This document shows, one piece after another, positions 1 through 64,000 of a DNA stretch of 64,000 bases. The stretch lies in the NCBI GenBank assembly GCA_963823995.1, contig CAWGNQ010000005.1, forward strand, positions 514,510-578,509, read 5' to 3'. Position 1 is the first letter of the stretch. The number at the start of each line of letters is the position of its first letter. Both the position numbers and the translations under genes were made by a program. This DNA is from an uncultured Acidobacteriota bacterium (GTDB taxonomy: Bacteria; Acidobacteriota; UBA6911; RPQK01; JAPXNP01). The notes under the pieces were generated by a model that was not told the DNA's origin, made no database searches, and was given only the letters and a program-made list of their open reading frames with translations.

Positions 1-1949
1 AAGTACAGATAATCGAGACCGAGTCGGAGACTGAGCCTCCGATCGATCCTCCACTCATCGACCATACCGACCCGAAAGTGCTTTCTTCTCAAGTCCTGCC
101 GCGAGGATCCGATCGCCCGCAATGCGCGGTCGGCCCGACCCAGCAGAAAGTCCGCAAAAGCGTCTCCTGTGTAAGTCCCGCTGAAGCCAAACGAACCCCG
201 TTCCAGGCTGGAGGAACGGCTGTCATTGATCTGTCGCAGCCCTGCCTCGGCGTCGAAATGCAGAACGTGATCGCCACGTACGACCGTCAGATTCGACTCC
301 ACGGAACCCCGGTTGCGCACTTCGTTCTGTGGCAACTCGGCATCCCCAAACTCCGGATAGCCGGCCAGATCGAAGACCGGATACCCCTCGTCTTCCGGTG
401 TGGTGACACCTACCCCTGCAATCCCAAGTGATTCGACCAGCCCCGCCGCGCGGTCCTGCCGGGGAACGATGCTATCCAGATTGCGTCGGTATCGAAACCG
501 CCACTGAGCGGTCGTGGTCTCACTGAAGACCCGCGTGTAGGCGGCCGAAGCGTCGTAGTCGTCTTCCGTCGCTCGGGAGCCGAACGAGGGCAGCGCATGG
601 ACCGCCGTCTCCTCTCCCAGGTCCATCGCGTACTGGGCGGTCAACTGGCTGATGTCGTTCAACGCGAGGTCCGCACGCAGGTTGATCGCATCGTGATTGA
701 CCAGCACGGGTTGGCCGTTGACGAAATTGCGCACCTCCTCCGCGCGGTTCGGATCGGGAAGCAGGGGAAGCAGCCGGGCCGCTACCGGGTCGATCCGATC
801 GGCCGGGATCCGGTTTTCCGGAAAGGGAACTCCCGTGTCGGGATCTCGGATGACGACCGGTACAGCGAGATCGAGGAGTCGGCCGAAATCGCCTCGCTTC
901 ATCGCCTCGCTCGGAACGTGAGACACGAGGGTCGACCCCTGATTGATCCGCAGACCGTCATACGACCCAAACAGGCTGAAATTCGGTCCGAGGTTCAGAT
1001 TCATGCTCAACCCGAACTGATTTCGCTTGTACTCGGGCAACGGCTTCCCAACCGGATCGAAGAAATTCCGGGCATCGAAATTGTCGTTCCGGTGGAACTC
1101 GTAGAGCGAGCCATGGAAGATCCTGGTCGTCGACTGCTGAGGAAACTGGTTCGTCAGAGCCGCCAGTCGGCTCGATTCGAGATCAAGGGAGCCGGCATTC
1201 CCACCCGCTCTGACCCGGAATTCGGAGATCTTGCCTCCGCCCTTAGAGGTCGACGAGGCCGCCGGGCGGTTCCCTGCCAGAATCTCGGGCGTGACCGGAA
1301 ACGTGACCCTCAGATCAGGTCCACGCGTCGGCAGATTGAACTCGAAGGTAAAGCTGTCGTCCGCCTCGGAGATCACCTCGACGCCATCGATAAACCGGGG
1401 AAAGATGAACTCGGCGCCGACGGCGGGCTCGATTGGCGGAAAGTAGGCGACGGGCCGAAGCTGAGGGAAGGCCGACGTGGACAGGTAGGCCCTGTTGCGC
1501 AGCGTATCAAGAGTCTGGGAGCGCATCGTCCTGTCGACATTTCGCTGCATCTCCGGCTCATTCGAGCGGAAGGCCACGGCGATGACGATGAAGCCGGGGT
1601 CGATGCTGCTCCAGACCCTCCGGGCCGCCTGCGTTTGGCCTTCCGAGGCCGTGGACTCCTGCCGCATGAGGCTCCACATTCGTTCGAATGCCTGCCTCAC
1701 CGGCGCTGCGGAGAGGATGCGAACGTAGTAGCGACTGAAGATCTCCTTTTCACCGTACTCACCGCTGCCGACTCCCTCAATGAGCCGCGTGGAGGTCTGC
1801 TGACGGGCCCAGGGAGAATCGTTCAGAATGGTCAGGGCCCTCGCCTCGCTCATCGGCTTCGGCTTCGACTCGGACGCATCCTGCGCCCGTGTCGAAACAA
1901 CGCAGGTGCAGGCCACAATGACTCCCCAGAAAAGCAGGACTCGAAGCAT
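1..1949 (-). CDS. TonB-dependent receptor (Acidobacteria-type, carboxypeptidase-regulatory-like family), C-terminal part runs off window
   Basis: Hand translation of the minus frame with no stop from 1949 to position 1. ATG at 1949 is followed by a signal peptide (MLRVLLFWGVIVACTCVVSTRAQD). Conserved plug motifs FHGSLYEFHRNDNFDARNFF, RNQFG, VPSEAMKRGDF, IPADRIDPVAARLLPLLP. GC3-rich, unlike the antisense + ORF 597..1985. Not in the ORF track because no stop lies inside the window. Confidence 0.8.
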   Translation of the reverse strand, partial: MLRVLLFWGVIVACTCVVSTRAQDASESKPKPMSEARALTILNDSPWARQQTSTRLIEGVGSGEYGEKEIFSRYYVRILSAAPVRQAFERMWSLMRQESTASEGQTQAARRVWSSIDPGFIVIAVAFRSNEPEMQRNVDRTMRSQTLDTLRNRAYLSTSAFPQLRPVAYFPPIEPAVGAEFIFPRFIDGVEVISEADDSFTFEFNLPTRGPDLRVTFPVTPEILAGNRPAASSTSKGGGKISEFRVRAGGNAGSLDLESSRLAALTNQFPQQSTTRIFHGSLYEFHRNDNFDARNFFDPVGKPLPEYKRNQFGLSMNLNLGPNFSLFGSYDGLRINQGSTLVSHVPSEAMKRGDFGRLLDLAVPVVIRDPDTGVPFPENRIPADRIDPVAARLLPLLPDPNRAEEVRNFVNGQPVLVNHDAINLRADLALNDISQLTAQYAMDLGEETAVHALPSFGSRATEDDYDASAAYTRVFSETTTAQWRFRYRRNLDSIVPRQDRAAGLVESLGIAGVGVTTPEDEGYPVFDLAGYPEFGDAELPQNEVRNRGSVESNLTVVRGDHVLHFDAEAGLRQINDSRSSSLERGSFGFSGTYTGDAFADFLLGRADRALRAIGSSRQDLRRKHFRVGMVDEWRIDRRLSLRLGLDYLY

Positions 1950-2368
1950 CGTCTGTTCGTTTCCGAACGCCCGTATTCCCGATAGGTTACACGGACGTAA
2001 AGCGGCGCACATCCTCCGATCCGAAGACCACATTTTGCTGCCATGCCGCAGTAAGCAATTGGATGTCGAGGCGGCCGTGAAGCCACGACCGGCGGGACTC
2101 ACAAACCAGCGCTCCCGCTGCACACCCGAAGCGGCTCCCAACGTTGGCAGGTTATGACCTGTCAACGTCCAGAGACCTGGACCTGTTACAGGAGAGCCGT
2201 CCGTCGTCCGTCCCTATGAGATTCGCCCGAGACAGCCGACGCGCTCATTCTCTCACATCGCCGCAAAACCTGCCTCCATCGGAGAGGAGACCCCAAGCAA
2301 ATGTTAGGATTGTCAGCAGGAGCATCCCTATGTTCAGCGATGACGCGGTTTTCCCCTGTGAGGTTTCT

Positions 2369-4454
2369 ATGTGTATTGACAGTCTGCGAAATCGACCCGG
2401 GCGGCGGCTCGGTCTCTGGTCAGCCATATTGCTGCCGACCGTATTCATTTCAGTGATGCTTTCGGCGGCCTTGGGCGCCGACTCGGATATTCGCTTCAAT
2501 TCTCTCGGGTTCCTCCCTGATATGCCGAAAAAGGCTTCCATTGCCGCCCAAGCCTCTGGCTTCACGCTGCGGAAGGTTTCCGATGACTCGACGGTCTTCG
2601 CAGGTGCCGCGACGGGACCGACGCATAGCTCCGACACGAACGAGGATCTGTGGACGGCCGACTTTTCTTCGGTCACCGAGCCGGGACAGTACTATCTTTC
2701 GGTGGAGGGCGTCGGTCGGACACCCACGTTCCCGATCGGCGAAGATGCCTATGACTTCGCCTTCTACACGGTGATGCGCGGCTTTTACCTCTGGCGCTGC
2801 GGCACGGCGGTCAGCGGCTGGTTTGGGCCGGACCACTATGAGACGCAGGCTTGCCATCTCAACGACGGGTGGCAGGACTACACGACGGGCGAGCACACCC
2901 GGCGCGACGGCACGCAGGGATGGCACGACGCCGGCGACTACGGGAAATACGTGGTCAATGCGGGCGTGACGATGGGCCTGCTGTTCAAGGCCTGGGAGCA
3001 CTACCAGAGCAGAATCGAAGCAGTCCGACTGGATCTGCCGGAAACGGCCCCGGGCCTTCCCGACTTTCTCGAGGAACTCGAGTGGGAACTGGACTGGCTG
3101 CTGAAGATGCAACTCGCGGACGGCAGCGGCAAGGTCTCGCACAAGCTGACGGCCCACGGTTTCTCGGCTTTCATCATGCCTCAGAACGATCACTCGGAGC
3201 GATTCTTCACCGACTGGAGCTCGGCCGCCACGGCGGACTTCGTGGCCATCATGTCCACCGCCGCCCGCTTGTTCCGTCCCTACGACCCGGCCTATGCCGA
3301 TCGCTGCCTGGCCGCGGCCCGGACGAGTTACGACTTCCTCAAGGAGCATCCCGCCAACAAGGATCCGGACCTTTCGGATTTCAGCACGGGCGGCTATACG
3401 ACGGGTGATTCGGACGACCGCCTCTGGGCGGCTGCCGAGCTTTGGGAGACGACCGGAGACGCCGAGGTGCTGGCCGATTTCGAAAGCCGCACGGCCGCCG
3501 GTCGCAACTTCAACGTCGACTTCGACTGGGGAAACGTCCGAAACCTGGGATTCCTGACCTATCTGGAATCGAGCCGCCCCGGCCGCAACCAAACGATCGT
3601 CAGCACCCTCAGGGCCACCCTCACGTCGGCCGCCGACCAGATCGTCCAGACCGCCCAGTCCAATGCCTATGCCCGCCCTCTCGGCAGCTCGTACTATTGG
3701 GGCTGCAACGGCGGCGTGGCGCGTCAGACACTGCTGTTGCAAAGCGCCTACCGGATCGATCCCAAGCCGGAGTACCGAACCACGGCCCTGGACGCTATCG
3801 CGCATCTGTTCGGACGTAACTACTATCGAAGGTCCTTCGTGACCGGCCTCGGCGTCGAACCTCCGCTTCATCCCCATGACCGGCGCTCGGGAGCGGACGG
3901 GATTGACAATCCCTGGCCCGGGTATCTAGTGGGGGGTGCTCAACAAAATGCGCTCGATTGGCACGACGTCGAGGCGAGCTATCAGACCAACGAGATCGCC
4001 ATCAACTGGCAGGCGGCCCTGGTCTACGCGCTGGCCGGGTTCCTGTCCGGCAATGCGGAGCCTGCCGTTTTTTCCCCAGCTCGCTCTGGGAGGAGGCTAC
4101 CGATGCATCATGCTGGTCAGCAACAAGGCCGATACGCCCTGGACCGGCAGCATGCGGACCTTCCAGCACAACCAGGAACCCTGGAACGTGACCGTCCTCG
4201 AAAGTGGAGACTCGAGGGGGCAGGATTCCAGGTTCGCGATTGAGCTGCCCGCGAATTCGACGCGCAAGTTCATTCTGACCAGCGAGGAACCCCTCGCCGC
4301 AGGCTATCTGGAATTGTCAGGCGCCGGCGAATCGGTGCCGGGAGACCTGGCCGTCTCATTCTTCTACAACTACGTGGTCAATGGTCGACTGGTGGACTCG
4401 GTAGGTGTCCCCGCGATCGAAGGCCGAACGAATTTCCAGTTGCCCATCAGGTGA
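2369..4454 (+). CDS. Glycoside hydrolase family 9 endoglucanase with N-terminal CelD-like Ig domain; reading frame broken by a +1 shift at a T6C4 run (~4070-4080)
   Basis: GH9 signatures DAGDYGKYVVNAGVTMG, HDRRS, DWHDVEASYQTNEIAINWQAALVYALAGF. CelD_N-like region upstream. After a T6 homopolymer (gccgttttttcccc) the protein continues in frame 0 (PQLALGGGYRCIMLVSNK... to the stop at 4454). Removing one T restores a single ORF. Start at 2369 (MCIDSLRNRPGRRLGLWSAILL, signal/TM, GAGG 5 nt upstream) is inferred. The ORF track begins at 2144. Confidence 0.75.
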
Positions 4455-4530
4455 AATTGGTGACACGCACGTATCTCGATCGTAAGGTACTGAGAAGACA
4501 GGATTCTGACCCGAGTCTGGGACCAATTCC
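4455..4530 (+). repeat. Copy A of a conserved ~75-bp 3'-flanking repeat element (core GGTGACACGCACGTA ... CGTAAGG ... CCGAGTCTGG)
   Basis: Begins immediately after the GH9 stop (TGA at 4452-4454). Aligns with copies at 43433, 43638(-), 43777(-) and 51410(-). Confidence 0.8.
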
Positions 4531-4890
4531 GGGAAGTCGCAGGTGGCCAGCTATTCGAGGGGAATGACCGGCAGGGTCGCGAACTGCCCAAGCCGGCTCT
4601 GAAGGACGGTGGCTGAGATCCTGCCGGACACCGTTACCTTCACGAGACCGGTCATATCGATGAGATTGACGGTGCCGTTCCATTGAACTTCGTCGGCGAA
4701 AAGATAACATGAGCGTTGAGCATTCTTTTCATCGTTCTGTCGCCTGAGTCGGCCATGTCCTCATCCCTTCGCTGGAGTATATTCGGCACGTCGTTCTTGA
4801 TCCCGGCGGGGCCTCCTTCTAGAATCTCCCGCAGTGACAGCCGTTCGTGCCACACGGTCCCCCAACCTCCGAATACCGAAGGAGCGTTCG

Positions 4891-6135
4891 ATGCGAGCCT
4901 TGATTCTAGCCGTTGCCACCCTCGTTGTGCAGTCCCCCGCCCTTCTCTCCCAGGGGCTTCCCAGGACCAGTCCGGAGATGGAGGGCCTCTCCACCCACCG
5001 CCTCGAGCGAATCGAACCGGTCATGGAGGACTATATCAAACGGGGCATCTTCCCCGGCATGACCGTCGCAGTCGCCAGGGGTGGCCAGCTCGTCTACTTC
5101 GAGTCTTTCGGGTATGCGGACATACAGACCCGAAAACCGGTCGCCCAGGATTCGATCTTCCGTATCTACTCGATGACGAAACCGGTCACGGCAACGGCTG
5201 TCATGATCCTCTTCGAAGAAGGGAAGTTCATGCTCGACGAGCCGGTGTCGAAGTACATTCCATCGTTCAAGAACGTCAAGGTCTACCGCCCCGAGGGTTC
5301 CGCCGAGTCGACCGAACCCTCCCGAGAGATCACCATCCGTGACCTTTTGCGACAGACCTCGGGTCTGGGCTACGGCTGGGAAGATGATCCTGTCAGTCAG
5401 GCTTACCGGGAAGCCAATCTCTTCGACCCGGACACGACGCTCGAGCAAATGGTCGACAAGTTGACCAGGCTTCCGCTTTACTTCGATCCGGGCGCTCAAT
5501 GGAAATACAGCGTGGCCATCGACGTTCTCGGCCGTCTGGTGGAGATCTGGTCCGGACAGACCCTGGCCGACTTCTTCCGGCAGCGGATCTTTGAACCGCT
5601 GGATATGCGGGACACTGCGTTTTCAGTTCCAGCCGACAAGGTGAATCGGTTCACCAACTGCTACCGCTTTACGGAGGAGGGCCGGCTGGAACCCCTTCCG
5701 AACGCCTTTTCGTCCTACTCACCCGAAAACAAGCACCTCTACTCGGGAGGAGGTGGTCTCGTCTCGACTGCCTCCGACTATCTCCGATTCGCCCAGATGC
5801 TGGCCAATGGTGGCGAACTTGAAGGAGTCCGGATCCTCGGCCCGAAGACGATCGAGCTGATGAGCATGAATCAGCTGCCGGACGGTGTGACGGCCCCCTG
5901 GGAGAAGCTCCAGGGCCACGGTTACGGCTTTGCCATGAGCGTGCTGACCGACATCGCGAAGAGTCTGACCGTCGGCTCGGTCGGAGACTTCGGCTGGGAC
6001 GGTGCCGCCTCGACTTACTTCCGGATTGATCCGAGTGAGAATCTCGTCATCCTCCTGATGACGCACCGCCAGCCCTGTGACACGGAGATTCAGGTCAAAC
6101 TCAAGACTCTGGTCTACCAGGCCCTGACCGACTAG
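4891..6135 (+). CDS. Serine hydrolase, beta-lactamase-related (class C / esterase family), secreted
   Basis: SMTK (SxxK) motif, overall length and composition typical of the AmpC/esterase fold. Signal peptide MRALILAVATLVVQSPALLS. GGAG RBS 6 nt upstream of the ATG at 4891. Confidence 0.85.
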   Translation: MRALILAVATLVVQSPALLSQGLPRTSPEMEGLSTHRLERIEPVMEDYIKRGIFPGMTVAVARGGQLVYFESFGYADIQTRKPVAQDSIFRIYSMTKPVTATAVMILFEEGKFMLDEPVSKYIPSFKNVKVYRPEGSAESTEPSREITIRDLLRQTSGLGYGWEDDPVSQAYREANLFDPDTTLEQMVDKLTRLPLYFDPGAQWKYSVAIDVLGRLVEIWSGQTLADFFRQRIFEPLDMRDTAFSVPADKVNRFTNCYRFTEEGRLEPLPNAFSSYSPENKHLYSGGGGLVSTASDYLRFAQMLANGGELEGVRILGPKTIELMSMNQLPDGVTAPWEKLQGHGYGFAMSVLTDIAKSLTVGSVGDFGWDGAASTYFRIDPSENLVILLMTHRQPCDTEIQVKLKTLVYQALTD

Positions 6136-6164
6136 GTCGCCCCCATTCGATTTCAGCAGGGGTA

Positions 6165-6237
6165 TAGCCCCAACGGGATTCGAACCCGTGTTACCGGCGT
6201 GAGAGGCCGGCGTCCTAGTCCTCTAGACGATGGGGCC
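6165..6237 (-). tRNA. tRNA-Glu (anticodon CUC)
   Basis: Minus-strand sequence GGCCCCATCGTCTAGAGGACTAGGACGCCGGCCTCTCACGCCGGTAACACGGGTTCGAATCCCGTTGGGGCTA folds as a cloverleaf nearly collinear with E. coli tRNA-Glu. Anticodon loop CUCUCAC (U33, CUC, A37). T-loop TTCGAAT. CCA not encoded. Confidence 0.85.
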
Positions 6238-6451
6238 TTGCGCGAAGTGAAGGCGCTATTCTCCGGTAGCCGAGCCATCGTTGTCAAATGTCCGAAGCAT
6301 GGCGGTGCTTCCTCCGACGTCGTGGCGGGTCCCCGGGCCGAGCGAGTTGACAAACCGGCGGCGAATGCCTGGAATGATAGGAGTTGCGCTTCGCTTTCCG
6401 GTTGTCTCCCTCGAGAGTGAGGCACCGACCAAATCAACTTGGAGGTTGCGT

Positions 6452-7150
6452 ATGATCGCCTTGACCTGGGTCCCATTGCTTCTCACCGCCCTGACGGCTC
6501 CTGCGGATACGGCCGGGGACATTGAAATCGTTCCGATCACCCATGCGTCCCTGATCCTCGAATGGGAGGGTCATGTCGTCTACGTGGATCCCTGGGGCCG
6601 CGGAGATTTCTCAGGTCAGCCCAAAGCCGACCTGATTCTGATCACTCACACACATGGTGATCATCTTGATTTAGGCCAAATCGCAGAATCGAGCAAGGAG
6701 AATACCATCCTCATCGGTCCAATGGCTGTCCAGGAACAGGTGACTCAGGCCCGGATTCTGCGAAATGGTGAAAAGACCGAGGTTCTAGGCATCGGGATCG
6801 AGGCCGTGCCGGCCTATAACATCCAGCGCGGGCCGTCTCCAGGCCGACTGTATCACCCCAAAGGGGAAGGCAACGGCTACGTGCTGACAATGGGCTCACA
6901 GCGAGTCTACATTTCCGGCGACACCGAATGCACCCCGGAGATGCAAGCCCTCCACGACATCGACGTCGCGTTCCTCTGCATGAACCTCCCCTACACGATG
7001 ACAGCCGATGAGGCAGCGGGATGCGTCAATGCGTTCCACCCCAAGGTGGTCTATCCGTATCACTACCGGGGAACCGACCTGCAGGCGTTCAAGGCGAAGG
7101 TGAGCCCGGATACCGAGGTACGGATCGCAAACTGGTATCCGGGGCAATGA
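6452..7150 (+). CDS. MBL-fold metallo-hydrolase, secreted
   Basis: HTHGDH zinc-binding motif. Signal peptide MIALTWVPLLLTALTAPADTAG. GGAGG RBS 6 nt upstream of the ATG at 6452. The ORF track starts earlier, at 6281. Confidence 0.85.
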   Translation: MIALTWVPLLLTALTAPADTAGDIEIVPITHASLILEWEGHVVYVDPWGRGDFSGQPKADLILITHTHGDHLDLGQIAESSKENTILIGPMAVQEQVTQARILRNGEKTEVLGIGIEAVPAYNIQRGPSPGRLYHPKGEGNGYVLTMGSQRVYISGDTECTPEMQALHDIDVAFLCMNLPYTMTADEAAGCVNAFHPKVVYPYHYRGTDLQAFKAKVSPDTEVRIANWYPGQ

Positions 7151-7257
7151 ATGGCAATCCAGGCAGCATTACCTGAACTGTCCGACTGGGAGCCGGGCCG
7201 GGCCCGGCGGCCCGGCCGAACCGGCAGGCCGACAGCCTGGATTGACTTGACCCTGCC

Positions 7258-7464
7258 TTACCTGGATTCGAAGCAGCTGCGGCCTGCTTTGCAACCTTGC
7301 TTGTCGGCGACTTTGCCGTCAGGTCCCAGGCAGTTCATGGTGTGTGTACACCAGTAGATACCGTCGCTCATGTTCGGGATGCGCGGATCCGGCTCGGCCT
7401 CGATGAACATTCCCTTGGATCGCAGGCGCCGGCAGATGTCCCGGCCGACTCTCTCCATGACCAT
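7258..7464 (-). CDS. Small cysteine-rich protein (68 aa, 5 Cys) translationally coupled to the 3' end of the molybdoenzyme operon; function unknown
   Basis: ATG at 7464 overlaps the TAA stop of the FAD subunit by 1 nt. GC3-rich codons. Cys pattern C11, C39, C45, C58, C64 (YWCTHTMNCLGPDGKVADKQGCKAGRSCF). No family recognised by eye. Confidence 0.45.
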   Translation of the reverse strand: MVMERVGRDICRRLRSKGMFIEAEPDPRIPNMSDGIYWCTHTMNCLGPDGKVADKQGCKAGRSCFESR

Positions 7465-8444
7465 TACGTTACCTCCATTCCTGCGGCCCTCAGGACGGCC
7501 CGCTTGACCGCCACCCTTGCGAGGGTCACTTTATAGCCGTTCTTGCTCAGCGGCTTCGCGCCCTGAACAGCCGCGGCGCCGGCCGCCTCGGCGGTCTGAA
7601 CGCTGACGGACTGGCCCGTCAGCGCCTGGCCCGCCGCCGGAACCGGCCACGGCTTGGGAGCCACCTGGCCGAGCACTACTTCGGCCGACTGGACGTTATT
7701 GCCGTTCATCTCCAGCACGGCCACTGCCACGACCAACGGCCAGTCCATGGCTTCCCGCTCGCGGACCTCGTAGACGGCCGCCTTTCGGTTGGCTGCTGGA
7801 GGGATCAGGATCCCGGTAACGATCTCATCGTCGGCCAGATCATATTCCTTCTGGCCTTCTGCTGTCGGGATCTTGAAGAAATCGGCGACAGCCACCTGGC
7901 GGCTGCCACCGGTTCCCTGGATACCGACCTTGGCCCCGTAGGCAATCAGAGCAGGCGCCAGGGTGGAAGGGTTCACAAAGTAGGCAGGACCGGAGTTGCC
8001 GAGGATGGCATGGTATCGGTTGTCCCCGTTCACCACCATCGACTTGCCATCCTGCATCGCCAGGAGTCCATAGCCGTGACGGTAGTACCAGCAGCGCGGA
8101 CGCTGGCACAGGTCACCGCCCACCGTTCCCATGCTCTCCAGCTGCGGGCTGCGTACTCCGTCGGCTGCCTGAACGAGCGCCGGATAGCGCTCGCCGATGA
8201 GGGAGTTGCTCATCAGCTCATCCAGCGTTACCAGCGCGCCGATCCGGACTCCCTGGTCGCCATTGTCCTGGATCCCCTCGAGATCCGCGATCGACTTGAT
8301 ATTGACGAGGCGCTTCGGAGCGGCAACCCCCTGCTTCATGAGGCTGAGCAGATCCGTGCCACCGGCCAGGACCGCGGCATCCAACCCAAGTAGCTTGACC
8401 GCAGTTTCGACCGTGTTCGGGCTCGCATATTCGAATGTGTTCAT
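7464..8444 (-). CDS. Xanthine dehydrogenase family, FAD-binding medium subunit (CoxM/PaoB-like)
   Basis: FAD-binding PCMH motif LAGGTDLLSLMKQG. ATGA overlap with the large-subunit stop at 8444. Confidence 0.9.
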   Translation of the reverse strand: MNTFEYASPNTVETAVKLLGLDAAVLAGGTDLLSLMKQGVAAPKRLVNIKSIADLEGIQDNGDQGVRIGALVTLDELMSNSLIGERYPALVQAADGVRSPQLESMGTVGGDLCQRPRCWYYRHGYGLLAMQDGKSMVVNGDNRYHAILGNSGPAYFVNPSTLAPALIAYGAKVGIQGTGGSRQVAVADFFKIPTAEGQKEYDLADDEIVTGILIPPAANRKAAVYEVREREAMDWPLVVAVAVLEMNGNNVQSAEVVLGQVAPKPWPVPAAGQALTGQSVSVQTAEAAGAAAVQGAKPLSKNGYKVTLARVAVKRAVLRAAGMEVT

Positions 8445-10573
8445 CAGGCTGCTCCTCCTTTCTCGAGCGCCTGCAGGACCCGGTCCGGGGTCAATGGCAG
8501 GTGGGGAACACGAACGCCGACGGCATTCGCCACGGCGTTGGAGATCGCCGCACCGGGCGAAATGACGGGCGGCTCTCCCAGGCCGATGACACCGCGTTCG
8601 TCGTAGCCCGGACCCGTCATCATGTGGACGACGAGATCGCCGATGTCCCCGATGCCGGCGAGCTTGTAGAACTCCATGTCGTCATTGAGAAGACGTCCGG
8701 TAATGGGATCCATAACCCGTTCTTCCATCAGCGAGTAGGTGATGCCCATTATCATGGCCCCGTAGACCTGGCTACGCGCCGTCAGGATATCGATGATCAG
8801 CCCGCAATCCTGGACGGCCACCATCTTGTTGATGCGGACTCGTCCGGTTTCGGTGTCGACGCTGACGTCGGCCATCTGGATCCCTCCGACACCGCTGTCG
8901 ATCAGGTTACCTGGGCCGGGGTTGCGGCCCACCACACTGATCGGAGTCGCACCCAGAAGGCCGGTGGCCGTCTTCCAGCTCATTGACCGGCTCGGGTCGC
9001 TCCTGACCTGGACCCGGTAATTGACGAGTTCGAGCTCCTCCGGCTTGGCATCCAGTTCCTCGCCGATTCTGAGCAGCAGAGCATCAAGCGCCATCAGGGC
9101 CGCGCGGCGTGAGGAAGAACTGACACCACCGACGGTTGTGCTTCCGCCGGAGGCCCCGGAAGCGGGGAACCGGCTGTCGCCGATGCGAACCGTAATATCC
9201 TTTGGCTGCAATCCAAATGCGTCTGCCACGACCGTGGCGATGACCGTTCTCGTTCCCGTCCCGAGATCCTGGCTGCCGAGCCGGATCTCGACCGACGAAT
9301 CAGGGTTGATCACGAGCTCACAGTTGCTCTGATGCCCACGACCGCCCCAGGTATGAAGCGACAGACCAAGCCCGCGTTTGACGGGGCCGTCTCCATTCTG
9401 GCCCCGGGGCTTCCAGGCATTCTTCCACCCGATCAGATCCGCACCCAGCTTCAACTCTTCCGCGTAGGAGTCTGCGAGCTGTCCCGTCATCTGGATGTTC
9501 TTGAGGAAGAAATCGAGCGGGTCCATGTCGATGGCCGCCGCGGCATCCTCGAGCGCAGCCATCGTGATGAGGCAGGCCTGAGGATGGTTGGGAGCTCTCC
9601 AGGCCCGCGAGGGTCCGGTATTGGTCGGAACCGAGGTGTGCTGGTGCCTGCGGTTCGGGACCTCGAAGACATACGGTAGTGGTGGACTGCCGGCACCGCC
9701 GGGTCCACCCGTCCCCCAGGACTCGGACGTCCAGGCTGCGATCTCGCCGGTCGATTTGACTCCGACCTTGACGTTCGCGTAGGCGGACGGACGTCCGCCC
9801 GCCACCTGCAACTCGGCATCCCGATCCAGCATCAGCTTGACCGGACGCTTGGTCAACTTGGCAAGTCGCGCACACTCGATGCCCCAGCGATCGGCGCTGA
9901 ACTTGCTGCCGAATCCACCCCCCATGTGGTGGCACAGGACACGGACATTGGCTGCCGGAATCTCCAGGGCTTCGGCGAACTGGCCGGGGATGACACTGAC
10001 GCCCTGAGTCGACTCATACACCACAAGGTGCTGGTCGTCTTCCCAGTAGGCAGTCGTGCCGTGGGCCTCCATGCAGCAGTGAGAGATCAATGCGAGGCCG
10101 TAGTCGCCGTCCGAGACTTTGTCGGCTCCGGTCATTCCGGCGTCCGGCTCGCCGACCGTCTCCGCCTGGGCTGCCTGGGCGTTCGGCGCAGCATCCTTCT
10201 TTTCGGCATCGAGAAAATGAGACAGTACTTCGTACTCCACCTTGATCGCCGCCAGGGCATCACGGGCAAGCTCTTCGGTGTCGGCAGCCACGGAGGCGAT
10301 CTCGTCGGCGGCCCACTGAATCTCCGTGCCCGCACCCTGGATCACGTGCACTGCCCTGACGCCGTCCATCTGCTCGGCCGCCGAGGTGTCGATGCTCACG
10401 ATCCGAGCGTGCGCGTGAGGGCAGGTCAGCATCTTGGCGTGCAGGAGCCCGTAGAGATTGACGTCGTACGTATATTGAGCCGCGCCCGTAGACTTGACCG
10501 GCCCATCGATACGTCGGGTTTCGCGCCCTATCCACCAGCGTTGGTCTTCTGAAGGCCAGCTGTACTCAGGCAT
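8444..10573 (-). CDS. Xanthine dehydrogenase family, molybdopterin-binding large subunit (CoxL/PaoC-like)
   Basis: About 709 aa with typical aldehyde-oxidase/XDH Mo-binding domain composition. Start is the ATG at 10573 (MPEYSWPSEDQ...), overlapping the small-subunit stop (ATGCCTGA), with GGAGGG RBS. The ORF track extends it spuriously to 10867. Confidence 0.9.
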   Translation of the reverse strand: MPEYSWPSEDQRWWIGRETRRIDGPVKSTGAAQYTYDVNLYGLLHAKMLTCPHAHARIVSIDTSAAEQMDGVRAVHVIQGAGTEIQWAADEIASVAADTEELARDALAAIKVEYEVLSHFLDAEKKDAAPNAQAAQAETVGEPDAGMTGADKVSDGDYGLALISHCCMEAHGTTAYWEDDQHLVVYESTQGVSVIPGQFAEALEIPAANVRVLCHHMGGGFGSKFSADRWGIECARLAKLTKRPVKLMLDRDAELQVAGGRPSAYANVKVGVKSTGEIAAWTSESWGTGGPGGAGSPPLPYVFEVPNRRHQHTSVPTNTGPSRAWRAPNHPQACLITMAALEDAAAAIDMDPLDFFLKNIQMTGQLADSYAEELKLGADLIGWKNAWKPRGQNGDGPVKRGLGLSLHTWGGRGHQSNCELVINPDSSVEIRLGSQDLGTGTRTVIATVVADAFGLQPKDITVRIGDSRFPASGASGGSTTVGGVSSSSRRAALMALDALLLRIGEELDAKPEELELVNYRVQVRSDPSRSMSWKTATGLLGATPISVVGRNPGPGNLIDSGVGGIQMADVSVDTETGRVRINKMVAVQDCGLIIDILTARSQVYGAMIMGITYSLMEERVMDPITGRLLNDDMEFYKLAGIGDIGDLVVHMMTGPGYDERGVIGLGEPPVISPGAAISNAVANAVGVRVPHLPLTPDRVLQALEKGGAA

Positions 10574-11195
10574 GGTGCCCTCCTTTCCCCGCCGCCTCCA
10601 GAATGGCATCCCGGATCCCCATATAGGTCCCGCAGCGGCAGAAGTTACCCCCCAGCCCCTTCTCGATCTCTTCGAGCGAGGGGTTGGGATTTCGATCGAG
10701 AAACGCTTTGGAGGCCACGACGAATCCTGGCGTGCAAAAACCGCACTGCTGGGCGTCGTTGTCGACGAACGCCCGCTGCATGGGATGCATGTCCTCCGGT
10801 GTTCCGAGCCCTTCGATCGTGACGATCTGATGTCCCATGGCTTCGATGGCCAGTACCGAGCAAGCATAGACCGGTTTATCGTCCATCAAAACCGTGCAGG
10901 CCCCACAGGTCCCACGGTCGCACACCTTTTTGGTTCCGGTCAGATCCAGAACGTCTCGAAGGGTGTCGAGCAACGTGACCCGAGGCTCCACTTCAAGCTG
11001 GTGGACCTTTCCGTTGATGCTGAGCTGGATCGGGACCTTGCCGGGTCCCAAAATCTGCGTTCCTGCCTCACTTTTCGCGAGTCCGGCTTGCTGCGAGATG
11101 AGTGCGGCAGAGACGGCACCGGCCGTGCCGCTCCTGAAAAAGTCTCGGCGAGACAGGCCGGAGCCATTCTGCTCAGGTTTCTTGTCCTTGGGCAT
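10566..11195 (-). CDS. Xanthine dehydrogenase family, [2Fe-2S] small subunit with TAT signal peptide (PaoA-like, periplasmic)
   Basis: Twin-arginine motif SRRDFFRSGTAGAVSAAL. Two 2Fe-2S cysteine clusters (CDRGTCGACTV and CGFCTPG...CRCGTY). Confidence 0.9.
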   Translation of the reverse strand: MPKDKKPEQNGSGLSRRDFFRSGTAGAVSAALISQQAGLAKSEAGTQILGPGKVPIQLSINGKVHQLEVEPRVTLLDTLRDVLDLTGTKKVCDRGTCGACTVLMDDKPVYACSVLAIEAMGHQIVTIEGLGTPEDMHPMQRAFVDNDAQQCGFCTPGFVVASKAFLDRNPNPSLEEIEKGLGGNFCRCGTYMGIRDAILEAAGKGGHHA

Positions 11196-11834
11196 TGGAC
11201 TCCTCCTTAGCTGGCTGAAATAAATGCGTTAGATCGGAGATTCTCTATGATATCGATCGAGAGATCCTGCGACAAGTCATTCCGTCGAGCACGCGACAAC
11301 ATTCAGGTTCCCTGGATCTCAGCGGGGTCCGATTCACATCAATGGTTACCTTTGTATTGACACAAATATTACGTATTACCGTTGGTGTCTATACCCCTTT
11401 CGGACCCGAGCGCCTATCACTCTCATTTCGTTTGCTTTACGGAGAGGATAGGACCAAGCCAACCGGCGGAAACGGGCGAATTCCGTCGCTTCACCGACTT
11501 CATAGAGATTACGATTCAAATTTCGACCGGTTTTCGAAGGGCCCTGGCAGATCCTATCTAACCAACTTGTTTTCAGATACTTTCATCTATTACATCAAGG
11601 CGGCTTCGGCGTGGCACCCATCGTGCTCTCGGGAATGGCGGGTGGGAACTTACAGTTTTTTGGATCGTTGGAGGAAAACTCGGTTCCTGATTAAGGGGAA
11701 TTGCAGGATCTTCCTTCGCGAGGGACCGGGCGAGCCATCCCTCACTACTTCCACTGCTTCAAACACCATCTGTTCTAGGGGACTCGACACGGTCCGTCAC
11801 AGTCGCCCCGACGACATTTGAGGAGGGTCAGTTC

Positions 11835-12422
11835 ATGAGTACTTTGGTAAGCGTACGAGACAACGTTCTGGGAGATTTCGAAGATTTGTCGAAGGCCGAG
11901 CGACAGGAATTGATGGCACTTGGACTGCTTTCAACAGCGGGCTCGGTCCGGCCGTTTCGCGAGGCGCCTCACGAACCCGGGTTTTCATCGGTCGAACGCC
12001 AGGCTGTCTGCGCCCCGTCGGTGCTCAACGAGGCCTCTGAATACGGGTCCGCCTTTTCGCGGGGGCTTCGTCTGGAGCTTGACTCCTATGCGCTGATCTT
12101 CATCTCGGGCACGGCCAGTGTCGATGAGGTCGGCAATACGGTGCACAAGGGAGATCTCCGAGCGCAGTGCTGGAGGACTTACCGGAACATTACGGAACTC
12201 CTGGCAGCCCAGGGGGCGACTTGGCGGGACGTGGTCAAGTGCACCTGCTACCTCCGCGACATCGAGCGTGATTACGACGAATTCAATCGAGTGCGCACCA
12301 CCTTCTTCGATTACCTCCAACTGAATCCCCTTCCCGCCAGCGTCGGCATCCAGGCGCGGCTCTGTCGGGAAGACCTGCTGGTGGAAATCGAAGCGATCGC
12401 CATTCTCAAGAAAGAAAAGTAG
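11835..12422 (+). CDS. RidA/YjgF/L-PSP family protein with N-terminal extension
   Basis: C-terminal 130 aa show the Rid fold pattern (ISGTASVD...CYLRDIERDYDEFNRVRTTFF). GAGGAGGG RBS before the ATG at 11835. Confidence 0.85.
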   Translation: MSTLVSVRDNVLGDFEDLSKAERQELMALGLLSTAGSVRPFREAPHEPGFSSVERQAVCAPSVLNEASEYGSAFSRGLRLELDSYALIFISGTASVDEVGNTVHKGDLRAQCWRTYRNITELLAAQGATWRDVVKCTCYLRDIERDYDEFNRVRTTFFDYLQLNPLPASVGIQARLCREDLLVEIEAIAILKKEK

Positions 12423-12591
12423 TCGGATTACCGGGAGTGAACTCGGGTCATCGATGTGCTCGACTTTGTCCCGCGGTTTTCTACAGTAAAAGATGTCGAT
12501 TTGGTGGCTGCATGACCTCGATTCTGCAGCGACCGTCGCTCGTTCCGATGGCTGCTGAGACTTCTCCCTCGTGCCTGAACGGAGTACCCGA

Positions 12592-14547
12592 ATGAAGCGT
12601 CACGATCGCCTGCTCTTCCGGTTCCTTCTGATCCTGGCGATCGGAGCCTGTCCGTCTGTGCTCGGCTCGGACAAGGGACGGCAAGATTCGCTGGTCTTCG
12701 TCGAAGTTTCCCCAACCTCGCTTTCGGGCCTCCGACCCGAGCGGACTGCGACCCTGCGGTCCGACGTGTGCTCGGGCGCCCATCTGGTCCGCTGGAACCC
12801 AACCGGAGAGAAGAAGGTCCTGAGCGCCGGCTTTGAGAGCGCCTGCGAACCGGATGTCTCATTCGACGCCCGCCATATTCTGTTCGCCGGCCGGCGTCAT
12901 GCCGGAGACGCCTGGAACATCTTCGAGATCGACGTCGATGGTCGGAATCTGCGGCAGATCACCCGCGAGGCCGGGAATTGCCGTCAGCCTCGATATCTAT
13001 CGAACTACTATGTCATTACGGCGGACGAGCCCTGGCTGCAGATCCTGTTTGTCAGCGATGCGGCGGGCGAGTTGAATGAGAAAGGAGACTGCCCCGCGAC
13101 CGACCTCTACTCCTGCCGGATCGACGGATCCGAGATCCGGCGTGTCACCTACAATCCGTCCGCGGACCTCGATCCTTTCCTGATGTGGGACGGACGGATC
13201 CTCTTTTCGAGCTGGCAAAGCTCCCTGCCCCGTTTCGGAAGCCGGGGGCGGATGCGGATCTTCGCCATGAACGTCGATGGGACCGACCTCACCGCCTTCA
13301 CCGCGGAACAGGGGCTTCGGGTGCAGCGGATGCCCGCGGTGACTTCAGAGGGGCTGGCAGTGTTCGTCGAGTCGAACGAGACGGTGCCGGATGGCGGGGG
13401 GCAACTAGGCCGCGTCGAACTGCGCAGGAACCTCCACAGCTACCGCTCGCTGACCGGACCCTCCGACGGCCTGTTCCACACTCCGTCGCCACTTCCCGAC
13501 GGCTCGCTACTGGTCTCCTGGCGCGCAAACAACGCCTCGCAGCCGTATGCCCTGTTCCGGTTCGACCCTGAAACCTCGAAGCTCGAGCCGCTCTACAGTG
13601 ACCCGTCACGACACCTCCTACAGGGTCATGTACTCCGCCCCCGACCGCGACCGGATGGCCGCTCGAGCGTGGTCAACGACGCTCACCCTTACGGTCAGTT
13701 CTATGCCCTCAATATCGGAATCAACGACTTGACCGACCCATCCTGGCTCGCACCGCCGACGGCCCGGCGGATTCGGGTCATCGAAGGGCTTCCCCGGCAT
13801 GTGTCCGATCCACCCCCGTCGGTGGGATCCCCCTACCTTCCCGGACGGATCCTGGGGGAAGCTCCGATCCACGAAGACGGATCGTTCTTCTTCGAGGTTC
13901 CGGCCAATCTGCCGATTCAGCTCCAACTGCTGGATCAGAGCGGAATGGCCCTGCGCAGCTGCGGCTGGATCTGGGTACGCAACAAGGAACCCCGCGGGTG
14001 TATCGGATGTCACGAGGACGGCGAGCGCACGCCTCCCAATCGTCTCGTCGAAGCCGTCGAGACGCCCCCGGTGCGACTCACGCTTCCCGCACCGCAGAGA
14101 CGTTTCGTGGATTTCGACCGGGACGTCCTTCCGGTCATCGCCTCCGGCTGTGCAACGGAAGCCTGTCACGGAAACGAATCGAACCGGCTCGACCTGAAGC
14201 CGACCGCCTCCGGTCCGCGCACGCCCGGATATTCGGCCCGGGTCTATACAAAGCTCGCCGAGGGTCTGGGTGCAGACGATGATCCGACGCGCGGTCGCTG
14301 GATCCATCCCGGCGAAGCGCGGACAAGTCCCCTGATCTGGCATCTGCTCGGTCGGAGCGTCTCGCGACCGTGGGATCCCGTTCCGGCCCATCCCGAGAGG
14401 ATTCCTGTCGGAGGGTCCCCCCTGTTGCAGCCCGCACAGCTTCGCGTGTTCGTCGAGTGGATCGACCTCGGAGCGCAGGGAAGTTCCCGCGTCGCAGATG
14501 CCGCCCGGCGTGCAGTTGCGCCCGCCCCTTCAGGAGCAAACGAATGA
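12592..14547 (+). CDS. Secreted PD40/TolB-like beta-propeller fused to a PSCyt1-type (Planctomycete cytochrome c) domain
   Basis: Signal peptide MKRHDRLLFRFLLILAIGACPSVLG. Propeller repeats. C-terminal CIGCH (CxxCH), then DVLPVIASGCATEACHGNESNRLDL, which matches the PSCyt1 consensus but with CX4CH. GGAG RBS before the ATG at 12592. The stop overlaps the next start (ATGA). Confidence 0.8.
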   Translation: MKRHDRLLFRFLLILAIGACPSVLGSDKGRQDSLVFVEVSPTSLSGLRPERTATLRSDVCSGAHLVRWNPTGEKKVLSAGFESACEPDVSFDARHILFAGRRHAGDAWNIFEIDVDGRNLRQITREAGNCRQPRYLSNYYVITADEPWLQILFVSDAAGELNEKGDCPATDLYSCRIDGSEIRRVTYNPSADLDPFLMWDGRILFSSWQSSLPRFGSRGRMRIFAMNVDGTDLTAFTAEQGLRVQRMPAVTSEGLAVFVESNETVPDGGGQLGRVELRRNLHSYRSLTGPSDGLFHTPSPLPDGSLLVSWRANNASQPYALFRFDPETSKLEPLYSDPSRHLLQGHVLRPRPRPDGRSSVVNDAHPYGQFYALNIGINDLTDPSWLAPPTARRIRVIEGLPRHVSDPPPSVGSPYLPGRILGEAPIHEDGSFFFEVPANLPIQLQLLDQSGMALRSCGWIWVRNKEPRGCIGCHEDGERTPPNRLVEAVETPPVRLTLPAPQRRFVDFDRDVLPVIASGCATEACHGNESNRLDLKPTASGPRTPGYSARVYTKLAEGLGADDDPTRGRWIHPGEARTSPLIWHLLGRSVSRPWDPVPAHPERIPVGGSPLLQPAQLRVFVEWIDLGAQGSSRVADAARRAVAPAPSGANE

Positions 14548-16187
14548 GCCTTCCATGCAACAGAGTCCTGCTCCCGGTGGTCCTGGTCCTGACCATGTCC
14601 GGACCGGCAACAGCAGCCGATCAGGCGGAACCACTCCCCGTATTCACCGACATCACGGAACCGTCCGGAATCCGCTTCAAACACAGCTATGGCGACTTCG
14701 ACCTCACGAACATTGTCGAGGGGACCGGGGCCGGCGCCTGTCTGTTCGACTATGACGCAGACGGCTGGCTGGACATCTACTTCCCCAACGGCGCCTGGGA
14801 GAAAGCCATCAACGACAACCGCGGTCGAAAGCTGCGAGGGAAGCTCTTCAATGCCCTCTACCGAAACAACCATGACGGGACCTTCTCGGACGTCACGGAT
14901 CGGGCCGGCGTTGGTGACCCGAGTCCGAGTTTCGGCTGCTCGACCGCGGACTTCGATGCGGACGGGGATCTGGATCTGTATGTCCTCAATTACGGACCGA
15001 ACGTCCTCTACCGCAATAACGGAGACGGCACCTTTGCCGACGTGTCCGCCGCCAGCGGTCTTGCAGATGCCCGCTGGAGCCTTTCCGCACCCTGGTTCGA
15101 CTATGACAACGACGGCCATCTGGACGTCTACGTAGCAAACTACCTTAAATACGATGACGGCAAGTTCCGTGCATACTATGCGGCGTCCGGTTATCCGGGT
15201 CCGCTCAGTTATAGTGCCGAACCGGACGCGCTTTACCGCAACAACGGGGACGGGACGTTCACGGACGTCACGAAAGAGGCCGGCCTCTACAAAGACAACG
15301 GTCGCGCCATGAGCGCTACCGTGGCCGATCTCAATGGCGACGGCTACCTCGACATCTACGTGGCCAACGACGCCACCGAGAACTACTACTTCGAAAACAC
15401 GGGCAAAGCCACATTCGTCGAAAAGGGACTCAACCTCGGACTCGCCTTCGGCGAACACGGGCAGGGCGTCTCCTCCATGGGCCCCTTCGCAGGAGACATC
15501 GATCGTAACAATCTTCTGGACATCTATATTCCGGACATGGGGTACAGCAGTCTCCTGATGAATCAGGGAGAGTTCTTCGAAGACTGGACCACTCACTCGA
15601 AGGTTGCCGTCTCCTGCGGGCAGTACACGGGCTGGGGTGGACTCCTGCTCGACTACGACAACGACGGCTATCTCGACCTGTTCGTGTCGAACGGCAACGC
15701 CCATCACGAGTACACCGAGGAGGACGTCCTCCTGCGCAATGAGGGGGCCGGAGTCTTTGCCGACGTCTCCGACCGCTCGGGTGACTATTTTCGTGTCAAG
15801 AAGGTGGGCCGGGGCTCGACGTTCGGGGATATCGACAATGACGGGGACCTGGACATCCTGGTCGTCAATCTGAACAATACGCCCAATCTCCTTCGCAATG
15901 ACGGAGGAAATCGCAACCACTGGCTCGCCGTGCTGCCCCGCCTGACCGGCCCGTCACGGGATGCAATCGGTGCCCGCGTCACTGTGACCGCCGGCTCGCT
16001 GACCATGATCGAAGACCTGATTCCGGTCCGCGGGTACCTGTCGCAGATGGACCCACGGCTCCATTTCGGCCTGGGCCAGGCCGAGCAGGCCGATTCGGTG
16101 GAGATCCGCTGGCCCGGTGGTGAGGTACAACGGCTCGAAAACGTGAAGGCGAATCAGTTCCTCGAGGTGGTTCGCGGCGCTCAGTGA
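14544..16187 (+). CDS. CRTAC1-family protein (FG-GAP/VCBS repeats plus ASPIC/UnbV C-terminal domain), secreted
   Basis: Repeated YRNNGDGTF-DVT and DYDNDGxLD motifs. C-terminal UnbV-like RWPGG...QRL. Signal peptide MSLPCNRVLLPVVLVLTMSGPATAA. AGGAG RBS. Confidence 0.85.
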   Translation: MSLPCNRVLLPVVLVLTMSGPATAADQAEPLPVFTDITEPSGIRFKHSYGDFDLTNIVEGTGAGACLFDYDADGWLDIYFPNGAWEKAINDNRGRKLRGKLFNALYRNNHDGTFSDVTDRAGVGDPSPSFGCSTADFDADGDLDLYVLNYGPNVLYRNNGDGTFADVSAASGLADARWSLSAPWFDYDNDGHLDVYVANYLKYDDGKFRAYYAASGYPGPLSYSAEPDALYRNNGDGTFTDVTKEAGLYKDNGRAMSATVADLNGDGYLDIYVANDATENYYFENTGKATFVEKGLNLGLAFGEHGQGVSSMGPFAGDIDRNNLLDIYIPDMGYSSLLMNQGEFFEDWTTHSKVAVSCGQYTGWGGLLLDYDNDGYLDLFVSNGNAHHEYTEEDVLLRNEGAGVFADVSDRSGDYFRVKKVGRGSTFGDIDNDGDLDILVVNLNNTPNLLRNDGGNRNHWLAVLPRLTGPSRDAIGARVTVTAGSLTMIEDLIPVRGYLSQMDPRLHFGLGQAEQADSVEIRWPGGEVQRLENVKANQFLEVVRGAQ

Positions 16188-16206
16188 GCCAGGGAGATCA
16201 AGACTC

Positions 16207-19062
16207 ATGCGACTCAGATTGCTGCAGTTGATGCTTGGCGGCGCACTTCTGTTGACCGGCTTGGCACTGGGCCAGAGCCAGAAGGAACCGATCTATGTAG
16301 GAGCTCGGGCCTGCGGTCAGTGTCACGACGGCCCGGGAATGGGGCATCAGTTCAGCCAGTGGATCGTCTCGAAGCACGCCCGCGCCTACGCCGTCCTGTC
16401 CAAGCCCGAAGCCAAAGAGATCGCCCGTCTGAGCGGAATTCCGCAGGAGCCGCAGGAGTCCGCGATGTGCCTCGGGTGTCACGCCACGGGAGCCGAGGTC
16501 GAGGATTGGGAACGCGAAGACGGGTTCCGGATCGAAGACGGTGTCCAATGCGAGAAATGTCACGGGGCCGGCAGCGAATATATGGACGCTGAGGTGATGA
16601 AGAATCCCGACGCGGCCATGCGTGCCGGTCTGCGCAAGATCCGGCTGTCCGATTGTCAGATGTGTCACAACGAGAAGGGTTCTCACGTAGCCGTGCACAA
16701 GCTCCCGAAGCTGGATATGGAGGAAGCCTGGAAACGCCTGGCCCATCCGATGCCGGAGAATCCCACCACGGCCACCGTCGAGATCCCGACGGGTCAGGCC
16801 AGTGAGGGGTCCGCCGGACACAAGTTCGTAGGAGCCCACGCCTGCGGGTCCTGCCACCGCTCCGCCTCGATGGGATTTCAATGGAGCCGTTGGCGCTTGT
16901 CTGCGCATTCTGGAGCCTTTGGGCGCCTTGCGACCGAACAGGCCTATGCTGTTGCCCGCGAAGCAGGAGTCGAGGGTAATCCCCAGGAGAGCCCACAGTG
17001 TCTCCGATGTCATACGACCGGAGGAGGCGATCTTTCCGGCGCGCTGCCCTCCTTCACGCTCGACGAGGGCGTCGGATGCGAGGCTTGTCACGGCCCTGGG
17101 AGCGACTATCAAGCAGAAGCCGTGATGCGGGACGGGACCGCCGCCACCCAGGCCGGTCTTCAGATTGCCGATCGGGAGAAATGCCTCACCTGCCACGACG
17201 AGGCCCACGGGAAGCCCTTCGATTACGCCGCAGCCTGGAAGAAGATCGCGCATCCCAACGCCCCGCCGGAAGTGGTCCGGGAGGTCCGCTACAAGAATCC
17301 GCTGAACCTGGCCCTGTCACCCGACGGGAAGGAGCTCTACGTGACCTGCGAGGCTTCCGATTCCGTCATCGTGATCGATGCCGTGGCACATCGCAAGGTG
17401 GCCGAAATCCCGGTAGGAGGACAGCCTCATGATGTCGCGTTCAGCCCCGACGGTCGGTTCGCGTATGTCACGAACCGGCTCGACGACAGCCTTTCGGAGA
17501 TCGACACCACGACTCGTACCGTGACACGGACGGCACCGGTCGGCGACGAACCTCATGCACTCCTCACCAATCGGGAGGGGAACCGGATCTACGTGCTCAA
17601 CTCGTCGGAAGACAGCATCTCCATTCTCGACTCTTCGACGCTTCAGGAAGTCAAACGGCTGACCGCCAGCCGTTATCCCTGGTCGATGGCGCTCTCGCCC
17701 GACGGAGAACAGCTCCTGGTCACCAATTCCCTCTCGCGGTTCGTCCCGTTCCGGACATCCTCAGTTTCGGAACTGACCGTGGTCGGTACAGAGCGGAACC
17801 TCGTCGATGATCGCTACGCCGTCGACGGCACCAACCTGCTGCAGGGCGTGACCTGGCACCCGAGTGGAGACTACGCCCTCTTTACGCTGCTTCGTACCAA
17901 GAACCTGGTACCCATGACCCGGTTGGCGCAGGGCTGGACGATCACGAACGGGCTGGGTATCGCCTGGAAGGACGGCCGGATCGACCAGGTTCTGCTCGAC
18001 GAGCCGGACATGTGCTTCCCGGATCCGGCCGGCGTCGCCATTTCTCCCGATGGCCGGTATGCTTTCGTGACCAGTGCGAGTCTCGACCGTGTCGCGGTCG
18101 TCGACCTCGCAAAGCTGGTCGGCATTCTGCAGTCCGTGTCGGATGCAGAGCGGAAACAAGTGATCCCCAACCACCTTGGATTTCCGACCGAGTTCATCGT
18201 CAAGAGGATACCGACCCGCCACAGCCCGCGGGGGGTGGTCTTCAGTGCGGACGGCCGGACCGCGTTCGTCGCCAACTGCCTTGACGATTCGATCACCACG
18301 ATCGACGTCGCGTCACTCGAAGCCACCGAGCGGATCGATCTGGGTGGACCGAAGAAGATCACGAAGGCCCGACTGGGTGAACAGCTTTTCCACAATGCCA
18401 AGATCACGTTCCACCGCGAGTTCTCTTGCCACTCCTGTCATCCCGACGGCCATGTGGACGGAATCACGTATGACATCGAACCGGACGGCGTCGGCGTCAG
18501 CCCGGTCGACAACCGGACGCTGCGGGGCATTCTCGATACGGCTCCCTTCAAATGGGAAGGTACCAACCCCAGCCTGCAACGCCAGTGCGGTCCGCGCCTC
18601 GCTGTCTTCTTCACCCGGATTCAGCCTTTTACACCGGAAGAACTGTCGGCACTCGATCTCTACATTTCCACCATCACCCGACCACCCAACCGATACCGGC
18701 CCCTGGGAGCCGAACTCACTCCCGCCCAGCGCCGCGGACGGGCGGTCTTCGAAAGAACCGTGACGAACGACGGTCGGCTTCTGCTTCCGGAGCAGCAGTG
18801 CGTTTTCTGTCATCCGCCACCGCTCTATACGAACCGACGGAAGTTCGACGTCGGAACGCGGATGCAGTACGACCGCGAGGTCCGGTTCGATGTTCCGCAC
18901 CTCAACAACATCTACGACTCCGCGCCCTATCTACACAACGGAATCGCTCCGACCCTCGAGGAAATCTGGACGGTACACAATCCGAACGACAGCCACGGTG
19001 TGACCAACGATCTGACCAAGGATCAGCTCAACGATTTGATCGAGTACATCAAGACGTTCTGA
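16207..19062 (+). CDS. Multi-domain c-type cytochrome: two tandem tetraheme modules (8 CxxCH), a YVTN-type beta-propeller, and a C-terminal di-heme cytochrome c peroxidase/MauG-like domain (2 CxxCH)
   Basis: N-terminal CxxCH motifs CGQCH, CLGCH, CEKCH, CQMCH, CGSCH, CLRCH, CEACH, CLTCH, arranged as an internal duplication of ~175 aa. Central repeats of the SPDG..YVTN type (ALSPDGKELYVT, AFSPDGRFAYVTN, ALSPDGEQLLVTN, AISPDGRYAFVTS, VFSADGRTAFVAN). C-terminal FSCHSCHPDG ... CVFCHPPPLYT resembles the CCP/MauG fold. Signal peptide present. Confidence 0.85.
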   Translation: MRLRLLQLMLGGALLLTGLALGQSQKEPIYVGARACGQCHDGPGMGHQFSQWIVSKHARAYAVLSKPEAKEIARLSGIPQEPQESAMCLGCHATGAEVEDWEREDGFRIEDGVQCEKCHGAGSEYMDAEVMKNPDAAMRAGLRKIRLSDCQMCHNEKGSHVAVHKLPKLDMEEAWKRLAHPMPENPTTATVEIPTGQASEGSAGHKFVGAHACGSCHRSASMGFQWSRWRLSAHSGAFGRLATEQAYAVAREAGVEGNPQESPQCLRCHTTGGGDLSGALPSFTLDEGVGCEACHGPGSDYQAEAVMRDGTAATQAGLQIADREKCLTCHDEAHGKPFDYAAAWKKIAHPNAPPEVVREVRYKNPLNLALSPDGKELYVTCEASDSVIVIDAVAHRKVAEIPVGGQPHDVAFSPDGRFAYVTNRLDDSLSEIDTTTRTVTRTAPVGDEPHALLTNREGNRIYVLNSSEDSISILDSSTLQEVKRLTASRYPWSMALSPDGEQLLVTNSLSRFVPFRTSSVSELTVVGTERNLVDDRYAVDGTNLLQGVTWHPSGDYALFTLLRTKNLVPMTRLAQGWTITNGLGIAWKDGRIDQVLLDEPDMCFPDPAGVAISPDGRYAFVTSASLDRVAVVDLAKLVGILQSVSDAERKQVIPNHLGFPTEFIVKRIPTRHSPRGVVFSADGRTAFVANCLDDSITTIDVASLEATERIDLGGPKKITKARLGEQLFHNAKITFHREFSCHSCHPDGHVDGITYDIEPDGVGVSPVDNRTLRGILDTAPFKWEGTNPSLQRQCGPRLAVFFTRIQPFTPEELSALDLYISTITRPPNRYRPLGAELTPAQRRGRAVFERTVTNDGRLLLPEQQCVFCHPPPLYTNRRKFDVGTRMQYDREVRFDVPHLNNIYDSAPYLHNGIAPTLEEIWTVHNPNDSHGVTNDLTKDQLNDLIEYIKTF

Positions 19063-19095
19063 AGCGTATGCAGCGGACAGGAAAGGACATCCAAC

Positions 19096-20334
19096 ATGCA
19101 ACCAACACTGAGGCAATCCACGCGGTGGTTCCTCGGCTTGATCTCCGCCGGCGCGCTTAGCTGTTCCGGTCTTTCGGCTGGAGTCGAGGATACCCCGGCA
19201 GTCGATGCACCTGAACTACCCTACGTCTATACCGATTGGGTTCAATACACGACGAAGGAGGGTCTTCCGAACGATCACATCTTCTCGGTGGCGGCGGCCT
19301 CGACGGAAATCTGGGTCGGCACCGAGGATGGCCTGGCGGTGATCGACAAACAGACCGGGAAGGTCAAGAAGACCTGGAAGATGGAAGACGGCCTGCCCTG
19401 GAAGGTCGTCGCGGGCATTGCCGTCAACGAAAAGACCGGTGAAGTCTGGCTGGCCCTTTTCGGCGGAGGTCTGGCCCGCTACTCGGCGGGACGATTCGAC
19501 CACTGGCATCAGTTGAACAGCGGACTCGTCAACGACGTCGTCTATGGGGTCGCGCTCGAAGGGGACAACGTCTGGTGCGCCACGACGGCCGGAGCCAGCC
19601 GCTATAACACCGTCTCCGGAGAATGGACCATCTTCAACGAGAAGAATGCTCCGATGGAGGAGATCTGGAACTACGGCGTCTCCTACAACGACGGCAAGGT
19701 CTACCTCGGCGTCTGGGGCAGCGGTGTGCTCGAATACGACGTCGCTCGCGGAACCTGGAAAGATTACCTCGACCCGGACGGCGAGATGGAAATCGATCTC
19801 TACCGCGACGACGGGATCGTCCACGTGATCACGACCGGAACCAGCTATATCGACGGAATCCTCTGGGTTTCCACTTACTTCGGAGGAAACCGCTACGACG
19901 GCCGCCACTGGCGGGGCTACTATTCGCAGGAGACCGGCCTGCCGAGTGACTTCATCAACGCCGTCAAAGGCCGTAGCGCCGACGAGGCCTGGTTCTGTAC
20001 GGACAAGGGGGTCGGGGTCGTCACCGATTTCACATCGGATACCTGGGTTACTTATACGATGGATCCCGAAACTCACGAAGGCATCGCCGTCGTCTCGCGG
20101 GGAACTGACGTGCTCAAGACGCTGAGGACACCCTCGGGCATTCCCCACAACTACACACTGTGTGCAGACGTCGATGGCAAGGACGTCTGGGTGGGGACGT
20201 CCAAAGGCCTGGCTCGAGGTGTCGGCCGCGATTACTTTGCCGGCCTGCGCGCCTTCCAGAGCCAGCCGGAGAGTCCGAACGGAACGCAAGCCGGTGACCC
20301 TGCGAAGAGCACTGCTCGTTCGAACAGAAAGTAG
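19096..20334 (+). CDS. Secreted two-component-regulator-propeller (Reg_prop) repeat protein with no kinase domain
   Basis: Repeats of the GT.DGLAVID, WVGTSKGLAR and VWCATTAGASRY type. Signal peptide MQPTLRQSTRWFLGLISAGALSCSG. ATG at 19096 with AGGAAAGG RBS. Confidence 0.75.
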   Translation: MQPTLRQSTRWFLGLISAGALSCSGLSAGVEDTPAVDAPELPYVYTDWVQYTTKEGLPNDHIFSVAAASTEIWVGTEDGLAVIDKQTGKVKKTWKMEDGLPWKVVAGIAVNEKTGEVWLALFGGGLARYSAGRFDHWHQLNSGLVNDVVYGVALEGDNVWCATTAGASRYNTVSGEWTIFNEKNAPMEEIWNYGVSYNDGKVYLGVWGSGVLEYDVARGTWKDYLDPDGEMEIDLYRDDGIVHVITTGTSYIDGILWVSTYFGGNRYDGRHWRGYYSQETGLPSDFINAVKGRSADEAWFCTDKGVGVVTDFTSDTWVTYTMDPETHEGIAVVSRGTDVLKTLRTPSGIPHNYTLCADVDGKDVWVGTSKGLARGVGRDYFAGLRAFQSQPESPNGTQAGDPAKSTARSNRK

Positions 20335-20340
20335 GTTGCC

Positions 20341-21930
20341 ATGAAAACGAAAGACCTGATAGACAGCCGGAAAATCGTAGCCCGGCCGCCGCAGGCTGCC
20401 GGACTCGACGGCGGCTCCGCCGCGCGCATCCTTTTCGGAGCTGCGCTCCTCCTGATGGTATTGGGCGCAGTAGATGTTGTCGGACTTGCACAGGTCGCGC
20501 CCGAGAGTGAGAAGATCGACATTCTTCCGCCCGAGGAACTGCTTCCCCCGCTCGGAGTTGACGATCCGGCGGTTGCCAAGGTACTCGAAAAGCTGAACGC
20601 CCTCACCCCTTACGAGGTGCCGGATCTCGGATTGAAGCAGGAGAGCAACTACGCCAACACGGCCGTGGACGTCGAGCCGTTTCGGGGAGTCAAACCATTC
20701 AAGGAACACTTCCTCCTTCAGATGGAGTACACCGGCCCCGGCCGTACGATCCCGGAGCCGGAAAATCTCGGCTCGGTCAAGCTCGGCTTTATCGGGCCGA
20801 TCATGTCCACCGTCAGCGTGGCGACCGGCGGCAAGAGCCACGAAGAACCGCTGGGGATCCAGATGCTGCGCGGCTGCCGACTGGCGATCGAACAGGCCAA
20901 TGCCCGCGGCGGCTACCTCAAGCGGCACCTTCCTTTCGAACTCGTGATCAGCAACGACAACGGTTTGTGGGGTGCCTCGGGGAACGAAATCATCAAGATG
21001 GCCTACGATCAACACGTCTGGGCCATCCTCGGGACGATCGACGGAGCCAACAGCCACATCGCAATCCGGGTCGCACTGAAGGCCGAGGTCGCGATGATGA
21101 ACTCGGGCGATACGGACCCAACGTTCATCGAAACGAATATCCCGTGGGTATTTCGCTGCATCAGTGACGACCGCCAGATGGGCTATCTCCTGGTCGACTT
21201 CCTGTACCGCAAGCTGGGGTTCGAACGGGTGGGGATCATTCGGGCCTCCAACCGATACGGCCGCTTTGGAGTGCGCGAGGTGCGTGACGGCAGTCGTCGC
21301 ATGGAGAAACCGATCACGCTGGAGATGGCCTACCGTCTCGGTGAAGATGACTTCTCGCTCCAGTTGGAACGTCTCAATGCCACGCACCCCGATGCGATCG
21401 TGCACTGGGGTGACGCAGCCGAAGGAGCACTGATCCTCAATCAGATGCGCAAGATGGGCATGAACCAGCCGTTCTTTGGCTGCGATCGGCATGTCTCCCC
21501 AGAGTTCGTCGAGAATGCCGGCAAGAATGCCGAGGGCGTCTGGGCAGTCTACCCCTGGAACCCTGAGCGACCGGATCCGAAACTGGCCGCCTTCCGGGAA
21601 ATCTTTCACAGGCGGTTCGGAGTCGATGCGGATACCTACGCCGCGCATGCCTATGACGGTATGAACATGCTCATCTGGGCCACCCAGGTTGCCGGTCTGA
21701 ATCGGGCGCGCGTCCGCGATGTCCTGGCCTACCGTGCCAAACCCTGGCCGGGTGTCACCGGAAACATCGCCATGAGCGCCGCGCTCGACGACGTGGGCGA
21801 GGTCTCTCTGGCCCACTTCGAAGACGGGCACTGGAAGTACTACACACGCGAGGAGCTCGAAATCCCTCGTGGCCATATTCCAGCCCGGGATCGGGTCAGT
21901 CGTGAAACCTCCGATACGGAAAACCGCTAA
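20341..21930 (+). CDS. Periplasmic binding protein, LivK/branched-chain amino acid ABC-type family (Peripla_BP_6)
   Basis: Type I periplasmic binding protein fold features along the length. N-terminal hydrophobic anchor or signal. Starts 6 nt after the preceding stop. Confidence 0.85.
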   Translation: MKTKDLIDSRKIVARPPQAAGLDGGSAARILFGAALLLMVLGAVDVVGLAQVAPESEKIDILPPEELLPPLGVDDPAVAKVLEKLNALTPYEVPDLGLKQESNYANTAVDVEPFRGVKPFKEHFLLQMEYTGPGRTIPEPENLGSVKLGFIGPIMSTVSVATGGKSHEEPLGIQMLRGCRLAIEQANARGGYLKRHLPFELVISNDNGLWGASGNEIIKMAYDQHVWAILGTIDGANSHIAIRVALKAEVAMMNSGDTDPTFIETNIPWVFRCISDDRQMGYLLVDFLYRKLGFERVGIIRASNRYGRFGVREVRDGSRRMEKPITLEMAYRLGEDDFSLQLERLNATHPDAIVHWGDAAEGALILNQMRKMGMNQPFFGCDRHVSPEFVENAGKNAEGVWAVYPWNPERPDPKLAAFREIFHRRFGVDADTYAAHAYDGMNMLIWATQVAGLNRARVRDVLAYRAKPWPGVTGNIAMSAALDDVGEVSLAHFEDGHWKYYTREELEIPRGHIPARDRVSRETSDTENR

Positions 21931-23143
21931 CGTTCCCGCTTGGGCAACCTGTCTTGCGGCGGCCCTGGTAGTCATGGCCGGTCCGGCCGGTCGGTCCGGT
22001 CCGCTCTGGGGACAGGATGACCCGGCCCCGTTTTTCGACGGGCGAAAGGCCGTACACGACTATGCGGGACCGGGCCGGGACGATCCGATCCCGGACGACC
22101 TGAGTGAGATCCGCATCGGCTACTTCGGACCGGACGACCCGGACGATCCCAACCACGGCGATCTGTGGTTGGCGGCCTGCATGGCGGTCGACGAGATCAA
22201 CGCCGCCGGGGGATATCACGGCATGCCCTTTCGACTGTTGCCGGCCTGGTCGGAAAATCCCTGGGGCAGCGGAGTCAGCAGGATGGCGCGCATGGTCTTC
22301 GGTGAGCGGATCCTGGCCGTGATCGGAGGAGCCGACGGGGCCACCGCCCATCTGGCCGAACAGATCGTCGCCAAAGCTCTCCTGCCGCTCCTGAATCCGG
22401 GGTCGACCGATCGCACGGCGAACCTCGCACATGTGCCCTGGATCTTCTCCTGCCTTCCCGGGGGCCGGGCGGAAGCTGTCGTCGTCGCCGACAGTCTGCT
22501 CGACGACGTCGGCGCCAAGCCCTTCCTGCTGATCTCCGCGACGGACCACGATTCCCGGGCCCTGACGGAAGAAGTGCGCGATGAACTCGCCGGGCGGGGC
22601 ATGGCACCGGCACGTCATCTCGAGGTTGACTCCGCTGAAGGGCGCGATCTGACGATTCTCTCGTCCGGACTTCTTTCGGAGATCGGTCCGGCGGCTGTCG
22701 TATTGATCGCCGGACCTGCGGTCTCGGCCCGCGTTCTGGCGCGAATCCGACCCTACTTCGACGGCCCGGTCTACGGCTCCTCATCCCTGGCACGGACTGC
22801 TTTTCGACGGCTGGTCGGAGACGACCACGGGATACTTCGCTTTGCTTTCCCCGCCGATTTCGCAGGCGTCGAGACGTTCTCCCGACATTTCCATGACGTC
22901 TACGGGCGCGACGCCGATTTTGCAGCGGCCCAGACCTACGATGCCCTTCATCTGTTCGCGGCGGCTCTCGAACGGTCGGGGCCGAATCGTGCGCGTCTGG
23001 GAGACGCACTGCGGAGCCTCTCGCCCTGGCATGGTGCAGCCGGGCCGATCGAGTGGGACAAGACCGGACAAAACACACGCCCTATGACGATGGCAACGCT
23101 CGAGAATGGCCGGATTCGACCATTGAACGGAACGGGCAGGTGA
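21869..23143 (+). CDS. Second LivK-type periplasmic binding protein (Peripla_BP_6)
   Basis: Paralogous to the previous gene. Signal peptide NVPAWATCLAAALVVMAGPAG. Start is either the ATG at 21869 or the GTG at 21902, both overlapping the upstream gene. No ABC permease or ATPase anywhere in the window. Confidence 0.8.
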   Translation: MAIFQPGIGSVVKPPIRKTANVPAWATCLAAALVVMAGPAGRSGPLWGQDDPAPFFDGRKAVHDYAGPGRDDPIPDDLSEIRIGYFGPDDPDDPNHGDLWLAACMAVDEINAAGGYHGMPFRLLPAWSENPWGSGVSRMARMVFGERILAVIGGADGATAHLAEQIVAKALLPLLNPGSTDRTANLAHVPWIFSCLPGGRAEAVVVADSLLDDVGAKPFLLISATDHDSRALTEEVRDELAGRGMAPARHLEVDSAEGRDLTILSSGLLSEIGPAAVVLIAGPAVSARVLARIRPYFDGPVYGSSSLARTAFRRLVGDDHGILRFAFPADFAGVETFSRHFHDVYGRDADFAAAQTYDALHLFAAALERSGPNRARLGDALRSLSPWHGAAGPIEWDKTGQNTRPMTMATLENGRIRPLNGTGR

Positions 23144-23229
23144 GGGGCTAGTGTCGTTTCCTCACTTCATTCGGGCTCTGATTCTCGCTTCGTGCGTAAC
23201 GCGTAACACGGACGCCAGGATCAGCATTT

Positions 23230-24897
23230 TCACCGCTTCGGCGTTGGATCCTCTTCAGTCAACACCCGTTTCAGCACTTTTCCCAGAGCACTCTTGGGCA
23301 GCTCATCCACGAATTCGACCTGCCGCGGTATCTTGAACTTCGAGAGCTTGTCCCGACAGAAGTCGACAACCTCCGACTTGGTCAAATCCTGTCCCTTTTC
23401 CAAAACGACATAGGCTTTGACGACTTCCTCCCGAACCCTGCTCGGTTTTCCGACGACGGCCACCTCCACGATCTTTGGGTGCTGATGCAAAACCTCCTCG
23501 ACTTCCCTAGGGTAGACATTCATCCCGGCGCTGATGATCACATCCTTCTTCCGGTCGACGACGCGGAAGTAGCCATCCTCGTCCATGACCGCCATGTCGC
23601 CGGTGTACAGCCAGCCTTCGCGCAGCGCGCCGGCTGTCTCATCGGGGCGCTGCCAGTAACCCTTCATGACCTGCGGTCCCTTGAGTGCCAACTCCCCCAC
23701 CTCCCCCGGAGGAACCGTCGCCCCACTGTCGAGATCCACGATCCGGGCATCTGTGTCGGAAATCGGAATACCGATCGTGCCGTTCTTGCGATGGCCCATC
23801 AGCGGATTGACGATGACGACCGGCGACGTCTCCGTCAGTCCGTACCCTTCGACCAGGCGACCGCCGGTCCTCTCTTCGAAGCGAGCTTGCACGTCCGCCG
23901 GAAGCGCCGCGCCACCACTGACGCACAGTTTGATCGAGGACACATCCTCGGCCGTCAGGCCCGGATACCGGTTCAGTGCGTTGTACATGGACGGAACGGC
24001 GCAGAAGATCGTGGGCCGGTGTTTCTTGACGGCTTTGGCAACATCGGCCAGATCGAACCGGGGCAGCAGGACCATTGCAGATTGAGCGATCACAGACAGG
24101 TGCATTCCCGTCGTCATTCCGTAGCTGTGGAAGAACGGCAGGACGCACAACAGGACTTCCCGCTTGTCCTCCATGCTCCAGAGCCAGTTTCGGGTCTGTT
24201 GAACATTGGTGATAACGTTGCGGTGTGTGAGCTCGGCCCCTTTTGAAAGGCCGGTCGTCCCACCTGTGTAGAGCAGCATGGCCGTGTCGGCGGTCGCCAC
24301 GTGCGTACCCGGGTGACGTGGCCAGCCTCTTTTGATCAGGTTGCGGTAGAGATAGATCCCGGATTCCGGCGCTCCTTGCACAGCCGGCTTGTTCTTCAGC
24401 CCATAGAGAAACCCGAGCAGAAAGGGGAGGAAATCACGGACCGACATCACCACGACAGTCCGGACGCCGGTCCGCGAGACGACTTTCCGTAGCGTGGGAA
24501 AGAGCTTGTCGAGGACGACGACCGTCTCGGCTCCAGAATCGTTCAGCTGATGTGCGAGCTCGCGCTCGACATACAGAGGATTCGTCGGCACCAGAATCCC
24601 GCCCAGTTTGGCTACAGCGAAATGAGCAATCGGATAACCGGGAAAATTGGGAAGGATCAGGGCAACCCGATCGCCTTTGTGGACACCCAGCCCCGCCAAT
24701 GCATCCGCCAGCGCGTCGACCCGTCGGTTCAGTTCGAGGTAGGTGAGCCTGGCGCCCACGAAGTGGGTCGCCACGCCTTGAGGGTTCTCCTCGGACGCCA
24801 TTTGAAGCATCTGATAGAGGTTCAGATCCGAGTACTCTCCAGAGACGGGAACCTCCGGCTCATAGAATCGGTGCCAAGGTCGGGACTCCAATACCAC
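23230..24897 (-). CDS. fadD: Long-chain fatty-acid--CoA ligase (AMP-binding, FadD-like)
   Basis: AMP-binding signature LLYTGGTTGLSKGAELTHRN. GYGLTET. C-terminal PKSALGKVLKR. Confidence 0.9.
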   Translation of the reverse strand: MVLESRPWHRFYEPEVPVSGEYSDLNLYQMLQMASEENPQGVATHFVGARLTYLELNRRVDALADALAGLGVHKGDRVALILPNFPGYPIAHFAVAKLGGILVPTNPLYVERELAHQLNDSGAETVVVLDKLFPTLRKVVSRTGVRTVVVMSVRDFLPFLLGFLYGLKNKPAVQGAPESGIYLYRNLIKRGWPRHPGTHVATADTAMLLYTGGTTGLSKGAELTHRNVITNVQQTRNWLWSMEDKREVLLCVLPFFHSYGMTTGMHLSVIAQSAMVLLPRFDLADVAKAVKKHRPTIFCAVPSMYNALNRYPGLTAEDVSSIKLCVSGGAALPADVQARFEERTGGRLVEGYGLTETSPVVIVNPLMGHRKNGTIGIPISDTDARIVDLDSGATVPPGEVGELALKGPQVMKGYWQRPDETAGALREGWLYTGDMAVMDEDGYFRVVDRKKDVIISAGMNVYPREVEEVLHQHPKIVEVAVVGKPSRVREEVVKAYVVLEKGQDLTKSEVVDFCRDKLSKFKIPRQVEFVDELPKSALGKVLKRVLTEEDPTPKR

Positions 24898-25043
24898 TCC
24901 CCTCCTTCGGACAATCGGCGCCAGAAGCGCTCTTGGACTGAATTTCGACTGGTCCGAGCGACCGCGCGGGCATCGTGGTGCGGGAAAGCTCCGGCGGCCG
25001 ACTCCAAACCGTTGATTCAGGATACTCTATACTGAATCATCGC

Positions 25044-26117
25044 ATGACCATTCTAGTCATTTCCGCGCTCCTGGGCCTGGTGATCGCACTCGTCAGCGGA
25101 TTGGTGTGGCTCCTCAGCCGCCTGATCGCCGGAAAAGCGATCCGGGGCAGCCGGATTCTCAAATGGGATGGGCTCTGCTTCGTGGTCGGCTTGCCCGTCA
25201 TTCTTTTCCTGGTGCTGCCGATCCTGATGTCCTATCTGATCGCACACGCGTCGACGCGTCCCATGGATCAGAAACTCACCGAGAATCCCGCGACCTTCGG
25301 ACGTACTTATCGAGACGTGGAGTTCCAGGCCGATGACGGGGTGCACTTGAAGGGGTGGTTCCTGGCGGGCGACGGAGCCCGAACGCCGATCGTCCTTGCT
25401 CACGGGCTGTTTCGTGACCGTCACGAAGTACTGGCCCGGGCCTGTGAACTCAATTTCATCGGCTTCCCGACTCTACTTTTCGATTTTCGGAGTCACGGGC
25501 TCAGTCAGAAGGCACCGATTACGCTCGGGTACGCCGAACGGCTCGACGTGCTGGCCGCCGCCGAGTTCACAATGGACGAGACCGGCATGCGACATGTCGC
25601 TTTGCTCGGCGTGTCGATGGGCGCGACGGCCTGTGCGCTAGCGGCCGCTGAGCGGCCCTCGACGGTGACGGCCCTGGTGGCCGACAGCGCCTTCGCGACA
25701 CTCGAGACAACCGTGCGTCGTCATGTACATCTCCTCCTCGGACTCCCAAGCTTCCCCTTCTCGGATATCTTCATCTGGAATCTTTGCCGCATCGGCCACT
25801 TCAAACCTCGCGAACTGGATGTGCCGGCCGCGATGAAGAAAATTCCCTCGGTTCCGGTCCTGCTTATCTACGGCAGGGAGGACCACCGCATGACTCCAGA
25901 GGTAGCCGAAACGATTTTTGCAGCGGTCCCGAATCCGGACCGGGAACTCTGGTTCGTCGACGGTGCCGGACATGGGGCGGCCTATCGCGTCGCGCCTCGG
26001 AAGTATCTCAAACACGTCGTCGATTTTCTGAGCATCGCTACCGGAGAGAAGCCACCCATAGACAACGGCTCTACACCAGCCCCGGGTCTCCCCACACGAC
26101 CTCGAGCCCACCCGTAA
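25044..26117 (+). CDS. Alpha/beta hydrolase with N-terminal transmembrane anchor
   Basis: Nucleophile elbow GVSMG. HG oxyanion motif (LAHGLF). Two N-terminal TM helices. ATG at 25044. The ORF track starts at 24975. Confidence 0.8.
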   Translation: MTILVISALLGLVIALVSGLVWLLSRLIAGKAIRGSRILKWDGLCFVVGLPVILFLVLPILMSYLIAHASTRPMDQKLTENPATFGRTYRDVEFQADDGVHLKGWFLAGDGARTPIVLAHGLFRDRHEVLARACELNFIGFPTLLFDFRSHGLSQKAPITLGYAERLDVLAAAEFTMDETGMRHVALLGVSMGATACALAAAERPSTVTALVADSAFATLETTVRRHVHLLLGLPSFPFSDIFIWNLCRIGHFKPRELDVPAAMKKIPSVPVLLIYGREDHRMTPEVAETIFAAVPNPDRELWFVDGAGHGAAYRVAPRKYLKHVVDFLSIATGEKPPIDNGSTPAPGLPTRPRAHP

Positions 26118-27939
26118 GCACGACCGCGGAACGCCGGTGCTCCGGCGGACAAAGGAGATGGACGAACAGGAAGATGGGCGTATTCAGCCCTTGGCGGACG
26201 AGTTCGGTCGGATCGCCCTCTTCGTCACCAGCCCAGGCCGAGAAGAGCCTCAGGAACCGGCGGCGACGGCGGTACTCACCCAGCACGTGGAGGCGTTGGG
26301 CATCGCTGCGGCCCCCCACAGGATAGAGTGACTGGAGATGGCTCTGGACCGGATCTCGATCGAAAAGGTTCCGAAGCTCTTCGCTGTCGATCCAGTCCCT
26401 CCAGAACGAACCGGGACGATAGCGTTGCGGTTCCGCAAGTTCCATCGATCGCACCAGAGCGCCCCATCGCTCCTCCTGGGTGCTCGCACGCAGGGTCTCG
26501 ATCCCCTTCCGATCGATTTCCGTCACCCATGTCATCTTCAGCGTCAGAGGAAAGGCCGACGAATTCGGAATCGATGCCGTCGGAATCGCACCGACGTGCA
26601 GAGCGGGCTTCAAAAGCCGCAGGAATTCGCTGTGGGATACGCGCCCCTCCTCTTGCCGGAACCAGTTCAAACCGGAAGCCGCGCCCTGCCTTCTTTCGGC
26701 GAGAAGTCTGAAGAACTGCCGTTCATCCCACCGGTAGCGCGTCTCCTCGACCTGCCATCCTTCCTCGACGAGCAGGTGTCCGAGCGGATCGACCCGACAG
26801 CTGGTCCGATGTTCCTCGGTCCGCTCGGTGCCGAGGGTGAACCAGTTCAGGAAATTCACCTTGAGAGTCGTTCGGCGGCCGCGCAGCGCTTCCATCCGAG
26901 AAGAGATCTTGCAGCCCGGCACCGCCGAAGGAAGGTTTCCCGACAAGATATTCTGGTAGGTTCGCGAAAATTCCCGCTGCTTGGGATTCGACCATTCCAC
27001 CTCGATCAACGACTTGCGGCGCGTCCACCGTGCGAAGTCAACCGACATCAGGAGTTCGAGGCGCCTCTTCAGAGCATCATCGAGCCGGTCCCGGACGGGC
27101 TCGAGAACCGGGTCGACGAGCTTTGGCGCAAGACGCAGCCCAGCCCGCGAGGTGCCGAAAGCGCTGACCTCGATCCCGACCATCCGATCCCGAGAGTCTT
27201 GTCGACGAAGAGTCAAGAGAATCCGTTCCCCTTTTCTCTGTACGCGGAGGGCATACGTCCCTTCCCTCTCCAGGCGCGCCTGAACCGCAAGGTCCAGCCC
27301 CGCCCGAAGACGAGCTTCGAGTTCGAGAGGGCCGAACTGCGTGCCGACCTGCCATCCACGCACGAGGTCCAGATCGAGACGGACACCCAGACGGAAACGA
27401 CCTGACCAGGTCAGCTGACAGATCTGGCGGGAACCGGCCAGAAGAATCTCCTCCGGATCGAAGAGGTCCCGAAATCCGGCCCAGGTCGACAACAGGGCCT
27501 CCCGCGGTGAAAAGTCCCCGGTTGCCATGTCCACCCAGGTGTAGTTGATCCAGCTGCCGGCCCTGGCTTGGAGGATCGCCGGCCCAATTTCGCGATTCGA
27601 GGCTGAGGACACCCGTCCGACGACCGTCCACTGGACACCATAGTGTGCCTTGGGAACACGAAAATTGCCCAGAAAGGCGGATCCGGCACACAGGAGTCTG
27701 GCCTCCACTCTTCCTTCAGGACTCAGCTCCCATTTCAGTCCTTCCGGTCCCTTGGCACGCCAGGTTCTGGCGACTCGAAATGTGAAGTCGACCGTGCCGC
27801 GCCCCTTCAACAGTTCCATGGGGACAGTCTCGAGCGTGCTGCGGGTGTGCCGAGAATCGAGCAGAAGCTCGACGTGGGAGCCCTCGAGCAGCTGCGAGAA
27901 TCCTCCCTGCAAGCGCCAACGCATTTCGGCTTCGAGCAT
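26071..27939 (-). CDS. Large hypothetical protein (about 620 aa, Trp-rich), no recognisable domain
   Basis: Long ORF with a protein-like, W-rich composition. The opposing + ORF 26338..27405 is Arg-rich, i.e. antisense-like. No motif recognised. Start uncertain (27939 or 27924). Confidence 0.5.
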   Translation of the reverse strand: MLEAEMRWRLQGGFSQLLEGSHVELLLDSRHTRSTLETVPMELLKGRGTVDFTFRVARTWRAKGPEGLKWELSPEGRVEARLLCAGSAFLGNFRVPKAHYGVQWTVVGRVSSASNREIGPAILQARAGSWINYTWVDMATGDFSPREALLSTWAGFRDLFDPEEILLAGSRQICQLTWSGRFRLGVRLDLDLVRGWQVGTQFGPLELEARLRAGLDLAVQARLEREGTYALRVQRKGERILLTLRRQDSRDRMVGIEVSAFGTSRAGLRLAPKLVDPVLEPVRDRLDDALKRRLELLMSVDFARWTRRKSLIEVEWSNPKQREFSRTYQNILSGNLPSAVPGCKISSRMEALRGRRTTLKVNFLNWFTLGTERTEEHRTSCRVDPLGHLLVEEGWQVEETRYRWDERQFFRLLAERRQGAASGLNWFRQEEGRVSHSEFLRLLKPALHVGAIPTASIPNSSAFPLTLKMTWVTEIDRKGIETLRASTQEERWGALVRSMELAEPQRYRPGSFWRDWIDSEELRNLFDRDPVQSHLQSLYPVGGRSDAQRLHVLGEYRRRRRFLRLFSAWAGDEEGDPTELVRQGLNTPIFLFVHLLCPPEHRRSAVVLTGGLEVVWGDPGLV

Positions 27940-28020
27940 GGGACGGAATTATCGCAGGCAGGGCTGGCGATCCCATCGAGATGGGGCGAACAGTCTCAAA
28001 TACGATTCAAAGAGAAACAC

Positions 28021-28572
28021 CTAGCTCCAACCAACGAAGTCACGGATCATCCGAGCGGTCAGCCCCCAGATCGTCTCTCCCCGGTAGTCGTAGTAGTAGA
28101 CTTCCGCCCGCTCACCTCGAACGATCCGCTCGCGCACCAGGGGCGAGGTCTCGCGGAAAAAGGCGAGCGGAACCTGCAGGACATAGGCCACTTCGGGCTC
28201 GAACGGGAGGAAGCGCGGCTGCCCGCGGATCACTCCGACGACGGGGCGCACGACGAAACCCGTAATCGCCTGGTATTCATGGAACTCACCGAGCACGTCG
28301 ACGGCATCGACGGGAATCCCGATCTCTTCTTCGGTTTCCCGTAGAGCCGTCTCGACCAGGTTCTGGTCCTGCGCTTCCCGTACGCCCCCGGGAAACGAGA
28401 TCTGCCCCTTGTGCGTCGCCACGGTTTCCGTTCGGCGGGTCAGGACGAATTGGGGTTCTCCGTCGGCCATTTGGATTGCCATCAGCACGGCGGCCTCTCC
28501 GCCGGTGCGGTCATGGAAGCGTCGTGCCTCCAGCGTGCCCAGCCGGTCGCGGATCTCGGACGAAAACGACAT
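28021..28572 (-). CDS. NUDIX hydrolase, CoA pyrophosphatase-like (NudL family)
   Basis: Nudix box GGVREAQDQNLVETALRETEEEIGI. Size about 183 aa. Confidence 0.85.
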   Translation of the reverse strand: MSFSSEIRDRLGTLEARRFHDRTGGEAAVLMAIQMADGEPQFVLTRRTETVATHKGQISFPGGVREAQDQNLVETALRETEEEIGIPVDAVDVLGEFHEYQAITGFVVRPVVGVIRGQPRFLPFEPEVAYVLQVPLAFFRETSPLVRERIVRGERAEVYYYDYRGETIWGLTARMIRDFVGWS

Positions 28573-28574
28573 AA

Positions 28575-31070
28575 TCAGATGGGTCCAGGATCTTCTTTCG
28601 GAATCTCGACCGGGTCGACGTGCCAGATTCGTTCGTTGTACTCGCGGATGGTCCGGTCACTCGAGAACCGCCCGATCCGAGCAACGGTCCGAATCGACCT
28701 CCGGGTCCACTCCTCGGGATCCCGATACAGTCGAGCGACTTCATCCTGCTTCGCGATGTAGTCCTCATAGTCGGCCAGGACGCAGTAGAAATCCCGGTTG
28801 AGCAGTTCGTCGATCAGGCCCTCGAAAATGCCGGGCTCCTCCGGACAAAAGTAGCTGCTGCGGACCATGTCGACGACCTCTTGCAGATCCCCGTTCCGCT
28901 CGTAGTAGTCGCGCGGACGCAACCCGTGCTCGTGGGCCGACTCCACTTCGTCGGCGTTCATTCCGAAGATGAACATGTTCTCGCGGCCGACTTCCTCGAG
29001 AATCTCGACATTCGCTCCGTCGAGGGTTCCAATGGTCAGCGCGCCGTTTAGGGCGAACTTCATATTCCCCGTGCCCGATGCTTCGTACCCGGCCGTCGAG
29101 ATCTGTTCCGAGAGCTCCGTGGCCGGGATGATCTTCTCCGCCAGTGAGACCGAGTAGTTGGCCAGGAAAACGACGCGAAGCAGGCGATGAACCTCCGGCT
29201 CGACGTTGATCCGCTCGGCGACACTGTTGATCAGTTTGATCACCATTTTGGCGTCGTGATAGGCGGGCGCGGCCTTCCCAGCAAAGATCACGGTGCGGGG
29301 AAGGTGGTCACCGTCCGGATTTCGCCGGATCCGGTTGTAGAGGGTAATGACGTGAAGGATATTGAGCAGCTGGCGTTTGTACTGATGGAAGCGCTTGACC
29401 TGCGCGTCGAACAGTGAGTCCAGCCGGACCGAGATCCCGGCGGCCCGTTCGATATAGCGCTGAAGAAGCAGTTTCTGTGTCTGCTTCACGTTCCTCCAGC
29501 TTGCTCGGAATTCCTGATCCTCGACCTTCTCCTCGAGTCCGCGGAGTCGATCGAGATCGGTGACCCAGCTGCCGCCGATCGTCTCCGTAATGAAGCCTGC
29601 CAGCAGAGGATTGGCCACTTTGAGCCATCGACGAGGCGTGATTCCGTTGGTGACGGCCTGGATCTTGCCGGGGAAGATCTGGTCGAAGTGGAAGAAGAGG
29701 CGGCGGCGCAGGATCCGGGCGTGCAGTTTGGCGACGCCGTTCACGACAGCACTGGCGACGACGGCCAGGTTCGCCATACGCACCGATTTCACCGGTGACT
29801 CGCGAATGATCGAGACCTCGGCGACAACAGCGGGATCCTCGCTGTATTCGCGACGCACCTGTTCCAGGAATCGGTGGTTGATCTCATAGATGATCTCAAG
29901 ATGCCGGGGGAGCAGTTCTTCGAGCATGGCCACGGGCCACTCTTCGAGTGCTTCGGGAACCACGGTATGGTTGGTGTATCCGAAACAGCGGTGCGTGATC
30001 GACCAGGCGTCATCCCAGGCCAGTCGAAATTCGTCCATCAGCAGGCGCATCAACTCAGGGATGGCAATACTCGGATGCGTGTCGTTGAGCTGGATGAAGA
30101 CCCGGTCGGCGAATGCCTCGAAATCGTCGTGCTTCTCCAGGTAGCTGACGATAATATCCTGCAGCGATGCCGAGACGAAGAAATACTCCTGCCTGAGCCG
30201 GAGGATCTTTCCCTGCATCGACGAATCGTTCGGGTAGAGGACCTTGGAGATGTTCTCCGAGGCATTCTTGTCCTCGACAGCGGCGGGGTAGTTGCCTCGA
30301 TCGAACTCCCGGAAGCTGAACTCGTTGTCCGATTTGGCCTGCCAAAGCCGCAGATTGTTGACCGTGTTCGACTTGTATCCGGGAACCGGAACGTCCCAGG
30401 CGACAGCCTGGACATCCTCCGTGTCCTGCCAGAGGTAGTAGGTGTGTCCGTCGGAGGTGGTCTGGGTCTCCACGCGGCCGTTGAAGCGGATCCGGTAGCT
30501 CAGGTCGCGGCGCAGGGTCTCCCACGAATTGCCGTAGCTCAGCCAGTGATCGGGCTGCTCCACCTGGTAGCCGTCGCGGATCTCCTGTCGGAAGATGCCG
30601 TACTCATATCGGATTCCATAGCCGCAGGAAGGGATCCGCAGAGTCGCCAGCGAATCGAGAAAACAGGCCGCCAGCCGTCCCAGCCCCCCGTTGCCCAGAC
30701 CCATGTCGAACTCGAGCTCCATGATCTCCTCCAGGATCAGATCGTCCTGGCGGATGATGTCCCGGCACTGATCATAGAAATCCATATTGATCAGCGTGTT
30801 GGCCAGCAACCGGCCCATCAGGAATTCGAGAGAAAGATAATAGACGCGGCGCGCATCCCGCTCCCGATAAACGGCCTGGGTCCTCAGCCATCTTCGGACG
30901 AGGCGGTCTCGAACGGCCAGCGACAGGGCCTCGTAGAAGTCGTATTCCGTCGCCGTTTCCTTGGTCTTCGCGAGGCTGAACTCCATGTGCTCGGCAAACT
31001 GGTTGGTGAGCGAGAAGCCCGACTGACGCACGGAATCGGTGAAGAAGATGGAGGAATTGGCTTTCTGCAT
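28575..31070 (-). CDS. glgP: Glycogen/alpha-glucan phosphorylase (GT35)
   Basis: PLP-site signature EASGTGNMKFALNGALTIGTLDGANVEI. Full-length 831 aa with N-terminal allosteric region. Confidence 0.95.
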   Translation of the reverse strand: MQKANSSIFFTDSVRQSGFSLTNQFAEHMEFSLAKTKETATEYDFYEALSLAVRDRLVRRWLRTQAVYRERDARRVYYLSLEFLMGRLLANTLINMDFYDQCRDIIRQDDLILEEIMELEFDMGLGNGGLGRLAACFLDSLATLRIPSCGYGIRYEYGIFRQEIRDGYQVEQPDHWLSYGNSWETLRRDLSYRIRFNGRVETQTTSDGHTYYLWQDTEDVQAVAWDVPVPGYKSNTVNNLRLWQAKSDNEFSFREFDRGNYPAAVEDKNASENISKVLYPNDSSMQGKILRLRQEYFFVSASLQDIIVSYLEKHDDFEAFADRVFIQLNDTHPSIAIPELMRLLMDEFRLAWDDAWSITHRCFGYTNHTVVPEALEEWPVAMLEELLPRHLEIIYEINHRFLEQVRREYSEDPAVVAEVSIIRESPVKSVRMANLAVVASAVVNGVAKLHARILRRRLFFHFDQIFPGKIQAVTNGITPRRWLKVANPLLAGFITETIGGSWVTDLDRLRGLEEKVEDQEFRASWRNVKQTQKLLLQRYIERAAGISVRLDSLFDAQVKRFHQYKRQLLNILHVITLYNRIRRNPDGDHLPRTVIFAGKAAPAYHDAKMVIKLINSVAERINVEPEVHRLLRVVFLANYSVSLAEKIIPATELSEQISTAGYEASGTGNMKFALNGALTIGTLDGANVEILEEVGRENMFIFGMNADEVESAHEHGLRPRDYYERNGDLQEVVDMVRSSYFCPEEPGIFEGLIDELLNRDFYCVLADYEDYIAKQDEVARLYRDPEEWTRRSIRTVARIGRFSSDRTIREYNERIWHVDPVEIPKEDPGPI

Positions 31071-31099
31071 AGACCTACTAAGTGTATGCGAAGGCCCGC

Positions 31100-31171
31100 G
31101 AATTTTCGATTTCCGATTGTCGATTTGGCGGCGACGGAGCCCTTAATCGAAAATCGGCAATCAAAATCGAA
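31100..31171. promoter_or_regulatory. AT-rich imperfect inverted repeat (TCGA/TCGG-rich arms) in the glgP promoter region; candidate operator
   Basis: AATTTTCGATTTCCGATTGTCGATTT (31100-31125) and TAATCGAAAATCGGCAATCAAAATCGAAAG (31143-31171) are imperfect reverse complements. Followed by direct CTCGAAAC / CTCGAGA / CTCGACA repeats to 31210. Lies 30-100 bp upstream of the glgP start at 31070. Confidence 0.3.
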
Positions 31172-31222
31172 AGTCTACTCGAAACTCGAGACTCGAAACA
31201 CGTAACTCGACAAGCCAAAACC

Positions 31223-31690
31223 TCACTCCCCCAGCAGAGGATCGACGGCGTCGTTGAGCTGTTGCCGCGTGATCTCGCCGAACTGCCGGAACCTCAGTTT
31301 CCCCGACCGGTCGAAGACGAAGGTTGCCGGCAGCGTGCCCATCCAGGTCGGATCGATGGAGTTGACGAACTTCTCGAAGTCGTCGAAGCCCCGGATATAG
31401 GAGGGGAACTCCGCACCCTGCTTTTCGAGAAAGGCCTCCGCCTTGGCTGCATCTTCCGGCTCGTCCATGGAAATCGACAAGACGATGAGACCCTCATCGC
31501 GCTTCGCCCGATCGAGAGCGACGAGGTAGGGGAATTCTTCGCGGCACGGGCCGCACCAGGTTGCCCAGAAGTTCAGAACCACCACCTGACCCTCGTGGTC
31601 CTGGATCAGCCGGGGCAGACCGCTCTCGTTCACCGACGGCAGAGCGACTGCCGGCGTCAACATCAGCCAGGCAAGCGCCAGAATACTCAT
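31223..31690 (-). CDS. TlpA/ResA-like thiol-disulfide oxidoreductase (thioredoxin fold), secreted
   Basis: WCGPC active site. Signal peptide MSILALAWLMLTPAVALP. Alternative start at 31705. Confidence 0.8.
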   Translation of the reverse strand: MSILALAWLMLTPAVALPSVNESGLPRLIQDHEGQVVVLNFWATWCGPCREEFPYLVALDRAKRDEGLIVLSISMDEPEDAAKAEAFLEKQGAEFPSYIRGFDDFEKFVNSIDPTWMGTLPATFVFDRSGKLRFRQFGEITRQQLNDAVDPLLGE

Positions 31691-32283
31691 CGTTTGATCG
31701 TACATCCGAACATCTTGGTAATGGGGGTCTCGACAGCTTGTCCGGTGAGAAAGGCATCCAGGGCTGCGCTCAGTTCCTTGCCATTGGTCTTGGACGTGTT
31801 CGTGGTGGGCTGATGACTGTTTCCGAGAGCCCCGTGGTAGACAACGTTCCAGGATGAGGAAGGATCGAGGAGAAAGACCTCCGGCGTGACCATGGCGCCG
31901 AAGCGATCGGCCACCGTGCTGCCGTCGTCCTTCAGAACCGTGAAATCCAGACCATGCTGCTCGGCATGAGTTCGAACCTGTTCGAGCGGTTCGGTCTTGT
32001 TGGCATTGATCCCGAGAAAGACGACACCCTTAGATCCGTATTTCCGGGCCAGATCCGCCATGACGTGGTTGAACGCGTTCGAATAGGGACACTGCGTTGC
32101 GATGAAAATGACCGCCACGGCCCGGGCGTCACGGTAGTCGGACAAGGACACGGACTGCCCGGTGTGCACGTTCTTCAAGGTGAACTCCTGGGCCCGGTCG
32201 CCGACCGTGATTCCGTCCGGCGAGGCGGAACAAGCCAGCCCCAGGGTGCTGAAAATCGCAATAAAGAGAACAAACTTCCGCAT
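31687..32283 (-). CDS. Redoxin/AhpC-TSA family thioredoxin-like protein, secreted
   Basis: Redoxin-type CPYS motif in FIATQCPYSNAF. Signal peptide MRKFVLFIAIFSTLGLACSA. ATG at 32283 with GGAGG RBS. The ORF track extends it spuriously to 32883. Confidence 0.8.
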   Translation of the reverse strand: MRKFVLFIAIFSTLGLACSASPDGITVGDRAQEFTLKNVHTGQSVSLSDYRDARAVAVIFIATQCPYSNAFNHVMADLARKYGSKGVVFLGINANKTEPLEQVRTHAEQHGLDFTVLKDDGSTVADRFGAMVTPEVFLLDPSSSWNVVYHGALGNSHQPTTNTSKTNGKELSAALDAFLTGQAVETPITKMFGCTIKR

Positions 32284-32381
32284 AGAGAAACCTCCTCCCC
32301 GCCTAGATGAAGAACTCGCCGGAAGAGTTTCCACGATGTCTCGGCGAAGTTTGGTGTCCAACCGGGTGCCGGTGACAGACT

Positions 32382-32500
32382 GTCCCATCCCACTTGACCC
32401 CGTCCCATCCCACTTGGCCCCGTCCCATGCCACTTGGCCCCGTCCCATGCCACTTGGCCCCGTCCCACACGTCCCATACGTCCCATCCGTCTCAGGCTGT
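32382..32500. repeat. Tandem direct repeats: four copies of a 20-bp unit (GTCCCATSCCACTTGRCCCC) followed by three 9-bp GTCCCAYNC units
   Basis: Read directly. Units start at 32382, 32402, 32422 and 32442, then GTCCCACAC, GTCCCATAC, GTCCCATCC. The heptamer GTCCCAT occurs 9 times between 32380 and 32507. Lies 100-220 bp upstream of the redoxin start at 32283. Confidence 0.85.
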
Positions 32501-32642
32501 CCCATTGATTGGCAGGGCGAGTCTTCTTCTCCTTCTCCTTCACAGATCCCAGGTGCGGAACGCGAATAAGAGTCAGAGGTGCGGGAATCGTCCTGAGACC
32601 TGGGTATGGGACAGACTTGATCATGGTGGAGGCGCTGCGACT

Positions 32643-34046
32643 TCAACGCTGAGAAAGATGCTCCACCTTCTTCACGTAGGCCTGGATATCGCACTTGCGC
32701 TCGAGTCCACGGGCGTTCATGTACCGTACCTTCCCGAAAACCGGTCGTTCTTTCCAGGGGCGATCGTGCAGCCCGAAAATCCACGCTACGTTGGCATAGG
32801 AACTGGCGTCTCGCCCGTCCAGAAAATAGCGGTTGTTGAGAGAGAGCGTCGTGGAAAAGGCCTCGTCCGGCGATGCCGACCATTCCAGGATCTTCTTGCC
32901 CCAGTACATGCGCATGTAATTGTGCATGTAGCCGGTTGTCCGCATCTCCCGCATGGCGGCGTTCCAGTAGGGGTCATGCGTTTCCGCCGCTGCGAGCTGC
33001 TCCCGGTTGTAGACGTGGTTACGGCGATCTTCGCGGTGATCGCCCAGAGTCCGAGCCGCCCAGTCCGGCAGGCAGGAGTAATCGTCATATGCCGGTTGAT
33101 GTTCGACGAAATTCACGGCCAGCTCACGACGTACGATCACCTCTTCGAGGAAGACTTCGACATCATGCGGGGCTGCCGCCATCCGGCGTCGTGCTTCCAG
33201 CGCCAGATAGAGGGGCGAAATCTGACCAAAATGAAGGTAGGGGCTCATGGCGGAGACATGGTCCGTCTGTGGCTGGTTTCGGTTGGCAGCGTACCGGATC
33301 AACGAATCCGCCAAGAACCGGTCGAACCGCTGCTCGGCAGCCGTCGTCCCACCTGTCCAGGAATCTGAAACCGGCTCGACCGAGCGGTCGAGTTTCAGCT
33401 GAGACAGTATGGCATCGAGATTCGAGAGGTCTTCCCCTCGGATGCCCGGATCCACCGTTTGCCCAGCCCTTCGGCTGGAAGTGGAACCAGATAGTCTCCA
33501 ATACGCCGGTGAATCTTCGGCCGAATCGTGCGGGCGGCGTACTCGGATTTGTCGGAGACCACGTCCACCGGAACCACGACGTCGCTCTCGACCTGCACGA
33601 CCCGACAGCGGGCCTTCTCTGCGACGGTCCTCCGCCACGCAGTCTGAGGGCGCAGGTATCCTCGATCGCAGACCACCAGAGCGGCCTTCTGCGCCAGTTC
33701 GAGAGCCACGCGACTGGGATCACCGAAACGCAGCACCAGGGGGATTCCCCGACGGGCCAGGCGATCTTCCGTGTCCCGCAAACCCTCGAGCATGAATCGG
33801 TAGTGCCGGAGATTCGCCTCGGGATAGGACCCGGTCAGTCCGAATCCGACCAGCACGGGCAAGCGTCGAGAAATTGGCCTCGACAATGGCATACTCGAGA
33901 GCATGGTTGAAGACGGCCCGCTGCGATTGCTGCATCCAATACAGAACGTAGCGCCCGGACCTCTCGGGCGGATCGTTGAGCCGACGGATGCGTGCGGGTT
34001 GGATCGGGGCGCTCATCTTCGTGTCTCTCAGGTGCCGAGGTTTCAC
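32643..34046 (-). pseudogene. phr: Class II CPD photolyase (deoxyribodipyrimidine photolyase) disrupted by two frameshifts
   Basis: Three consecutive minus-strand ORFs in frames 2, 1, 2 (33720..34046, 33395..33904, 32643..33638) are collinear with class II photolyase. N-terminal [46 protein letters not shown] domain HVSAMSPYLHFGQISP ... HNYMRMYWGKKILEW. Frame switches near 33835-33850 and 33640-33690. Confidence 0.7.
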
Positions 34047-34131
34047 ATCCCAGGTTCCGGGGTCTCCGAACGTGAAACGTGAAACGTGGAACGTGGAACG
34101 CGGAACGTGGAACCTGAAACGTGGAACCCTT

Positions 34132-35565
34132 CTAAACCCCCACTCGAAATGTGCTCAGCGACTTCGCCGGGAGGTCGACCGTGAACGAGCCGGAGCCCGT
34201 CTCGAACCGGCGCCGGACGGGCTCGTCCGCCTCGTTGTAGTAGATCACGACCAGTTGCCCATCGGGATTCAGGAAGGACAGACAGTTCTCGTCGGTCTCC
34301 GACTGCAAGTAGCGGGCACCCGGCCTGACGAAGGCACTGAAGTGCTTCATGAGGTAGAACTCGGGATTATAGGAGACCTCTCCGTCCTCGCCGATCGTGA
34401 TCATGGAGTTCTGCTTCCAGCCCCACTGGCTCTTGCCGGTCTGGTCGAGCACCATGTTCCAGTACATATACGACTCGACACCGTTGTTGAAGTAGTGCTT
34501 CATCAGCGAGAAGGTGTGTTCCATCGCCTTCCAGTCGTTGGTTCCTCTTCCGCACTCGGTCTCGGTCTGCATGAGCTTCAACTGCGGATAGGTCTCGTGC
34601 ACATGGCCGATGACGCCTTTGCCTGCCCACTGGAACCCAACGCCGGTCACATACTCCGCGGCATCCTCGTCCCGCAGGACGGCATCGACGCGTTCCGGCT
34701 GCGGCCGTTCGATCGTTCCCAACCAGATTTCGGTGTTCAGCTGATCCTTTTCGAACCGGGGACCCAGGTACTGCCCGATGAAACGAGCCAGGCTTTCAGG
34801 GGTCCAGATGCAGGACGGAAAGTTCTGGCAGGAATTCGGCTCGTTCTGGACGTGGACCGCATAGATGTCGATCCCCTCGCCCCGGTAGGCTTGGACGAAC
34901 CGGGAAAAGTAGAGGGCATACGCCGACAGGGTCCGGTCGTCCATGACGAACTGATCCTGCATTTCCTTTCCCTGCTTGTCAGGAGAAAGATCATTGACCT
35001 TGTCATCCGCCCGGCAGGCATAGTGCTCGTTGACCTTCATCCAGGTGGGCGGACTCCAGGGAGACGCCCAGATCTCGAGGTCGGGATCGATCGCCAGTGC
35101 GGCCTTGATGTAGGGAATGAGCCGTTGCCGGTCGCGGTCGATGGAGAAATGCTCCATCGCGTAATCACCGGGCGTTTCGTCCAGGCTGTACCAGTCGACG
35201 GAATAGTCGTTGGCCCCCAACGGCATCCGGCAGATGTTGAACCTGCAACCGGTGTCGGGATTGAAGAGATTCCCCAGGATCTCCTCTCGCTTTTCCGCTG
35301 ACACCCGTTGCAGCGCCTCCCATCCCAGTTCGTTGAAGCAGCCGCCGAACCCGTCGACGGTCTGCAGAGTCCGGGTGGGATCGACGACGATAGCCCTTGC
35401 CGCTTCGGCGTCCGGCCGGACGCCGACCTCCGCGGTCCGGTCCTTCCAAAGCTCGGCATCCCGACTGATGATCCACTCTTCGACCACTGGACCGCTGGAC
35501 CGCGAACACGCAGCCAGCCCGACCACAGCCAGACTGATGAGAACTCCTGCCAATCGTTTCTTCAT
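34132..35565 (-). CDS. Glycoside hydrolase family 30 (glucosylceramidase/xylanase-like) lipoprotein
   Basis: [13 protein letters not shown] motif typical of GH30. Lipobox LAAC in [24 protein letters not shown] at 35565 with GGAG RBS. The upstream part of the ORF-track ORF (to 36189) is Arg-rich antisense. Confidence 0.85.
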
Positions 35566-35720
35566 GTACTTGACTCCGCCCTTCGAACCGATGATGTGTC
35601 GGGTTAAAGCTCTGGGATGTCCGCGCTGAGAGGGATGGGTCTCTTCATGATTCATCTCCCCCGTGTTGCTGATTCTACCGACCAGTGAAGAGATGCGAAA
35701 GGCCGAGTGAAGGGGCTCGC

Positions 35721-36956
35721 CTACCCGACGGCATTCAGTCCCAGGGCCCGGATGTAGTCCCGATTGACCGTACCGTTTTCCAGCAGGATGTTCTTCAGCA
35801 GCCCGTCGAACGCCCGAGCGGCCAGATCGAGCGGTGGACGGGCTTCCTGGAGGGCCTTGTAACCCCGGGCCTCCCGGTTGGCGAAGCTGACGATCTGATC
35901 CCAGCCCTCGGGCGGTGCGAAGGAGACGACGCCCCGGGTCGAATCCATCTTCTTGTAGGGCCAGAACGACCAGCCGATGTCCTCTTTCTCCAGCAACTCG
36001 CGGAACCAGCGGATCCAGTCGTTGTCGTTCTCTCCCGACTCCGACATGTAGATCGGAACGTCGTATCGCTTTCTGAAGTCGAGATAGCTCTGGATGACGG
36101 CCGGGTCCTGCTCGGTCCAGTAGCGGTGGAAGGCGTAGACGAGTTTGTCGTCGAAGGGCCGGCCGAAGACGCTGAAGTCGGTATTCCACTGGGCGCCGCC
36201 CAGGATGATAATGTGGTTCGGATCGACTTCCCGGATGGCGGCCGTCATCCGCTTGTACAGCGGCTCCAGCTTCGAATCGAGCTCACGGTAGGCGTCGAAG
36301 TTCGGAATCGGCTCGTTTAGCAGTTCATAGCCGAGGACCGCCGGCTCGTCTCGGTAACGCTCCGCCAGCTTCCTCCAGACCTCAATGGCCCGCTTTTGGC
36401 TACGCTCGCTGGTGAAGAGAAACGGGTAGCCCCAGCCGTTGTCGATGTTCTCTCCGGTCTGCCCACCCGGAGCGCCGTGCATGTCGAGGACGACCCAGAG
36501 GCCAGCCTCCCGGCACCAGTCGACGAGCCGATCGATCCGCTTGAAGCCCTCCTCCAGCCAGATCTCGAGATGCGCCTCCGGGGAAAGGATCCGGTAGTCG
36601 ATCGCCGGACGTACGGAGTTGAAGCCGACGCTTTTCAAAAGACGGATGTCGACCTGGGTGACATACTCATCCCGGAAACGGCGCCAGAACTCGACGGCGT
36701 CTTCGGGACCGATGAGCTCATTGACGACGGCTTCGATCATTCGCGGAGAAGCGGCCCGGTTGAATTTCCACATGTACCCCTCGGGCAGCAGCCAGTCGCC
36801 GAGACCGATCCCCTTCAGGATCAGCTCCTTCCCGTCAGGGGTGACGATCCGTGAGCCGCGGACCGAAACAAACCCTTCGGGCGCCGCTGTCACCCTGGAG
36901 ACCGCAGCACCGGCAGACACAGCAACAGTAGAGGCAAGAAAGCGACGTCTGTTCAT
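35721..36956 (-). CDS. Glycoside hydrolase family 5 (cellulase-like) with TAT signal peptide
   Basis: Catalytic LNEP motif. TAT motif MNRRRFLASTVAVSAGAAV. ATG at 36956. The upstream ORF-track extension (to 37172) is translation of the 8-bp repeat array (PVLPSS repeats). Confidence 0.85.
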   Translation of the reverse strand: MNRRRFLASTVAVSAGAAVSRVTAAPEGFVSVRGSRIVTPDGKELILKGIGLGDWLLPEGYMWKFNRAASPRMIEAVVNELIGPEDAVEFWRRFRDEYVTQVDIRLLKSVGFNSVRPAIDYRILSPEAHLEIWLEEGFKRIDRLVDWCREAGLWVVLDMHGAPGGQTGENIDNGWGYPFLFTSERSQKRAIEVWRKLAERYRDEPAVLGYELLNEPIPNFDAYRELDSKLEPLYKRMTAAIREVDPNHIIILGGAQWNTDFSVFGRPFDDKLVYAFHRYWTEQDPAVIQSYLDFRKRYDVPIYMSESGENDNDWIRWFRELLEKEDIGWSFWPYKKMDSTRGVVSFAPPEGWDQIVSFANREARGYKALQEARPPLDLAARAFDGLLKNILLENGTVNRDYIRALGLNAVG

Positions 36957-37046
36957 GGGGGCAATTCTGGCGGACCCGAGCCTCGGGGGCAAGCGGCTTT
37001 CCTCGTAAGCGGCGACAGCGGGGGCCACCTCGCTGCTACTGCGCGG

Positions 37047-37170
37047 GTGAGAGGACGGGAGTACCGGAGAACGGGAGAACGGGAGTACGAGAGAACCGGA
37101 GAGCGGGAGAACCGGAGGACGGGAGGACCGGAGGACGGGGAGGACCGGAGAACGGGAGGACGGGTGGGAC
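37047..37170. repeat. 8-bp tandem repeat array, (CGGGAGAA)n, about 15 degenerate copies
   Basis: Read directly: cgggagta ccggagaa cgggagaa cgggagta cgagagaa ccggagag cgggagaa ccggagga cgggagga ... 90-210 bp upstream of the GH5 start (minus strand). Confidence 0.85.
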
Positions 37171-37559
37171 ATCTTGGCTATTTGGTGTCCCGACGGAAGT
37201 CGGGCAAGTTCGGCGATTCGGGTGCCCCGGCAGGGGCACGATTCTTCCAGCCGGGGGTCAAGCGCAGCGCGACCCCTGGGTTGAGGCCCGAGAAGAAATC
37301 AGGGCGTCCCGGAAGGGACGCGATCGGCGGCCGGGGGCGTCATTCGTGCCCTTGCCCCTCGCACTCGGCACCTTCGTGTTCAAAGGTGAGAGAGAACCCG
37401 ATGATCCGCGGTAGCGCGATTCGGCCCGCTGCAGCGGCGGAGAACCTAACCTCCAGAAAGTCCCTTCGGCCTGCAGGCCGCCTGAATTGGGCGAGCGCAG
37501 CATCCGTAATCGGAACCAAGCTTGCTTGCCGACGTATCTCAAGGTATTTTATGTGTCTA

Positions 37560-38460
37560 GCCGATACTTGTGGGACGACTCATTCCCTTGAGGAGGTTTG
37601 ATGATGACTTTCCTTCCGCTGCTTGCCCGACCTTCGTGAAGCCGTAGGTCCCGAGGATTCTCCCCCCGGTGGGACAGCAGTCAGCATCCCCTCGCTCGCC
37701 TACCAGGAAGATGAAACTCGCTTTGTCCTCTTCGAAGGTGTAGGTGAGATCGACGGCCGCCGAGTATCGGTACCTGTCCGTGGCTGGAAGATCGGACGTG
37801 ATCTTTTCTCTGGAATAGACGGATCCCACAACGAACTTCGTGCTCGCTGTCGTTTCAGCGGCCTCTGCCGATCGGGAAACTTCGCGGACGCTCGGGACGC
37901 CTTCATTCCGGCCCGGATGGGAGCGATGAACTTCCACCTTGGCGATTCTTTTACTATCTGGGGCTGATCACGGTCGTATGGTCTCTGTTGACGTGGATCT
38001 CCTACCTTGCAGTGCGATGGGTCATTCGGGGATTTCAGCAGTGGTATCGGTTCGGCTTTTCGGGCTATCCGCCCTGTATCGCCGTAGGGGAGGTAGGGGT
38101 AGGTTTCCATGAGTCGTCCGCTCACGTTCAACCGCGCCGTGATCGTGCCGAAGTGGTTCGTCGCAAAGAGCCTGGTCATGCCGCCGCCGTATTCGACGAG
38201 CTTAGCCCCCGAGATCCTCTGCGCGTACAAATGCAGGGTCCGAGACGCCAAGGGCGTCGCCTCATCCGAGAGCTTTGGGCAACGCCCAAAGCAAGGCTTT
38301 CTTTACCGTGCCGTTCCGCAGGCTCCGGGTGTCGATCATGGAAAAGTGGTATCAACACACGACAGTCGGGAAAGCCGACGATGAATCTACTCTTTTCGCG
38401 ACTGACACCAACCTGACTCATGTCTTGTCTACGGCCCAGCCTGGGACTACCATAACCTCC
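37560..38460 (-). other. Lower-GC region with fragmented minus-strand ORFs resembling a degraded beta-barrel outer-membrane protein gene
   Basis: Two minus frames carry beta-strand-like segments (YAQRISGAKLVEYGGGMTRLFATNHFGTITARLNVSG and TDRYRYSAAVDLTYTFEEDKASFIFLVGERGD). They are not joined in one frame. No confident family. Also contains a strong RBS plus ATGATG 12-codon mini-ORF at 37601 on the + strand. Confidence 0.25.
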
Positions 38461-38672
38461 TGACGGGCAAGGAGTTCATGAACTCCGCGGCTACCAGGAT
38501 CAATCGCAAAAAGGAAGCAAGCAACAAAAGGAGCGGGTCGTCATCCTGCGCCTGACCGAGACGTTTCCCGATTTTCTGGAGGTGCTTCCCCGGGCTCTGA
38601 GGGAGGATCTCAGGAGAGTCTAAGGCTCGCAAAGTCACATTGAGTTGTTCCTGTCGCCGTTGGGAGAGAGCG

Positions 38673-39629
38673 ATGAAGAAATTCGATGATCTTACGGAGC
38701 AGGAGATCCTGGCACTTGCCATTTCTCTGGAGGAAGAGGACGAGCGGGTCTACGCGGACTATGCGGAGGGGCTTCGCTCGCAGTTTCCCGCCTCGGCCGC
38801 GGTCTTCGACGGCATGCGGAAAGAAGAGTCCGTTCATCGTCGACGGCTGACCGAGCTTTACATGCAGAAGTTCGGAGCGCACATTCCGTTGATTCGCCGC
38901 CAAGACGTCCGAGGGTTCGTTCAGCGTACGCCTTCCTGGCTGATCCGACCGCTGGGTCTGGACACGGTACGCAAGCAGGCCAGTGCCATCGAGGCCGAGA
39001 CTCGCCGTTTCTATGAGAAGGCCGCACGCCGGACCGAAGACGCGAGCCTTCGCCAACTCCTCGACGACCTGGCTGTCGAAGAACGGGCACACGAGAGACA
39101 TGCCCATGAATTGGAGAAGAAGGCTCTGCCCGAGGACGTGAGGGAGTCCGAGGACCAGGCCAACCGTCGGCTCTTCGTCCTTCAGGTAGTTCAGCCGGGT
39201 CTGGCCGGGCTGATGGATGGCTCCGTCTCGACGCTGGCCCCGGTCTTCGCGGCGGCGATGGCTACCCGCGACAGCTGGGACGTCTTCGTCATCGGTCTGG
39301 CCGCCTCGGTGGGAGCCGGAATCAGCATGGGTTTCGCCGAAGCCCTTTCGGATGACGGCAGCCTGACGGGCCGCGGGCACCCCTGGGTCCGCGGTCTGAT
39401 CTGCGGCGGCATGACGACGCTCGGCGGAATCGGCCACACCCTTCCCTTCCTCACCCCCGCGTTCCAGCTGGCGATGACGATCGCTTTCCTGGTCGTCCTC
39501 GTCGAACTCGGCGTCATCACCTGGATCCGCCATCGCTACATGGACTCTCCGACCCTGACGGCGGCACTACAAGTCGGTCTGGGCGGCGCGCTGGTCTTCA
39601 TCAGCGGACTCCTGATCGGGAGCTCGTGA
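38673..39629 (+). CDS. Membrane-bound ferritin-like protein: rubrerythrin/ferritin-like di-iron domain fused to a VIT1/CCC1 iron-transporter domain (MbfA-like, Er-VIT1)
   Basis: Two ExxH motifs (EESVHRRRL, EERAHERHAHE) in the N-terminal domain. VIT1 signatures GLMDGSVSTLAPVFAA, GFAEALSDDGS, GGMTTLGGIGHTLPFL. GGGAGAGAG RBS before the ATG at 38673. Confidence 0.85.
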   Translation: MKKFDDLTEQEILALAISLEEEDERVYADYAEGLRSQFPASAAVFDGMRKEESVHRRRLTELYMQKFGAHIPLIRRQDVRGFVQRTPSWLIRPLGLDTVRKQASAIEAETRRFYEKAARRTEDASLRQLLDDLAVEERAHERHAHELEKKALPEDVRESEDQANRRLFVLQVVQPGLAGLMDGSVSTLAPVFAAAMATRDSWDVFVIGLAASVGAGISMGFAEALSDDGSLTGRGHPWVRGLICGGMTTLGGIGHTLPFLTPAFQLAMTIAFLVVLVELGVITWIRHRYMDSPTLTAALQVGLGGALVFISGLLIGSS

Positions 39630-39633
39630 TACA

Positions 39634-40028
39634 GGGGAGTCGGGAGAACCGGAGGACGGGAGAACGGGAGAATGGGAGAACGGGAGGACCGAGGGCGGGA
39701 TGGGGGATTTGAGTGGGTCCTGCGGTCGCGGGGCTCCTTCGGACTCATCGAGAGAGGAGACTTTGGAGGTTGTGAGACTGCGCCGTAGCCGCCTTGGAAG
39801 TGCGGCAGCCTGATGCCGCTTTTCACGGGGCGGGCCCGGATTCGCCAGAAAACCGACGCTGAGCAAGCAGCGGCGGATCCTCGAGTCTTTCGTCGGCCGG
39901 CGAAGGGGCGACAAGATTGGGAATCCGCGTTGAGCCGATAGCGGAAGCGAACTTCCGCACTTCCAAAGAGGCTTCGCCGCAGCTCCGGTTTCCCATTCTC
40001 CCTTTCTCCGGTTCTCCCGTCCTCCCGC
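39634..40028. repeat. MITE-like structure in a convergent intergenic region: (CGGGAGAA)n array at 39634-39705, its inverted copy at 39987-40028, flanking a ~36-bp imperfect inverted repeat pair and hairpins
   Basis: Left array cgggagaacc ggaggacggg agaacgggag aatgggagaa cgggaggacc. Right array is its reverse complement (ggtttcccattctccctttctccggttctcccgtcctcccg). Inner IR gagaCTGCGccGtAGCCgcctTGGAAGTGCGG (39774-39805) pairs with 39941-39986. Local hairpins GCGGAAGcgaaCTTCCGC (39941-39958) and GCGGCAgcctgaTGCCGC (39802-39819). Confidence 0.7.
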
Positions 40029-40029
40029 T

Positions 40030-40866
40030 TCACCGTGCGGGTGCAGCGTCAGGCCTGTGCTCGACCACGTAATTCGCCACGGTTCCGACCGGTGCGATCC
40101 AGATGCCGTTGGCGGGATCGTTGGCGTATCGGCAGAGGGCATCGAGCGTGGATGAGTAGGTCGTCTGCGCATCCGAATCGCCGATTTCGTGGCCGGCGAG
40201 GATTAGCCATCGGCCGTGTGTCACCGCATCCTCGATCAGCGGCCGGATCCGGTCGAAGTCCTTATTGTCGCTCTCCATGGCCAGCAGCTGGGCCATGTCG
40301 CAAAACCACGGGTCGTTCGAGTTTTCGTCCAGCCAGCCCCGGCCCGACGAAAACAGCTCCGCAACCAAAGGCACATAGCTCTGGACATGCTTTCCCCGAC
40401 CGACGAACTTCTGACCACAGGGGTAGGCGAAGGATGTCGGCGTGACACCCAGCTTTTCATGGATGAGCCGGTCGGCCTCCTCGAGTTGGGTGCGCATCTT
40501 CCCCAGCGAGTAGCCCTCGAGGGCGTTCCGACGCGACCAGACGAAATTGCCGGTGCAGGGATGGCTGACCGAGTGATTGCCGATCTCTTGGCCGTCGGCC
40601 ACGGCCTTCTTCCAGGCTTCCAACCTCTGATCCAGGGGCCCCGGCTGGACATAAAAGGTGGCCTTGACCCCGTACCGGTCGAGCAGCGGGATTCCCTCAT
40701 CCGGCTGGCTGAGTCGGGCGTCGTCGAAGCTCAGGCTCAGCGCCGCTCTCTTCCCATCGGGCCATGGAAAAGGCTCGGAGGAGGTCTCGGAGCCTTCATA
40801 TTGCGCAAAGGCCAGAGTCGAGACGGCCAGGACAAGAAAGATGCTTCCCGTGGATTTCGACAACAT
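40030..40866 (-). CDS. Polysaccharide deacetylase (carbohydrate esterase family 4), secreted
   Basis: NodB-type motifs FDDA, HSVSHP. Signal peptide MLSKSTGSIFLVLAVSTLAFA. Confidence 0.85.
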   Translation of the reverse strand: MLSKSTGSIFLVLAVSTLAFAQYEGSETSSEPFPWPDGKRAALSLSFDDARLSQPDEGIPLLDRYGVKATFYVQPGPLDQRLEAWKKAVADGQEIGNHSVSHPCTGNFVWSRRNALEGYSLGKMRTQLEEADRLIHEKLGVTPTSFAYPCGQKFVGRGKHVQSYVPLVAELFSSGRGWLDENSNDPWFCDMAQLLAMESDNKDFDRIRPLIEDAVTHGRWLILAGHEIGDSDAQTTYSSTLDALCRYANDPANGIWIAPVGTVANYVVEHRPDAAPAR

Positions 40867-41085
40867 CAGCAGTCTCCTTCGTCGATCGTTGCCCTTCGGT
40901 CGTCACCAACGATAACGCTGCGACCACAATCTGACCAGCAGCTGGTCTTCCGGGCGGGTTCGGGCCAGAATGAAGACCTCGGCGAGGCGGTGTCGACAGT
41001 CTCCCGGAGCACGTCTGCTCCACCTGCGGCATCTTGCGGATGCCGGGCCAAGGCGATCCATGACGAAGAAAGAAGGCGAACGAAG

Positions 41086-43441
41086 TTGAGAAAGTCCGTG
41101 GTTCTGACTCTGGCAACCCTCTTCATCGTTTCCACTCGGTTCGAATTCTCCCAAACCGGCGGTGATCGTCCCCTCTATCGGGATCCGAACCAGCCGATCG
41201 CGCGCAGAGTCGAGGACCTCCTGAACCGCATGACGCTCGAAGAGAAGATCGGCCAGATGAATATGCCGTGCGTTTATGAAGACGGGCTGGGACGCAGCAT
41301 CGAGGCCAAGACCTCGAGTGTGAAAGCGTGGGCCGCCGGAACCTTGATCGAAAACTTGGGCCCGAGCGGCGGGTACTTCACCCTGCCCAACACGATCCTG
41401 CGCGAGGGGACCCGGCAACAGGTTCTGTTCCTGAACGAACTGCAACGAATCGCCGCCGGGACCCGACTCGGGATTCCGCTGCTCGAAACCGAAGAAGGCA
41501 CCCACGGTCTGATGTGTTCCGGAACGACGATCTTCCCGGAAGGGCCGGCCCTGGGCAGCACCTGGGACCTGGACCTCATTTCGCGCATCTACGCCGCCGT
41601 CGCCCGGGAGGCCCGCTCGATCGGCATCCACCAGATTTTCACACTCGTCGTCGAGCCGATCCGGGATCCGAGGCTGGGCCGGAACCAGGAAGCGTACAGT
41701 GAAGATCCGTACCTGTGTTCACGCTTGGCCGAAACGATCGTGCGAGCCGCCCAAGGGAACGATGTCTCGTCTCCCGATCACGTCGTGGCCGGCCTGTGCC
41801 ACTATCCGGGACAGAGCCAGCCGGTCAGCGGACTCGAACGGGGTGCCATGGAGATCTCGGAGCGGACCCTCCGGGAGACCTTTCTTCCCTCCTGGGAAGC
41901 CGGAATCAAAAAGGCGGGGGGCCTCGGCGTCATGGCGACCTATCCGGCCGTCAACGGGGTACCCACGCACGCGTCCGAATGGCTTCTAACACAGATCCTG
42001 CGGAAAGAGTTGGGCTTTCGCGGGCTCGTCTTGAGCGAAGGCGGGGGCATCGGCACGCTGGTCTATGAAGGTTTGGCTCCGAACCAGAAGATCGCCGGTC
42101 GGCTGGCGCTCCGGGCCGGGGTGGATGTGGGCATCTCCTTTGAATCGGGCTATATGCAGGACCTGGTCCACTCCGTTGAGGAGGGCGCAGTGCCCATGGA
42201 ACTGATTGATCGGGCTGTCGGACGCATCCTGGAGCAGAAGTTCCGCCTCGGACTGTTCGAGAATGCGCAGTCAGACCTGGACAGGGCCGTCGAGGTCGTC
42301 CACAGCGGAAATCATCAGGATCTTGCCCTCGAGGCGGCTCGTGAGGGTGTCGTCCTCTTGAAGAACCAGGATGAGCTGCTGCCTCTGAGCGACAACATCC
42401 GCTCCCTCGCGGTCATCGGGCCCAACGCGGACAACGAGCGGAACCAGCTGGGAGACTACGTCGCCCACACCGTTCTTCAGGACGTGGTCACCGTGCTCGA
42501 CGGCATCCGACAGGCCGTCTCTCCAACGACCGGCGTGACCTACGTCAAGGGATGTGACGTCACCCTGACGCCGTACGACGAGATTGCCAGGGCCAGGGTC
42601 GGCCGCAGCCGGAGCCGACTGCGCCGTCGTCGTCCTCGGTGAGAACGAATGGCAGGCCCGGGACGAGGACGGCAAGCGGGTCGGGACCGACGGAGAGGGC
42701 TTCGATTCCGCCACTCTCGAGTTGACCGGAAGGCAGCGGGAGCTGGTCCAGGCAGTCGTCGACACCGGAACGCCCACCGTCGTCGTTCTGATCAACGGGC
42801 GTCCGCTGGCGACGCGTTGGATCGACGCCCACGTTCCGGCCGTCGTCGAGGCCTGGATCCCCGGCGAGAAGGGGGGCCAGGCCGTCGCGGAAGTCCTCCT
42901 CGGAAAGGTCGATCCGAGCGGAAAGTTGAGCGTGACCGTACCCCGGCACGTCGGCCAGTTGCCTGTCTACTACGACCACAAGAAGTCGAAGCGCTACTGG
43001 ATCCGGCATGGCTGGGGCAGGCCCTACGTGGACATGGATCCCGCACCCCTCTATCCGTTCGGTCACGGCCTGAGCTATACGTCCTTCGAATACGAGAATC
43101 TCAGGATCACGCCGGAACAAATCGGACCAGGTGGAACGGTGACGGTTCAGATGGATTTGCGCAACAGGGGATCACGCTACGGGAAAGAGGTCGTTCAGCT
43201 CTACATCGAAGACCTCGTGGCGACGGTGGCGACGCCGGTCAAGGAACTGCGCGGCTTCGAGAAGATCGGTCTGCGGCCCGGAGAGACGAAAACGGTGACC
43301 TTCGAGCTGACACCGGACCTCCTGGCCCTCTACGACCGCCACATGCAGAGGGTCGTCGAGCCCGGCCGCTTCAAGGTCAAGCTCGGCAGTTCCTCCCAGG
43401 ACATCCGCCTCACCGGCACCTTCACGGTCCAAAATCGGTGA
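41086..43441 (+). CDS. Glycoside hydrolase family 3 (beta-glucosidase/beta-xylosidase-like) with C-terminal Fn3-like domain; reading frame broken near 42593-42612
   Basis: GH3 N-domain (KIGQMN..., HYPGQS, GLVLSEGGGIG) in frame 1 up to 42642. GH3 C-domain and Fn3-like domain (CAVVVLGENEW ... PLYPFGHGLSY) in frame 2 from about 42590. The switch lies in the direct repeat CCAGGGCCAGGG. Start inferred as TTG at 41086 (MRKSVVLTLATLFIVST signal), low certainty. The ORF-track N-terminal extension to 40216 is antisense of the CE4 gene. Confidence 0.75.
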
Positions 43442-43505
43442 CACGCACGTAACGGCGTCGTAAGGTCCTGCCAACAAAGACTTTTGGTGCCGGTCTGGTA
43501 CTTCT
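43433..43505 (+). repeat. Copy B of the 3'-flanking repeat element
   Basis: aatcGGTGACACGCACGTAacggcgtCGTAAGGtcctgccaacaaagacttttggtgCCGGTCTGGtac. The GH3 stop TGA (43439-43441) lies inside the GGTGAC core. Confidence 0.8.
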
Positions 43506-43637
43506 TTGGAAACCAGCTGCGCATACGATGGTGAGGATGCGTGGCCGGAACCGCCTCCGATGGGAGCTGGTGAGGCACTTCGAGCAGGGCATCATCCAGC
43601 CGATTCGGAGCAAGGCGCGCCCGCGTCGAAATTGGAG

Positions 43638-43709
43638 AAAAGTACCAGACTCGGACCAGAAGCCTTTATTAGTAACCACTTACGAGGCAATTACGTGCGT
43701 GTCACCAAT
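43638..43709 (-). repeat. Copy C of the 3'-flanking repeat element (inverted orientation)
   Basis: The reverse complement reads gattGGTGACACGCACGTAattgcctCGTAAGtggttactaataaaggcttctggtCCGAGTCTGGtac. Forms an inverted pair with copy B about 130 bp away. Confidence 0.8.
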
Positions 43710-43776
43710 CTCCCTGGAATCGCCGTCGCTCGTGGGCGTCCGGGGGCGCTGTTTTCCACCGCAAAACTGGGGAAAG

Positions 43777-43853
43777 GTGCCAGACGTAGCACGAAAGTCT
43801 TTGTTGATGATGGTTTACAAGTCTAATCCGTGCGTGTCACCAATTTCGTCCAG
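43777..43853 (-). repeat. Copy D of the 3'-flanking repeat element (inverted orientation)
   Basis: The reverse complement reads aattGGTGACACGCACGgattagactTGTAAaccatcatcaacaaagactttcgtgctaCGTCTGGcac. Starts 9 nt after the GH51 stop (TGA at 43854-43856, minus strand). Confidence 0.75.
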
Positions 43854-45449
43854 TCACACATCGAGACGGAGGATGTTCACCGAATGCGGACCGAGCGCGA
43901 TCGTTCCGTCGAAACCGTCCAGCCGGCGGGTCTCGGGCTTCACTCTCTCCGGGTGATTCACGTCGTTGTACGCGTCGGGGGAGGGTCCTGCCAGGATCGT
44001 GACCGTGGGGCGGGAGTTCCCGGACGCATTCGCGAGCATCGGCCGGCAGACCACGGTCGCGTCGGGGTGCCGATTCACGATGGCCATCGAAACGGCTCGA
44101 CGATCGTCGCTGCAGGTGACGACGGCGTCCAGGACGGGCACGCTCTCGCCGCTGTGCGCGAAGGCGTCACACCGAACCGAGGACGCGACCATGTTCGGCT
44201 GCAGGAACTCGCCGTACATCTTCAGGACATGGAAAGTCGTGCGCTTGACGATGCCTTTCGGGTGGACGAACAGAGGCCCCCGGGTGTTGACGACAGGCGC
44301 CATGTTGGCCATGTAGATATGCTTCGCCTGCCGGATGCACGCGTTCAGGAAGCACCCCGAAAAACAGGCATCGGCCATCGTGTACGTGTCGTTCAAATCG
44401 TTCTTGTCCCGCTCCTTCAGGAGTTCCTCGCTCTTCCTGATCGGATAATTGCCGGGATGATGCCAACCCCTCAGATTCCATTCATCGAAGGCGATCCGGA
44501 CTCGGTCGGAGAGTTCCGCCTCTTCGAGAATCGCAATCGTGTCGAAAATCTGTGCTTCGGGCTTGACGGATCGCATCATGCAGTCCGCATAGCCGCTGAC
44601 ATTGTTGACCTGCCAGAGCGGATCCCAGTAACCGTGGATCGAGATGTAGTCCAGATAGTCTCCGGCACGCTCGAGCAGGGGCATCGTCCACTCACGATTG
44701 GACTGGGCGGCGGCGAACAGTTTGATCGAGGGATCGACCATCCGCATCATCTTGGCCGATTCGCGAACGAAATAGCCCCACTCTTCGTCGGTCTTCGCTC
44801 CGATTTCCCAGCCGCCGTAGTTCTCGTTCCCAATGCTCCAGTAACGGACATTGTGGGGTTCCGCGAAGCCGTTTCCCTGTCGCATCTTCGCGTACTGTCC
44901 TTCGTGTTCCAGATTGCAGTACTCGACCCAGTCGCTCATTTCCTCAGGCGTGCCGGAACCCGCATTCGTGCAGATATAGGGTTCGGCCCCGATCTCCCGG
45001 CACCAGGTCACGAACTCGTCGGTGCCGAAGGTATTCGGATCCTCGACCTTCCAGGCTTTGTCATAGGCGGCGACGCGCGGCGTGGCGACACCGTTCTTCC
45101 AGTGGTATCCGGAGACGAAGCAGCCACCGGGCCAACGGACGACCGGCACCTTCAGCTCGCGCAACGCCGCGATGACGTCCTTGCGAAAGCCCCGCCTGTC
45201 CGAAAGCGGAGATCCGGGCGCGAAGATTCCTCCGTACACCTGACGGTGGAAGTGCTCGATGAACTGGCCGAAGATCATCCGGCTGACGGGCGTCAAATCG
45301 GACTGCAGGTCGACTTCGATCTCTGCAGATGTAGACTGAGCGAACATTCCACGCAGCGAGTGGGAAAAAGCGGCGGCACCAAGCGTCGTCTTTGTCGTCA
45401 CGCCGAAGAAATTGCGTCGATTCATCTCATTCATCGCTTTGATACTCAT
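43854..45449 (-). CDS. Glycoside hydrolase family 51 alpha-L-arabinofuranosidase with TAT signal peptide
   Basis: IGNENYGGWE catalytic-region motif. TAT motif NRRNFFGVTTKTTLGAAAF. ATG at 45449 (MSIKAMNEMNRRNFF) with GGAGG RBS 5 nt upstream. Confidence 0.85.
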   Translation of the reverse strand: MSIKAMNEMNRRNFFGVTTKTTLGAAAFSHSLRGMFAQSTSAEIEVDLQSDLTPVSRMIFGQFIEHFHRQVYGGIFAPGSPLSDRRGFRKDVIAALRELKVPVVRWPGGCFVSGYHWKNGVATPRVAAYDKAWKVEDPNTFGTDEFVTWCREIGAEPYICTNAGSGTPEEMSDWVEYCNLEHEGQYAKMRQGNGFAEPHNVRYWSIGNENYGGWEIGAKTDEEWGYFVRESAKMMRMVDPSIKLFAAAQSNREWTMPLLERAGDYLDYISIHGYWDPLWQVNNVSGYADCMMRSVKPEAQIFDTIAILEEAELSDRVRIAFDEWNLRGWHHPGNYPIRKSEELLKERDKNDLNDTYTMADACFSGCFLNACIRQAKHIYMANMAPVVNTRGPLFVHPKGIVKRTTFHVLKMYGEFLQPNMVASSVRCDAFAHSGESVPVLDAVVTCSDDRRAVSMAIVNRHPDATVVCRPMLANASGNSRPTVTILAGPSPDAYNDVNHPERVKPETRRLDGFDGTIALGPHSVNILRLDV

Positions 45450-45650
45450 CAAAACCTCCCCGCCTGCGAAGAAATCTCCCACCTATTACACGCTTCGGAC
45501 TCATCATTAGCTATGGCTTTGAATCGGAGAAATGTCAAGGATTGATTGGCTCGAGGGATTCGCGGACCCTTCTCCCGTGTACCGCCGCGAGTGTCCGTAT
45601 CTGTCGCCGATGCCGTATTGTCGGCTCACGGAGGAGGCCGATTGAGGGTC

Positions 45651-45899
45651 TCAGCTCCGCAATTGAGGACCGGGCGGCTGGCCGGCTGCGGTGGCGGATA
45701 GACCCTTGCGATTCTGTTCCCGCACGGTACTCGCAAGGTAGGACACTTTGACGAAGATCAGCGACAAAAGCATGATCACCATGCCGAAGAACGGGTCCGT
45801 CTCGAAGAAGCCGGACATGGCACCCATCAGGATCACCAAAACGACTCCGACCAGGATTCCGGTGAGATCGACCTTCAGGTTCTCTTTGTTGATAGACAT
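45651..45899 (-). CDS. Small membrane protein (83 aa, two predicted TM helices)
   Basis: MSINKENLKVDLTGILVGVVLVILMGAMSGFFETDPFFGMVIMLLSLIFV. AAGGAG RBS before the ATG at 45899. Lies directly downstream of the anti-sigma factor gene. Confidence 0.5.
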   Translation of the reverse strand: MSINKENLKVDLTGILVGVVLVILMGAMSGFFETDPFFGMVIMLLSLIFVKVSYLASTVREQNRKGLSATAAGQPPGPQLRS

Positions 45900-45901
45900 G
45901 A

Positions 45902-46420
45902 TCAGAATTCTCCTTTCGCCGCCCGGCTCCAGAACGATCCAAGCCGGCTTGCGCCGAGAACGAGGAGAGTCGCCGACGTGGAGACGAACACGATCACCGT
46001 CATCTGAACTGCTCCCCAACTGTTCGCGACGGCATTTGCCAGTCGCAACTTGTCGGTCCGAGTGTCCCAGTCCATCAGGACCATGACGCCCACCGCCACC
46101 ACACTGGCGACCAGAGGGACGACGACGTTGAACGCCGCTGCCCAAGTGCCACGCGTAGACGGGGCGGAACTCGTCGCTTCGATCGCTGCAATCGCCCCGA
46201 ACGTCTCCGACTCCAAAGCTTCCAGTTTCGCCTCCGCAAGATCGGGAGATGCCAGCGCCGTAACAAGATCCTCACGCTCCCGCTGGAGCCGTTCGAGGGT
46301 GGAGGTGCAGTGTGGGCACGCGGCCAGGTGAGTCCGAAGCGCGTGTTCGGCCCGCGAGGAGAGCTCCCCCTCAACCAGCAGCTCCAGTTGTGAAAACATC
46401 TCTTCACAGCTCACTTGCAT
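45902..46420 (-). CDS. Anti-sigma factor with zinc-finger (ZAS-type HxxxCxxC) and one transmembrane segment
   Basis: HLAACPHC motif near the N-terminus. Central TM helix (VVVPLVASVVAVGVMVLM). Start overlaps the stop of the upstream ECF sigma gene. Confidence 0.7.
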   Translation of the reverse strand: MQVSCEEMFSQLELLVEGELSSRAEHALRTHLAACPHCTSTLERLQREREDLVTALASPDLAEAKLEALESETFGAIAAIEATSSAPSTRGTWAAAFNVVVPLVASVVAVGVMVLMDWDTRTDKLRLANAVANSWGAVQMTVIVFVSTSATLLVLGASRLGSFWSRAAKGEF

Positions 46421-46965
46421 TCCTCCTTCGCCACCATCCTTCGCCGCAGCAGCTCTTTGCCTCTCTTCAGACGCAGACCGACGGCGGAGACCGTCAACTG
46501 CAGGGCTGCTGCGATCTCCGCATAAGACATGTCGTGGGCGTACTTCAACGTCAGTACCGCCCGATATCCGGCTGGAAGCGTGCGTAGCGTCTGTCTCAGA
46601 CGTTCGTGTCGATCCACTTCTTTCGACCGTTGGTCCACCCAGGTGTCAGCCCGATATTCCGGGTCCTCGGGATCCTCCTCCATGGGTGCCTCCCTGTCCC
46701 GATGACGAGCCCGCAAAGCATCGATGGAGCAGTTGGCTGCGACGCGGAGTATCAGAGGTTGAAAGGGCCTGGCAGCATCGATCCGGCTGCGCATCCTGTA
46801 GACCCTCAAGAAAGTCTCCTGAACCACATCATCGGCCGCAGCTTCATTCTCCAGGATTCTCACCGCCAGCCAGTAGACCTCACGACAGGCGGCACGAAAG
46901 ATTTCGCGAAAGGCCCCGTCATCTCCCGCCACCCATCGCTCGATCGTGGTTCGACTCAACTCCAT
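46411..46965 (-). CDS. ECF (sigma-70 family group IV) RNA polymerase sigma factor
   Basis: Region 2 (VQETFLRVYR) and region 4 HTH (MSYAEIAAALQLTVSAVGLRLKRGK). Start at 46965 (MELSRTT...) or 46986. Confidence 0.85.
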   Translation of the reverse strand: MELSRTTIERWVAGDDGAFREIFRAACREVYWLAVRILENEAAADDVVQETFLRVYRMRSRIDAARPFQPLILRVAANCSIDALRARHRDREAPMEEDPEDPEYRADTWVDQRSKEVDRHERLRQTLRTLPAGYRAVLTLKYAHDMSYAEIAAALQLTVSAVGLRLKRGKELLRRRMVAKEECK

Positions 46966-47170
46966 CGCGCTCCCACCCCGTCTCATATTACGAATGAAGG
47001 ACCGGGAAAACTTACATCAATTACCTGAGCTGCGGGCAGCCAGTGAGTCGATTCGCGACATCAGTGCAGTTCGCCGGCTCTCTGATTCGCACTGCGCAAG
47101 TCCACGATAAGTCCGCCTTCTTTACGCTCTGGCCCGTCTGGGTTAAGCTCGGCCGAAAAGGAGAGTTTCG

Positions 47171-49270
47171 ATGAAAGCCAAGGACCGCGTTCGAATCCTG
47201 GCATGGCTCGCCCTGCTGTTCCTCATCGCATCCGGAAGCGCACTCTTTGCCCAGGATCAGCCTTGGACCGCCCCGGTACGAGGCTCTTGGGTCCAGACCG
47301 GACCTGCCGGCGCCGGAGACATCGTACTGGCCGACCAGGGTGACGGCTGTGAAATCGTTCTCGGCGGCGGCGAGAACTCGATCGTCCGACAGGCCGCGGA
47401 ATTCCTGGCAGGCGACATCGAAAGGATCAGCGGATACCGTCCACGGATCGTCGGCCAAGCCGGCGGGGATCGCGTCGCCATCCGGCTCGTCACACTGGGA
47501 CAGGGGCCGACACCTGAAGGAATCGACGCCGATTCAATGCAGGGGCAGTGGGAGGCCTACCGGGTCCTGACCGACGGCAAAACGGTCTGGCTCGTCGGAT
47601 CGGATTCCCGCGGTACCGCCTATGCTGCGTATACGCTCGCCGAGCGGCTGGGCATCGACCCGCTCTATCACTGGACCGGGTATACACCGGAGCACCATGA
47701 CCCTCTCGTGCTCAAGGCGACGCAACTCTCTCAGGGCCCGCCGACCTTCCGTTTCCGCGGGTTCTTCCATGACGACGAGGACATTCTGCCGCGGCCTTTC
47801 GATGAAAACGACTACCCACTGCAGACCGGCGATGTGGCGCTCGACTGGTACAAGCGGTTCTTTGAGACGGCGTTGCGGCTTCGCATGAACATGGTCGCCC
47901 CCTACACGCGAGTGCACCGGCGTTTCGAGATCCAGAAACTGGGAAGCGACTGGGGCCTTTACTATACGTCGCACCACTACGACATCCTGGTCTCCAACCC
48001 CTGGGGCCTGGAGCGCTTCGACCTGGCTGCGGAGCGGGGCGTCCGCCCGGAGTGGAATTGGTTCACCAATAGGGACGGCATGCTCAGGTTCTGGCGCGGA
48101 GGAGTCGAGGAGAACCGCAGCATCGACGTGATCTGGCCCGTGGGTATGCGGGGCACAGCCGACCGCCCCTACATCTTTCCTCCGGGCATCACGGACGCCG
48201 ACAAGGCCCGGGTCTTCCGCCAGGCCATCCAGGATCAGGTCAACATGGTCAAGGAGCTGCTGCCCGAGGGAAAGACCCCTTTGTTCCATTTCACGATGTA
48301 TACCGAGATGCTCGATCAGTACCTGCGCAATCCGGATGCCTTTGACCTTCCCGACGACGTGATCATCGTCTGGCCGGACGACAACAACGGGCACATGCGG
48401 GCGCTGCCGAAGACGCTCGGCAGGTGGAAGCACGGAGTCTACTACCACCTCGCTTACCTCGGCGGAAACCTGAGCAAGCAGAACACGCACATCGTCGCCC
48501 CGGCGACGATCGCCGACGAGTTCGACAAGATCGTCCAGGCCGGCGCGACCGAGTTCATGCTGGTCAACGTCTCGGAGCTGCGCGAATACGTCATGGGTGC
48601 GCGTATGCTCTCCGACATCACCTGGAACGCCTCCACGGCACTTGCAGCGACCCATCCGCCCGACCGATTCGTCGGCTGGTGGAGCCGGGAGTATTTCGGC
48701 GCCCCGGCCGCCGATGCGACGAAGGCCGTCTACCAGCAGTACTACACGCTTCTCGACACTCCGGACAAACTGTGGCTGGCCTCGGATGCGATTCAGGAAT
48801 CGCTGGATCAGCTCTACGGCAGGGTCGCAGGGCAGACATACGGTCCGCTCAACGCGGAACTCCTCGATCTCCTGCAATCGAGAGGCCCCAAGCTGGCGGA
48901 ATCCCTGGCCGCAGCCGAGCAGGCAAAACGGCAGATGTCTCCCGAACAGCAGCAGTACTTCACGGAAAACGCCGAGCTTGGCCTGCGTCTGGCCGAGCGA
49001 CAGAACCGGGCGGCGCGCAAGCTGGCTGAAGCCCTTCAGGCTCGCGACGATGCCGAGATGTGGCGGCTGGTCGAAGAAGCCCGCACACCTCTCGAACAGC
49101 TCGAAATGGAATTGCACTGGGCCGAACATCCCCCATTCGACACCTGGTACCGCGAAAGCTGGATCCGCTCGGAATTCTCGCGCAACAATCCGCACCGGTC
49201 CTACAACGAACTGCGAGCTTTCCTGACCAGTCAAGGCCGCAGCCGTCCGGTCCGGCCTGCGCGACGGTGA
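47171..49270 (+). CDS. Glycoside hydrolase family 115 (xylan alpha-1,2-glucuronidase-like), secreted
   Basis: WPDDNNG motif and domain order typical of GH115. Signal peptide MKAKDRVRILAWLALLFLIASGSALFA. AAGGAGAG RBS. Confidence 0.85.
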   Translation: MKAKDRVRILAWLALLFLIASGSALFAQDQPWTAPVRGSWVQTGPAGAGDIVLADQGDGCEIVLGGGENSIVRQAAEFLAGDIERISGYRPRIVGQAGGDRVAIRLVTLGQGPTPEGIDADSMQGQWEAYRVLTDGKTVWLVGSDSRGTAYAAYTLAERLGIDPLYHWTGYTPEHHDPLVLKATQLSQGPPTFRFRGFFHDDEDILPRPFDENDYPLQTGDVALDWYKRFFETALRLRMNMVAPYTRVHRRFEIQKLGSDWGLYYTSHHYDILVSNPWGLERFDLAAERGVRPEWNWFTNRDGMLRFWRGGVEENRSIDVIWPVGMRGTADRPYIFPPGITDADKARVFRQAIQDQVNMVKELLPEGKTPLFHFTMYTEMLDQYLRNPDAFDLPDDVIIVWPDDNNGHMRALPKTLGRWKHGVYYHLAYLGGNLSKQNTHIVAPATIADEFDKIVQAGATEFMLVNVSELREYVMGARMLSDITWNASTALAATHPPDRFVGWWSREYFGAPAADATKAVYQQYYTLLDTPDKLWLASDAIQESLDQLYGRVAGQTYGPLNAELLDLLQSRGPKLAESLAAAEQAKRQMSPEQQQYFTENAELGLRLAERQNRAARKLAEALQARDDAEMWRLVEEARTPLEQLEMELHWAEHPPFDTWYRESWIRSEFSRNNPHRSYNELRAFLTSQGRSRPVRPARR

Positions 49271-49299
49271 TACCGTGCAGTCTCGAATTGTGTGTGTCG

Positions 49300-51180
49300 T
49301 TAATCTCTCAGAGGCCTCACTGGCATGCTGGCCAGTTGACTGGGACGGGTCTGGAGAACCGTCGCCGCCGTTCGTCCGGTGGCCGTGACCTTCAGGATGC
49401 CCTGGAACTTCGTGAAGTCGACCTCGGTGTCCCATTCGAACTGGTCGACGTAGATCGCCTTCTGACCGAGGGGCGCCAGATCGACCGGGGCGGCGGTCGA
49501 GACCAACTCGCCGGTTGTGGAGTAGAGCTCGGCGGTCAGGGTCGTTCCGGATTGTGCGAGATTCTGGACCGCGACCCCCGTGTTCAGTCCGCGGGACCGG
49601 TCGGTCTGCATCGGCGCCGTGAAGCCTTCGGAGAGCGCGACACTGTTGCCCACGCCGGCCAGTCCGAAGGCCCCTCCGAAAGCGATGACTGCGGAGATAT
49701 TCGACGACGCCTCGATTCGGGCAGAACCGACCACGACCTCGCCGGCCCCGTCGGTTCGGAGAGTTCGAACGCCGTAGGGCGGGATCGTGATTTCATAACG
49801 TCCCGTGTGAGCCGTGCCGGGGATGGTGATTTCATCGCCGGTCACATCGAAGGTGAGGTCGACTCCCTCGGTATCTCTGAGCAGCAAGCCGACGGTCTCT
49901 TCTTCAGCGCCCGTGTTCGTCGCCGTGACCTCGCTCGACAGTCCCTGCCCGTCGGCGAACTGGGCAAAATTGAGGTAGCTGCCGAGGGTGATCAGCTCGA
50001 CGGTCAGAGTGGCACCGCCTCCGACCTGATTGCTTCCTGCCAGACGACGCTGCGAGCCCATGGCGTCTGTCGGGAGCGACACGGCCACCAGGTACTGGCT
50101 GGGATTCACGATCGCCATGCCGGTCCAGGGTGTCTGATCCCACTGCTGACGAATCCTGGAAGTCGAAGCGTTTCCGTCCGGGGACACCCGGGTCAACGTG
50201 AAGCGGTTGTCCTGGGTCGGGAGGATGACGTTGTTGACGGCTCCCCAACGGCTCTCGGTGGCAAACAGATTGAGGGAAGGAACGGCGGAAAAGGACCCAC
50301 TGAACTGCTGGATGAGCTTCTTGTAGTTCAGCGTGGCGTCCGTTCCATTGACGCTGTATGCCGTGGCGCCCGGACCGATCTGTCCGGGCGGGATGAAGAA
50401 AGCACCGATTACGTCATCGCCCGATTCCTCGATCTTGCTTCGGAAGTAGCCGTTGAACCCGCTCGGAACCGCGCCGCTGTAGAGGTTCACGCTCGCCTTC
50501 AGACTCCCGGAAAAGTCGAACTGGTGCAGGTTGTAGTCCAGCCGATTCGTGAAGACTTCATCGGCCGCCAGCCAAAGATCGTCGTCACTCGCACAGAGGG
50601 CGGCCTCGATCGACCCGAACTGGGCGTCCCAGTGCGTTCCCGTCCCGGAATAGTTGAACTCCAGATTCCAGTTCAGCGAATCTCGCTTCCAGATGTCGTA
50701 GTTGCCTGCGGTCGGATCATAGAGGGCACCCCAGATGGCGTTCGTGTTCGCCGCGAAGGTCGCGTTGGCGTAACCGTCGGAGGGCACTTCGCTCGTCGTC
50801 CACTGACTGTTCAGGTAGCATGCAAGGTTCGCCCTGGAGCCCTTCATGAAGCTGAAACAGGGGGCATTCATGACCGTGTGGAGCCCATAGCAGGATCCTT
50901 CGCACAGGGTCTGGCTCTGGGGATTGCTCAGGAGTCCGTCGTCGCTGTCGCTCCAGAAGACCTTCAGTCGGTTCTGTCCGGTGCCTCCGGCGATGTTGGC
51001 CAGGGCCCGAAGGACTCCCATCGATATGATTTCGGTTTCGTAGGGAGATGGATCATCCAGCGTCAGATAGCCTCTCTGGACCGACTCGATTCCCTCGGGA
51101 TCATCGCAGGGACAATGACTGTAGCCGCCGAGACAAATCAAGGAAAGCACACCTACCAATGAGAAACCGCGCCGTGACAT
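49300..51180 (-). CDS. Hypothetical secreted protein (about 626 aa) with C-terminal beta-sandwich-like repeats
   Basis: Signal peptide MSRRGFSLVGVLSLICLGGYS. GGAGG RBS before the ATG at 51180. No family recognised. The opposing 700-aa + ORF is Arg-rich antisense. Confidence 0.6.
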   Translation of the reverse strand: MSRRGFSLVGVLSLICLGGYSHCPCDDPEGIESVQRGYLTLDDPSPYETEIISMGVLRALANIAGGTGQNRLKVFWSDSDDGLLSNPQSQTLCEGSCYGLHTVMNAPCFSFMKGSRANLACYLNSQWTTSEVPSDGYANATFAANTNAIWGALYDPTAGNYDIWKRDSLNWNLEFNYSGTGTHWDAQFGSIEAALCASDDDLWLAADEVFTNRLDYNLHQFDFSGSLKASVNLYSGAVPSGFNGYFRSKIEESGDDVIGAFFIPPGQIGPGATAYSVNGTDATLNYKKLIQQFSGSFSAVPSLNLFATESRWGAVNNVILPTQDNRFTLTRVSPDGNASTSRIRQQWDQTPWTGMAIVNPSQYLVAVSLPTDAMGSQRRLAGSNQVGGGATLTVELITLGSYLNFAQFADGQGLSSEVTATNTGAEEETVGLLLRDTEGVDLTFDVTGDEITIPGTAHTGRYEITIPPYGVRTLRTDGAGEVVVGSARIEASSNISAVIAFGGAFGLAGVGNSVALSEGFTAPMQTDRSRGLNTGVAVQNLAQSGTTLTAELYSTTGELVSTAAPVDLAPLGQKAIYVDQFEWDTEVDFTKFQGILKVTATGRTAATVLQTRPSQLASMPVRPLRD

Positions 51181-51409
51181 CGAACCCTCCCCTCTTAAGG
51201 ACGAATGCAGGCGCATCCGTCGAAGAAACCGGTAAGAAATTGGGGTGATTCTACTCCTCTCGAATGCAATGTCAATATGTTCCCCATATTTCCATTTCAA
51301 AGAACCAGCAGGACACAGCGAAGGCGCGGGTTGGAGGACTCTTTGGGTTCTGAGGAGTGCTCTTTGTCCGTAGAAACGACGGGGAATCCTCTTGCAGCTT
51401 GCCCAATAC

Positions 51410-51476
51410 GTGCCAGACATGACCAAAAATCGCGTGTTGGCAACACGTTACGATCGACTTACGTGCGTGTCACCGA
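51410..51476 (-). repeat. Copy E of the 3'-flanking repeat element (inverted orientation)
   Basis: The reverse complement reads aatcGGTGACACGCACGTAagtcgatCGTAACGtgttgccaacacgcgatttttggtcaTGTCTGGcac. Starts about 45 nt after the stop of the small membrane-protein gene at 51520. Contains the perfect palindrome CGTGTTGGCAACACG. Confidence 0.75.
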
Positions 51477-51519
51477 TTTCCTCACCGATTTCCGAGTCGC
51501 CGGAGGCGTCGCTTCGCGG

Positions 51520-51786
51520 TCAGTCAGCTCTTCTCTTGGTAGCGTTGTGTCGAACCCAGGACGCGATTAGATGACCGAGCAGAGCCATGAATGCAGCATA
51601 AACGAAAGTAGGGAGTAGCCAGCTCGTCAGGGTTTCGAGGAGGAACCACCAGTGGGTTCCCTCAGGACCGTGGAAGACGCCACTTGGGTTCTCAAGCCAA
51701 TTCCACAGGGTCATGCCGATCGAGATCAGAGCGGATACCGACACTCCAACCTTGAGACCAAATCGGACGGACTTCATCGGGTTCAT
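51520..51786 (-). CDS. Small membrane protein (about 88 aa)
   Basis: MNPMKSVRFGLKVGVSVSALISIGMTLW ... FVYAAFMALLGHLIASW. Two TM segments. Weak RBS. Start at 51786 or 51777. Confidence 0.45.
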   Translation of the reverse strand: MNPMKSVRFGLKVGVSVSALISIGMTLWNWLENPSGVFHGPEGTHWWFLLETLTSWLLPTFVYAAFMALLGHLIASWVRHNATKRRAD

Positions 51787-52073
51787 GGGCAGACTATGAT
51801 CGCACCCTTGTTCCGGAGATGAGAAGAGCTCGAGTGACGCCGAACGCTGGACGGCTTTCGCCGAGGTGTTCGATTCGGCGCGGCTCGGGCCCGGATGGCT
51901 TGGCGATTCGCGGAAAAGCGGGATCGGACTCTGCCCCACGACTGCCTGCACGCCCTGCCCGGCTCCGCCGGCTACGAGATGGACGCCGGCATCTTCAAGA
52001 AATGACAGTACCGTCCGCCCCCCGCTCCGTGTCCGCCGTGGGGCGGGAAGCCCGAATGAGTCGATTGGACTTG

Positions 52074-52099
52074 AAATTAGGAATAATCCTAATTAGGAT
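52074..52099. promoter_or_regulatory. Candidate operator for the ArsR-family regulator: three alternating AATTAGGA half-sites including a perfect 14-bp palindrome ATCCTAATTAGGAT
   Basis: aAATTAGGAataaTCCTAATTAGGAtag lies 8-33 bp upstream of the regulator ATG at 52107. The perfect palindrome spans 52086-52099. Confidence 0.45.
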
Positions 52100-52106
52100 A
52101 GTTCCT

Positions 52107-52427
52107 ATGAACTTGATCTTCAAAGCCCTCAGCCATCCGGCGCGGCGGCGGATCATCGCCATGCTGCAGAAGGGCCCACTCACTTCCGGTGAGATCGCGG
52201 CCGAGTTCGACATGGCGTGGCCTTCCGTCACCGGCCACCTGGCGGCGCTCAAAGAGGCGGACCTGGTCGAGACGGAGCGTCGCGGCAACACCGTACGCTA
52301 TCGTCTCAACATCTCGGCCGCCGAGGAAGCAGTCGGCTTCCTGCTCGGCCTGATGCAGGCGGCAAGACCGGCGCGGCGGCCCGGCGAAACGCCTTCGCAC
52401 GAACCTTTGAGGACTAAACCGGCATGA
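52107..52427 (+). CDS. ArsR/SmtB-family HTH transcriptional regulator (SdpR-like)
   Basis: LSHPARRRIIAMLQKGPLTSGEIAAEFDMAWPSVTGHLAALKEADLV winged-HTH. Stop overlaps the next start (ATGA). Confidence 0.85.
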   Translation: MNLIFKALSHPARRRIIAMLQKGPLTSGEIAAEFDMAWPSVTGHLAALKEADLVETERRGNTVRYRLNISAAEEAVGFLLGLMQAARPARRPGETPSHEPLRTKPA

Positions 52428-53068
52428 CCGACAACGAAAAGGGCGACTTCGATTTCCTGGAGAGAGCCGGCTTTGTACTGATGGCGCTCCAAATCGCCAT
52501 TTTCGGCTACATGTGGGTGGCGGAAGGTCTCGAGCGAGCCTCGGACGGTTTTCCCATCTTCGTCGTGTGCACCGGAGTCTTCCTCGCGGGCCAGCGAAGG
52601 CTGGTCGTCAGGCCTCCCAATCGCGGTGCGGCGCGGTGGATCCTCGCCTCGCGCGCGACGGTGCTGGCGTTCCTCACGCTCGGCACCCTGGCAGTCGGTT
52701 TCCATCGCATCGTGCCCAGCACAGCCCCCGCGCCACAGTTTATACTCCGCGTCCTGTTCGCCCTGCTCTGGGTTGTCATCGCGCTCAAAGGGGCGGCCGT
52801 GGGCAAGCTGAAGCCGGGCAGCGCCATGGGCCTGTGCGTCTCCTGGACAAGACACAGCCGACTCGCCTGGGACCGGGCACATCGCACATTGGGGCGCATC
52901 TTGTTCTGGGGCGGGCTCATTGGATTGGCGACGAGTCTCATCGTCGCCCCGCTCACCTCGATGGCGATGTGGGCCGCCACGGTCGCCGTCGCCGTCGCGG
53001 CGGCGCTGATCGAAAGCTGGCGCACCTGGCGCCTCGATCCCGACCGTTCCAGCGGGCGCCCCGCTTGA
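52424..53068 (+). CDS. Polytopic membrane protein, putative SdpI/YhfL-family partner of the ArsR-type regulator
   Basis: About 214 aa with 5-6 hydrophobic helices. Translationally coupled to the ArsR gene, as in sdpR-sdpI pairs. Family assignment is inferred from context. Confidence 0.55.
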   Translation: MTDNEKGDFDFLERAGFVLMALQIAIFGYMWVAEGLERASDGFPIFVVCTGVFLAGQRRLVVRPPNRGAARWILASRATVLAFLTLGTLAVGFHRIVPSTAPAPQFILRVLFALLWVVIALKGAAVGKLKPGSAMGLCVSWTRHSRLAWDRAHRTLGRILFWGGLIGLATSLIVAPLTSMAMWAATVAVAVAAALIESWRTWRLDPDRSSGRPA

Positions 53069-53145
53069 GCTCCACCGGCGGGGCCGGTCCCTGCGAGGCT
53101 GTAAGTAATCGAAAGGGGACGGAATGGAAGTCCAGGGCCACCGTT

Positions 53146-53195
53146 CAAAAACCAGGAAGGCCTGGCAGCTGCCAGGCCTTCCTGGTTTCAAACGT
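53146..53195. terminator. Bidirectional rho-independent terminator (17-18 bp GC-rich stem with T/A runs on both sides)
   Basis: aaaaaCCAGGAAGGCCCTGGCAG|CTGCCAGGCCTTCCTGGtttcaaacgttt. Lies 13 nt downstream of the tRNA-Leu 3' end (minus strand) and about 80 nt downstream of the SdpI-like gene (plus strand). Confidence 0.7.
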
Positions 53196-53196
53196 T

Positions 53197-53284
53197 TGGT
53201 GCCGGAGGCGGGATTTGAACCCGCACACCCTTTCGGGCGCCACCCCCTCAAGATGGTGTGTCTGCCAAGTTCCACCACTCCGGC
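53197..53284 (-). tRNA. tRNA-Leu (anticodon GAG) with long variable arm and encoded CCA
   Basis: Minus-strand GCCGGAGTGGTGGAACTTGGCAGACACACCATCTTGAGGGGGTGGCGCCCGAAAGGGTGTGCGGGTTCAAATCCCGCCTCCGGCACCA. Acceptor GCCGGAG/CTCCGGC. Anticodon stem CCATC/GGTGG with loop TTGAGGG (U33, GAG). T-loop TTCAAAT. Confidence 0.9.
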
Positions 53285-53296
53285 ACACAAGGCCAG

Positions 53297-53755
53297 TTAC
53301 TGCCCGGAACCGCCCTCTTGTGGAGGATTCGCTTGCTGGGAACCGCCTCCGGTAGAAGGGCTCGACTGCTGGGTACCGCCGCTGGCGGGGGGATTCGCCT
53401 GCTGCGAGCCGCCGCCTTCGGAAGCAGGCGGCTGAGCGGGCTGTGCAGGCGTCGTCGACGGCTGCTCGGCCGGCGTTTGGGGCTGCGTCGCTGCCGGTGA
53501 CTGCTCCATGATGCTCGTTTCAGTCGCCCGCGAATAGAAGATCGCCAGGCCCAGCGAGGTCAACATGAAGACGATCGCTGCCGTCGCCGTCGCTTTCGTC
53601 AGCACCGTGGCCGCACTCCGGACGCCGAAAGCCGTCTGGCTCGACGTTCCGCCAAAGGCGGAAGCCAGGTCGCCGGCCTTGCCGGACTGCAGCAGGACTA
53701 CCATGATCAGCACCAACGCTGAAATAACATGCAGGATCGTCAACACAATGAACAT
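53297..53755 (-). CDS. secG: Preprotein translocase subunit SecG with a low-complexity Q/P/S/G-rich C-terminal tail
   Basis: Canonical SecG N-terminus MFIVLTILHVISALVLIMVVLLQSGKAGDLASAFGG. Tail repeats GGSQQANPP. Confidence 0.9.
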   Translation of the reverse strand: MFIVLTILHVISALVLIMVVLLQSGKAGDLASAFGGTSSQTAFGVRSAATVLTKATATAAIVFMLTSLGLAIFYSRATETSIMEQSPAATQPQTPAEQPSTTPAQPAQPPASEGGGSQQANPPASGGTQQSSPSTGGGSQQANPPQEGGSGQ

Positions 53756-53759
53756 TGCT

Positions 53760-54512
53760 TCAGTACTTCACAATTTGTGCAAAGGACTCGGCTTTAAGAC
53801 TTGCTCCGCCGACCAATGCACCGTCAATATCGGGTTGAGCCATCAGTTCCGCGATGTTGCCGGGCTTGACGCTTCCTCCGTACAGGATGCGCACCCCTTC
53901 AGAGAGTTTCTCCGAATAGGTATCCCGAAGCCAGCCTCGAATCATGGCGTGAACTTCTTCAGCGATCTCGGGGGTCGCCGTACGGCCGGTGCCGATTGCC
54001 CACACCGGTTCGTAAGCGACGATGATACGGGATACCTCATCTTCTGTCAACGCGTCAAGACCCCGCCGCATCTGGCCCAGGACCACATCCTCCACGCGGT
54101 CGGCTTCCCTCTCATCCAGTGTTTCACCGACGCAGAGAATCGGCGTCAAGGGAGTCCCGAGAGCCGCAGTCAGCTTGCGCGCAATCGTCTCGTCCGCTTC
54201 GTTGAAAATATGCCGGCGTTCCGAATGGCCCAGGATGACGAACCGACAACCACAATCCTGCAGCATGCCCAGGGAGATCTCTCCCGTAAAGGCCCCTTCG
54301 GCCTCCCAGTGCACATTCTGCGCGCCCAATTGGATCGTCGAGCCCTCCAGCGCCTTCGCCGCCGCGGCCAGGCTGGTGAAGGCAGGGCAAACCACCACCT
54401 CCACCGCCTGATAACCGTCCACTTTCTGGCGAAGCCCCTGAATGGTGCTGACCACCTCGGACTGCGTCTTATACATCTTCCAGTTACCGGCAATCACAGG
54501 CTTTCGCGCCAT
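53760..54512 (-). CDS. tpiA: Triosephosphate isomerase
   Basis: AGNWKM, active-site AYEPVWAIGTG, YGGS. Confidence 0.95.
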   Translation of the reverse strand: MARKPVIAGNWKMYKTQSEVVSTIQGLRQKVDGYQAVEVVVCPAFTSLAAAAKALEGSTIQLGAQNVHWEAEGAFTGEISLGMLQDCGCRFVILGHSERRHIFNEADETIARKLTAALGTPLTPILCVGETLDEREADRVEDVVLGQMRRGLDALTEDEVSRIIVAYEPVWAIGTGRTATPEIAEEVHAMIRGWLRDTYSEKLSEGVRILYGGSVKPGNIAELMAQPDIDGALVGGASLKAESFAQIVKY

Positions 54513-54522
54513 CAGTCCACCT

Positions 54523-55722
54523 TTACTTGTCCGTTAGGATCGCGATTCCGGGAAGCTGCTTGCCCGAGAGGAACTCGAGCGAAGCACCACCACCCGTCGA
54601 GATATGTGAGATCTTGTCCGTGACACCGGCCTTCTTCACGGCGGACACCGAATCGCCGCCACCGATCAGGCTGAAGGCCCCACTGGCGGCGACCGCCTCG
54701 GCGATCGCGAGCGTCCCCTTGGCAAACTGCTCGATTTCGAACACGCCGAGAGGCCCGTTCCAGATGACCGTCCCCGCTCCTGTGAGCTTCGATTTGAAGT
54801 CGGCGATGGTCTTGGGGCCGATGTCCAGTCCCATCCAGTCGGAAGGGATACCGCCAGCAGCCACGACGCGGGATTCGACACCGACCTCGAGGCGAGGCGC
54901 AGCCACCACATCGACCGGGAGCGCAAAGTCGGTCCCTTTCTTTCCGGCTTCGGCCAGGAAGCTGCGGGCCACGTCCAGCTTGTCCTCCTCGAGCAGCGAC
55001 TTGCCGATCTCCTTCCCCTGTGCTTTGAAGAAGGTGAATGCCATGCCACCACCGAGCAGAATGCGATCAGCCAGGCCGAGAAAGTTCTCGATCACCTCGA
55101 TCTTGTCCGAGACCTTGGCTCCACCAAAGATGGCCACGACGGGCTTTTCCGCATGGTAGAGGACCCGCGAAAGCGCTTCCAGCTCTTTGTCGATCAACAG
55201 CCCGGCAGCACCCTTCCCGAGTGCTCGAGGCACGCCGACCGTGGACGCGTGAGCCCGATGGGCGGTGCCGAAAGCGTCGTTGACGTACTCGTCGGCCAGA
55301 CTCGCAAGGCTCTTCGCGAAATCGGGGTCATTTTTGGTCTCACCGTTGTAGAACCGGACATTTTCGAGCACAAGAACCTTTCCGCGCTCCAGTTTGTCCA
55401 CCGCCGCCGTGACCTTGTCTCCGATACAGTCGTCAACGAAGGACACGTCTTCACCGAGCAGTTCCCCGAGGCGACGGGCGACCGGTTCCAGTGAGAACTC
55501 AGGCTTCCGCTCGCCCTTGGGACGGCCCAGGTGGGAGGCCAGGATCACCCGGCCGCCCTTCTCCTTGACCAATCGAATCGTGGGCAGAGCGGCCCGGATC
55601 CGCGTGTCGTCGCCGACCTCGCCGTCGCTGACGGGTACATTGAAGTCAACACGGATGAAGACTCTCTTTCCTTCGAGATCGAGGTCACGAACCGACTTTT
55701 TGGGCTTCGTCTGTTCAGCCAT
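54523..55722 (-). CDS. pgk: Phosphoglycerate kinase
   Basis: N-terminal RVDFNVP, substrate-binding ASHLGRP, overall 399 aa. Confidence 0.95.
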   Translation of the reverse strand: MAEQTKPKKSVRDLDLEGKRVFIRVDFNVPVSDGEVGDDTRIRAALPTIRLVKEKGGRVILASHLGRPKGERKPEFSLEPVARRLGELLGEDVSFVDDCIGDKVTAAVDKLERGKVLVLENVRFYNGETKNDPDFAKSLASLADEYVNDAFGTAHRAHASTVGVPRALGKGAAGLLIDKELEALSRVLYHAEKPVVAIFGGAKVSDKIEVIENFLGLADRILLGGGMAFTFFKAQGKEIGKSLLEEDKLDVARSFLAEAGKKGTDFALPVDVVAAPRLEVGVESRVVAAGGIPSDWMGLDIGPKTIADFKSKLTGAGTVIWNGPLGVFEIEQFAKGTLAIAEAVAASGAFSLIGGGDSVSAVKKAGVTDKISHISTGGGASLEFLSGKQLPGIAILTDK

Positions 55723-55726
55723 GGAA

Positions 55727-56734
55727 TTACAGCCTCGCTCCCACGAACTTCACGAGGTCGACAATGCGCGAGGAATAGCCCCACTCGTTGTCGTACCAGG
55801 AGAGGATTTTGACCAGATTCGGTTCGGCCACCTTCGTAAACAGCGCGTCGAAGATCGACGAATGCGGATTCTTGACGAAATCGACCGAAACCAGATCCTC
55901 GTCGGAATACTGCAGGATGCCCTTCAGCGGTCCCTCGGCAGCCTTCTTCATCGCCGCATTCACCGCCTCGACCGAAGCCGGCTTCTCCACGATCACCGAA
56001 AGGTCGACCACCGAGACGGTCGGCGTCGGGACGCGGATCGCAAATCCGTCCAGCCGGCCGTTCAGCTCGGGCAGTACGAGGCCGACGGCCGCCGCAGCGC
56101 CGGTCGTCGTCGGAATCATCGAGAGCGCCGCCGCCCGCGCCCGCCGCAGATCCTTGTGCGGCAGATCCAGGATCTTCTGATCGTTGGTATAGCTGTGAAT
56201 GGTCGTCATCAGCCCCTTCTGGATTCCAAAGGTCTCGTGGAGCACCTTGGCCACCGGCGCGAGACAGTTCGTCGTACAACTGGCATTCGAAATGACGACA
56301 TGCTTGGCCGGATCGTACTCTCCTTCATTGACACCCATGCAGACCGTCACGTCCGGGCCTTTGGCCGGCGCAGTGATGATGACCTTCTTGACCGATCCCC
56401 TCACGTGCTTCTGAGCGTCATCCTTCTTACGGAACAGGCCGGTTCCTTCGATGACGATGTCCGCACCTACCTCGGGCCAGGGAATCTGCCCGGGATCGCG
56501 CTCCGCAAATACCCGAATCCTGTCACCGTTGACGGTAATCGAATTCCCTTCGACCACCACTTCTCCGGCAAAATGCCCGTATAGGGAATCATGCCTGAAC
56601 AGATGCGCCAGAGTCTTGGCGTCCGTAATATCGTTGATCGCGACGAAATCCAGGTCTGCTTTGGACTCCACCGCGGCCCGGAGGACATTTCGTCCGATTC
56701 TCCCAAATCCGTTGATCGCGACTTTTGTTGCCAT
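55727..56734 (-). CDS. gap: Glyceraldehyde-3-phosphate dehydrogenase, type I
   Basis: INGFGRIGR NAD-binding motif. Active-site SNASCTTNCLAP. GGAGG RBS before the ATG at 56734. The ORF track begins at 56809. Confidence 0.95.
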   Translation of the reverse strand: MATKVAINGFGRIGRNVLRAAVESKADLDFVAINDITDAKTLAHLFRHDSLYGHFAGEVVVEGNSITVNGDRIRVFAERDPGQIPWPEVGADIVIEGTGLFRKKDDAQKHVRGSVKKVIITAPAKGPDVTVCMGVNEGEYDPAKHVVISNASCTTNCLAPVAKVLHETFGIQKGLMTTIHSYTNDQKILDLPHKDLRRARAAALSMIPTTTGAAAAVGLVLPELNGRLDGFAIRVPTPTVSVVDLSVIVEKPASVEAVNAAMKKAAEGPLKGILQYSDEDLVSVDFVKNPHSSIFDALFTKVAEPNLVKILSWYDNEWGYSSRIVDLVKFVGARL

Positions 56735-56916
56735 TTCAGTTCTCCTCCTGATTCGGCTTACCTTATCGTTTGTGTACAGCGCTCGAGCAGCCGATCCTTC
56801 TTCGAGCACACGCGTGTTCTCTCGCTAAAGCAGGTGCAATTCTATCGGGAAGCCTCTTTGTGAACAACATTTTCGGGAAGTGGCCGGATATGAGGTATGG
56901 AAGATCTGTGATTTTC

Positions 56917-57849
56917 CTAAATCCCATACGGGTCGTGTCCGTCGGGTTGGGTTCGGAAGCGTCGGTGACCCCAGAGCCAGCAGTGTGGAAATTCCCGGAT
57001 GACTTCTTCGATGCACGCATTGAAACGGGCCGTGTTGTGGACCACATCGTCGGCTCGGGATCCGATCGACTCGGCGTGCAACGGAGGATAAAACCGGATT
57101 CGGTGCCGGCCACGGCGGCCGGCAGGTACGATGAAACCGGCTACGACGGGGACTCCTGTCTTCATGGCCAGCAGCGCAGCTGAAGCCGTCGTACAGGCGG
57201 GTCGACCAAAGAAGGAGGCGTAGACGCCATCTTTCTCCTGAACATTCTGGTCGATCAGCAGACCCACATCACCCTGCTGTCGCAATGCGCGCAGTGTCTC
57301 CCGAAGAGAGCCCTGCTTGGGTACCGCACGATTGCCGAAGCGAGTCCGGATACCTGCCAACCATCGGTCCAAAAGAGGGTTTTCGAGAGGACGGACCACG
57401 AAGCTCAGGGGATGCTCGAGGACCGCGTGCGCCAGGGGCAGCAACTCCCAACTGCCGACATGGGCCGTCAGGAAAAGAACACCGGTTCCCTCCTGTCGGG
57501 CTCGTCGATAGTGCTCGACTCCCATGCCTTCCTGATAGGTGACCCGCCGGCGAATTCCAGTTTCGCTCACACGGTGAAGCCGGCTCAGCTCGGCGACATG
57601 GGCGCCGATCTGGGCATAGCTGCGCTCGAGGATCCGTGCTCGCCACTGCTCCGACTTGTCCGGAAAGGCCATCTGAAGGTTGATCATCCCGATGCGGCGG
57701 TGCCTTGCGTCGAATCGATAGAAGATCCGGCCCAGACCCTCGCAAAGTCGAATGGCTGCGGGCAGGGGAAGCAGCGACAGCGGTCCGAGCGTTCCTCGGG
57801 CGAAGAGGTACCAGAGAAGGTCCGCAGGATCCGACCTCGGCTCAGTCAC
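56917..57849 (-). CDS. Lysophospholipid/lipid A biosynthesis acyltransferase (LpxL/HtrB-like LPLAT)
   Basis: HVGSWE (HxxxxD/E-type) acyltransferase motif. About 310 aa. Confidence 0.8.
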   Translation of the reverse strand: MTEPRSDPADLLWYLFARGTLGPLSLLPLPAAIRLCEGLGRIFYRFDARHRRIGMINLQMAFPDKSEQWRARILERSYAQIGAHVAELSRLHRVSETGIRRRVTYQEGMGVEHYRRARQEGTGVLFLTAHVGSWELLPLAHAVLEHPLSFVVRPLENPLLDRWLAGIRTRFGNRAVPKQGSLRETLRALRQQGDVGLLIDQNVQEKDGVYASFFGRPACTTASAALLAMKTGVPVVAGFIVPAGRRGRHRIRFYPPLHAESIGSRADDVVHNTARFNACIEEVIREFPHCWLWGHRRFRTQPDGHDPYGI

Positions 57850-57873
57850 CGGACGTCCAACCCATCGATGCGT

Positions 57874-58899
57874 TCATATCCGACGAAAGAGTAACAGAGA
57901 AAACGCTCGTTCCGGGTCTGTGTACTCGGTCACCAACTCGACCCCAAAGGCGGCAATCTGCTCGGCAAGACGCCCCGCTTCGAATTTCCGACTCACCTCG
58001 ACGAGGATTCTGTCTCCTTTGTCCCAGACCAGTTTCCGGCCGATGGATCGGAACCTTGCACGACCCGGTCGGAGTGCACGTACCCACATCTCCATCTGCT
58101 GCCACGCTTCGTTGAAGACCGGCTCATATGCGAAATCGGAGGGATCGAAATCACTCTCCACGATTCCGTTGAGGGCATGAAAGACATTCAGGATGAACGA
58201 ACGAGTCACACCCGCCGAGTCATTGTAGGCCCGTTCGATCAACTCCCGCTCCTTCAGACCGTCGACACCCAGCAGAAACAGATCATCCGGACCCAGAGCG
58301 GCAGTTACCGACGAGAGAAATTGAACCAGCTCGGTCCGGGGGAAGTTTCCAATGCTGCTGCCCAGGAAGATGACCAGCTTGGGCAGGCTCGGATCCAGAT
58401 CGGGCAGCGCCTGCTCCAGAGCGGCATGCAGTCCCAGGACTCGCAGTTCGGTGAAGTCCCGCTGCAGAGCGTCCCGGGCTTCCCGCAGGGCGCTCCGACT
58501 CACGTCGATAGGCACGAAGGTCCCCCGCCCCCTGCCGTCCATCATGCTTCGAATGAGGTGACGCGTTTTGACGGAGGCTCCCGCGCCAATCTCCACCAGA
58601 TGATCGGTCCGTGCCTGCTTCATAATGGTGCGGGCATTCGCTTCGAGAAGAGCGTTCTCCGTGCGCGTCAGGTAGTACTCCGGAAGGCTGCAGATCGCCT
58701 CGAACAGTTCGGAACCCCGCTTGTCATAGAGGAAGCGAGCCTCCAGCCAACGCGGCTGGTCGGTCAGAGTTCGATAGATCCGCAGTGCCAGAATCTCCTC
58801 CCGGGCCGGCGGCTGGTGCCAAAGGCCATCTTCCACGAAATTCCAGCGATGACAGGCATCGGCTCTCAGAATGCTGCAGACACGGCGAGCGTCATCCAC
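57874..58899 (-). CDS. EgtD-like SAM-dependent histidine N-alpha-methyltransferase (Methyltransf_33)
   Basis: EYYLTRTE, VEIGAGASVKT and IGNF motifs characteristic of EgtD/OvoA-type methyltransferases. No egtB seen in the window. Confidence 0.75.
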   Translation of the reverse strand: MDDARRVCSILRADACHRWNFVEDGLWHQPPAREEILALRIYRTLTDQPRWLEARFLYDKRGSELFEAICSLPEYYLTRTENALLEANARTIMKQARTDHLVEIGAGASVKTRHLIRSMMDGRGRGTFVPIDVSRSALREARDALQRDFTELRVLGLHAALEQALPDLDPSLPKLVIFLGSSIGNFPRTELVQFLSSVTAALGPDDLFLLGVDGLKERELIERAYNDSAGVTRSFILNVFHALNGIVESDFDPSDFAYEPVFNEAWQQMEMWVRALRPGRARFRSIGRKLVWDKGDRILVEVSRKFEAGRLAEQIAAFGVELVTEYTDPERAFSLLLFRRI

Positions 58900-61226
58900 G
58901 CCACACCCCCGTCGGATTGGATCTCCGGCCGGATCTCATCCCCGGTTCGGATGCCAGAAACCCACGATAGGCTTCGGGGAATACCTTGGGGCGGCCGTCC
59001 TCTCCGGTGAAGAGATGGCGGGTGAAACCCGCGGCGACGAGTCGACCCTCCGTGTCGATCACCTGATAATCGAAAGTCATTGCACGGCTCCGGAATTCCG
59101 TGACACGGGTCCGCACCACGAGGTGAGTCGCCCGGGGGAGTCTCACCCCCAGGCGCTCGCAGAACCGTACTTGAACCTCTCAGCTCATACGGCTCCCATC
59201 ATCCAGTCGCAGGCCGCAGCCCCAACAGGTACCAATGGGCAAACAGTCTGGGCTCACGACGGGCAAGGCCGCCCAGCCAATGCTCGGCCCGGCGCCGATG
59301 TCCGCGCAGCCTTTTGTACTTCCGCATGGCCCACCGGACCAGCAGACCATTAAAGTGCCGGAAGACCGCATACAGGGCGGACGGGTAGAATCGGCCGTAG
59401 TACTGAATCCAGCCCCGAAGAACCGGGTTCCACATGCGCGCAAGATCGTCGATGTCCTTGTTGCTCCGCAGGTGAATTCGCCAGCTCCGCATGGCCTGAC
59501 GCATCTTCTTCGCCGCTTCGTTGCTGACTGCCGGTGAGAAGTTGATGAAGCATTTGCCCGATCGGTTCTTCGACCGTCGCGGCTGAAACGTGTACCCCAG
59601 GAAGCTGAACTTCTCTTCAGGATACCGCCCACGACGGTCTTCATCCTTGCAATAGACGATCTTCGTCTTGCTGGGATGCACCTCCAGTTTGCACCTCCGA
59701 AGCCGTTCGACGATACGGCTCAGCATTTGCCTCGCGTGCTCCTCCGTCTTGCAGTGCGCCACGATATCATCCGCGTACCTCGCAAACGGCACCTCCGGAT
59801 GCTCACAAGCCATCCAGGTATCGAACGCGAGATGCAGGAAGATGTTGGCTATCAAAGGACTAATCACCCCACCCTGTGGGGTTCGCCGATCTCGTTTGAC
59901 CAGCGTTCCATCATCGAGCTGTAATGGGGCTTTGAGCCACCGCCCGATGTACAGCAGGATCCACCGGCAATCGGTGTACTTCCGCACGGCCCGAAGTACG
60001 AGCTCATGATCGAGGTTGTCGAAGAAGCCGCGGATGTCGAGATCGATCACCCAGTCGTTTTGCCAGCACCGCTTGCGCGTCGTTGCCAACGCCTGATGGG
60101 CCGACTTGCCCGCACGATACCCATAGGAGTCCGGATGGAACTGCGGTTCCACCTTGGGCTCCAGATACATCCGGGCCACCGCCTGCGCGATTCGATCCCC
60201 GACCGTGGGGATCCCCAACCTCCTCTCGCCGCCATCCTTCTTTGGTATCGCTACCGATCGAACGGGCGGCGGGAAGTACGTTCCCGACGACATGCGATTC
60301 CAGATCTTGTAGAGGTTGTTCTTGAGATCCCTCTCGAACTCCTCCAAGGATTCGGAATCCACTCCAGCCGCTCCTTGGTTCGCCTTGACGCGTTGGTACG
60401 CCTCCCAGACGACCTTCTTGGAAATATCAAACGACTTCGCTTGGCTGATGAGCTCCTCCCACTGCGTGGTTGGCCCATGATCTCCGCTGGATAACACGAC
60501 CCCTTCGCTCCATCCCGTTTCCGGGACTTCTCCGCTACTACGGGCCATTCCGCCCCTTCGCCTCGCCTCGGTACTCTCATCCTTGTGGGACCTCCACTTG
60601 GATTTCTCCCTTCGCATCGAGGCGGAAGGTTCCCACGTTCCGCACAACCGCCTGATCCAGGCTCACGCCACCTCTATGCCGGGCGCCGCACGGGCAGTAA
60701 CAGGTCTCTCCCGTACTGGTCCCAGAGTAACGACTCGCTCTGGTTTTGACGCCGTCCCTACGCTTTCGACACGTTTCCGGTGGTTCATTCGCTTCGTCTT
60801 CCTGGACCTCACCTGACACAGTCATGCTGCGCCTTTTCCGTCACGCTCACCACCATGGCTTTTGTCCACAGCAGCTGACGGCGGTTTGAAGCCTGCTCCT
60901 GCAAGCCGGCTCCAAGAGCCTCCCTCATCAGTTGTGCAGCAAAGCTGCATTCAGTTGGCTGTTACAGCCTCCTTCCTGCGCCATCGTGGCGCACAGTCGT
61001 CGTCATAACTGAGCGACCGATGGTAGCGGCAAACCGTTTCGATCACGGGCAGGAAAGTCTTCGTCTCCCGTTCCAGATCGGCATAGCTGAAGCCGTGCGC
61101 GCGGCAGAAGTCCGTGCGCGCCACTTCGAACCAGACGAAGTAGTTCGCGTAGTAGGCTCGACCCATCTGATCCGTTTCCGCGTACCGGACGCGCAACCTA
61201 ACGTCCACAAAGTCACAGGAGTCCAT
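58892..61226 (-). CDS. Hotdog-fold (4HBT/YbgC-family) acyl-CoA thioesterase interrupted by a group II intron; exon 1 is 61226 down to about 60995, exon 2 is 59122 down to 58892
   Basis: Exon 1 encodes MDSCDFVDVRLRVRYAETDQMGRAYYANYFVWFEVARTDF...LPVIETVCRYHRSLSYDDD. Exon 2 encodes LVVRTRVTEFRSRAMTFDYQVIDTEGRLVAAGFTRHLF... Joined, they give a contiguous thioesterase of about 150 aa (motif TRVTEFRSR). Both exons are 231 nt. Confidence 0.75.
59123..60994 (-). mobile_element. Group II intron (about 1.87 kb) with intron-encoded reverse transcriptase/maturase, inserted in the sense orientation in the thioesterase ORF
   Basis: 5' end GTGCGCC immediately after exon codons gac gac gac (minus strand, at about 60994). 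Domain V GAGCCGTATGAGCTGAGAGGTTCAAGTACGGTTC (59195 down to 59162). Domain VI with a bulged A 6 nt before the 3' end, which terminates in ...CAC (59123). IEP ORF lies in between. Confidence 0.85.
59199..60548 (-). CDS. Group II intron-encoded protein (reverse transcriptase/maturase)
   Basis: RT motifs GAAGVD, GIPTVGDRIAQ, GGVISPLIANIFL, YADD. Maturase/X domain WIQYYGRFYP. Start uncertain: ATG at 60548, or the upstream 60617 or 60647. Confidence 0.85.
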   Translation of the reverse strand: MARSSGEVPETGWSEGVVLSSGDHGPTTQWEELISQAKSFDISKKVVWEAYQRVKANQGAAGVDSESLEEFERDLKNNLYKIWNRMSSGTYFPPPVRSVAIPKKDGGERRLGIPTVGDRIAQAVARMYLEPKVEPQFHPDSYGYRAGKSAHQALATTRKRCWQNDWVIDLDIRGFFDNLDHELVLRAVRKYTDCRWILLYIGRWLKAPLQLDDGTLVKRDRRTPQGGVISPLIANIFLHLAFDTWMACEHPEVPFARYADDIVAHCKTEEHARQMLSRIVERLRRCKLEVHPSKTKIVYCKDEDRRGRYPEEKFSFLGYTFQPRRSKNRSGKCFINFSPAVSNEAAKKMRQAMRSWRIHLRSNKDIDDLARMWNPVLRGWIQYYGRFYPSALYAVFRHFNGLLVRWAMRKYKRLRGHRRRAEHWLGGLARREPRLFAHWYLLGLRPATG

Positions 61227-61416
61227 GAATGCCGATGGTATCGAATCAGACCCCGATTCGAACAGGGTCCAGACGAACTCCGATCCCCGGATTCGGGAGA
61301 CGATCCGGGTCTGTGGTACAAAGCGGACTGAGCTTGAGAGAATCACTCCAGCCCTCTCCTCGCCGGGAGCATATCCCATTCGGAACTGCTATCGTGTCAC
61401 GAGGACACCACGCGTC

Positions 61417-62772
61417 ATGAAGATTCTCCTGGTCAACCCTCCCATCTATGACTTTTCCGCCTACGACTTCTGGCTGAAACCGTACGGATTGCTCCGCGTT
61501 GGTGGGGCTCTTCGCAGGCAGGCCGACCTGCGATTGTTCGATTTCCTCGACCGGCTCCACCCGGAGGCACAAAAACGACCGCACGATGGATGGGGACGAG
61601 GCAAGTTCATGAGTCAGGTTATCGACAAGCCGCATGTGCTTCGTGACATTCCCCGCCACTATCGCCGCTACGGGTTGCGGAACGACGCTTTCCGGGAGTA
61701 TCTGGCCGAACAGGGCCCATTCGACGTGGCTCTCATCCAGACATCGATGACGTACTGGTACCCGGGAGTCGCCGAGGTCCTCAAGACGCTCAGAGCCGAG
61801 TCTCCCCGCACACGCACCGTGCTCGGGGGAGTCTATGCATCGATCTGTCCGGATCATGCCCGCACGGTCGGTGCCGATCTCGTGATCGAGGGCACCCGAC
61901 TGGAGCCGCTGTGGGACCTGCTCGGGGTCACGGGAGACGTTCGTGAACTCCCTCTCTGGGAGCAGTATCCCGCTCTCGAGACCGGAGTCATGAAGTTGGC
62001 CGAGGGCTGCCCTTTCCGTTGCACCTACTGCTCAGTTCCGCGTCTGCAGCCGAGGTTCCGGCCCGGTTCGGTCGACGATGCCCTCCAGGGAACCAAGTTT
62101 CTGGCCCGGCTCGGGGCCCGCCAGATCGTCTTTTACGATGATGCCCTGCTGTTCAAGCCCGAACGCCTCTTGCTCCCTTTTCTCGAAGGGGTGACGAAGC
62201 AGGGCTTGGACGTCTACTTCCATACGCCCAACGCCGTGAATGCCCGTTTCGTCACTGATCCGATCGCGGAGCGGATGCGTGAGGCTCGGTTCCGTTTCCT
62301 TTATCTGGGCTTCGAAAGCGACTCGCGGGTCTGGCAGAAGAAGACAGGCGGCAAAGTCTATCCGAACGAACTGGAGCGGGCCGTCAACTGTCTGGCTCGT
62401 ACCGGATTCGACCTGGATCGGGTCACCTGCTATCTGATCGTCGGCCACCCTCGCGCAGCAGACCAGGAGGTCGAGCGCTCACTACGGTTTGCCCACGCTC
62501 TTGGCCTGCGGACCATGCTTTCCGAATTCTCACCCATTCCCGGAACGCCGGACGGAGAACTCTGCCGGGGAATCGTCGATCTCGGCGAACCGCTGAACCA
62601 TAACAAGACGGCCTTTACCCACCGTTTCTTGGGTCGAGGACGGCTGCAGGACCTGAAAGACCTCGCAGTGCAACTGAACGCCGGCCGAGATCTGGCGGGG
62701 CAACGACTGGACACCGAATCGTCGCTCACGCAGGCACTGGCGCGGGACGCGATTGCAAATCACCCATCATAG
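61417..62772 (+). CDS. B12-binding-domain radical SAM protein
   Basis: CPFRCTYC (CxxxCxxC) radical-SAM cluster motif. N-terminal cobalamin-binding-like domain (MKILLVNPPIYDF...). Divergently transcribed from the thioesterase/EgtD-like/LPLAT genes. Confidence 0.85.
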   Translation: MKILLVNPPIYDFSAYDFWLKPYGLLRVGGALRRQADLRLFDFLDRLHPEAQKRPHDGWGRGKFMSQVIDKPHVLRDIPRHYRRYGLRNDAFREYLAEQGPFDVALIQTSMTYWYPGVAEVLKTLRAESPRTRTVLGGVYASICPDHARTVGADLVIEGTRLEPLWDLLGVTGDVRELPLWEQYPALETGVMKLAEGCPFRCTYCSVPRLQPRFRPGSVDDALQGTKFLARLGARQIVFYDDALLFKPERLLLPFLEGVTKQGLDVYFHTPNAVNARFVTDPIAERMREARFRFLYLGFESDSRVWQKKTGGKVYPNELERAVNCLARTGFDLDRVTCYLIVGHPRAADQEVERSLRFAHALGLRTMLSEFSPIPGTPDGELCRGIVDLGEPLNHNKTAFTHRFLGRGRLQDLKDLAVQLNAGRDLAGQRLDTESSLTQALARDAIANHPS

Positions 62773-62781
62773 AGCTCAGGT

Positions 62782-64000
62782 CTAGAAGTTCTCGTCCAGC
62801 CGGAGGACGGACTTCTTCTCCCCACCGAAGGAAATGGCCGGCCTCTTCGATCCCCAACTCGGCTTTGGGTTTGCAGCCGGCTGCGGCTTTCCCGCTCTGG
62901 GGGCCAGCCGGTTTCGGGGGGACGCCGCCTGGGTGATCCTCTTCTGGAGTTGGAACTGCGAGGCGAGGCTCGCCATGTGTGCGGCCTGACCGCTCAGTTC
63001 CTCGGCTGCACTGGCGGACTCCTCCGCGTTGGCAGCAGCCTGCTGGGTCACCTGACTGATCTGATCGACCGCCACATTGAGCTGAGCGATCCCGTCGCTC
63101 TGCTGTTGCGACGCCGTTGCGATCTCAAGCACACCCTCGCGGACCTTCTCGACCTGCCGATTGATCTCCTCGAGGTTGCTGAGAACCTCCCCATTGATCT
63201 CGACACCCTCATCGGCATTCTTCACCGAGCCCTCGATCAAGTCGGCCGTACTCTTCGCGGCTTCGGCACTGCGCATCGCCAGATTCCGTACCTCTTCGGC
63301 TACGACGGCAAACCCCTTCCCGGCTTCACCGGCCCGAGCCGCCTCGACAGCTGCGTTCAGTGCCAGGAGATTCGTCTGGAAGGCAATCTCATCGATGGTC
63401 TTCACGATCTTTGCGGTTTCGTCGGAGGACGTCTTGATGCGAGAGATGGCTTCCGAAAGCCGGCGCATACTGTCGACTCCTTCTCGAGCGACCCTTTCGG
63501 CAGAGTCGGCCAGAGTGCGGGCCTCCTGGGCGTTGGCTACGTTCTGGCCCGCCATGGAGGCGACCTCCTGGAGGCTCAGCGAAACTTCCTGGAGGCCGCT
63601 GGCCTGTTCGGAGGCACCCTGGGCCATGGCCTGGCTTCCGGTTCCAATCTGATCGGCGGCGGCAGCCACCTGCTCGGCTCCGGCTGAAACCTGCGTCAGG
63701 CTCTGGCCGAGGTTGTCCAGTGCCCGGTTGAGAACCTCCTTGATGCGACCGAAGTCTCCCCGATACTCTCCGTTGACCCGTTCCGTCAGATCCTGGGCTG
63801 CCAGCTTCTCGAGCACGACTGCGGCCTCATGAACCGGGGTCAGGATCAGATCCAAGAGCCCGTTGACCGTCTCGAACAGATCCCGAAAGTCCCCGGTTAC
63901 GCGGGATGTATTCAGGCGGACATCGGTTCTCCCGTCGCGGGCGGCCGTCGCCAGCTTGCGGATCTCTTCGACGGCCAGCGTCTGCTGTCCGCGTTCCGAA
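62782..64000 (-). CDS. Methyl-accepting chemotaxis protein, N-terminus beyond window
   Basis: MCP signalling domain [40 protein letters not shown]. The frame stays open upstream of the ORF-track TTG start at 63855 (hand translation gives ...[11 protein letters not shown]...[22 protein letters not shown]), so the gene continues past 64000. Confidence 0.85.

Follow-up and report, generated by a model that had tools for sequence, protein, structure and literature searches.

Repeats and neighbouring genes in the window

The stretch of DNA analysed here (the window) spans 64,000 nt of Acidobacteriota DNA (contig CAWGNQ010000005.1, 514,510 to 578,509, forward strand) and contains five copies of a repeat, the coordinates of which are given in the register of an 84-nt model unit: c1 at 4451–4534 (+; nhmmer 68.9 bits), c2 at 43429–43512 (+; 68.0 bits), c3 at 43631–43714 (−; 67.2 bits), c4 at 43766–43849 (−; 54.1 bits) and c5 at 51399–51482 (−; 60.3 bits). 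A preliminary description of this DNA had listed five copies, all of which are present at the places and on the strands that it gave. The repeats are real, gapless and far above chance expectation: the window contains exactly five instances of the 13-mer GGTGACACGCACG, all of them in c1–c5, and with up to two mismatches this 13-mer gives eight matches against 2.4 expected, a number reached in none of 100 shuffles. Alignment of c1–c5 needs no internal gaps and has a mean column identity of 66%, and the blocks named as shared in that description are invariant.

The unit is about 84 nt long and runs from 5' GAAATNGGTGACACGCACG through the TCGTAAGT and AATAAAGGATT blocks to 3' GTCTGGNACCTATTTC, its ends forming an imperfect inverted repeat of 14–16 bp. 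Two blocks are near-invariant, GGTGACACGCACG in the head and GTCTGGNAC in the tail, an invariance that is partly ascertained in the fetched loci because the search pattern required both. Outside these blocks, the unit drifts to about 50% identity, and the head differs strongly from the tail, both in how conserved it is and in its placement in the genome. Consistent pairing is limited to a terminal stem, in which 14 pairs over 16 columns close a 46-nt interior. The YVRVTNF peptides, already thought to be spurious, arise because AAATTGGTGACACGCACGTA is translated in antisense.

Four copies had been described as lying directly after gene stops, and this holds for three of them. The C-terminal ORF of the GH3 gene (42584–43441) ends with a TGA (43439–43441) that lies, as first reported, inside the GGTGAC core of c2, and the stop of the GH51 gene (43854–43856, minus strand) lies six nt ahead of the GAAAT of c4. 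For c1, the case depends on the reading frame of the GH9 gene. The Pfam-supported GH9 frame stops at 4243, and its tail does not score as coding, whereas an overlapping frame (3936–4454) does so between 4242 and 4451 (0.23 per codon, GC3 0.74). A frameshift in the GH9 gene is therefore likely, and the true stop would be the TGA at 4452–4454, overlapping the first bases of c1. The fourth case, c5, is doubtful: the ORF said to encode a small membrane protein (51520–51951, 143 aa) ends 44 nt upstream of the copy, its coding score is close to neutral (0.016 per codon), Pfam gives no match to it, and the public annotation of the contig does not list it among the genes. This copy, situated in a region of about 900 bp for which no gene is called, precedes a 626-aa gene (49300–51180, −) by about 220 nt. 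Its first 12 nt are preceded by a partial tandem duplicate on the minus strand, GGAAATCGGTGA at 51493–51482 being repeated at 51481–51470; such 5' partial duplications are seen in 7 of 92 family copies. The remaining copy, c3, lies in tandem 51 nt behind c4 and forms a convergent pair with c2, as had been noted. The c2–c3 spacer (43513–43630; 118 nt between the 3' ends of the two copies) falls within a class of 113–120 nt found in six convergent pairs, and its sequence displays neither conservation nor a palindrome.

Dispersal of the family and docking on stop codons

Outside the window, at least 88 stretches were matched by a pattern scan, and the 62-nt matches, among those listed, come nearly all from Acidobacteriota metagenome-assembled genomes (MAGs). 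An nhmmer profile found at least 90–102 copies in the matched loci, from several Acidobacteriota MAGs; 80 GH51 loci that are more distant lack the element. Its copies are scattered through extragenic DNA in several Acidobacteriota genomes, and no connection with a regulon was found. As expected of a population of repeats, the variable columns are more alike within a MAG (identity 0.63) than between MAGs (0.41–0.54), non-pairing columns widely share mutual information, and the genes that the copies follow are unrelated to each other (70 Pfam families among 32).

The bias towards a sense-oriented position next to a stop codon, first suspected in the window, extends across the family. The head lies no more than 20 nt from a same-strand stop codon in 24–26 of 41–43 cases, and, within 60 nt, 29 copies are head-to-stop in sense orientation versus four that are tail-to-stop in antisense orientation (binomial p=1e-5). 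This polar docking of the 5' end on same-strand stop codons is real. Given this bias, the copies are almost certainly transcribed, together with the upstream gene, as 3' UTRs, to judge from their position; any effect at the mRNA level is putative and would be secondary. Neighbouring copies form 22 convergent pairs and no divergent ones, with clustered spacer lengths. The spacers are 36–120 nt long and mostly unconserved.

Such a distribution might be expected of a host-selected 3'-UTR RNA element (a stability element, factor-dependent terminator, protein-binding site or 3'-derived sRNA), the blocks of which would serve RNA recognition and for which a link to a transposase gene, described below, would be historical. 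A conserved 3'-UTR RNA motif, for instance a terminator, was among the possibilities first proposed. The sense bias, the co-transcription that it entails, the near-invariance of the blocks amid drift, G-U-compatible C/U variation at two positions of the terminal stem and a hairpin followed by a T-run in c5 (51447–51433) all speak for this reading. However, an Rfam search matched nothing, even at E<=10, and RNAalifold returned an empty consensus structure for 83 copies. Paired cells amount to 80.5%, versus 79.6% in shuffles. No covariation beyond column composition was detected in the element (score 0.125, versus 0.118 when shuffled, with 92 of 500 shuffles as high). There is likewise no excess folding stability, whether the element is folded as RNA (mean z −0.04) or as single-stranded DNA of either strand (−0.86 to +0.66). 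Terminator-like sites are not enriched (7 versus 6.4 expected), and c5 is the only window copy with an internal hairpin and T-run. Some copies, such as c5 and one at 4568–4645 of locus L171, do not follow a gene. An RNA element thus seems unlikely.

A RAYT gene between convergent copies

Two convergent elements flank a Y1_Tnp/RAYT gene encoding 221–230 aa in six related loci, and a seventh such pair surrounds a frameshifted copy. The pair encloses an ORF of 230 or 224 aa in L007 and L021, and the frameshifted version in L074. Four homologous RAYT loci (L171, L172, L173 and L177) were fetched independently, by protein identity, and each is flanked by the element. The copies lie at 2906–2985 (+) and 3711–3789 (−) in L171, around a RAYT gene at 3001–3678, at 2906–2983 (+) and 3771–3843 (−) in L172, and at 2406–2484 (+) and 3317–3396 (−) in L177. 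The orientation is convergent, with heads outward, in every RAYT locus examined. These inverted copies on both sides of the gene would be left unaccounted for by a 3'-UTR function.

The ORF matches Pfam Y1_Tnp with 56–58 bits (cut-off 23). Its best NCBIfam model is the REP-associated tyrosine transposase, with 61–71 bits, short of the equivalog cut-off of 80 bits, and the IS200 model gives just 23–25 bits. When a profile of 25 sequences was compared with the PDB, the best relative was E. coli TnpA_REP (4ER8, E=3e-4), ahead of ISDra2 TnpA, with the HUH (NHVH) and Tyr (RYVEQNPVRAG) motifs aligned. The gene has a conserved chromosomal position, in the order URO-D, ComM-like gene, RAYT: a ComM-like Mg-chelatase gene precedes it in L171, L172, L173 and L177, and URO-D in L171–L173, and the gene upstream of the RAYT in L021 has Mg-chelatase domains. 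No RAYT gene lies within the 64-kb window. The metagenome assembly that contains the window (ERZ25039500) is also the source of L172 and L177, and this shared sample is part of the basis that links the RAYT to the species of the window.

The upstream copy ends 15–38 nt ahead of the RAYT start codon, just before the Shine-Dalgarno sequence, as might a promoter or operator cassette driving the downstream gene. Hexamer-like blocks are indeed legible in the alignment, an internal GTGACA-N17-TAAGTN resembling the sigma-70 −35/−10 elements and a CGTAA-N6-CGTAA direct repeat resembling a regulator site, and same-strand genes lie 220–300 nt downstream of c1 and c5. Yet downstream neighbours lie on either strand equally often (34 opposite, 35 same), at a median distance of about 280–300 nt with no preferred spacing, and the arrangement of 22 convergent pairs and no divergent ones does not suit a promoter. 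A promoter scan picks out none of the elements and places better, separate promoters by the downstream genes (TTGACA-16-TAGAAT at 51275–51248 and TTGATC-17-TAGAAT at 4797–4825). Nor is position −7 conserved in the putative −10 element. A promoter role is very improbable.

The length of 84 nt, the terminal inverted repeats of about 14–16 bp and the dispersed extragenic positions would also fit an ordinary MITE that derives from a DDE-type insertion sequence, moves by way of its inverted ends and has nothing to do with the RAYT. This is hardly credible: no target-site duplication of 2–8 bp was found at any boundary offset, head and tail differ strongly, and between inverted copies a gene for a Y1 HUH transposase was the only one found, in no case one for a DDE enzyme. 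Near-identical copies were not seen either, the maximum identity at variable columns being 0.82–0.86.

The element is best read as the REP/TIR-type repeats of a RAYT ("TIRtron/TIRYT", Di Nocera 2013), which agrees with the REP/BIME-like nature first suggested for it: it is dispersed in extragenic DNA, and convergent copies flank a RAYT-type gene. We give a probability of about 0.8 to the five repeats being non-autonomous dispersed DNA repeats, the cognate REP/TIR family of an Acidobacteriota RAYT-type HUH-Y1 tyrosine transposase. As the dispersed 84-base element flanks, in related soil Acidobacteriota, a RAYT at one conserved locus, it belongs to a known kind of bacterial repeat and is not a new structured RNA; the sequence family is new. 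As near-identical copies were not seen and the one presence/absence comparison obtained, with a GH51 ortholog of 84% identity, is complicated by a rearrangement there, we only infer that the element is mobile. By homology with E. coli TnpA_REP and IS200/IS605 TnpA, the enzyme would recognise the conserved blocks on single-stranded DNA, and would then cleave and rejoin at them, slowly copying or maintaining units. Copies retaining the recognition blocks would persist in the population while the remaining sequence drifts, and the head, judging from its position, would dock in sense orientation on the codon that ends the upstream gene, or even supply this stop.

Comparison with known repeat systems

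IS200/IS605 elements share with the present system the transposase superfamily (Pfam Y1_Tnp), the lack of a target-site duplication and asymmetric left and right ends, but no subterminal hairpins were seen in the present element, its transposase gene has a single conserved locus instead of many identical copies, and the IS200 model scores low. Class 3 of TnpA-Y1 is found in Acidobacteria and Planctomycetes; in Solibacter usitatus the copies number about 600 (Quentin et al. 2018, PMC6006769). This class resembles the present system in its acidobacterial host and its atypical, non-REP flanking structures that are abundant in the genome, but it has Y----Q, W[TA] and a CnGA repeat foot, whereas the RAYT described here has the class 2 signature, WQ and YVEQNP.

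Like the REPINs of Pseudomonas fluorescens (Bertels and Rainey 2011), the element forms inverted doublets with characteristic spacing, in an old, slowly evolving repeat population accompanied by a vertically inherited RAYT. The spacers are, by contrast, long and mostly unconserved, so a doublet probably does not work as a single hairpin. Pair partners are no more alike than non-partners (identity 0.53 versus 0.48), contrary to the REPIN hairpin-doublet model. The REP/BIME sequences of E. coli are also extragenic and multi-copy, mostly downstream of genes or between convergent ones, frequently in inverted pairs, and they flank a cognate single-copy Y1 HUH transposase gene. Against a classical REP identity, these are stable imperfect hairpins of 20–40 nt with a 5' GTAG tag, whereas the present unit is 84 nt long, lacks GTAG and a stable hairpin, and folds no better than shuffled sequence.

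The closest resemblance is to the TIRtrons. The searchable literature yielded no sequence family with the core GGTGACACGCACG. Long TIRs with the motif GGGGWSAS flank RAYT-like genes, among them a distinct group from acidobacteria, and Koribacter versatilis has been reported to carry a dispersed family of TIRs (PMC3733652), to which the present element is likened by description, not by sequence. The parts of that account available to us do not describe the polar docking on stop codons and the clustered pair spacings found here (PMC3733652). Shared with the present system are a RAYT-like Y1 transposase of about 225–238 aa with NHVH, WQ and Y---NP motifs and a C-terminal extension, a gene flanked by long non-GTAG inverted repeats with a GGGGWSAS-like motif, which the element matches with GGTGACAC at 7 of 8 positions, and scattered TIR copies that occur singly, as dimers or in groups. 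TIRYTs map to TnpA-Y1 subclass 2.1, equivalent to Bertels Group 1 (PMC6006769), and the RAYT associated with the present repeats, assigned by motifs and length rather than phylogeny, would probably belong to the same subclass.

Five copies of an 84-nt element and their neighbours

The window holds five copies of an 84-nt element, delimited with a sequence profile of the unit at 4451–4534 (+; c1), 43429–43512 (+; c2), 43631–43714 (-; c3), 43766–43849 (-; c4) and 51399–51482 (-; c5). The positions and strands assigned to the copies in the preliminary description were borne out by inspection of the window, and the blocks it had singled out are invariant in a gapless alignment of the five copies, the mean column identity of which is 66%. 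The consensus of the element is nnGAAATnGGTGACACGCACGTAATTCGATCGTAAGTnCCTGCGAATAAAGGATTCTnnnnCnGGTCTGGCACCTATTTC; its 5' end (the head, GAAATAGGTGACACGC) and its 3' end (the tail, GTCTGGCACCTATTTC) are imperfect reverse complements, making it a unit with terminal inverted repeats. In the whole window the core 13-mer GGTGACACGCACG is confined to the element copies, with exactly five occurrences, and a search of the window with up to two mismatches yields eight matches versus 2.4 expected, a number attained in none of 100 shuffles.

Four of these copies had been described as lying directly behind a stop codon, and this holds for c1, c2 and c4. Copy c4 begins 6 nt past the stop codon of the GH51 gene (43854–43856), and the stop of GH3 does lie inside the GGTGAC core, as the TGA at 43439–43441 of the GH3 C-terminal ORF, within c2. 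The GH9 frame with Pfam support stops at 4243; its tail does not score as coding, and an overlapping frame (3936–4454) does so over 4242–4451 (0.23 per codon, GC3 0.74). To judge from these frames, the GH9 gene is likely to be frameshifted and to continue in another frame (about 4034–4454) as far as the TGA at 4452–4454, which would then be the true stop and would overlap the first bases of c1. The claim does not hold for c5: the 143-aa ORF upstream is doubtful, with a near-neutral coding score, no Pfam match and no call in the public annotation, and its stop is 44 nt from the copy. The GH3 gene likewise falls into two overlapping frames (42584–42642), the GH3_C domain being cut at profile position 67/68; both the ENA assembly and a Logan assembly independent of it show the same split, which may therefore reflect a real frameshift or a pseudogene rather than an assembly error. 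Between c5 and a 626-aa gene to which no function was assigned (49300–51180) lies a near-consensus sigma-70-like site, TTGACA-16-TAGAAT (11/12; 51248–51275, -).

Copies outside the window were sought with the pattern GGTGACACGCACG-N40-46-GTCTGG in one genome per species, and at least 88 stretches matched. Among the matches listed, those with a gap of exactly 43 nt fall almost entirely in a few Acidobacteriota MAGs; the scattered matches in other phyla differ in gap length and are chance matches. An nhmmer search, a type of check proposed in the preliminary description, established that the family extends beyond the window: a profile built from the five window copies found 90 copies (83 distinct) in the pattern-matched loci, and a refined profile found 102 in loci of related MAGs. 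The fetched loci exclude the window's own genome, to which they are only about 80% identical at the nucleotide level in a single conserved gene, and the invariance of the blocks within these loci is partly ascertained by the search pattern, a bias from which the window copies are free. The element is thus present in many copies (five in the 64-kb window and, in the loci among the matches listed, 90–102 elsewhere), nearly all of them extragenic. It was found in none of 80 metagenomic loci encoding relatives of GH51 (54–70% identity) and is thus restricted to one lineage. This metagenome scan for an empty site returned only relatives with at most 70% identity, all without the element. An 84%-identical GH51 ortholog (locus L174) stops at the same codon and lacks the element, although the DNA downstream is rearranged, so this is not a clean empty site. 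In place of the repeats and GH3, that locus carries a PhdYeFM/PIN toxin-antitoxin pair after GH51 (L174, 5597–6549), and a truncated half-copy of the element (6678–6711) overlaps the stop of the next gene there.

Identity at variable columns is 0.63 within one MAG versus 0.41–0.54 between MAGs. Columns unable to pair with one another widely share mutual information, a sign of subfamily structure, and since none of the copies seen is nearly identical to another, the repeat population is old. One subfamily, from the JARRKC01 MAG (loci L045, L053, L076 and L077), has a 3' extension conserved over about 40 nt (ATCGCGGC.TCC.T.GACTGCGG.AA.GACCGGCTGG), so the element is there part of a longer repeat; L045 and L053 additionally have similar 5' flanks. 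The element also explains several annotation artefacts, namely the antisense YVRVTNF ORFs, stop codons borrowed from the repeat and unusually long convergent intergenic regions.

The sense-oriented, stop-adjacent bias noted for the window is seen across the family. With neighbouring genes chosen by codon-usage-based ORF selection, 24–26 of 41–43 heads have an ORF stop on their own strand no more than 20 nt away. The tail has no such neighbour, the median distance to the next gene being 250–300 nt on either strand, and within 60 nt there are 29 sense head-to-stop cases versus four antisense tail-to-stop cases (p=1e-5). About half of the docked copies contain the stop codon themselves (TGA in GGTGAC, or TAG in AATAGG), and the copies are necessarily transcribed together with the upstream gene. 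A shared regulon, an idea raised by the three window copies that follow glycoside hydrolases, is countered by the 70 Pfam families represented among 32 upstream proteins. Target-site duplications were sought as an excess of matching 2–8-mers, which was found at no pair of boundary offsets, and their absence counts against a DDE-type MITE. The docking of the head on stop codons has no evident mechanism.

Folding of the element and pairing of its copies

The second reading offered in the preliminary description, a conserved 3'-UTR RNA motif, found no support as a structured RNA: the Rfam check was null, covariation did not exceed that of shuffles, and folding was that of shuffled sequence. Apart from two tRNAs and a group II intron, Rfam detected nothing in the whole window at the gathering threshold, and a search at E<=10 of 43300–44000, which contains three copies, returned nothing relevant. 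The intron (59122–60926, -) comprises the domains Intron_gpII (59122–59197) and group-II-D1D4-2 (60811–60926), which enclose a 482-aa ORF (59199–60647). RNAalifold gave an empty consensus for 83 copies and likewise no conserved structure for the five window copies, and a scan of all column pairs found no helix above the expectation from column composition (maximum excess 0.20). The sole consistent pairing within the element is a terminal stem of 14 pairs over 16 columns. When this stem and two small candidate hairpins are taken together, pairing occurs in 80.5% of cells, versus 79.6% after shuffling of the partners, with slid controls at just 26–41%; the covariation score is 0.125 versus 0.118 for shuffled data, and 92 of 500 shuffles score as high. 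Pairing and covariation are thus at the level of the shuffles, so the complementarity of the two ends belongs to the consensus and is not kept by compensatory change; averaged base-pair probabilities, among other measures, show nothing beyond it. RNA folding has a mean z of -0.04 over 83 copies; for the five window copies folded as single-stranded DNA, on either strand, z lies between -0.86 and +0.66. The evidence says that the element is neither a structured RNA nor a DNA hairpin.

Terminator-like sites in the region are as numerous as expected from shuffles, which leaves no signal for intrinsic terminators, and among the window copies a hairpin with a T-run is found in c5 only (51447–51433). 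A resemblance to a tRNA T-arm comes from the few copies that read GGTTCGAGTC; this reading was rejected, as most copies lack the loop and Rfam calls just two true tRNAs in the whole window. A SECIS-like element, suggested by a UGA followed by a GGUCUG loop, was also rejected, given that the genes upstream have nothing in common and that both the frame and the position of the stop vary. An internal GTGACA-N17-TAAGT resembles a promoter, a reading rejected on account of downstream neighbours that are equally often on the opposite strand and of separate, better promoter-like sites at downstream genes. A secondary RNA-level effect of the transcribed copies may still occur but finds no support, and the element is not worth pursuing as a riboswitch-like or sRNA candidate.

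Copies at most 1.5 kb apart form 22 convergent pairs (inverted copies with tails facing and heads outward), five tandem pairs and no divergent pair. Partners of a pair share an identity of 0.53 at variable columns versus 0.48 for non-partners and are thus no more alike than non-partners, so the doublet does not behave as a single hairpin; with similarity near background and spacers of 36–208 nt between the tails, the pairs are not REPIN hairpin doublets. The spacer lengths are clustered. Six pairs have spacers of 113–120 nt, including that of the window (118 nt, 43513–43630), and other lineages have spacers of about 61 nt and of 36–44 nt; the loci with clustered spacers, besides the window, are L063, L025, L035, L006, L004, L027, L056 and L087. 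One MAG has three loci at which the 61-nt spacer is conserved. The 113–120-nt spacers have no common sequence and are not palindromic, which excludes a longer palindromic unit. In seven of 92 copies (c5 and one at each of L036, L047, L038, L171, L074 and L039), the first 8–13 nt of the element (AAATNGGTGAC) are tandemly duplicated directly upstream; in c5, GGAAATCGGTGA is present twice (51493–51470, -). Either HUH cleavage and rejoining or slippage may have left these partial 5' duplications as a footprint.

A RAYT gene between inverted copies

No gene for a REP-associated tyrosine transposase (RAYT) is present within the 64-kb window, and the link between the element and such a gene comes from related loci. 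A convergent pair encloses an ORF of 230 aa in L007 and of 224 aa in L021, and a frameshifted RAYT pseudogene lies between convergent copies in L074. The L007 and L021 ORFs match Pfam Y1_Tnp at 56–58 bits (cut-off 23). Among NCBIfam models, that of the REP-associated tyrosine transposase fits them best, at 61–71 bits and thus under its cut-off of 80, and the IS200 model scores far lower (23–25 bits). A single RAYT sequence found no match in a search of PDB; a match came only with a profile of 25 homologs, for which the best solved relative is E. coli TnpA_REP (PDB 4ER8, E=3e-4); the HUH motif and the motif of the catalytic Tyr match up between the two. The protein is 221–230 aa long and has the motifs NHVH/NHIH, LWQERF and YVEQNP, and about 85 aa at its C-terminus form a conserved extension; Pfam gave no HTH similarity at E<=0.01.

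Four further homologs (L171, L172, L173 and L177) were obtained by protein identity, independently of the DNA motif, and they too have flanking copies. These are at 2906–2985 (+) and 3711–3789 (-) in L171, around a RAYT gene at 3001–3678; at 2906–2983 (+) and 3771–3843 (-) in L172; and at 2406–2484 (+) and 3317–3396 (-) in L177. In L173, the upstream copy is at 2885–2963 and the next one downstream at 4497–4575. L172 and L177 derive from the metagenome assembly that also yielded the window (ENA ERZ25039500, where the window is contig_23909). The RAYT gene is therefore flanked by inverted element copies, heads outward, in L007, L021, L171, L172, L173 and L177, as is the L074 pseudogene. The upstream copy ends 15–38 nt before the RAYT start codon, just ahead of the Shine-Dalgarno sequence, and the downstream copy is 33–140 nt from the gene in L007, L021, L171, L172 and L177 and about 830 nt from it in L173. 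A ComM-like Mg-chelatase gene precedes RAYT in L171, L172, L173, L177 and L021, itself preceded by URO-D in L171–L173; the RAYTs are only 56–80% identical, and with the conserved surroundings this may reflect vertical inheritance at a fixed locus. Four element copies lie within 2.6 kb around RAYT in L171 (2904–5463), which suggests local clustering near the transposase locus; two of these (4568–4645 and 5383–5460) do not adjoin a gene stop.

With its linkage to a RAYT gene and its anatomy established, the element is best taken as the cognate repeat of a HUH-Y1 transposase of RAYT type. The REP/BIME-like reading of the preliminary description is upheld to this extent, the element being a dispersed extragenic repeat with inverted copies flanking a RAYT gene, and the finding is explained by a RAYT-tied repeat family rather than by a new regulatory RNA. 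By homology with TnpA_REP and the TnpA of IS200/IS605, RAYT may recognise the head and tail blocks on single-stranded DNA and cleave and rejoin there, which would explain the near-invariance of the blocks in copies that are otherwise drifting. A broader proposal is that the family constitutes the genome-wide substrate population of a Group-1/subclass-2.1 RAYT and that its polar docking on stop codons reflects something new; this is put at roughly one chance in five. Under this proposal, docking would result either from insertion coupled to the termination of transcription or translation, or from a 3'-end function selected by the host, and the geometry of a RAYT-DNA complex would account for the quantised spacings (about 118, 61 and 40 nt).

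Relation to REP, REPIN and TIRtron systems

The REP unit is an imperfect palindrome of 20–40 nt that forms a stable stem-loop with GTAG (GT[AG]G) at the foot of the hairpin. The element described here differs from the classical 20–40-nt hairpin in its length of 84 nt and its lack of a stable stem-loop, and GTAG/GTGG is absent at both of its ends (head consensus GAAATNGGTGACACGCACG). A strict REPIN consists of similar arms that pair as one hairpin across a short spacer, which the element pairs do not. Features in common with REP-RAYT systems are the many, nearly all extragenic copies and the RAYT gene between inverted copies of the same repeat. RAYTs of the TIRYT or Group 1 type form the largest and most widespread RAYT group, and their link to repeats is disputed; we know of no biochemistry for them. 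The uncultured Acidobacteriota lineage provides a clean pairing of a RAYT that is probably of this type with an abundant and easily recognised 84-nt repeat, and could serve as a model for substrate choice and copying by such enzymes, given the sharply conserved putative recognition blocks, the head-to-stop polarity and the 5' duplications that may mark the cleavage site.

In TIRtrons, long inverted repeats with GGGGWSAS lie on both sides of a RAYT-like gene (TIRYT), and a distinct acidobacterial group of TIRYT proteins and a dispersed TIR family in Koribacter versatilis are reported in the paper that describes them (Di Nocera et al., 2013; PMC3733652). The element shares with them a RAYT-like gene flanked by long TIRs unrelated to GTAG REPs. 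Its core, GGTGACAC, agrees at seven of eight positions with the TIR motif GGGG[AT][CG]A[CG], as defined in PMC3733652 and PMC6006769, and one copy (L074, minus strand, about 1786–1866) reads GGGGACAC. TIRYTs correspond to TnpA-Y1 subclass 2.1 and to Bertels Group 1, and the subclass is marked by the motifs NHVH and Y---NP and by a protein length with a median of 238 aa (Quentin et al., 2018; PMC6006769). Set against the TIRYT features of about 238 aa, NHVH, WQ and Y---NP and an HTH-like C-terminal extension, the RAYT found here is 221–230 aa long, a likeness drawn from motifs and length. No REP-like hairpins were found next to subclass 2.1 genes by Quentin et al. (2018; PMC6006769), and Group 1 has only a modest abundance of flanking 16-mers (Bertels et al., 2017; PMC5581495). 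The acidobacterial class 3 system, with Y----Q, a CnGA foot and about 600 copies in Solibacter (PMC6006769), involves a protein class different from that of the RAYT found here. The element is neither a classical REP nor a strict REPIN, and its arrangement matches that of a TIRtron; together with a core 13-mer (GGTGACACGCACG) absent from the searchable literature, this arrangement points to a new repeat family of an already known type.

What the first reader, a model, noticed from the sequence alone, without database searches (positions are those of the whole stretch)
12592..23143. About 10.5 kb plus-strand operon of secreted beta-propeller and multiheme cytochrome proteins, ending in two orphan LivK-type binding proteins
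Six tightly packed, probably co-transcribed genes (gaps of -4, 19, 33, 6 and -62 nt). Five have signal peptides and the sixth has an N-terminal hydrophobic segment. Together they contain four different propeller types (PD40/TolB, FG-GAP/CRTAC1, YVTN, Reg_prop) and about 12 covalent heme sites. The only identifiable catalytic module is a C-terminal CCP/MauG-like di-heme domain, and no canonical respiratory partner (quinol oxidase, NrfH/NapC, bc complex) is nearby. I do not recognise this combination as a described pathway. It could be a periplasmic or extracellular redox or oxidative-modification machine: extracellular electron transfer, peroxide-dependent oxidation of a bound substrate, or metal oxidation. 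The two solute-binding proteins at its end may be sensing or substrate-delivery components rather than a transporter. This is the strongest candidate for a novel system in the window.
Basis: partly seen in the sequence, partly recalled or inferred. Interest (0 to 1): 0.8.

Follow-up and report, generated by a model that had tools for sequence, protein, structure and literature searches.

The report
Hydrazine-synthase-like multihaem gene cluster
The six genes are a real, strongly conserved operon encoding a periplasmic relative of the anammox enzyme hydrazine synthase; this cluster type was described in 2023-2025, lacks the residues needed to make hydrazine, and still has no known function.

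Summary
There are six co-directional ORFs with gaps of -4, 19, 33, 6 and -62 nt, all with N-terminal export-type hydrophobic segments. They carry 12 haem-binding motifs and four propeller types.

- Gene 1 is a homologue of hydrazine synthase subunit alpha (PDB 5c2v_A: family profile E 3e-76; AF2 model TM 0.71).
- Gene 3 is an octahaem (2x cytochrome c554-like) domain fused to HZS-beta and HZS-gamma homologues.

The order alpha-like, CRTAC1-like FG-GAP, octahaem-beta-gamma, then two binding proteins matches "clade I" of HZS homologues (Hagglund et al. 2025, PMC12758564; also Dalcin Martins et al. 2023). A Reg_prop propeller lies between beta-gamma and the binding proteins here; that paper's text does not mention it.

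I found relatives of gene 1 in at least 538 species-level genomes of Acidobacteriota and Planctomycetota. In the 80 loci examined, the same six-gene order recurs in nearly every contig long enough.

It is not a hydrazine synthase:
- alphaTyr591, alphaCys303 and alphaHis772 are absent.
- gammaHis144 is Trp.
- The gammaCys165 haem cross-link cysteine is invariant.

Function is unproven. My best guess (about 35%) is a two-site periplasmic enzyme acting on NO or hydroxylamine-type small nitrogen compounds. It is a new member of a described but uncharacterised kind.

The parts
11835..12422 (+). RidA / chorismatase-FkbO-like (YjgF fold) gene, 169 nt upstream of the cluster. It is a frequent but not universal neighbour and probably cytoplasmic.
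   Evidence: Pfam Ribonuc_L-PSP 2.7e-20. NCBIfam Rid family and FkbO/Hyg5 hits are below cut-off. A homologue is present in 30 of the 69 related loci that have at least 900 nt of upstream sequence, nearly always just upstream on the same strand. No N-terminal hydrophobic segment.
12592..14547 (+). Gene 1: hydrazine synthase alpha-like protein (651 aa). It has a signal peptide, a TolB-like propeller, a middle domain with haem motif CIGCH (nt 13999-14013), and a C-terminal cytochrome domain with CX4CH (nt 14149-14169).
   Evidence: Pfam HZS_alpha 9.7e-20. NCBIfam hydrazine_alpha 172.7 bits against a cut-off of 800. PDB 5c2v_A: 3.7e-38 with the single sequence, 3.2e-76 with the family profile. 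The AF2 model (pLDDT 79.7) has 5c2v_D/A as its only full-length structural match, E 8e-38 and TMq 0.71. C470, C473, H474, E475, D476, E478, C520, C525 and H526 are invariant in 80 sequences.
14544..16187 (+). Gene 2: exported FG-GAP propeller with a C-terminal UnbV_ASPIC domain (CRTAC1 family). Its ATGA start overlaps the stop of gene 1.
   Evidence: Pfam FG-GAP_3 1.1e-49 and UnbV_ASPIC 7.6e-26. Human CRTAC1 9etn_A 1.1e-22. Present immediately after gene 1 in 68 of 68 loci long enough. About 65% identical across phyla.
16207..19062 (+). Gene 3 (951 aa), after the signal peptide:
- an octahaem domain of two cytochrome c554-like modules (nt 16294-17241)
- an HZS-beta-like seven-bladed YVTN propeller (nt 17284-18321)
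- an HZS-gamma-like di-haem domain (nt 18334-19062)

The gamma-like domain has haem motifs at nt 18427-18441 and 18799-18813, Trp783 at 18553-18555 and Cys794 at 18586-18588.
   Evidence: Pfam Cytochrome_C554 1e-30. NCBIfam hydrazine_BC 218.9 bits (cut-off 1250), hydrazine_beta 177.7 and hydrazine_gamma 80.3. PDB 5c2v_B 3.7e-41 and 5c2v_C 1.8e-18. The gamma-domain profile scores 2.9e-29 against 5c2v_C, versus 2.8e-7 or weaker for MbnH and CCPs. All ten haem motifs, W783, C794 and H930 are invariant in 57 orthologues. The gamma domain is 78% identical across phyla.
19096..20334 (+). Gene 4: exported single beta-propeller of the Reg_prop (two-component-regulator propeller) type, with no cofactor motif.
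   Evidence: Pfam Reg_prop 4.6e-06. The AF2 model has pLDDT 82.6; its best PDB matches are the BT4663 and BT3049 sensor propellers at E 2e-13. Homologues are 63-86% identical (A2), and 4927 of the 8000 scored candidates pass E 1e-5. Present in 50 of 54 loci long enough. The text of the published description that I read does not mention it.
20341..21930 (+). Gene 5: LivJ/K-type (Peripla_BP_6) binding protein with an N-terminal signal anchor and a linker of about 110 aa. It is an orphan, with no ABC partners.
   Evidence: Pfam Peripla_BP_6 1.6e-33. Best solved relatives are amino-acid-binding proteins 4mlc, 4gnr and 3td9, at E 1e-19 to 1e-16. About 65% identical across phyla. A g5-type protein follows gene 4 in 45 of 47 loci.
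21869..23143 (+). Gene 6: second, more divergent Peripla_BP_6 binding protein, a paralogue of gene 5. Start is at 21869 or 21902.
   Evidence: Pfam Peripla_BP_6 1.3e-27. PDB 4gnr 1.3e-13. About 40% identical across phyla. Both SBP types lie downstream in 40 of 47 loci. Alternative start found.

Best explanation
**Identity (near-certain, about 0.9).** This is an Acidobacteriota copy of the clade I hydrazine-synthase-homologue gene cluster. It encodes a periplasmic multihaem complex built on the HZS architecture:
- an alpha-like subunit with one putative catalytic c-haem and one CX4CH haem
- a single polypeptide that fuses an octahaem cytochrome c554-like wire to the beta propeller and the gamma di-haem domain
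- four conserved exported companions: a CRTAC1-like FG-GAP propeller, a Reg_prop propeller and two orphan LivK-type binding proteins

It is not a hydrazine synthase. The Tyr-ligated, zinc-associated alpha-I site that condenses hydroxylamine with ammonia is absent.

**Mechanism (inferred, about 0.35).** By analogy with HZS:
1. Electrons from the periplasmic cytochrome pool run through the eight fused haems and the gamma-II-like haem, via the CCP-type Trp783.
2. They reach a gamma-I-like haem that keeps the HZS-specific third thioether cysteine (Cys794).
3. There a small nitrogen oxide, most plausibly NO, is reduced to a hydroxylamine-level intermediate.
4. The intermediate passes to the conventionally His-ligated alpha-like haem and is converted further. 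The likeliest outcome is reduction or disproportionation to ammonium or another harmless product, not N-N coupling.

The extra propellers and binding proteins would be structural or substrate-gating subunits, not transporter parts.

**Shown versus inferred.**
- Shown: homology, motif conservation, synteny, export signals and absence of ABC partners.
- Inferred: complex formation, direction of electron flow, substrate and product.

The confidence value below refers to the identity and the not-a-hydrazine-synthase claim.
For: **Homology to all three HZS subunits.**
- Family models.
- Sequence against PDB.
- Family profiles against PDB: alpha 3.2e-76 and gamma 2.9e-29, far ahead of TolB or CCP hits.
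- Predicted fold: 5c2v alpha is the only full-length match, TMq 0.71.

**Match to published clade I.** The published description has alpha upstream, an FG-GAP/CRTAC1 gene between alpha and beta-gamma, eight extra N-terminal haem motifs as two c554 domains, two SBPs downstream, Cys at gammaCys165 and Trp at gammaHis144 (PMC12758564). All of these are seen here.

**Residue tests.**
- The Kuenenia motif CSGCHYGSY (Tyr591) is CIGCHEDGE here. Glu478 is invariant and no Tyr follows.
- Cys303 falls in a gap.
- His772 aligns with Gly.
- The functional roles of these residues come from PMC12607021 and PMC12758564.

**Conservation.**
- Same gene order in nearly every one of the 80 related loci long enough.
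- The genome scan that supplied those loci found relatives of gene 1 in at least 538 species-level genomes of Acidobacteriota and Planctomycetota.
- The gamma domain is 78% identical across phyla, and all 12 haem motifs are invariant.

**For the mechanism.**
- The most conserved part is the gamma-like domain with the invariant third cysteine. In HZS that cysteine marks the haem proposed to reduce NO to hydroxylamine.
- c554-type modules are dedicated electron carriers of N-oxide enzymes.
- No ABC permease or ATPase is near the SBPs.
Against: - No experiment exists for any member. The published analysis also leaves the function open.
- The alpha-site chemistry is unknown. In the AF2 model the haem alpha-I motif region (residues 469-481) has pLDDT below 50.
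- The 64-kb window holds glycoside hydrolases, a Mo-hydroxylase operon and housekeeping genes. It has no nitrogen-cycle genes.
- Carriers named in the literature (Aquisphaera, Thermogutta, Novipirellula, Syntrophobacter, Paludibaculum, Opitutus) are not known for a shared nitrogen-oxide metabolism (my own knowledge, not tested here).
- The conserved Trp783 is a CCP/MauG feature, not an HZS feature, so peroxide chemistry is not excluded.
- The two binding proteins, the RidA-like neighbour and the CRTAC1-like protein are not explained by an NO-reduction model.
- Whether the six proteins form one complex was not tested.
Confidence: 0.85

Rival explanations
1. A peroxide-driven, or high-valent haem, CCP/MauG-like oxidising machine. 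The gamma-like di-haem domain would activate H2O2, or O2 plus electrons. It would oxidise either a bound small molecule delivered by the LivK-type proteins or residues of a partner protein, as MauG and MbnH do. The octahaem domain would act as an electron sink or source.
For: - The gamma-like domain belongs to the CCP/MauG superfamily, with weak Pfam CCP_MauG and RoxA-like hits and PDB hits to CCPs and MbnH.
- The inter-haem Trp that CCP and MauG require is invariant here (W783), whereas HZS has His.
- The PY(L/F)H(N/D)G motif is conserved.
- The cluster also occurs in bacteria that I believe to be aerobic (for example Aquisphaera and Novipirellula, named; their aerobic lifestyle is my own knowledge).
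Against: - The domain is about 22 orders of magnitude closer to HZS-gamma than to any CCP, MauG or MbnH.
- It scores below the Pfam CCP_MauG gathering threshold, 22.7 against 25.6.
- The HZS-specific third cysteine is invariant.
- An alpha-like second haem site and the beta propeller are kept, which a simple peroxidase does not need.
- No obvious protein substrate with a modifiable motif is encoded.
Confidence: 0.18
2. An enzyme acting on an organic nitrogen compound such as an amine, amino acid or amide. The two LivK-type proteins would capture the substrate and hand it to the alpha-like site. There it would be oxidised, or coupled with a hydroxylamine-level intermediate made at the gamma-like haem.
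For: - Two conserved orphan amino-acid/amide-family binding proteins lie in the operon.
- A RidA/imine-deaminase-like gene is present in 30 of 69 loci, nearly always just upstream.
- A carbon-nitrogen hydrolase, distantly formamidase- or amidase-like, lies convergently downstream in 9 Planctomycetota loci.
- Hydrazine formation from hydroxylamine and ammonium by HZS, the step assigned to haem alpha-I, has experimental support.
Against: - The RidA and CN-hydrolase neighbours are not universal. They lack export signals (for RidA), so they act in a different compartment.
- The HZS coupling site (Tyr591 and zinc) is missing.
- No ligand can be assigned to the binding proteins from sequence.
- No natural-product biosynthesis genes accompany the cluster.
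Confidence: 0.12
3. A genuine hydrazine synthase, meaning an unrecognised anammox-type metabolism in Acidobacteriota.
For: Homologues of all three subunits are co-encoded. The gammaCys165 equivalent is conserved. A 2023 paper raised this possibility for Phycisphaerae MAGs.
Against: - Scores are far below the NCBIfam equivalog cut-offs: 172.7 of 800 and 218.9 of 1250.
- alphaTyr591, alphaCys303, alphaHis772 and gammaHis144 are all replaced.
- Gene order is inverted relative to anammox bacteria.
- Pfam scans of 30 flanking ORFs found no hydrazine dehydrogenase, HAO or other nitrogen-cycle family, and the region is rich in polysaccharide-degradation genes.
- The 2025 analysis reached the same negative conclusion.
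Confidence: 0.02
4. An extracellular electron transfer or metal-oxidation conduit. The octahaem domain would wire the periplasm to an external metal, and the propellers would act as scaffolds.
For: Weak similarity of the octahaem domain to MtrC/OmcA and other multihaem families. Twelve haems sit in exported proteins.
Against: - Those hits are far below family cut-offs, and the best match is cytochrome c554.
- No outer-membrane porin or beta-barrel, lipoprotein cytochrome or quinol dehydrogenase is conserved next to the cluster.
- The specific HZS alpha/beta/gamma homology points to a tunnel-type small-molecule enzyme.
Confidence: 0.04

Closest known systems
Clade I homologues of hydrazine synthase (Hagglund et al. 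2025, Genome Biol Evol, PMC12758564). Examples: Syntrophobacter fumaroxidans, Paludibaculum fermentans, Aquisphaera giovannonii, Thermogutta terrifontis, Novipirellula artificiosorum.
   Same: - Same gene order: alpha-like, FG-GAP/CRTAC1, fused beta-gamma with eight extra N-terminal haem motifs (two c554 domains), and two substrate-binding proteins downstream.
- Both alpha haem sites are present.
- Cys at gammaCys165, Trp at gammaHis144, and no alphaTyr591, Cys303 or His772.

(Searches compared.)
   Different: Nothing essential differs. This is another member, in an uncultured Acidobacteriota genome whose closest relatives are 72% identical.

Points seen here that I did not find in the paper's text:
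- A Reg_prop propeller gene sits between beta-gamma and the binding proteins in 50 of 54 loci.
- A RidA-like neighbour is frequent.
- The alpha-II haem motif is CX4CH.
- The distribution is much wider: at least 538 species-level genomes, where the paper speaks of a few anaerobes.

I did not place the window's proteins in their tree.
Hydrazine synthase HzsABC of anammox bacteria (Kuenenia stuttgartiensis, PDB 5c2v). Scalindua has fused HzsBC.
   Same: - Homologous alpha, beta and gamma modules with the same domain order within each.
- Beta-gamma fusion, as in Scalindua.
- Two c-haems in alpha and two in gamma.
- The third covalent cysteine at haem gamma-I.
- Exported proteins.
   Different: - About 22% identity.
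- The Tyr591 ligand, the His587-Zn-Cys303 site and the His772 ligand are missing.
- gammaHis144 is Trp.
- Eight additional haems.
- Inverted gene order, with an inserted CRTAC1-like gene.
- Extra propeller and binding-protein genes.
- No anammox gene context, and no triheme partner or membrane module in the cluster.
Bacterial di-haem cytochrome c peroxidases, MauG and MbnH
   Same: Di-haem domain with two CxxCH motifs, a conserved Trp between the haems and a PYxHxG motif.
   Different: - Only weak similarity: best E 2.8e-7, below the Pfam threshold.
- An extra cysteine for a third haem link.
- Fused to a propeller and an octahaem domain.
- An invariant His (H930) aligns with the Kuenenia MHG motif, where CCP uses Met and MauG uses Tyr (my reading of the alignment; ligand identity not verified).
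Cytochrome c554 of Nitrosomonas europaea (PDB 1bvb/1ft5)
   Same: The N-terminal 320 residues of gene 3 contain two tetrahaem c554-type modules (Pfam 1e-30; PDB 4.3e-08). c554 is the electron carrier of hydroxylamine oxidoreductase.
   Different: Here the modules are duplicated and covalently fused to the enzyme rather than being a free carrier. Haem ligation was not analysed.
CRTAC1 / ASPIC-UnbV family (human CRTAC1, PDB 9etn)
   Same: Gene 2 has the same FG-GAP propeller plus UnbV_ASPIC architecture.
   Different: It is a bacterial, operon-embedded member of unknown role, and no function can be transferred from the animal protein.

Membership tests
Hydrazine synthase (HzsA, HzsB, HzsC / HzsBC; NCBIfam NF052339-NF052342) | Homologous alpha, beta and gamma modules encoded together | tested here: met
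   The alpha-like gene lies 1.6 kb upstream of the beta-gamma fusion.
Hydrazine synthase (HzsA, HzsB, HzsC / HzsBC; NCBIfam NF052339-NF052342) | Score at or above the curated equivalog cut-offs | tested here: not met
   Scores against cut-offs: hydrazine_alpha 172.7 vs 800; hydrazine_BC 218.9 vs 1250; beta 177.7 vs 560; gamma 80.3 vs 625.
Hydrazine synthase (HzsA, HzsB, HzsC / HzsBC; NCBIfam NF052339-NF052342) | Haem alpha-I with Tyr591 as proximal ligand, and His587 of the CxxCH motif turned to a zinc ion shared with Cys303 | tested here: not met
   CSGCHYGSY in Kuenenia is CIGCHEDGE here. Glu478 is invariant in 80 sequences and no Tyr is nearby. Cys303 falls in an alignment gap. The profile alignment stops right after GCH.
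Hydrazine synthase (HzsA, HzsB, HzsC / HzsBC; NCBIfam NF052339-NF052342) | Haem alpha-II bis-His, with His772 as distal ligand | tested here: not met
   His772 (chain index 745) aligns with a Gly. The attachment motif is CX4CH instead of CxxCH. No invariant His or Met lies in the C-terminal domain apart from H526.
Hydrazine synthase (HzsA, HzsB, HzsC / HzsBC; NCBIfam NF052339-NF052342) | Haem gamma-I bound by three cysteines (Cys102, Cys105 and the extra Cys165) | tested here: met
   CHSCH at 741-745 plus Cys794, which aligns with the Cys of DRVCGRD. All are invariant in 57 orthologues. Whether the bond actually forms cannot be tested here.
Hydrazine synthase (HzsA, HzsB, HzsC / HzsBC; NCBIfam NF052339-NF052342) | gammaHis144 | tested here: not met
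   PFRHEG in Kuenenia is PFKWEG here. Trp783 is invariant.
Hydrazine synthase (HzsA, HzsB, HzsC / HzsBC; NCBIfam NF052339-NF052342) | Anammox genomic context: hydrazine dehydrogenase, HAO paralogues, beta/gamma genes upstream of alpha | tested here: not met
   Gene order is inverted. Pfam scans of 30 flanking ORFs found no HAO/HDH-type or other nitrogen-cycle family in the window. The rest of the genome could not be examined.
Clade I hydrazine-synthase homologue cluster (PMC12758564) | alpha-like gene upstream of the fused beta-gamma gene, with an FG-GAP/CRTAC1 gene between them | tested here: met
   The same holds in 68 of 68 related loci.
Clade I hydrazine-synthase homologue cluster (PMC12758564) | Eight additional N-terminal haem motifs, classed as two cytochrome c554 domains, on the beta-gamma protein | tested here: met
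   Eight CxxCH motifs at residues 36-330. Pfam Cytochrome_C554 matches in two stretches. Invariant in 57 sequences.
Clade I hydrazine-synthase homologue cluster (PMC12758564) | Both alpha haem sites present (clades II and III lack alpha-II and about the last 100 residues) | tested here: met
   CIGCH and CATEACH are present, and the C-terminal domain aligns to 5c2v_A 637-774.
Clade I hydrazine-synthase homologue cluster (PMC12758564) | Two substrate-binding-protein genes downstream | tested here: met
   Genes 5 and 6 are Peripla_BP_6. Both types occur in 40 of 47 loci.
Clade I hydrazine-synthase homologue cluster (PMC12758564) | Phylogenetic placement within clade I of the published alpha and beta-gamma trees | not tested
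Assignment rests on the diagnostic gene content and motifs.
Bacterial di-haem cytochrome c peroxidase / MauG family (Pfam PF03150) | Pfam gathering score | tested here: not met
   22.7 bits against a cut-off of 25.6, covering only residues 720-793.
Bacterial di-haem cytochrome c peroxidase / MauG family (Pfam PF03150) | Two CxxCH haems with a conserved Trp between them | tested here: met
   C741, C865 and W783 are invariant.
Bacterial di-haem cytochrome c peroxidase / MauG family (Pfam PF03150) | Met (CCP) or Tyr (MauG) as distal ligand of the electron-transfer haem | tested here: inconclusive
   The invariant His930 aligns with the Kuenenia MHG motif. That suggests bis-His ligation as in HZS, but ligand identity cannot be read from sequence.
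LivJ/LivK-type ABC transporter (HAAT family) | Peripla_BP_6 binding protein encoded with permease and ATPase genes | tested here: not met
   The fold is present. No ABC-ATPase-motif ORF occurs in the 64-kb window, and only 1 of 80 related loci has one. No permease family appears among the conserved neighbours.

The most novel reading that the evidence does not exclude
This six-gene complex is present in hundreds of abundant soil, sediment and aquatic Acidobacteriota and Planctomycetota. It could catalyse a nitrogen-cycle reaction that has not been recognised. One example is periplasmic conversion of NO through a channelled hydroxylamine intermediate to ammonium. Another is coupling that intermediate to an amine delivered by the orphan binding proteins. 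In either case the complex would be the living relative of the ancestor from which hydrazine synthase evolved.
Probability: 0.25. Interest if true: 0.85.

Novelty: new member of a known kind. Interest (0 to 1): 0.55.

Why it matters
**Link to anammox.** Hydrazine synthase was long regarded as an enzyme without relatives. Its homologues bear on how anammox arose.

**Distribution.** This window shows a complete clade I homologue cluster in an ordinary polysaccharide-degrading Acidobacteriota genome. My survey indicates that the cluster is common in two major environmental phyla. Its cross-phylum conservation is very high: the catalytic gamma-like domain is 78% identical. It therefore almost certainly encodes an important but unknown periplasmic activity.

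**What would follow.** If the chemistry involves NO or hydroxylamine, budgets of these intermediates in soils and sediments would need a new player. If it does not, the family shows what the HZS scaffold did before anammox.

**Practical consequence.** Hits to hzsA, hzsB or hzsC in metagenomes from these phyla must not be read as evidence of anammox.

Tried and rejected
**Leads that gave nothing.**
- Promoter and terminator scan of 10.8-23.6 kb: counts were at the shuffled expectation, so it says nothing about the operon.
- Rfam scan of the whole window: only two tRNAs and a group II intron, with no riboswitch or leader near the cluster.
- Identifying the source organism by exact protein look-up. 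The cluster look-up gave no name and no encoding contig was on record. The taxon is inferred only from the nearest relatives (Acidobacteriota MAGs, 72% identity and shared upstream genes).
- Literature searches for experimental work on the family. I found only the two bioinformatic papers.

**Searching for further conserved partners.** I clustered all flanking ORFs of the 80 loci.
- Only the RidA-like gene is frequent (30 of 69).
- A large TPR + FG-GAP + UnbV protein occurs in about 20 loci.
- A CN-hydrolase occurs in 9 Planctomycetota loci.
- No cytochrome maturation, quinol dehydrogenase, porin, regulator or ABC genes are conserved.

**Ideas rejected.**
- A cryptic anammox enzyme: rejected on the residue tests.
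- A chance adjacency: rejected on synteny.
- The binding proteins as part of a transporter: rejected because no partners are found.

**Limits of the structure models.**
- The AF2 model of gene 1 could not be used to judge haem alpha-I ligation, because residues 469-481 have pLDDT below 50.
- The gene 4 model gave only a generic Reg_prop propeller with no functional clue.

Full report
**1. The observation**

The region holds six plus-strand ORFs at 12592-14547, 14544-16187, 16207-19062, 19096-20334, 20341-21930 and 21869-23143. The gaps are -4, 19, 33, 6 and -62 nt. Each product starts with basic residues followed by a hydrophobic stretch and has no later membrane-like segment. In gene 5 the stretch begins at residue 30, which looks like a signal anchor.

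Haem motifs number twelve:
- CIGCH and a CX4CH (CATEACH) in gene 1
- eight CxxCH in the first 330 residues of gene 3
- two more at residues 741 and 865 of gene 3

They are also confirmed against solved structures and by an AF2 model of gene 4. The start of gene 6 may be GTG 21902 rather than 21869. A promoter and terminator scan was uninformative.

**2. What it is**

*Sequence and profile evidence.*
- Gene 1 matches the Pfam domain "Hydrazine synthase alpha subunit middle domain" (9.7e-20) and the NCBIfam model for HzsA along its length.
- Against the PDB, the only sequence match of gene 1 is the alpha subunit of Kuenenia stuttgartiensis hydrazine synthase, 5c2v_A. The E-value is 3.7e-38 for the single sequence and 3.2e-76 for a 30-sequence family profile.
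- Gene 3, after its signal peptide and an octahaem region of two cytochrome c554-like modules, matches HZS-beta (5c2v_B, 3.7e-41, residues 364-701) and HZS-gamma (5c2v_C, 1.8e-18, residues 715-950). It also matches the NCBIfam model for the fused beta-gamma subunit.
- A profile of the gamma-like domain from 25 orthologues hits HZS-gamma at 2.9e-29. The next hits (MbnH, di-haem peroxidases) are at 2.8e-7 or weaker.

*Fold evidence.* An AF2 model of gene 1 (pLDDT 79.7) has the HZS alpha chains as its top hits (E 8e-38, TMq 0.71). They are the only full-length hits. The rest match only the TolB-like propeller.

**3. It is a described kind**

Hagglund et al. (Genome Biol Evol 2025, PMC12758564) searched for HZS homologues outside anammox bacteria. 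They sorted those with co-located alpha and beta-gamma genes into four clades. Their clade I has these features:
- the alpha-like gene upstream
- an FG-GAP/CRTAC1 gene between alpha and beta-gamma
- eight extra N-terminal haem motifs classed as two c554 domains
- both alpha haem sites
- two substrate-binding-protein genes downstream
- a Cys at gammaCys165 and a Trp at gammaHis144

Every one of these is present here. Dalcin Martins et al. (2023, PMC10732223) had earlier noted hzsA-like genes upstream of fused hzsBC-like genes in Phycisphaerae MAGs. NCBI already names some members "HzsA-related protein". No experimental work on any member turned up.

**4. Conservation and distribution**

*Family size.*
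- Gene 1 has at least 1563 relatives at E below 1e-5 among the candidates scored. The top 120 are all below 1e-176.
- In a library clustered at 50% identity, 464 clusters match at E 1e-30 or better.
They come mainly from Acidobacteriota, Pirellulales, Planctomycetaceae, Thermoguttaceae, Phycisphaerae and Sedimentisphaerales.

*Gene order.* In the best 80 loci the order 1-2-3-4-5-6 is kept wherever the contig reaches:

| Element | Loci with it / loci long enough |
|---|---|
| Gene 2 | 68 / 68 |
| Octahaem domain | 63 / 63 |
| Gamma domain | 58 / 59 |
| Gene 4 | 50 / 54 |
| Both binding proteins downstream | 40 / 47 |

*Sequence conservation.*
- All twelve haem motifs, Trp783 and Cys794 are invariant.
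- The window's proteins are as similar to Planctomycetota orthologues as to other Acidobacteriota. Gene 1 scores 45 against 47%, gene 3 scores 62 against 61%, and the gamma domain is 78% identical across phyla.
- This argues for strong constraint and probably horizontal spread.

*Neighbours.*
- The only frequent extra neighbour is a RidA/chorismatase-like gene, present in 30 of 69 loci and nearly always just upstream. It is present here at 11835-12422.
- ABC transporter ATPase motifs are absent from the window and from 79 of 80 loci.

*Additions to the published text.* These are the Reg_prop propeller (gene 4, 63-86% identical among homologues), the CX4CH motif and the breadth of distribution.

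**5. Why it is not a hydrazine synthase**

In HZS, haem alpha-I is ligated by Tyr591, while His587 of its CxxCH motif binds a zinc ion with Cys303. Haem alpha-II is bis-His, with His772. Haem gamma-I carries a third thioether to Cys165.

| HZS residue | State in this window |
|---|---|
| alphaTyr591 (CSGCHYGSY) | Motif is CIGCHEDGE; invariant Glu478, no nearby Tyr |
| alphaCys303 | Falls in an alignment gap |
| alphaHis772 | Aligns with Gly |
| gammaHis144 | Invariant Trp783, as in CCP and MauG |
| gammaCys165 | Kept as invariant Cys794 |

Scores are far below the NCBIfam cut-offs. Gene order is inverted relative to anammox bacteria.

The surrounding 64 kb encodes glycoside hydrolases, a Mo-hydroxylase operon, an acyl-CoA synthetase and housekeeping genes. 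It has no nitrogen-cycle or respiratory partner genes.

**6. How it most likely works**

*Shown.* An exported set of proteins with HZS architecture, twelve conserved haem sites, a fused octahaem module, and conserved companions without transporter partners.

*Inferred, about 35%.*
1. Electrons pass through the c554-like haems and the gamma-II-like haem, with Trp783 mediating, to the triple-cysteine gamma-I-like haem.
2. There a small nitrogen oxide, most plausibly NO, is reduced to a hydroxylamine-level intermediate. This is the step proposed for HZS.
3. The intermediate moves to the conventionally ligated alpha-like haem and is converted further without N-N coupling.

The support is that the gamma-like domain is the most conserved part and keeps the HZS-specific cysteine.

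The weaknesses are the CCP-type Trp, the unexplained binding proteins, CRTAC1-like protein and RidA neighbour, and the lack of nitrogen-cycle context.

*Rivals.*
- Peroxide-driven CCP/MauG-like oxidation: about 18%.
- Chemistry on an organic amine or amide delivered by the binding proteins: about 12%.
- Extracellular electron transfer: about 4%.
- True hydrazine synthesis: about 2%.
- The remainder is chemistry not anticipated here.

**7. Verdict**

The object is a new member of a recently described but functionally uncharacterised kind.

It is moderately interesting. It is not new to specialists, but it is a very widespread, tightly conserved relative of a unique nitrogen-cycle enzyme, and its function is directly testable in cultured carriers.

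Noticed in passing
window 59122-60926 (minus strand): A group II intron. Rfam domains RF00029 and RF01999 flank an ORF (59199-60647) with reverse transcriptase and group II maturase domains.
   Followed up: no
window 40216-43441 (plus strand): A GH3 beta-glucosidase is split over two overlapping ORFs, 40216-42642 and 42584-43441. The Glyco_hydro_3_C domain is divided between them. This suggests a frameshift, a pseudogene or an assembly error.
   Followed up: no
window 7464-11195 (minus strand): A CoxSML / xanthine-dehydrogenase-type molybdenum hydroxylase operon (2Fe-2S, Mo-binding and FAD subunits) lies divergently upstream of the cluster. It is also present upstream in the two closest relatives, L001 and L002, but not in other loci.
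   Followed up: partly
window 38640-39629 (plus strand): A rubrerythrin domain is fused to a VIT1 (vacuolar iron transporter-like) domain.
   Followed up: no
window 2144-4243, 34132-37172, 40216-49270: The window is dense in polysaccharide-degrading enzymes: GH9, GH30, GH5, GH3, arabinofuranosidase and GH115. This is consistent with a heterotrophic Acidobacteriota lifestyle.
   Followed up: no
L054 16791-17861; L063 16819-17916; L073 13579-14118; L030 4690-5787: Variant clusters exist.
- In L054 and L063 (Pirellulaceae), genes 1-3 are followed directly by a gene-6-type binding protein, with no gene 4 or gene-5-type protein.
- In L073 (a Phycisphaerales chromosome), only genes 1 and 2 and half of the octahaem domain remain.
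- In L030 the gene-6-type protein lies upstream on the opposite strand.
   Followed up: partly
L013 11744-12766 (minus) and 8 other Planctomycetota loci; L039 888-4568 and about 19 other loci: Two further recurrent neighbours occur in Planctomycetota.
- A carbon-nitrogen hydrolase, distantly formamidase- or aliphatic-amidase-like, lies convergent just downstream of the cluster.
- A protein of about 1230 aa combines TPR, FG-GAP and UnbV_ASPIC domains.
   Followed up: partly
window 12592-23143 compared with L003-L080: Each window protein is as similar to Planctomycetota orthologues as to orthologues from other Acidobacteriota, for example 62 against 61% for gene 3. This suggests horizontal transfer of the whole cluster between phyla. 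No tree was built.
   Followed up: partly
window 26071-27939 and 49300-51426 (minus strand): Two large ORFs (622 and 708 aa) with coding-like GC3 have no Pfam or NCBIfam match.
   Followed up: no

Follow-up and report, generated by a model that had tools for sequence, protein, structure and literature searches.

To our knowledge, hydrazine synthase (HZS) was long believed to be without relatives. A group of homologues, clade I, has been described by Hagglund et al. (Genome Biol Evol, Dec 2025; PMC12758564) and is characterised by a fused beta-gamma protein carrying two N-terminal c554 domains with eight additional haem motifs, by a Cys at gamma-165 and a Trp at gamma-144, and by a partner without Tyr591 ligation. 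An alpha-like gene is located upstream, with an FG-GAP/CRTAC1 gene separating it from beta-gamma, and the genes of two substrate-binding proteins follow downstream. Carriers named there are Syntrophobacter fumaroxidans, Paludibaculum fermentans, Thermogutta terrifontis, Aquisphaera giovannonii and Novipirellula artificiosorum, and clade I is judged not to be a true hydrazine synthase.

Here, we analysed a 951-aa protein with ten haem motifs (the decahaem protein) encoded in a window of 64,000 nucleotides from an uncultured Acidobacteriota bacterium (GCA_963823995.1, contig CAWGNQ010000005.1, positions 514,510 to 578,509 of the forward strand); coordinates within this window are collected in Table 1. 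The protein and its gene cassette match clade I in architecture, gene context, gamma-165 Cys and gamma-144 Trp, and the protein is a further member of this known group, whose architecture has already been published; the copy studied here comes from an uncultured Acidobacteriota lineage. New in our analysis are a collinear six-gene cassette found in about 60 loci, a conserved Reg_prop gene and a recurring RidA-like gene. In the sections of PMC12758564 that we searched, neither the Reg_prop gene nor a link to RidA is mentioned, and the Cx4CH motif and the change of Asp168 to Arg are likewise absent. With slightly better than even confidence, we regard the decahaem protein as the beta-gamma-type subunit of a periplasmic HZS-homologous complex that is neither a hydrazine synthase nor an ordinary peroxidase.

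Table 1 Features of the locus, with positions counted from the first nucleotide of the window.
Feature	Position	Strand	Basis
RidA-like (YjgF/Rid family) protein, 195 aa, without signal peptide	11835..12422	+	Pfam Ribonuc_L-PSP
HzsA-like haem protein, 651 aa, signal peptide, CIGCH at 470, Cx4CH (CATEACH) at 520	12592..14547	+	Pfam HZS_alpha 1e-19
FG-GAP / ASPIC-UnbV (CRTAC1-type) propeller protein, 547 aa, signal peptide	14544..16187	+	Pfam FG-GAP_3 and UnbV_ASPIC
Decahaem HZS beta-gamma-like protein, whole gene, 951 aa	16207..19062	+	ORF and translation
Predicted signal peptide of the decahaem protein, residues 1-23	16207-16275	+	N-terminus MRLRLLQLMLGGALLLTGLALGQSQ
Cytochrome c554-type tetrahaem module 1, residues ~28-185, CxxCH 36/88/115/150	16288..16761	+	PF13435, best stretch 35-120; paralogue of module 2
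Cytochrome c554-type tetrahaem module 2, residues ~186-350, CxxCH 213/265/291/326	16762..17256	+	Alignment to 1bvb
Seven-bladed YVTN propeller, HzsB-like, residues ~360-712	17284..18342	+	TIGR02276, AlphaFold2 models
HzsC-like dihaem domain, CCP/MauG superfamily, residues ~713-951	18343..19059	+	Family profile vs PDB
Catalytic-type haem C741/C744/H745 (CHSCH at 741); electron-transfer-type haem C865/C868/H869 (CVFCH at 865)	Dihaem domain	+	Alignment-based residue mapping
W783	18553-18555, dihaem domain	+	Alignment, conservation
C794	18586-18588, dihaem domain	+	Alignment, conservation
R797	18595-18597, dihaem domain	+	Alignment, conservation
Reg_prop-type propeller protein, 412 aa, predicted exported	19096..20334	+	PDB matches
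LIVBP-type periplasmic binding protein 1 (PBP1), 529 aa, N-terminal anchor/signal, ~100-aa extension	20341..21930	+	Pfam Peripla_BP_6
Periplasmic binding protein 2 (PBP2)	21869..23143	+	Pfam Peripla_BP_6

Domains and conservation of the decahaem protein

The initial annotation, made from the sequence alone, had described a 951-aa fusion of a duplicated tetrahaem module, a propeller and a CCP/MauG-like dihaem domain with ten CxxCH motifs (eight plus CHSCH and CVFCH). We recovered all three parts in the 951 open codons and located all ten motifs, which were kept without exception in 51 homologues (62-88% identity); by our own estimate from typical Cys and His frequencies, a sequence of 951 residues should contain far fewer than one CxxCH by chance. 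More than 1,500 homologues were found in metagenomes, the best 120 of which were mostly ~940-990 aa long (range 838-990) and 62-88% identical, and the decahaem version is common, with about 450 matching stretches in GTDB species genomes. The copy in the MAG MFD02923.bin.1.166 is 89% identical to the one studied here. A chance ORF was rejected on the strong conservation across many genomes, and the 60-89% identity across phyla indicates that the protein is under strong purifying selection. A scan of 10.8-23.6 kb for promoters and terminators returned sites no more numerous than in shuffled sequence.

We confirmed that the eight-haem N-terminal region arose by tandem duplication, since blastp aligned residues 30-185 with residues 186-345 (E 1e-34, 40% identity), the four motifs falling in register, and Pfam Cytochrome_C554 (PF13435) matched two stretches (106.9 bits against a cut-off of 20.8). 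Module 2 matched Nitrosomonas cytochrome c554 (1bvb) with an E-value of 4e-8 and all four haem motifs in register, and the score for the Nitrosomonas CycA equivalog model (NCBIfam NF043010) was 59.7 bits, far below the 400 bits set for orthology. Similar to N. europaea cytochrome c554 (1BVB/1FT5), the module has four CxxCH motifs, spaced as in that protein, and a W..xxH distal-ligand motif; unlike that cytochrome, it is doubled and fused to an enzyme, and an invariant Met (M131/M307) stands near the position of the distal His102, suggesting that haem ligation may differ from that of cytochrome c554. Attachment of c554-type modules to beta-gamma varies by lineage, being N-terminal in one or two copies or C-terminal (P0129), which supports a functional link between wire and enzyme. 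Searching the literature for c554 combined with YVTN returned nothing relevant.

YVTN repeats (TIGR02276) matched the central region with 141 bits against a cut-off of 27.85. AlphaFold2 was run on the full-length protein with 51 close homologues and again after adding 100 beta-gamma-only relatives. The propeller was predicted in these models as a closed ring of 28 strands at pLDDT >90, hence seven blades, where at least five had been read from the sequence. The first run modelled the c554 modules and the propeller and left the dihaem domain at pLDDT 30-50, which rose to 72-96 in the second. The beta-gamma model reached a pLDDT of 89.7 and a pTM of 0.92 for the protein chain without haems, while the full-length model, also without haems, reached a pTM of 0.62, and its placement of the c554 modules against the dihaem domain is unreliable. 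Among the matches listed, both structure searches gave propellers only.

Used as a family profile against the PDB, the C-terminal 250 residues matched chains of the CCP/MauG superfamily only (HzsC, MbnH, CCPs and BthA), as expected for the domain assigned there initially, with E-values of 5e-28 for HzsC, 5e-8 for MbnH and 3e-7 to 1e-4 for several bacterial CCPs. The RoxA-like_Cyt-c sub-domain (PF21419) was above threshold (29.0 against 26.7) and Pfam CCP_MauG (PF03150) fell below its gathering score (22.7 against 25.6 bits). The domain resembles this CCP/MauG/MbnH superfamily in its two CxxCH haems, its ~250-residue helical extent and a conserved Trp between the haems, and differs from it in an extra haem-linking Cys, the fusion to a propeller and eight more haems.

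Judged by sequence, the nearest solved relative is the beta-gamma part of anammox HZS, not an ordinary peroxidase, with about 26% identity to Kuenenia stuttgartiensis HzsB and HzsC (5C2V; fused in Scalindua). In the alignment with HzsC (HZS numbering from PMC12758564 and PMC12607021), gamma Cys165 corresponds to C794, His144 to W783, Asp168 to R797 and Glu122 to D760, so that the pocket of haem gamma-I retains the Cys and lacks both the Asp and the His. W783 and R797 were invariant in 141 homologues, and C794 was kept in all 41 decahaem and 90 of 100 beta-gamma-only proteins. The beta-loop Glu of HZS is replaced by Arg572, and propeller loop 564-582 is nearly invariant (TKNLVPMTRLAQGWTITNG).

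A conserved cassette of six genes

The gene lies in a cassette with the order HzsA-like, FG-GAP, beta-gamma, Reg_prop propeller and two LIVBP-type binding proteins, separated by gaps of -4, 19, 33, 6 and 43 nt (the FG-GAP gene start overlaps the HzsA-like stop by 4 nt), and export signals were predicted on all six products. The cassette, which is widespread in soil and sediment bacteria, was collinear in about 60 loci from several phyla, that is, in nearly every locus with enough flank. Different from anammox HZS, the alpha gene precedes beta-gamma, the hosts are non-anammox bacteria and the octahaem wire is fused, whereas the anammox enzyme has a separate cytochrome partner. The cassette contains no gene for a quinol-linked donor or acceptor.

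The HzsA-like gene was found upstream in 59 of 60 loci, and its product matched 5c2v_A with an E-value of 3e-38. Where HzsA reads CSGCHYGSY, this protein reads CIGCHEDGE; alpha Tyr591 is absent, alpha His772 is unaligned, and the motif does not provide for the Tyr591-ligated haem alpha-I and His587-bound zinc of HZS. The motif GCIGCHEDxE was conserved across 63 HzsA-like sequences. The FG-GAP gene was present in all 69 loci (60-85% identity) and the Reg_prop gene in 67 of 70, the latter ranking among the most conserved genes of the cassette, with at least 95% conservation in 34% of columns. Its product matches the periplasmic sensor propellers of Bacteroides hybrid two-component systems (4a2l, 6e-19). 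PBP1, found in 55 of 59 loci (57-87% identity), matched 4mlc and 4gnr at ~1e-19; PBP2 was weakly conserved (46 of 53 loci) and has a signal-like N-terminus when read from GTG 21869 that is absent from the called start ATG 21974. Judging from synteny only, the decahaem, HzsA-like, FG-GAP, Reg_prop and binding proteins would form a complex.

The RidA-like gene was located upstream in 14 of 53 decahaem loci and inside the cassette in both beta-gamma-only cassettes examined (loci L086-L089). Its product scored below cut-off with the NCBIfam Rid, RutC and chorismatase-like models and, having no signal peptide, belongs to another compartment than the decahaem protein. A role as periplasmic partner was unsupported for the same reason, while a cytoplasmic accessory of the cassette is possible.

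The window has a GC content of 61% and the neighbouring genes are heterotrophic; no HAO/HDH or other nitrogen-cycle genes were found among the Pfam-scanned ORFs, which lie in about the first half of the window. The genes scanned up to ~34 kb also include GH9 cellulase, beta-lactamase-fold, glycogen phosphorylase and peroxiredoxin-like genes, which are uninformative on function.

Candidate reactions and what they would mean

In the complex that we favour, the two c554-type tetrahaem modules would act as a built-in electron wire, taking the place of the separate cytochrome that docks on HzsC in the anammox enzyme. Electrons would pass to or from the C865 haem, the counterpart of the bis-His haem gamma-II, and then across Trp783 to the C741 haem. 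The latter would be the catalytic site, probably with Cys794 forming a third covalent link, as its counterpart does in HzsC, and with the invariant Arg797 in its distal pocket at the place of the proton-donating Asp168 of HZS. The HzsA-like protein, encoded two genes upstream, would provide a second haem site with canonical His ligation, and we propose that a small intermediate passes between the two haems. The initial annotation had suggested intramolecular electron delivery to a peroxidatic or oxygenating site acting on a propeller-bound ligand. Such a chemistry is possible, the CCP/MauG-type W783 occurring here together with the HzsC-specific C794. Delivery to the catalytic haem seems a reasonable reading, but the bound ligand found no support: by analogy with HzsB, the propeller is more likely a scaffold whose loop 564-582, which corresponds in position to the HzsB loop, would gate the tunnel to the alpha subunit. 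Because residues considered essential to HZS chemistry differ (His144 and Asp168 of gamma, Tyr591 and His772 of alpha, and the beta-loop Glu), the reaction is not deducible from HZS. As substrate, we would guess first at NO, a small nitrogen oxyanion or a species of the hydroxylamine type; the LIVBP-type proteins might handle an amine- or amino-acid-like compound to which it is coupled.

An alternative explanation is that the protein is a self-wired bacterial cytochrome c peroxidase, in which the c554-type haems feed electrons for the reduction of H2O2 or another peroxide and the neighbouring genes are unrelated or accessory. Membership of the CCP/MauG superfamily, the profile matches to several solved CCPs, precomputed Pfam CCP_MauG matches on many homologues and the inter-haem Trp, which is typical of CCP and MauG and stands where HZS has its His, are consistent with it. 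However, HzsC is by far the nearest solved relative (5e-28, against 3e-7 for the best solved cytochrome c peroxidase; MbnH, at 5e-8, is a non-peroxidase member of the superfamily), the decahaem protein itself falls below the CCP_MauG gathering score, and the third Cys specific to HzsC is retained. For a detoxifying peroxidase, one would also not expect six strictly collinear genes, among them those of an HzsA-like haem protein and of two binding proteins, and some clade I hosts are obligate anaerobes according to PMC12758564. We consider a peroxidase unlikely. MauG and MbnH act on proteins encoded beside them. A maturase of this kind would use a high-valent dihaem to oxidise a residue of a cassette partner (e.g. 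FG-GAP, Reg_prop or a binding protein) into a cofactor; in another form, it would oxidise a ligand resembling an amine or amino acid that the LIVBP-type proteins deliver, while electrons would leave via the c554 wire and the RidA-like protein would handle the imine. Trp783 is invariant as in MauG, MbnH is the second-best solved match, Reg_prop, FG-GAP and PBP1 are very highly conserved, as if in tight contact with other proteins, and RidA-like genes accompany the cassette repeatedly in two clades. Yet we found no target residue or motif, the RidA-like protein resides in the other compartment, and an enzyme with two sites for small molecules fits better with the conservation of the HzsB-type loop and with the HzsA-like haem partner, which leaves a maturase improbable.

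The third alternative, a genuine divergent hydrazine synthase in an unrecognised anammox-type organism, draws on the presence of homologues of all three HZS subunits in one operon, and such a reading was earlier raised for Phycisphaerae MAGs (PMC10732223). The NCBIfam scores were nevertheless far below their cut-offs (HzsBC NF052342, 219 against 1250 bits; HzsB, 178 against 560; HzsC, 80 against 625; hydrazine_alpha for the HzsA-like protein, 173 against 800), and the changes at alpha Tyr591, alpha His772, gamma His144 (Trp) and gamma Asp168 (Arg) affect catalytic residues. We rejected a cryptic anammox enzyme on these two grounds and consider it extremely improbable; the composition and gene content of the window also speak against it, and PMC12758564 concludes likewise for clade I.

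Returning to the HZS-homologous complex, a more specific version, which we offer as a long shot, is that the cassette represents a second, non-anammox branch of HZS-type chemistry in soil and sediment heterotrophs (Acidobacteriota, Planctomycetota, Verrucomicrobiota). At its triply linked haem, where Arg797 would suit an anion, this self-wired periplasmic enzyme with two haem sites would reduce an oxide or oxyanion of nitrogen. It would pass the intermediate via the propeller-gated tunnel to the alpha-like haem, where the intermediate would be either coupled to an amine- or amino-acid-like compound or cleaved from it, with the LIVBP-type proteins bringing in or carrying off that compound. If true, this would add a new enzymatic N-N or N-O transformation to the nitrogen cycle.

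Several of the carriers named in PMC12758564 are described, cultured species, so that the function is directly testable. Should nitrogen oxides or hydroxylamine be involved, the cassette would account for a reaction so far missing from soil and sediment nitrogen cycling; should the protein prove to be a peroxidase or maturase, it would still be a clear case of a multihaem wire fused to an enzyme. Homologues of HZS are the only window on the evolution of that enzyme, and they show other uses of the scaffold with two haem sites.

Domain identities of the decahaem protein

Translation of the window gave 951 open codons for the decahaem protein, with a typical signal peptide at the N-terminus. Ten CxxCH motifs (residues 36, 88, 115, 150, 213, 265, 291, 326, 741 and 865) showed no variation across 51 aligned homologues, and a blastp comparison of residues 30-185 with 186-345 revealed a tandem duplication (40% identity, E 1e-34) with four haem motifs per half in register. 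The description in the initial annotation was therefore correct, and its propeller of "at least five" blades was sharpened to seven blades and 28 strands in both AlphaFold2 models, which were built without haems and place the c554 modules unreliably (full-length model pTM 0.62). In two structure searches with the model, propellers filled the matches listed.

In Pfam, both N-terminal halves fell under Cytochrome_C554 (106.9 bits; cut-off 20.8). An alignment of the second half with cytochrome c554 of Nitrosomonas (1bvb) matched the W..xxH distal-ligand motif as well as all four haem motifs. Each module also has an invariant Met (M131, M307) near the position of the Nitrosomonas c554 distal ligand His102 and an additional conserved His directly past the fourth haem motif; with these residues, the modules may have retained neither the haem ligation pattern of c554 nor its five-coordinate haem.

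For the remainder of the protein, the best NCBIfam matches were the hydrazine synthase (HZS) beta-gamma fusion (219 bits), HzsB (178) and HzsC (80), all far under the curated cut-offs. In the PDB, residues 364-701 covered the whole HzsB chain (5c2v_B, E 4e-41), while residues 715-950 matched residues 37-313 of 314 in the HzsC chain (E 2e-18). A profile of the last 250 residues, built from 29 family members and run against the PDB, improved the HzsC match to E 5e-28; every other match belonged to the dihaem CCP/MauG superfamily (MbnH 5e-8, several CCPs 3e-7 to 1e-4, BthA 7e-3). The C-terminal domain, previously called CCP/MauG-like, was thus rightly placed at superfamily level, but its specific relative is HzsC.

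The gene cassette and its conservation

The decahaem gene lies in a six-gene operon (spacings -4, 19, 33, 6 and 43 nt) with export signals on all products. The HzsA-like protein scored 173 bits against NCBIfam hydrazine_alpha (cut-off 800) and matched HzsA in the PDB (5c2v_A, E 3e-38), and the Reg_prop protein resembles periplasmic sensor domains of Bacteroides hybrid two-component systems. The true start of the PBP2 gene is uncertain: the called ATG yields a product without signal peptide, while the upstream GTG adds a signal-like segment and overlaps the PBP1 gene end by 62 nt.

Features of the cassette, its surroundings and two beta-gamma-only loci (L086, L088); neighbour counts include only loci with enough flank
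Feature	Position (strand)	Product or evidence	Neighbour in loci	Columns at least 95% identical
Molybdoenzyme, xanthine dehydrogenase/CO dehydrogenase family	7464-11195 (-)	Three divergent genes adjoining cassette (FAD_binding_5, MoCoBD, Fer2_2)
RidA/YjgF-family protein	11835-12422 (+)	No signal peptide	14/53 (upstream)
HzsA-like protein	12592-14547	651 aa, exported; two genes upstream of decahaem gene; Pfam HZS_alpha middle domain 1e-19	59/60	14%
Cx4CH of HzsA-like protein	14149-14169	Residues 520-526
FG-GAP/ASPIC (CRTAC1-type) protein		Between HzsA-like and decahaem genes	69/69	30%
Decahaem protein	16207-19062 (+)	951 aa
M131; M307	16597-16599; 17125-17127	One per c554 module
Reg_prop-type beta-propeller	19096-20334 (+)	412 aa, exported; between beta-gamma and binding-protein genes; 4a2l E 6e-19	67/70	34%
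PBP1, LIVBP-type periplasmic binding protein		Downstream of Reg_prop gene	55/59	28%
PBP2, LIVBP-type periplasmic binding protein	Start GTG 21869 or ATG 21974	Downstream of Reg_prop gene	46/53	7%
RidA-like gene	L086 11082-11564; L088 11182-11664	Between Reg_prop and binding protein
DAHP synthase gene	L086 4126-5016; L088 4062-4943	409 bits (cut-off 335)

Identical gene order was found in one Acidobacteriota chromosome and in Planctomycetota MAGs, and about 450 stretches matched in a scan of GTDB species genomes. The top 80 were 60-89% identical and came from Acidobacteriota, Pirellulales, Phycisphaerae/Sedimentisphaerales, Planctomycetaceae, Thermoguttaceae and one Anaerolineales MAG. Reg_prop was the most conserved cassette member, with FG-GAP and PBP1 close behind and much lower values for the HzsA-like protein and PBP2. 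The molybdoenzyme also stands beside the cassette in the Acidobacteriota loci L002, L006, L007, L010 and L022 and is absent from Planctomycetota loci, where an opposite-strand CN_hydrolase (nitrilase/amidase family) gene follows the cassette (L003 11369-17160; L004 16871-22797), together with one or two more FG-GAP/ASPIC paralogues and a TPR protein on that strand.

As the initial annotation proposed to check, the domains do occur apart: Kuenenia has HzsB and HzsC as individual chains, and beta-gamma-only proteins, which have no N-terminal c554 modules, are numerous (about 600-680 aa, dozens of 50%-identity clusters, 861 matches for one query) in Terriglobales, Bryobacteraceae, Verrucomicrobiae, Gemmatimonadales and Planctomycetota. 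Among further relatives, P0125 (six motifs in all) has a single N-terminal c554 module, P0128 and P0133 each carry a single additional haem, and P0129 (851 aa) carries a c554-spaced tetrahaem module C-terminal to the beta-gamma unit, not N-terminal. The haem wire appears to have been gained independently several times. Lineages differ in the end at which it is fused, which lends support to c554 module and beta-gamma enzyme being functionally linked.

The beta-gamma-only cassettes in L086 and L088 begin with a bona fide DAHP synthase gene that directly precedes, and overlaps the start of, a short HzsA-like gene; in L088, a LIV-type ABC importer is encoded 1 kb upstream as well. These genes may tie the beta-gamma-only cassette to shikimate-derived or amino-acid-like compounds. 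Such cassettes of Verrucomicrobiae and Terriglobales also contain the RidA-like gene, whose product matched RutC and the C-terminal half of FkbO/Hyg5 chorismatases below threshold.

Comparison with hydrazine synthase and clade I

Hagglund et al. (PMC12758564; Genome Biol Evol, Dec 2025) describe "clade I" HZS homologues with an alpha-like gene upstream, FG-GAP/CRTAC1 between and two substrate-binding protein genes downstream, and with a fused beta-gamma protein whose eight extra haem motifs are assigned to two c554 domains. They report the gamma-Cys165 cysteine retained, gamma-His144 replaced by a CCP/MauG-type Trp, and no conservation of alpha-Tyr591, alpha-Cys303, alpha-His772 or the beta-loop Glu, and conclude that these are not anammox enzymes, offering no function; an earlier paper (PMC10732223) had put forward "novel anammox" as a reading of similar Phycisphaerae MAG genes. 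This architecture is already published and so no longer a discovery in itself; the decahaem protein, from an uncultured Acidobacteriota lineage, adds a member to a family that has been described but not characterised. In the sections of Hagglund et al. searched here, we found no mention of the Reg_prop gene, the Asp168-to-Arg change or the loop conservation reported here.

HMMER alignments, with HZS numbering from PMC12758564 and PMC12607021, place gamma-Cys165 at C794 (kept), gamma-His144 at W783 (the CCP/MauG-type Trp) and gamma-Glu122 at D760 (a conservative change). Gamma-Asp168, a proposed proton donor in HZS, 4 Å from the haem gamma-I iron, corresponds to R797. W783, R797, K782, D751, D756, D760, N769, H910, W921 and H930 did not vary among 41 decahaem and 100 beta-gamma-only relatives, and C794 was present in 41/41 and 90/100, respectively. 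The stretch that corresponds to the HzsB tunnel loop in the alignment (TKNLVPMTRLAQGWTITNG, residues 564-582) is almost invariant in the decahaem clade, and its core KNLVP...GW, common to beta-gamma-only proteins, resembles HzsB PKNWLP. In the HzsA-like protein, alpha CSGCHYGSY is replaced by CIGCHEDGE, without Tyr591 (GCIGCHEDxE is conserved in 63 sequences), and the alpha-II CAMCH by a family-conserved Cx4CH (CATEACH), in which conservation of both Cys and the His reaches 95% or more across 63 family members.

Proposed function

The initial interpretation, electron delivery within one molecule to a peroxidatic or oxygenating site, was partly supported: its superfamily assignment stood, but HzsC, the best C-terminal profile match, is the closest solved relative. 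Beyond the observed homologies, conserved residues and operon, we infer from synteny alone that the cassette proteins form a complex. Electrons would pass between the octahaem c554 wire and the C865 haem, which corresponds to the surface-exposed haem gamma-II, and Trp783 would couple this haem to the C741 haem, the putative catalytic site, probably triply linked via C794. The propeller would serve as a scaffold bearing the gating loop, and the HzsA-like partner would provide a second, His-ligated haem site. Our guess at the substrate, from the invariant Arg at the distal position where HZS has Asp, is an anionic or peroxide-type molecule and not NO alone.

A true hydrazine synthase was rejected because scores fell under the NCBIfam family cut-offs and catalytic residues are missing. 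Rivals to the wired, HZS-related enzyme proposed here are a self-wired peroxidase, to which the CCP matches and the CCP/MauG-type Trp may point, and a MauG/MbnH-type maturase or amine oxidiser, given the MbnH match; HzsC outscored both in the C-terminal profile, and peroxidase was not among the best NCBIfam matches beyond the c554 modules. A co-substrate or product may be an amine or a compound resembling an amino acid, as the binding proteins and the repeated presence of a RidA-like gene suggest. Abundant and strongly conserved, the family can be tested in cultured carriers and is informative about how the hydrazine synthase scaffold arose and how versatile it is.
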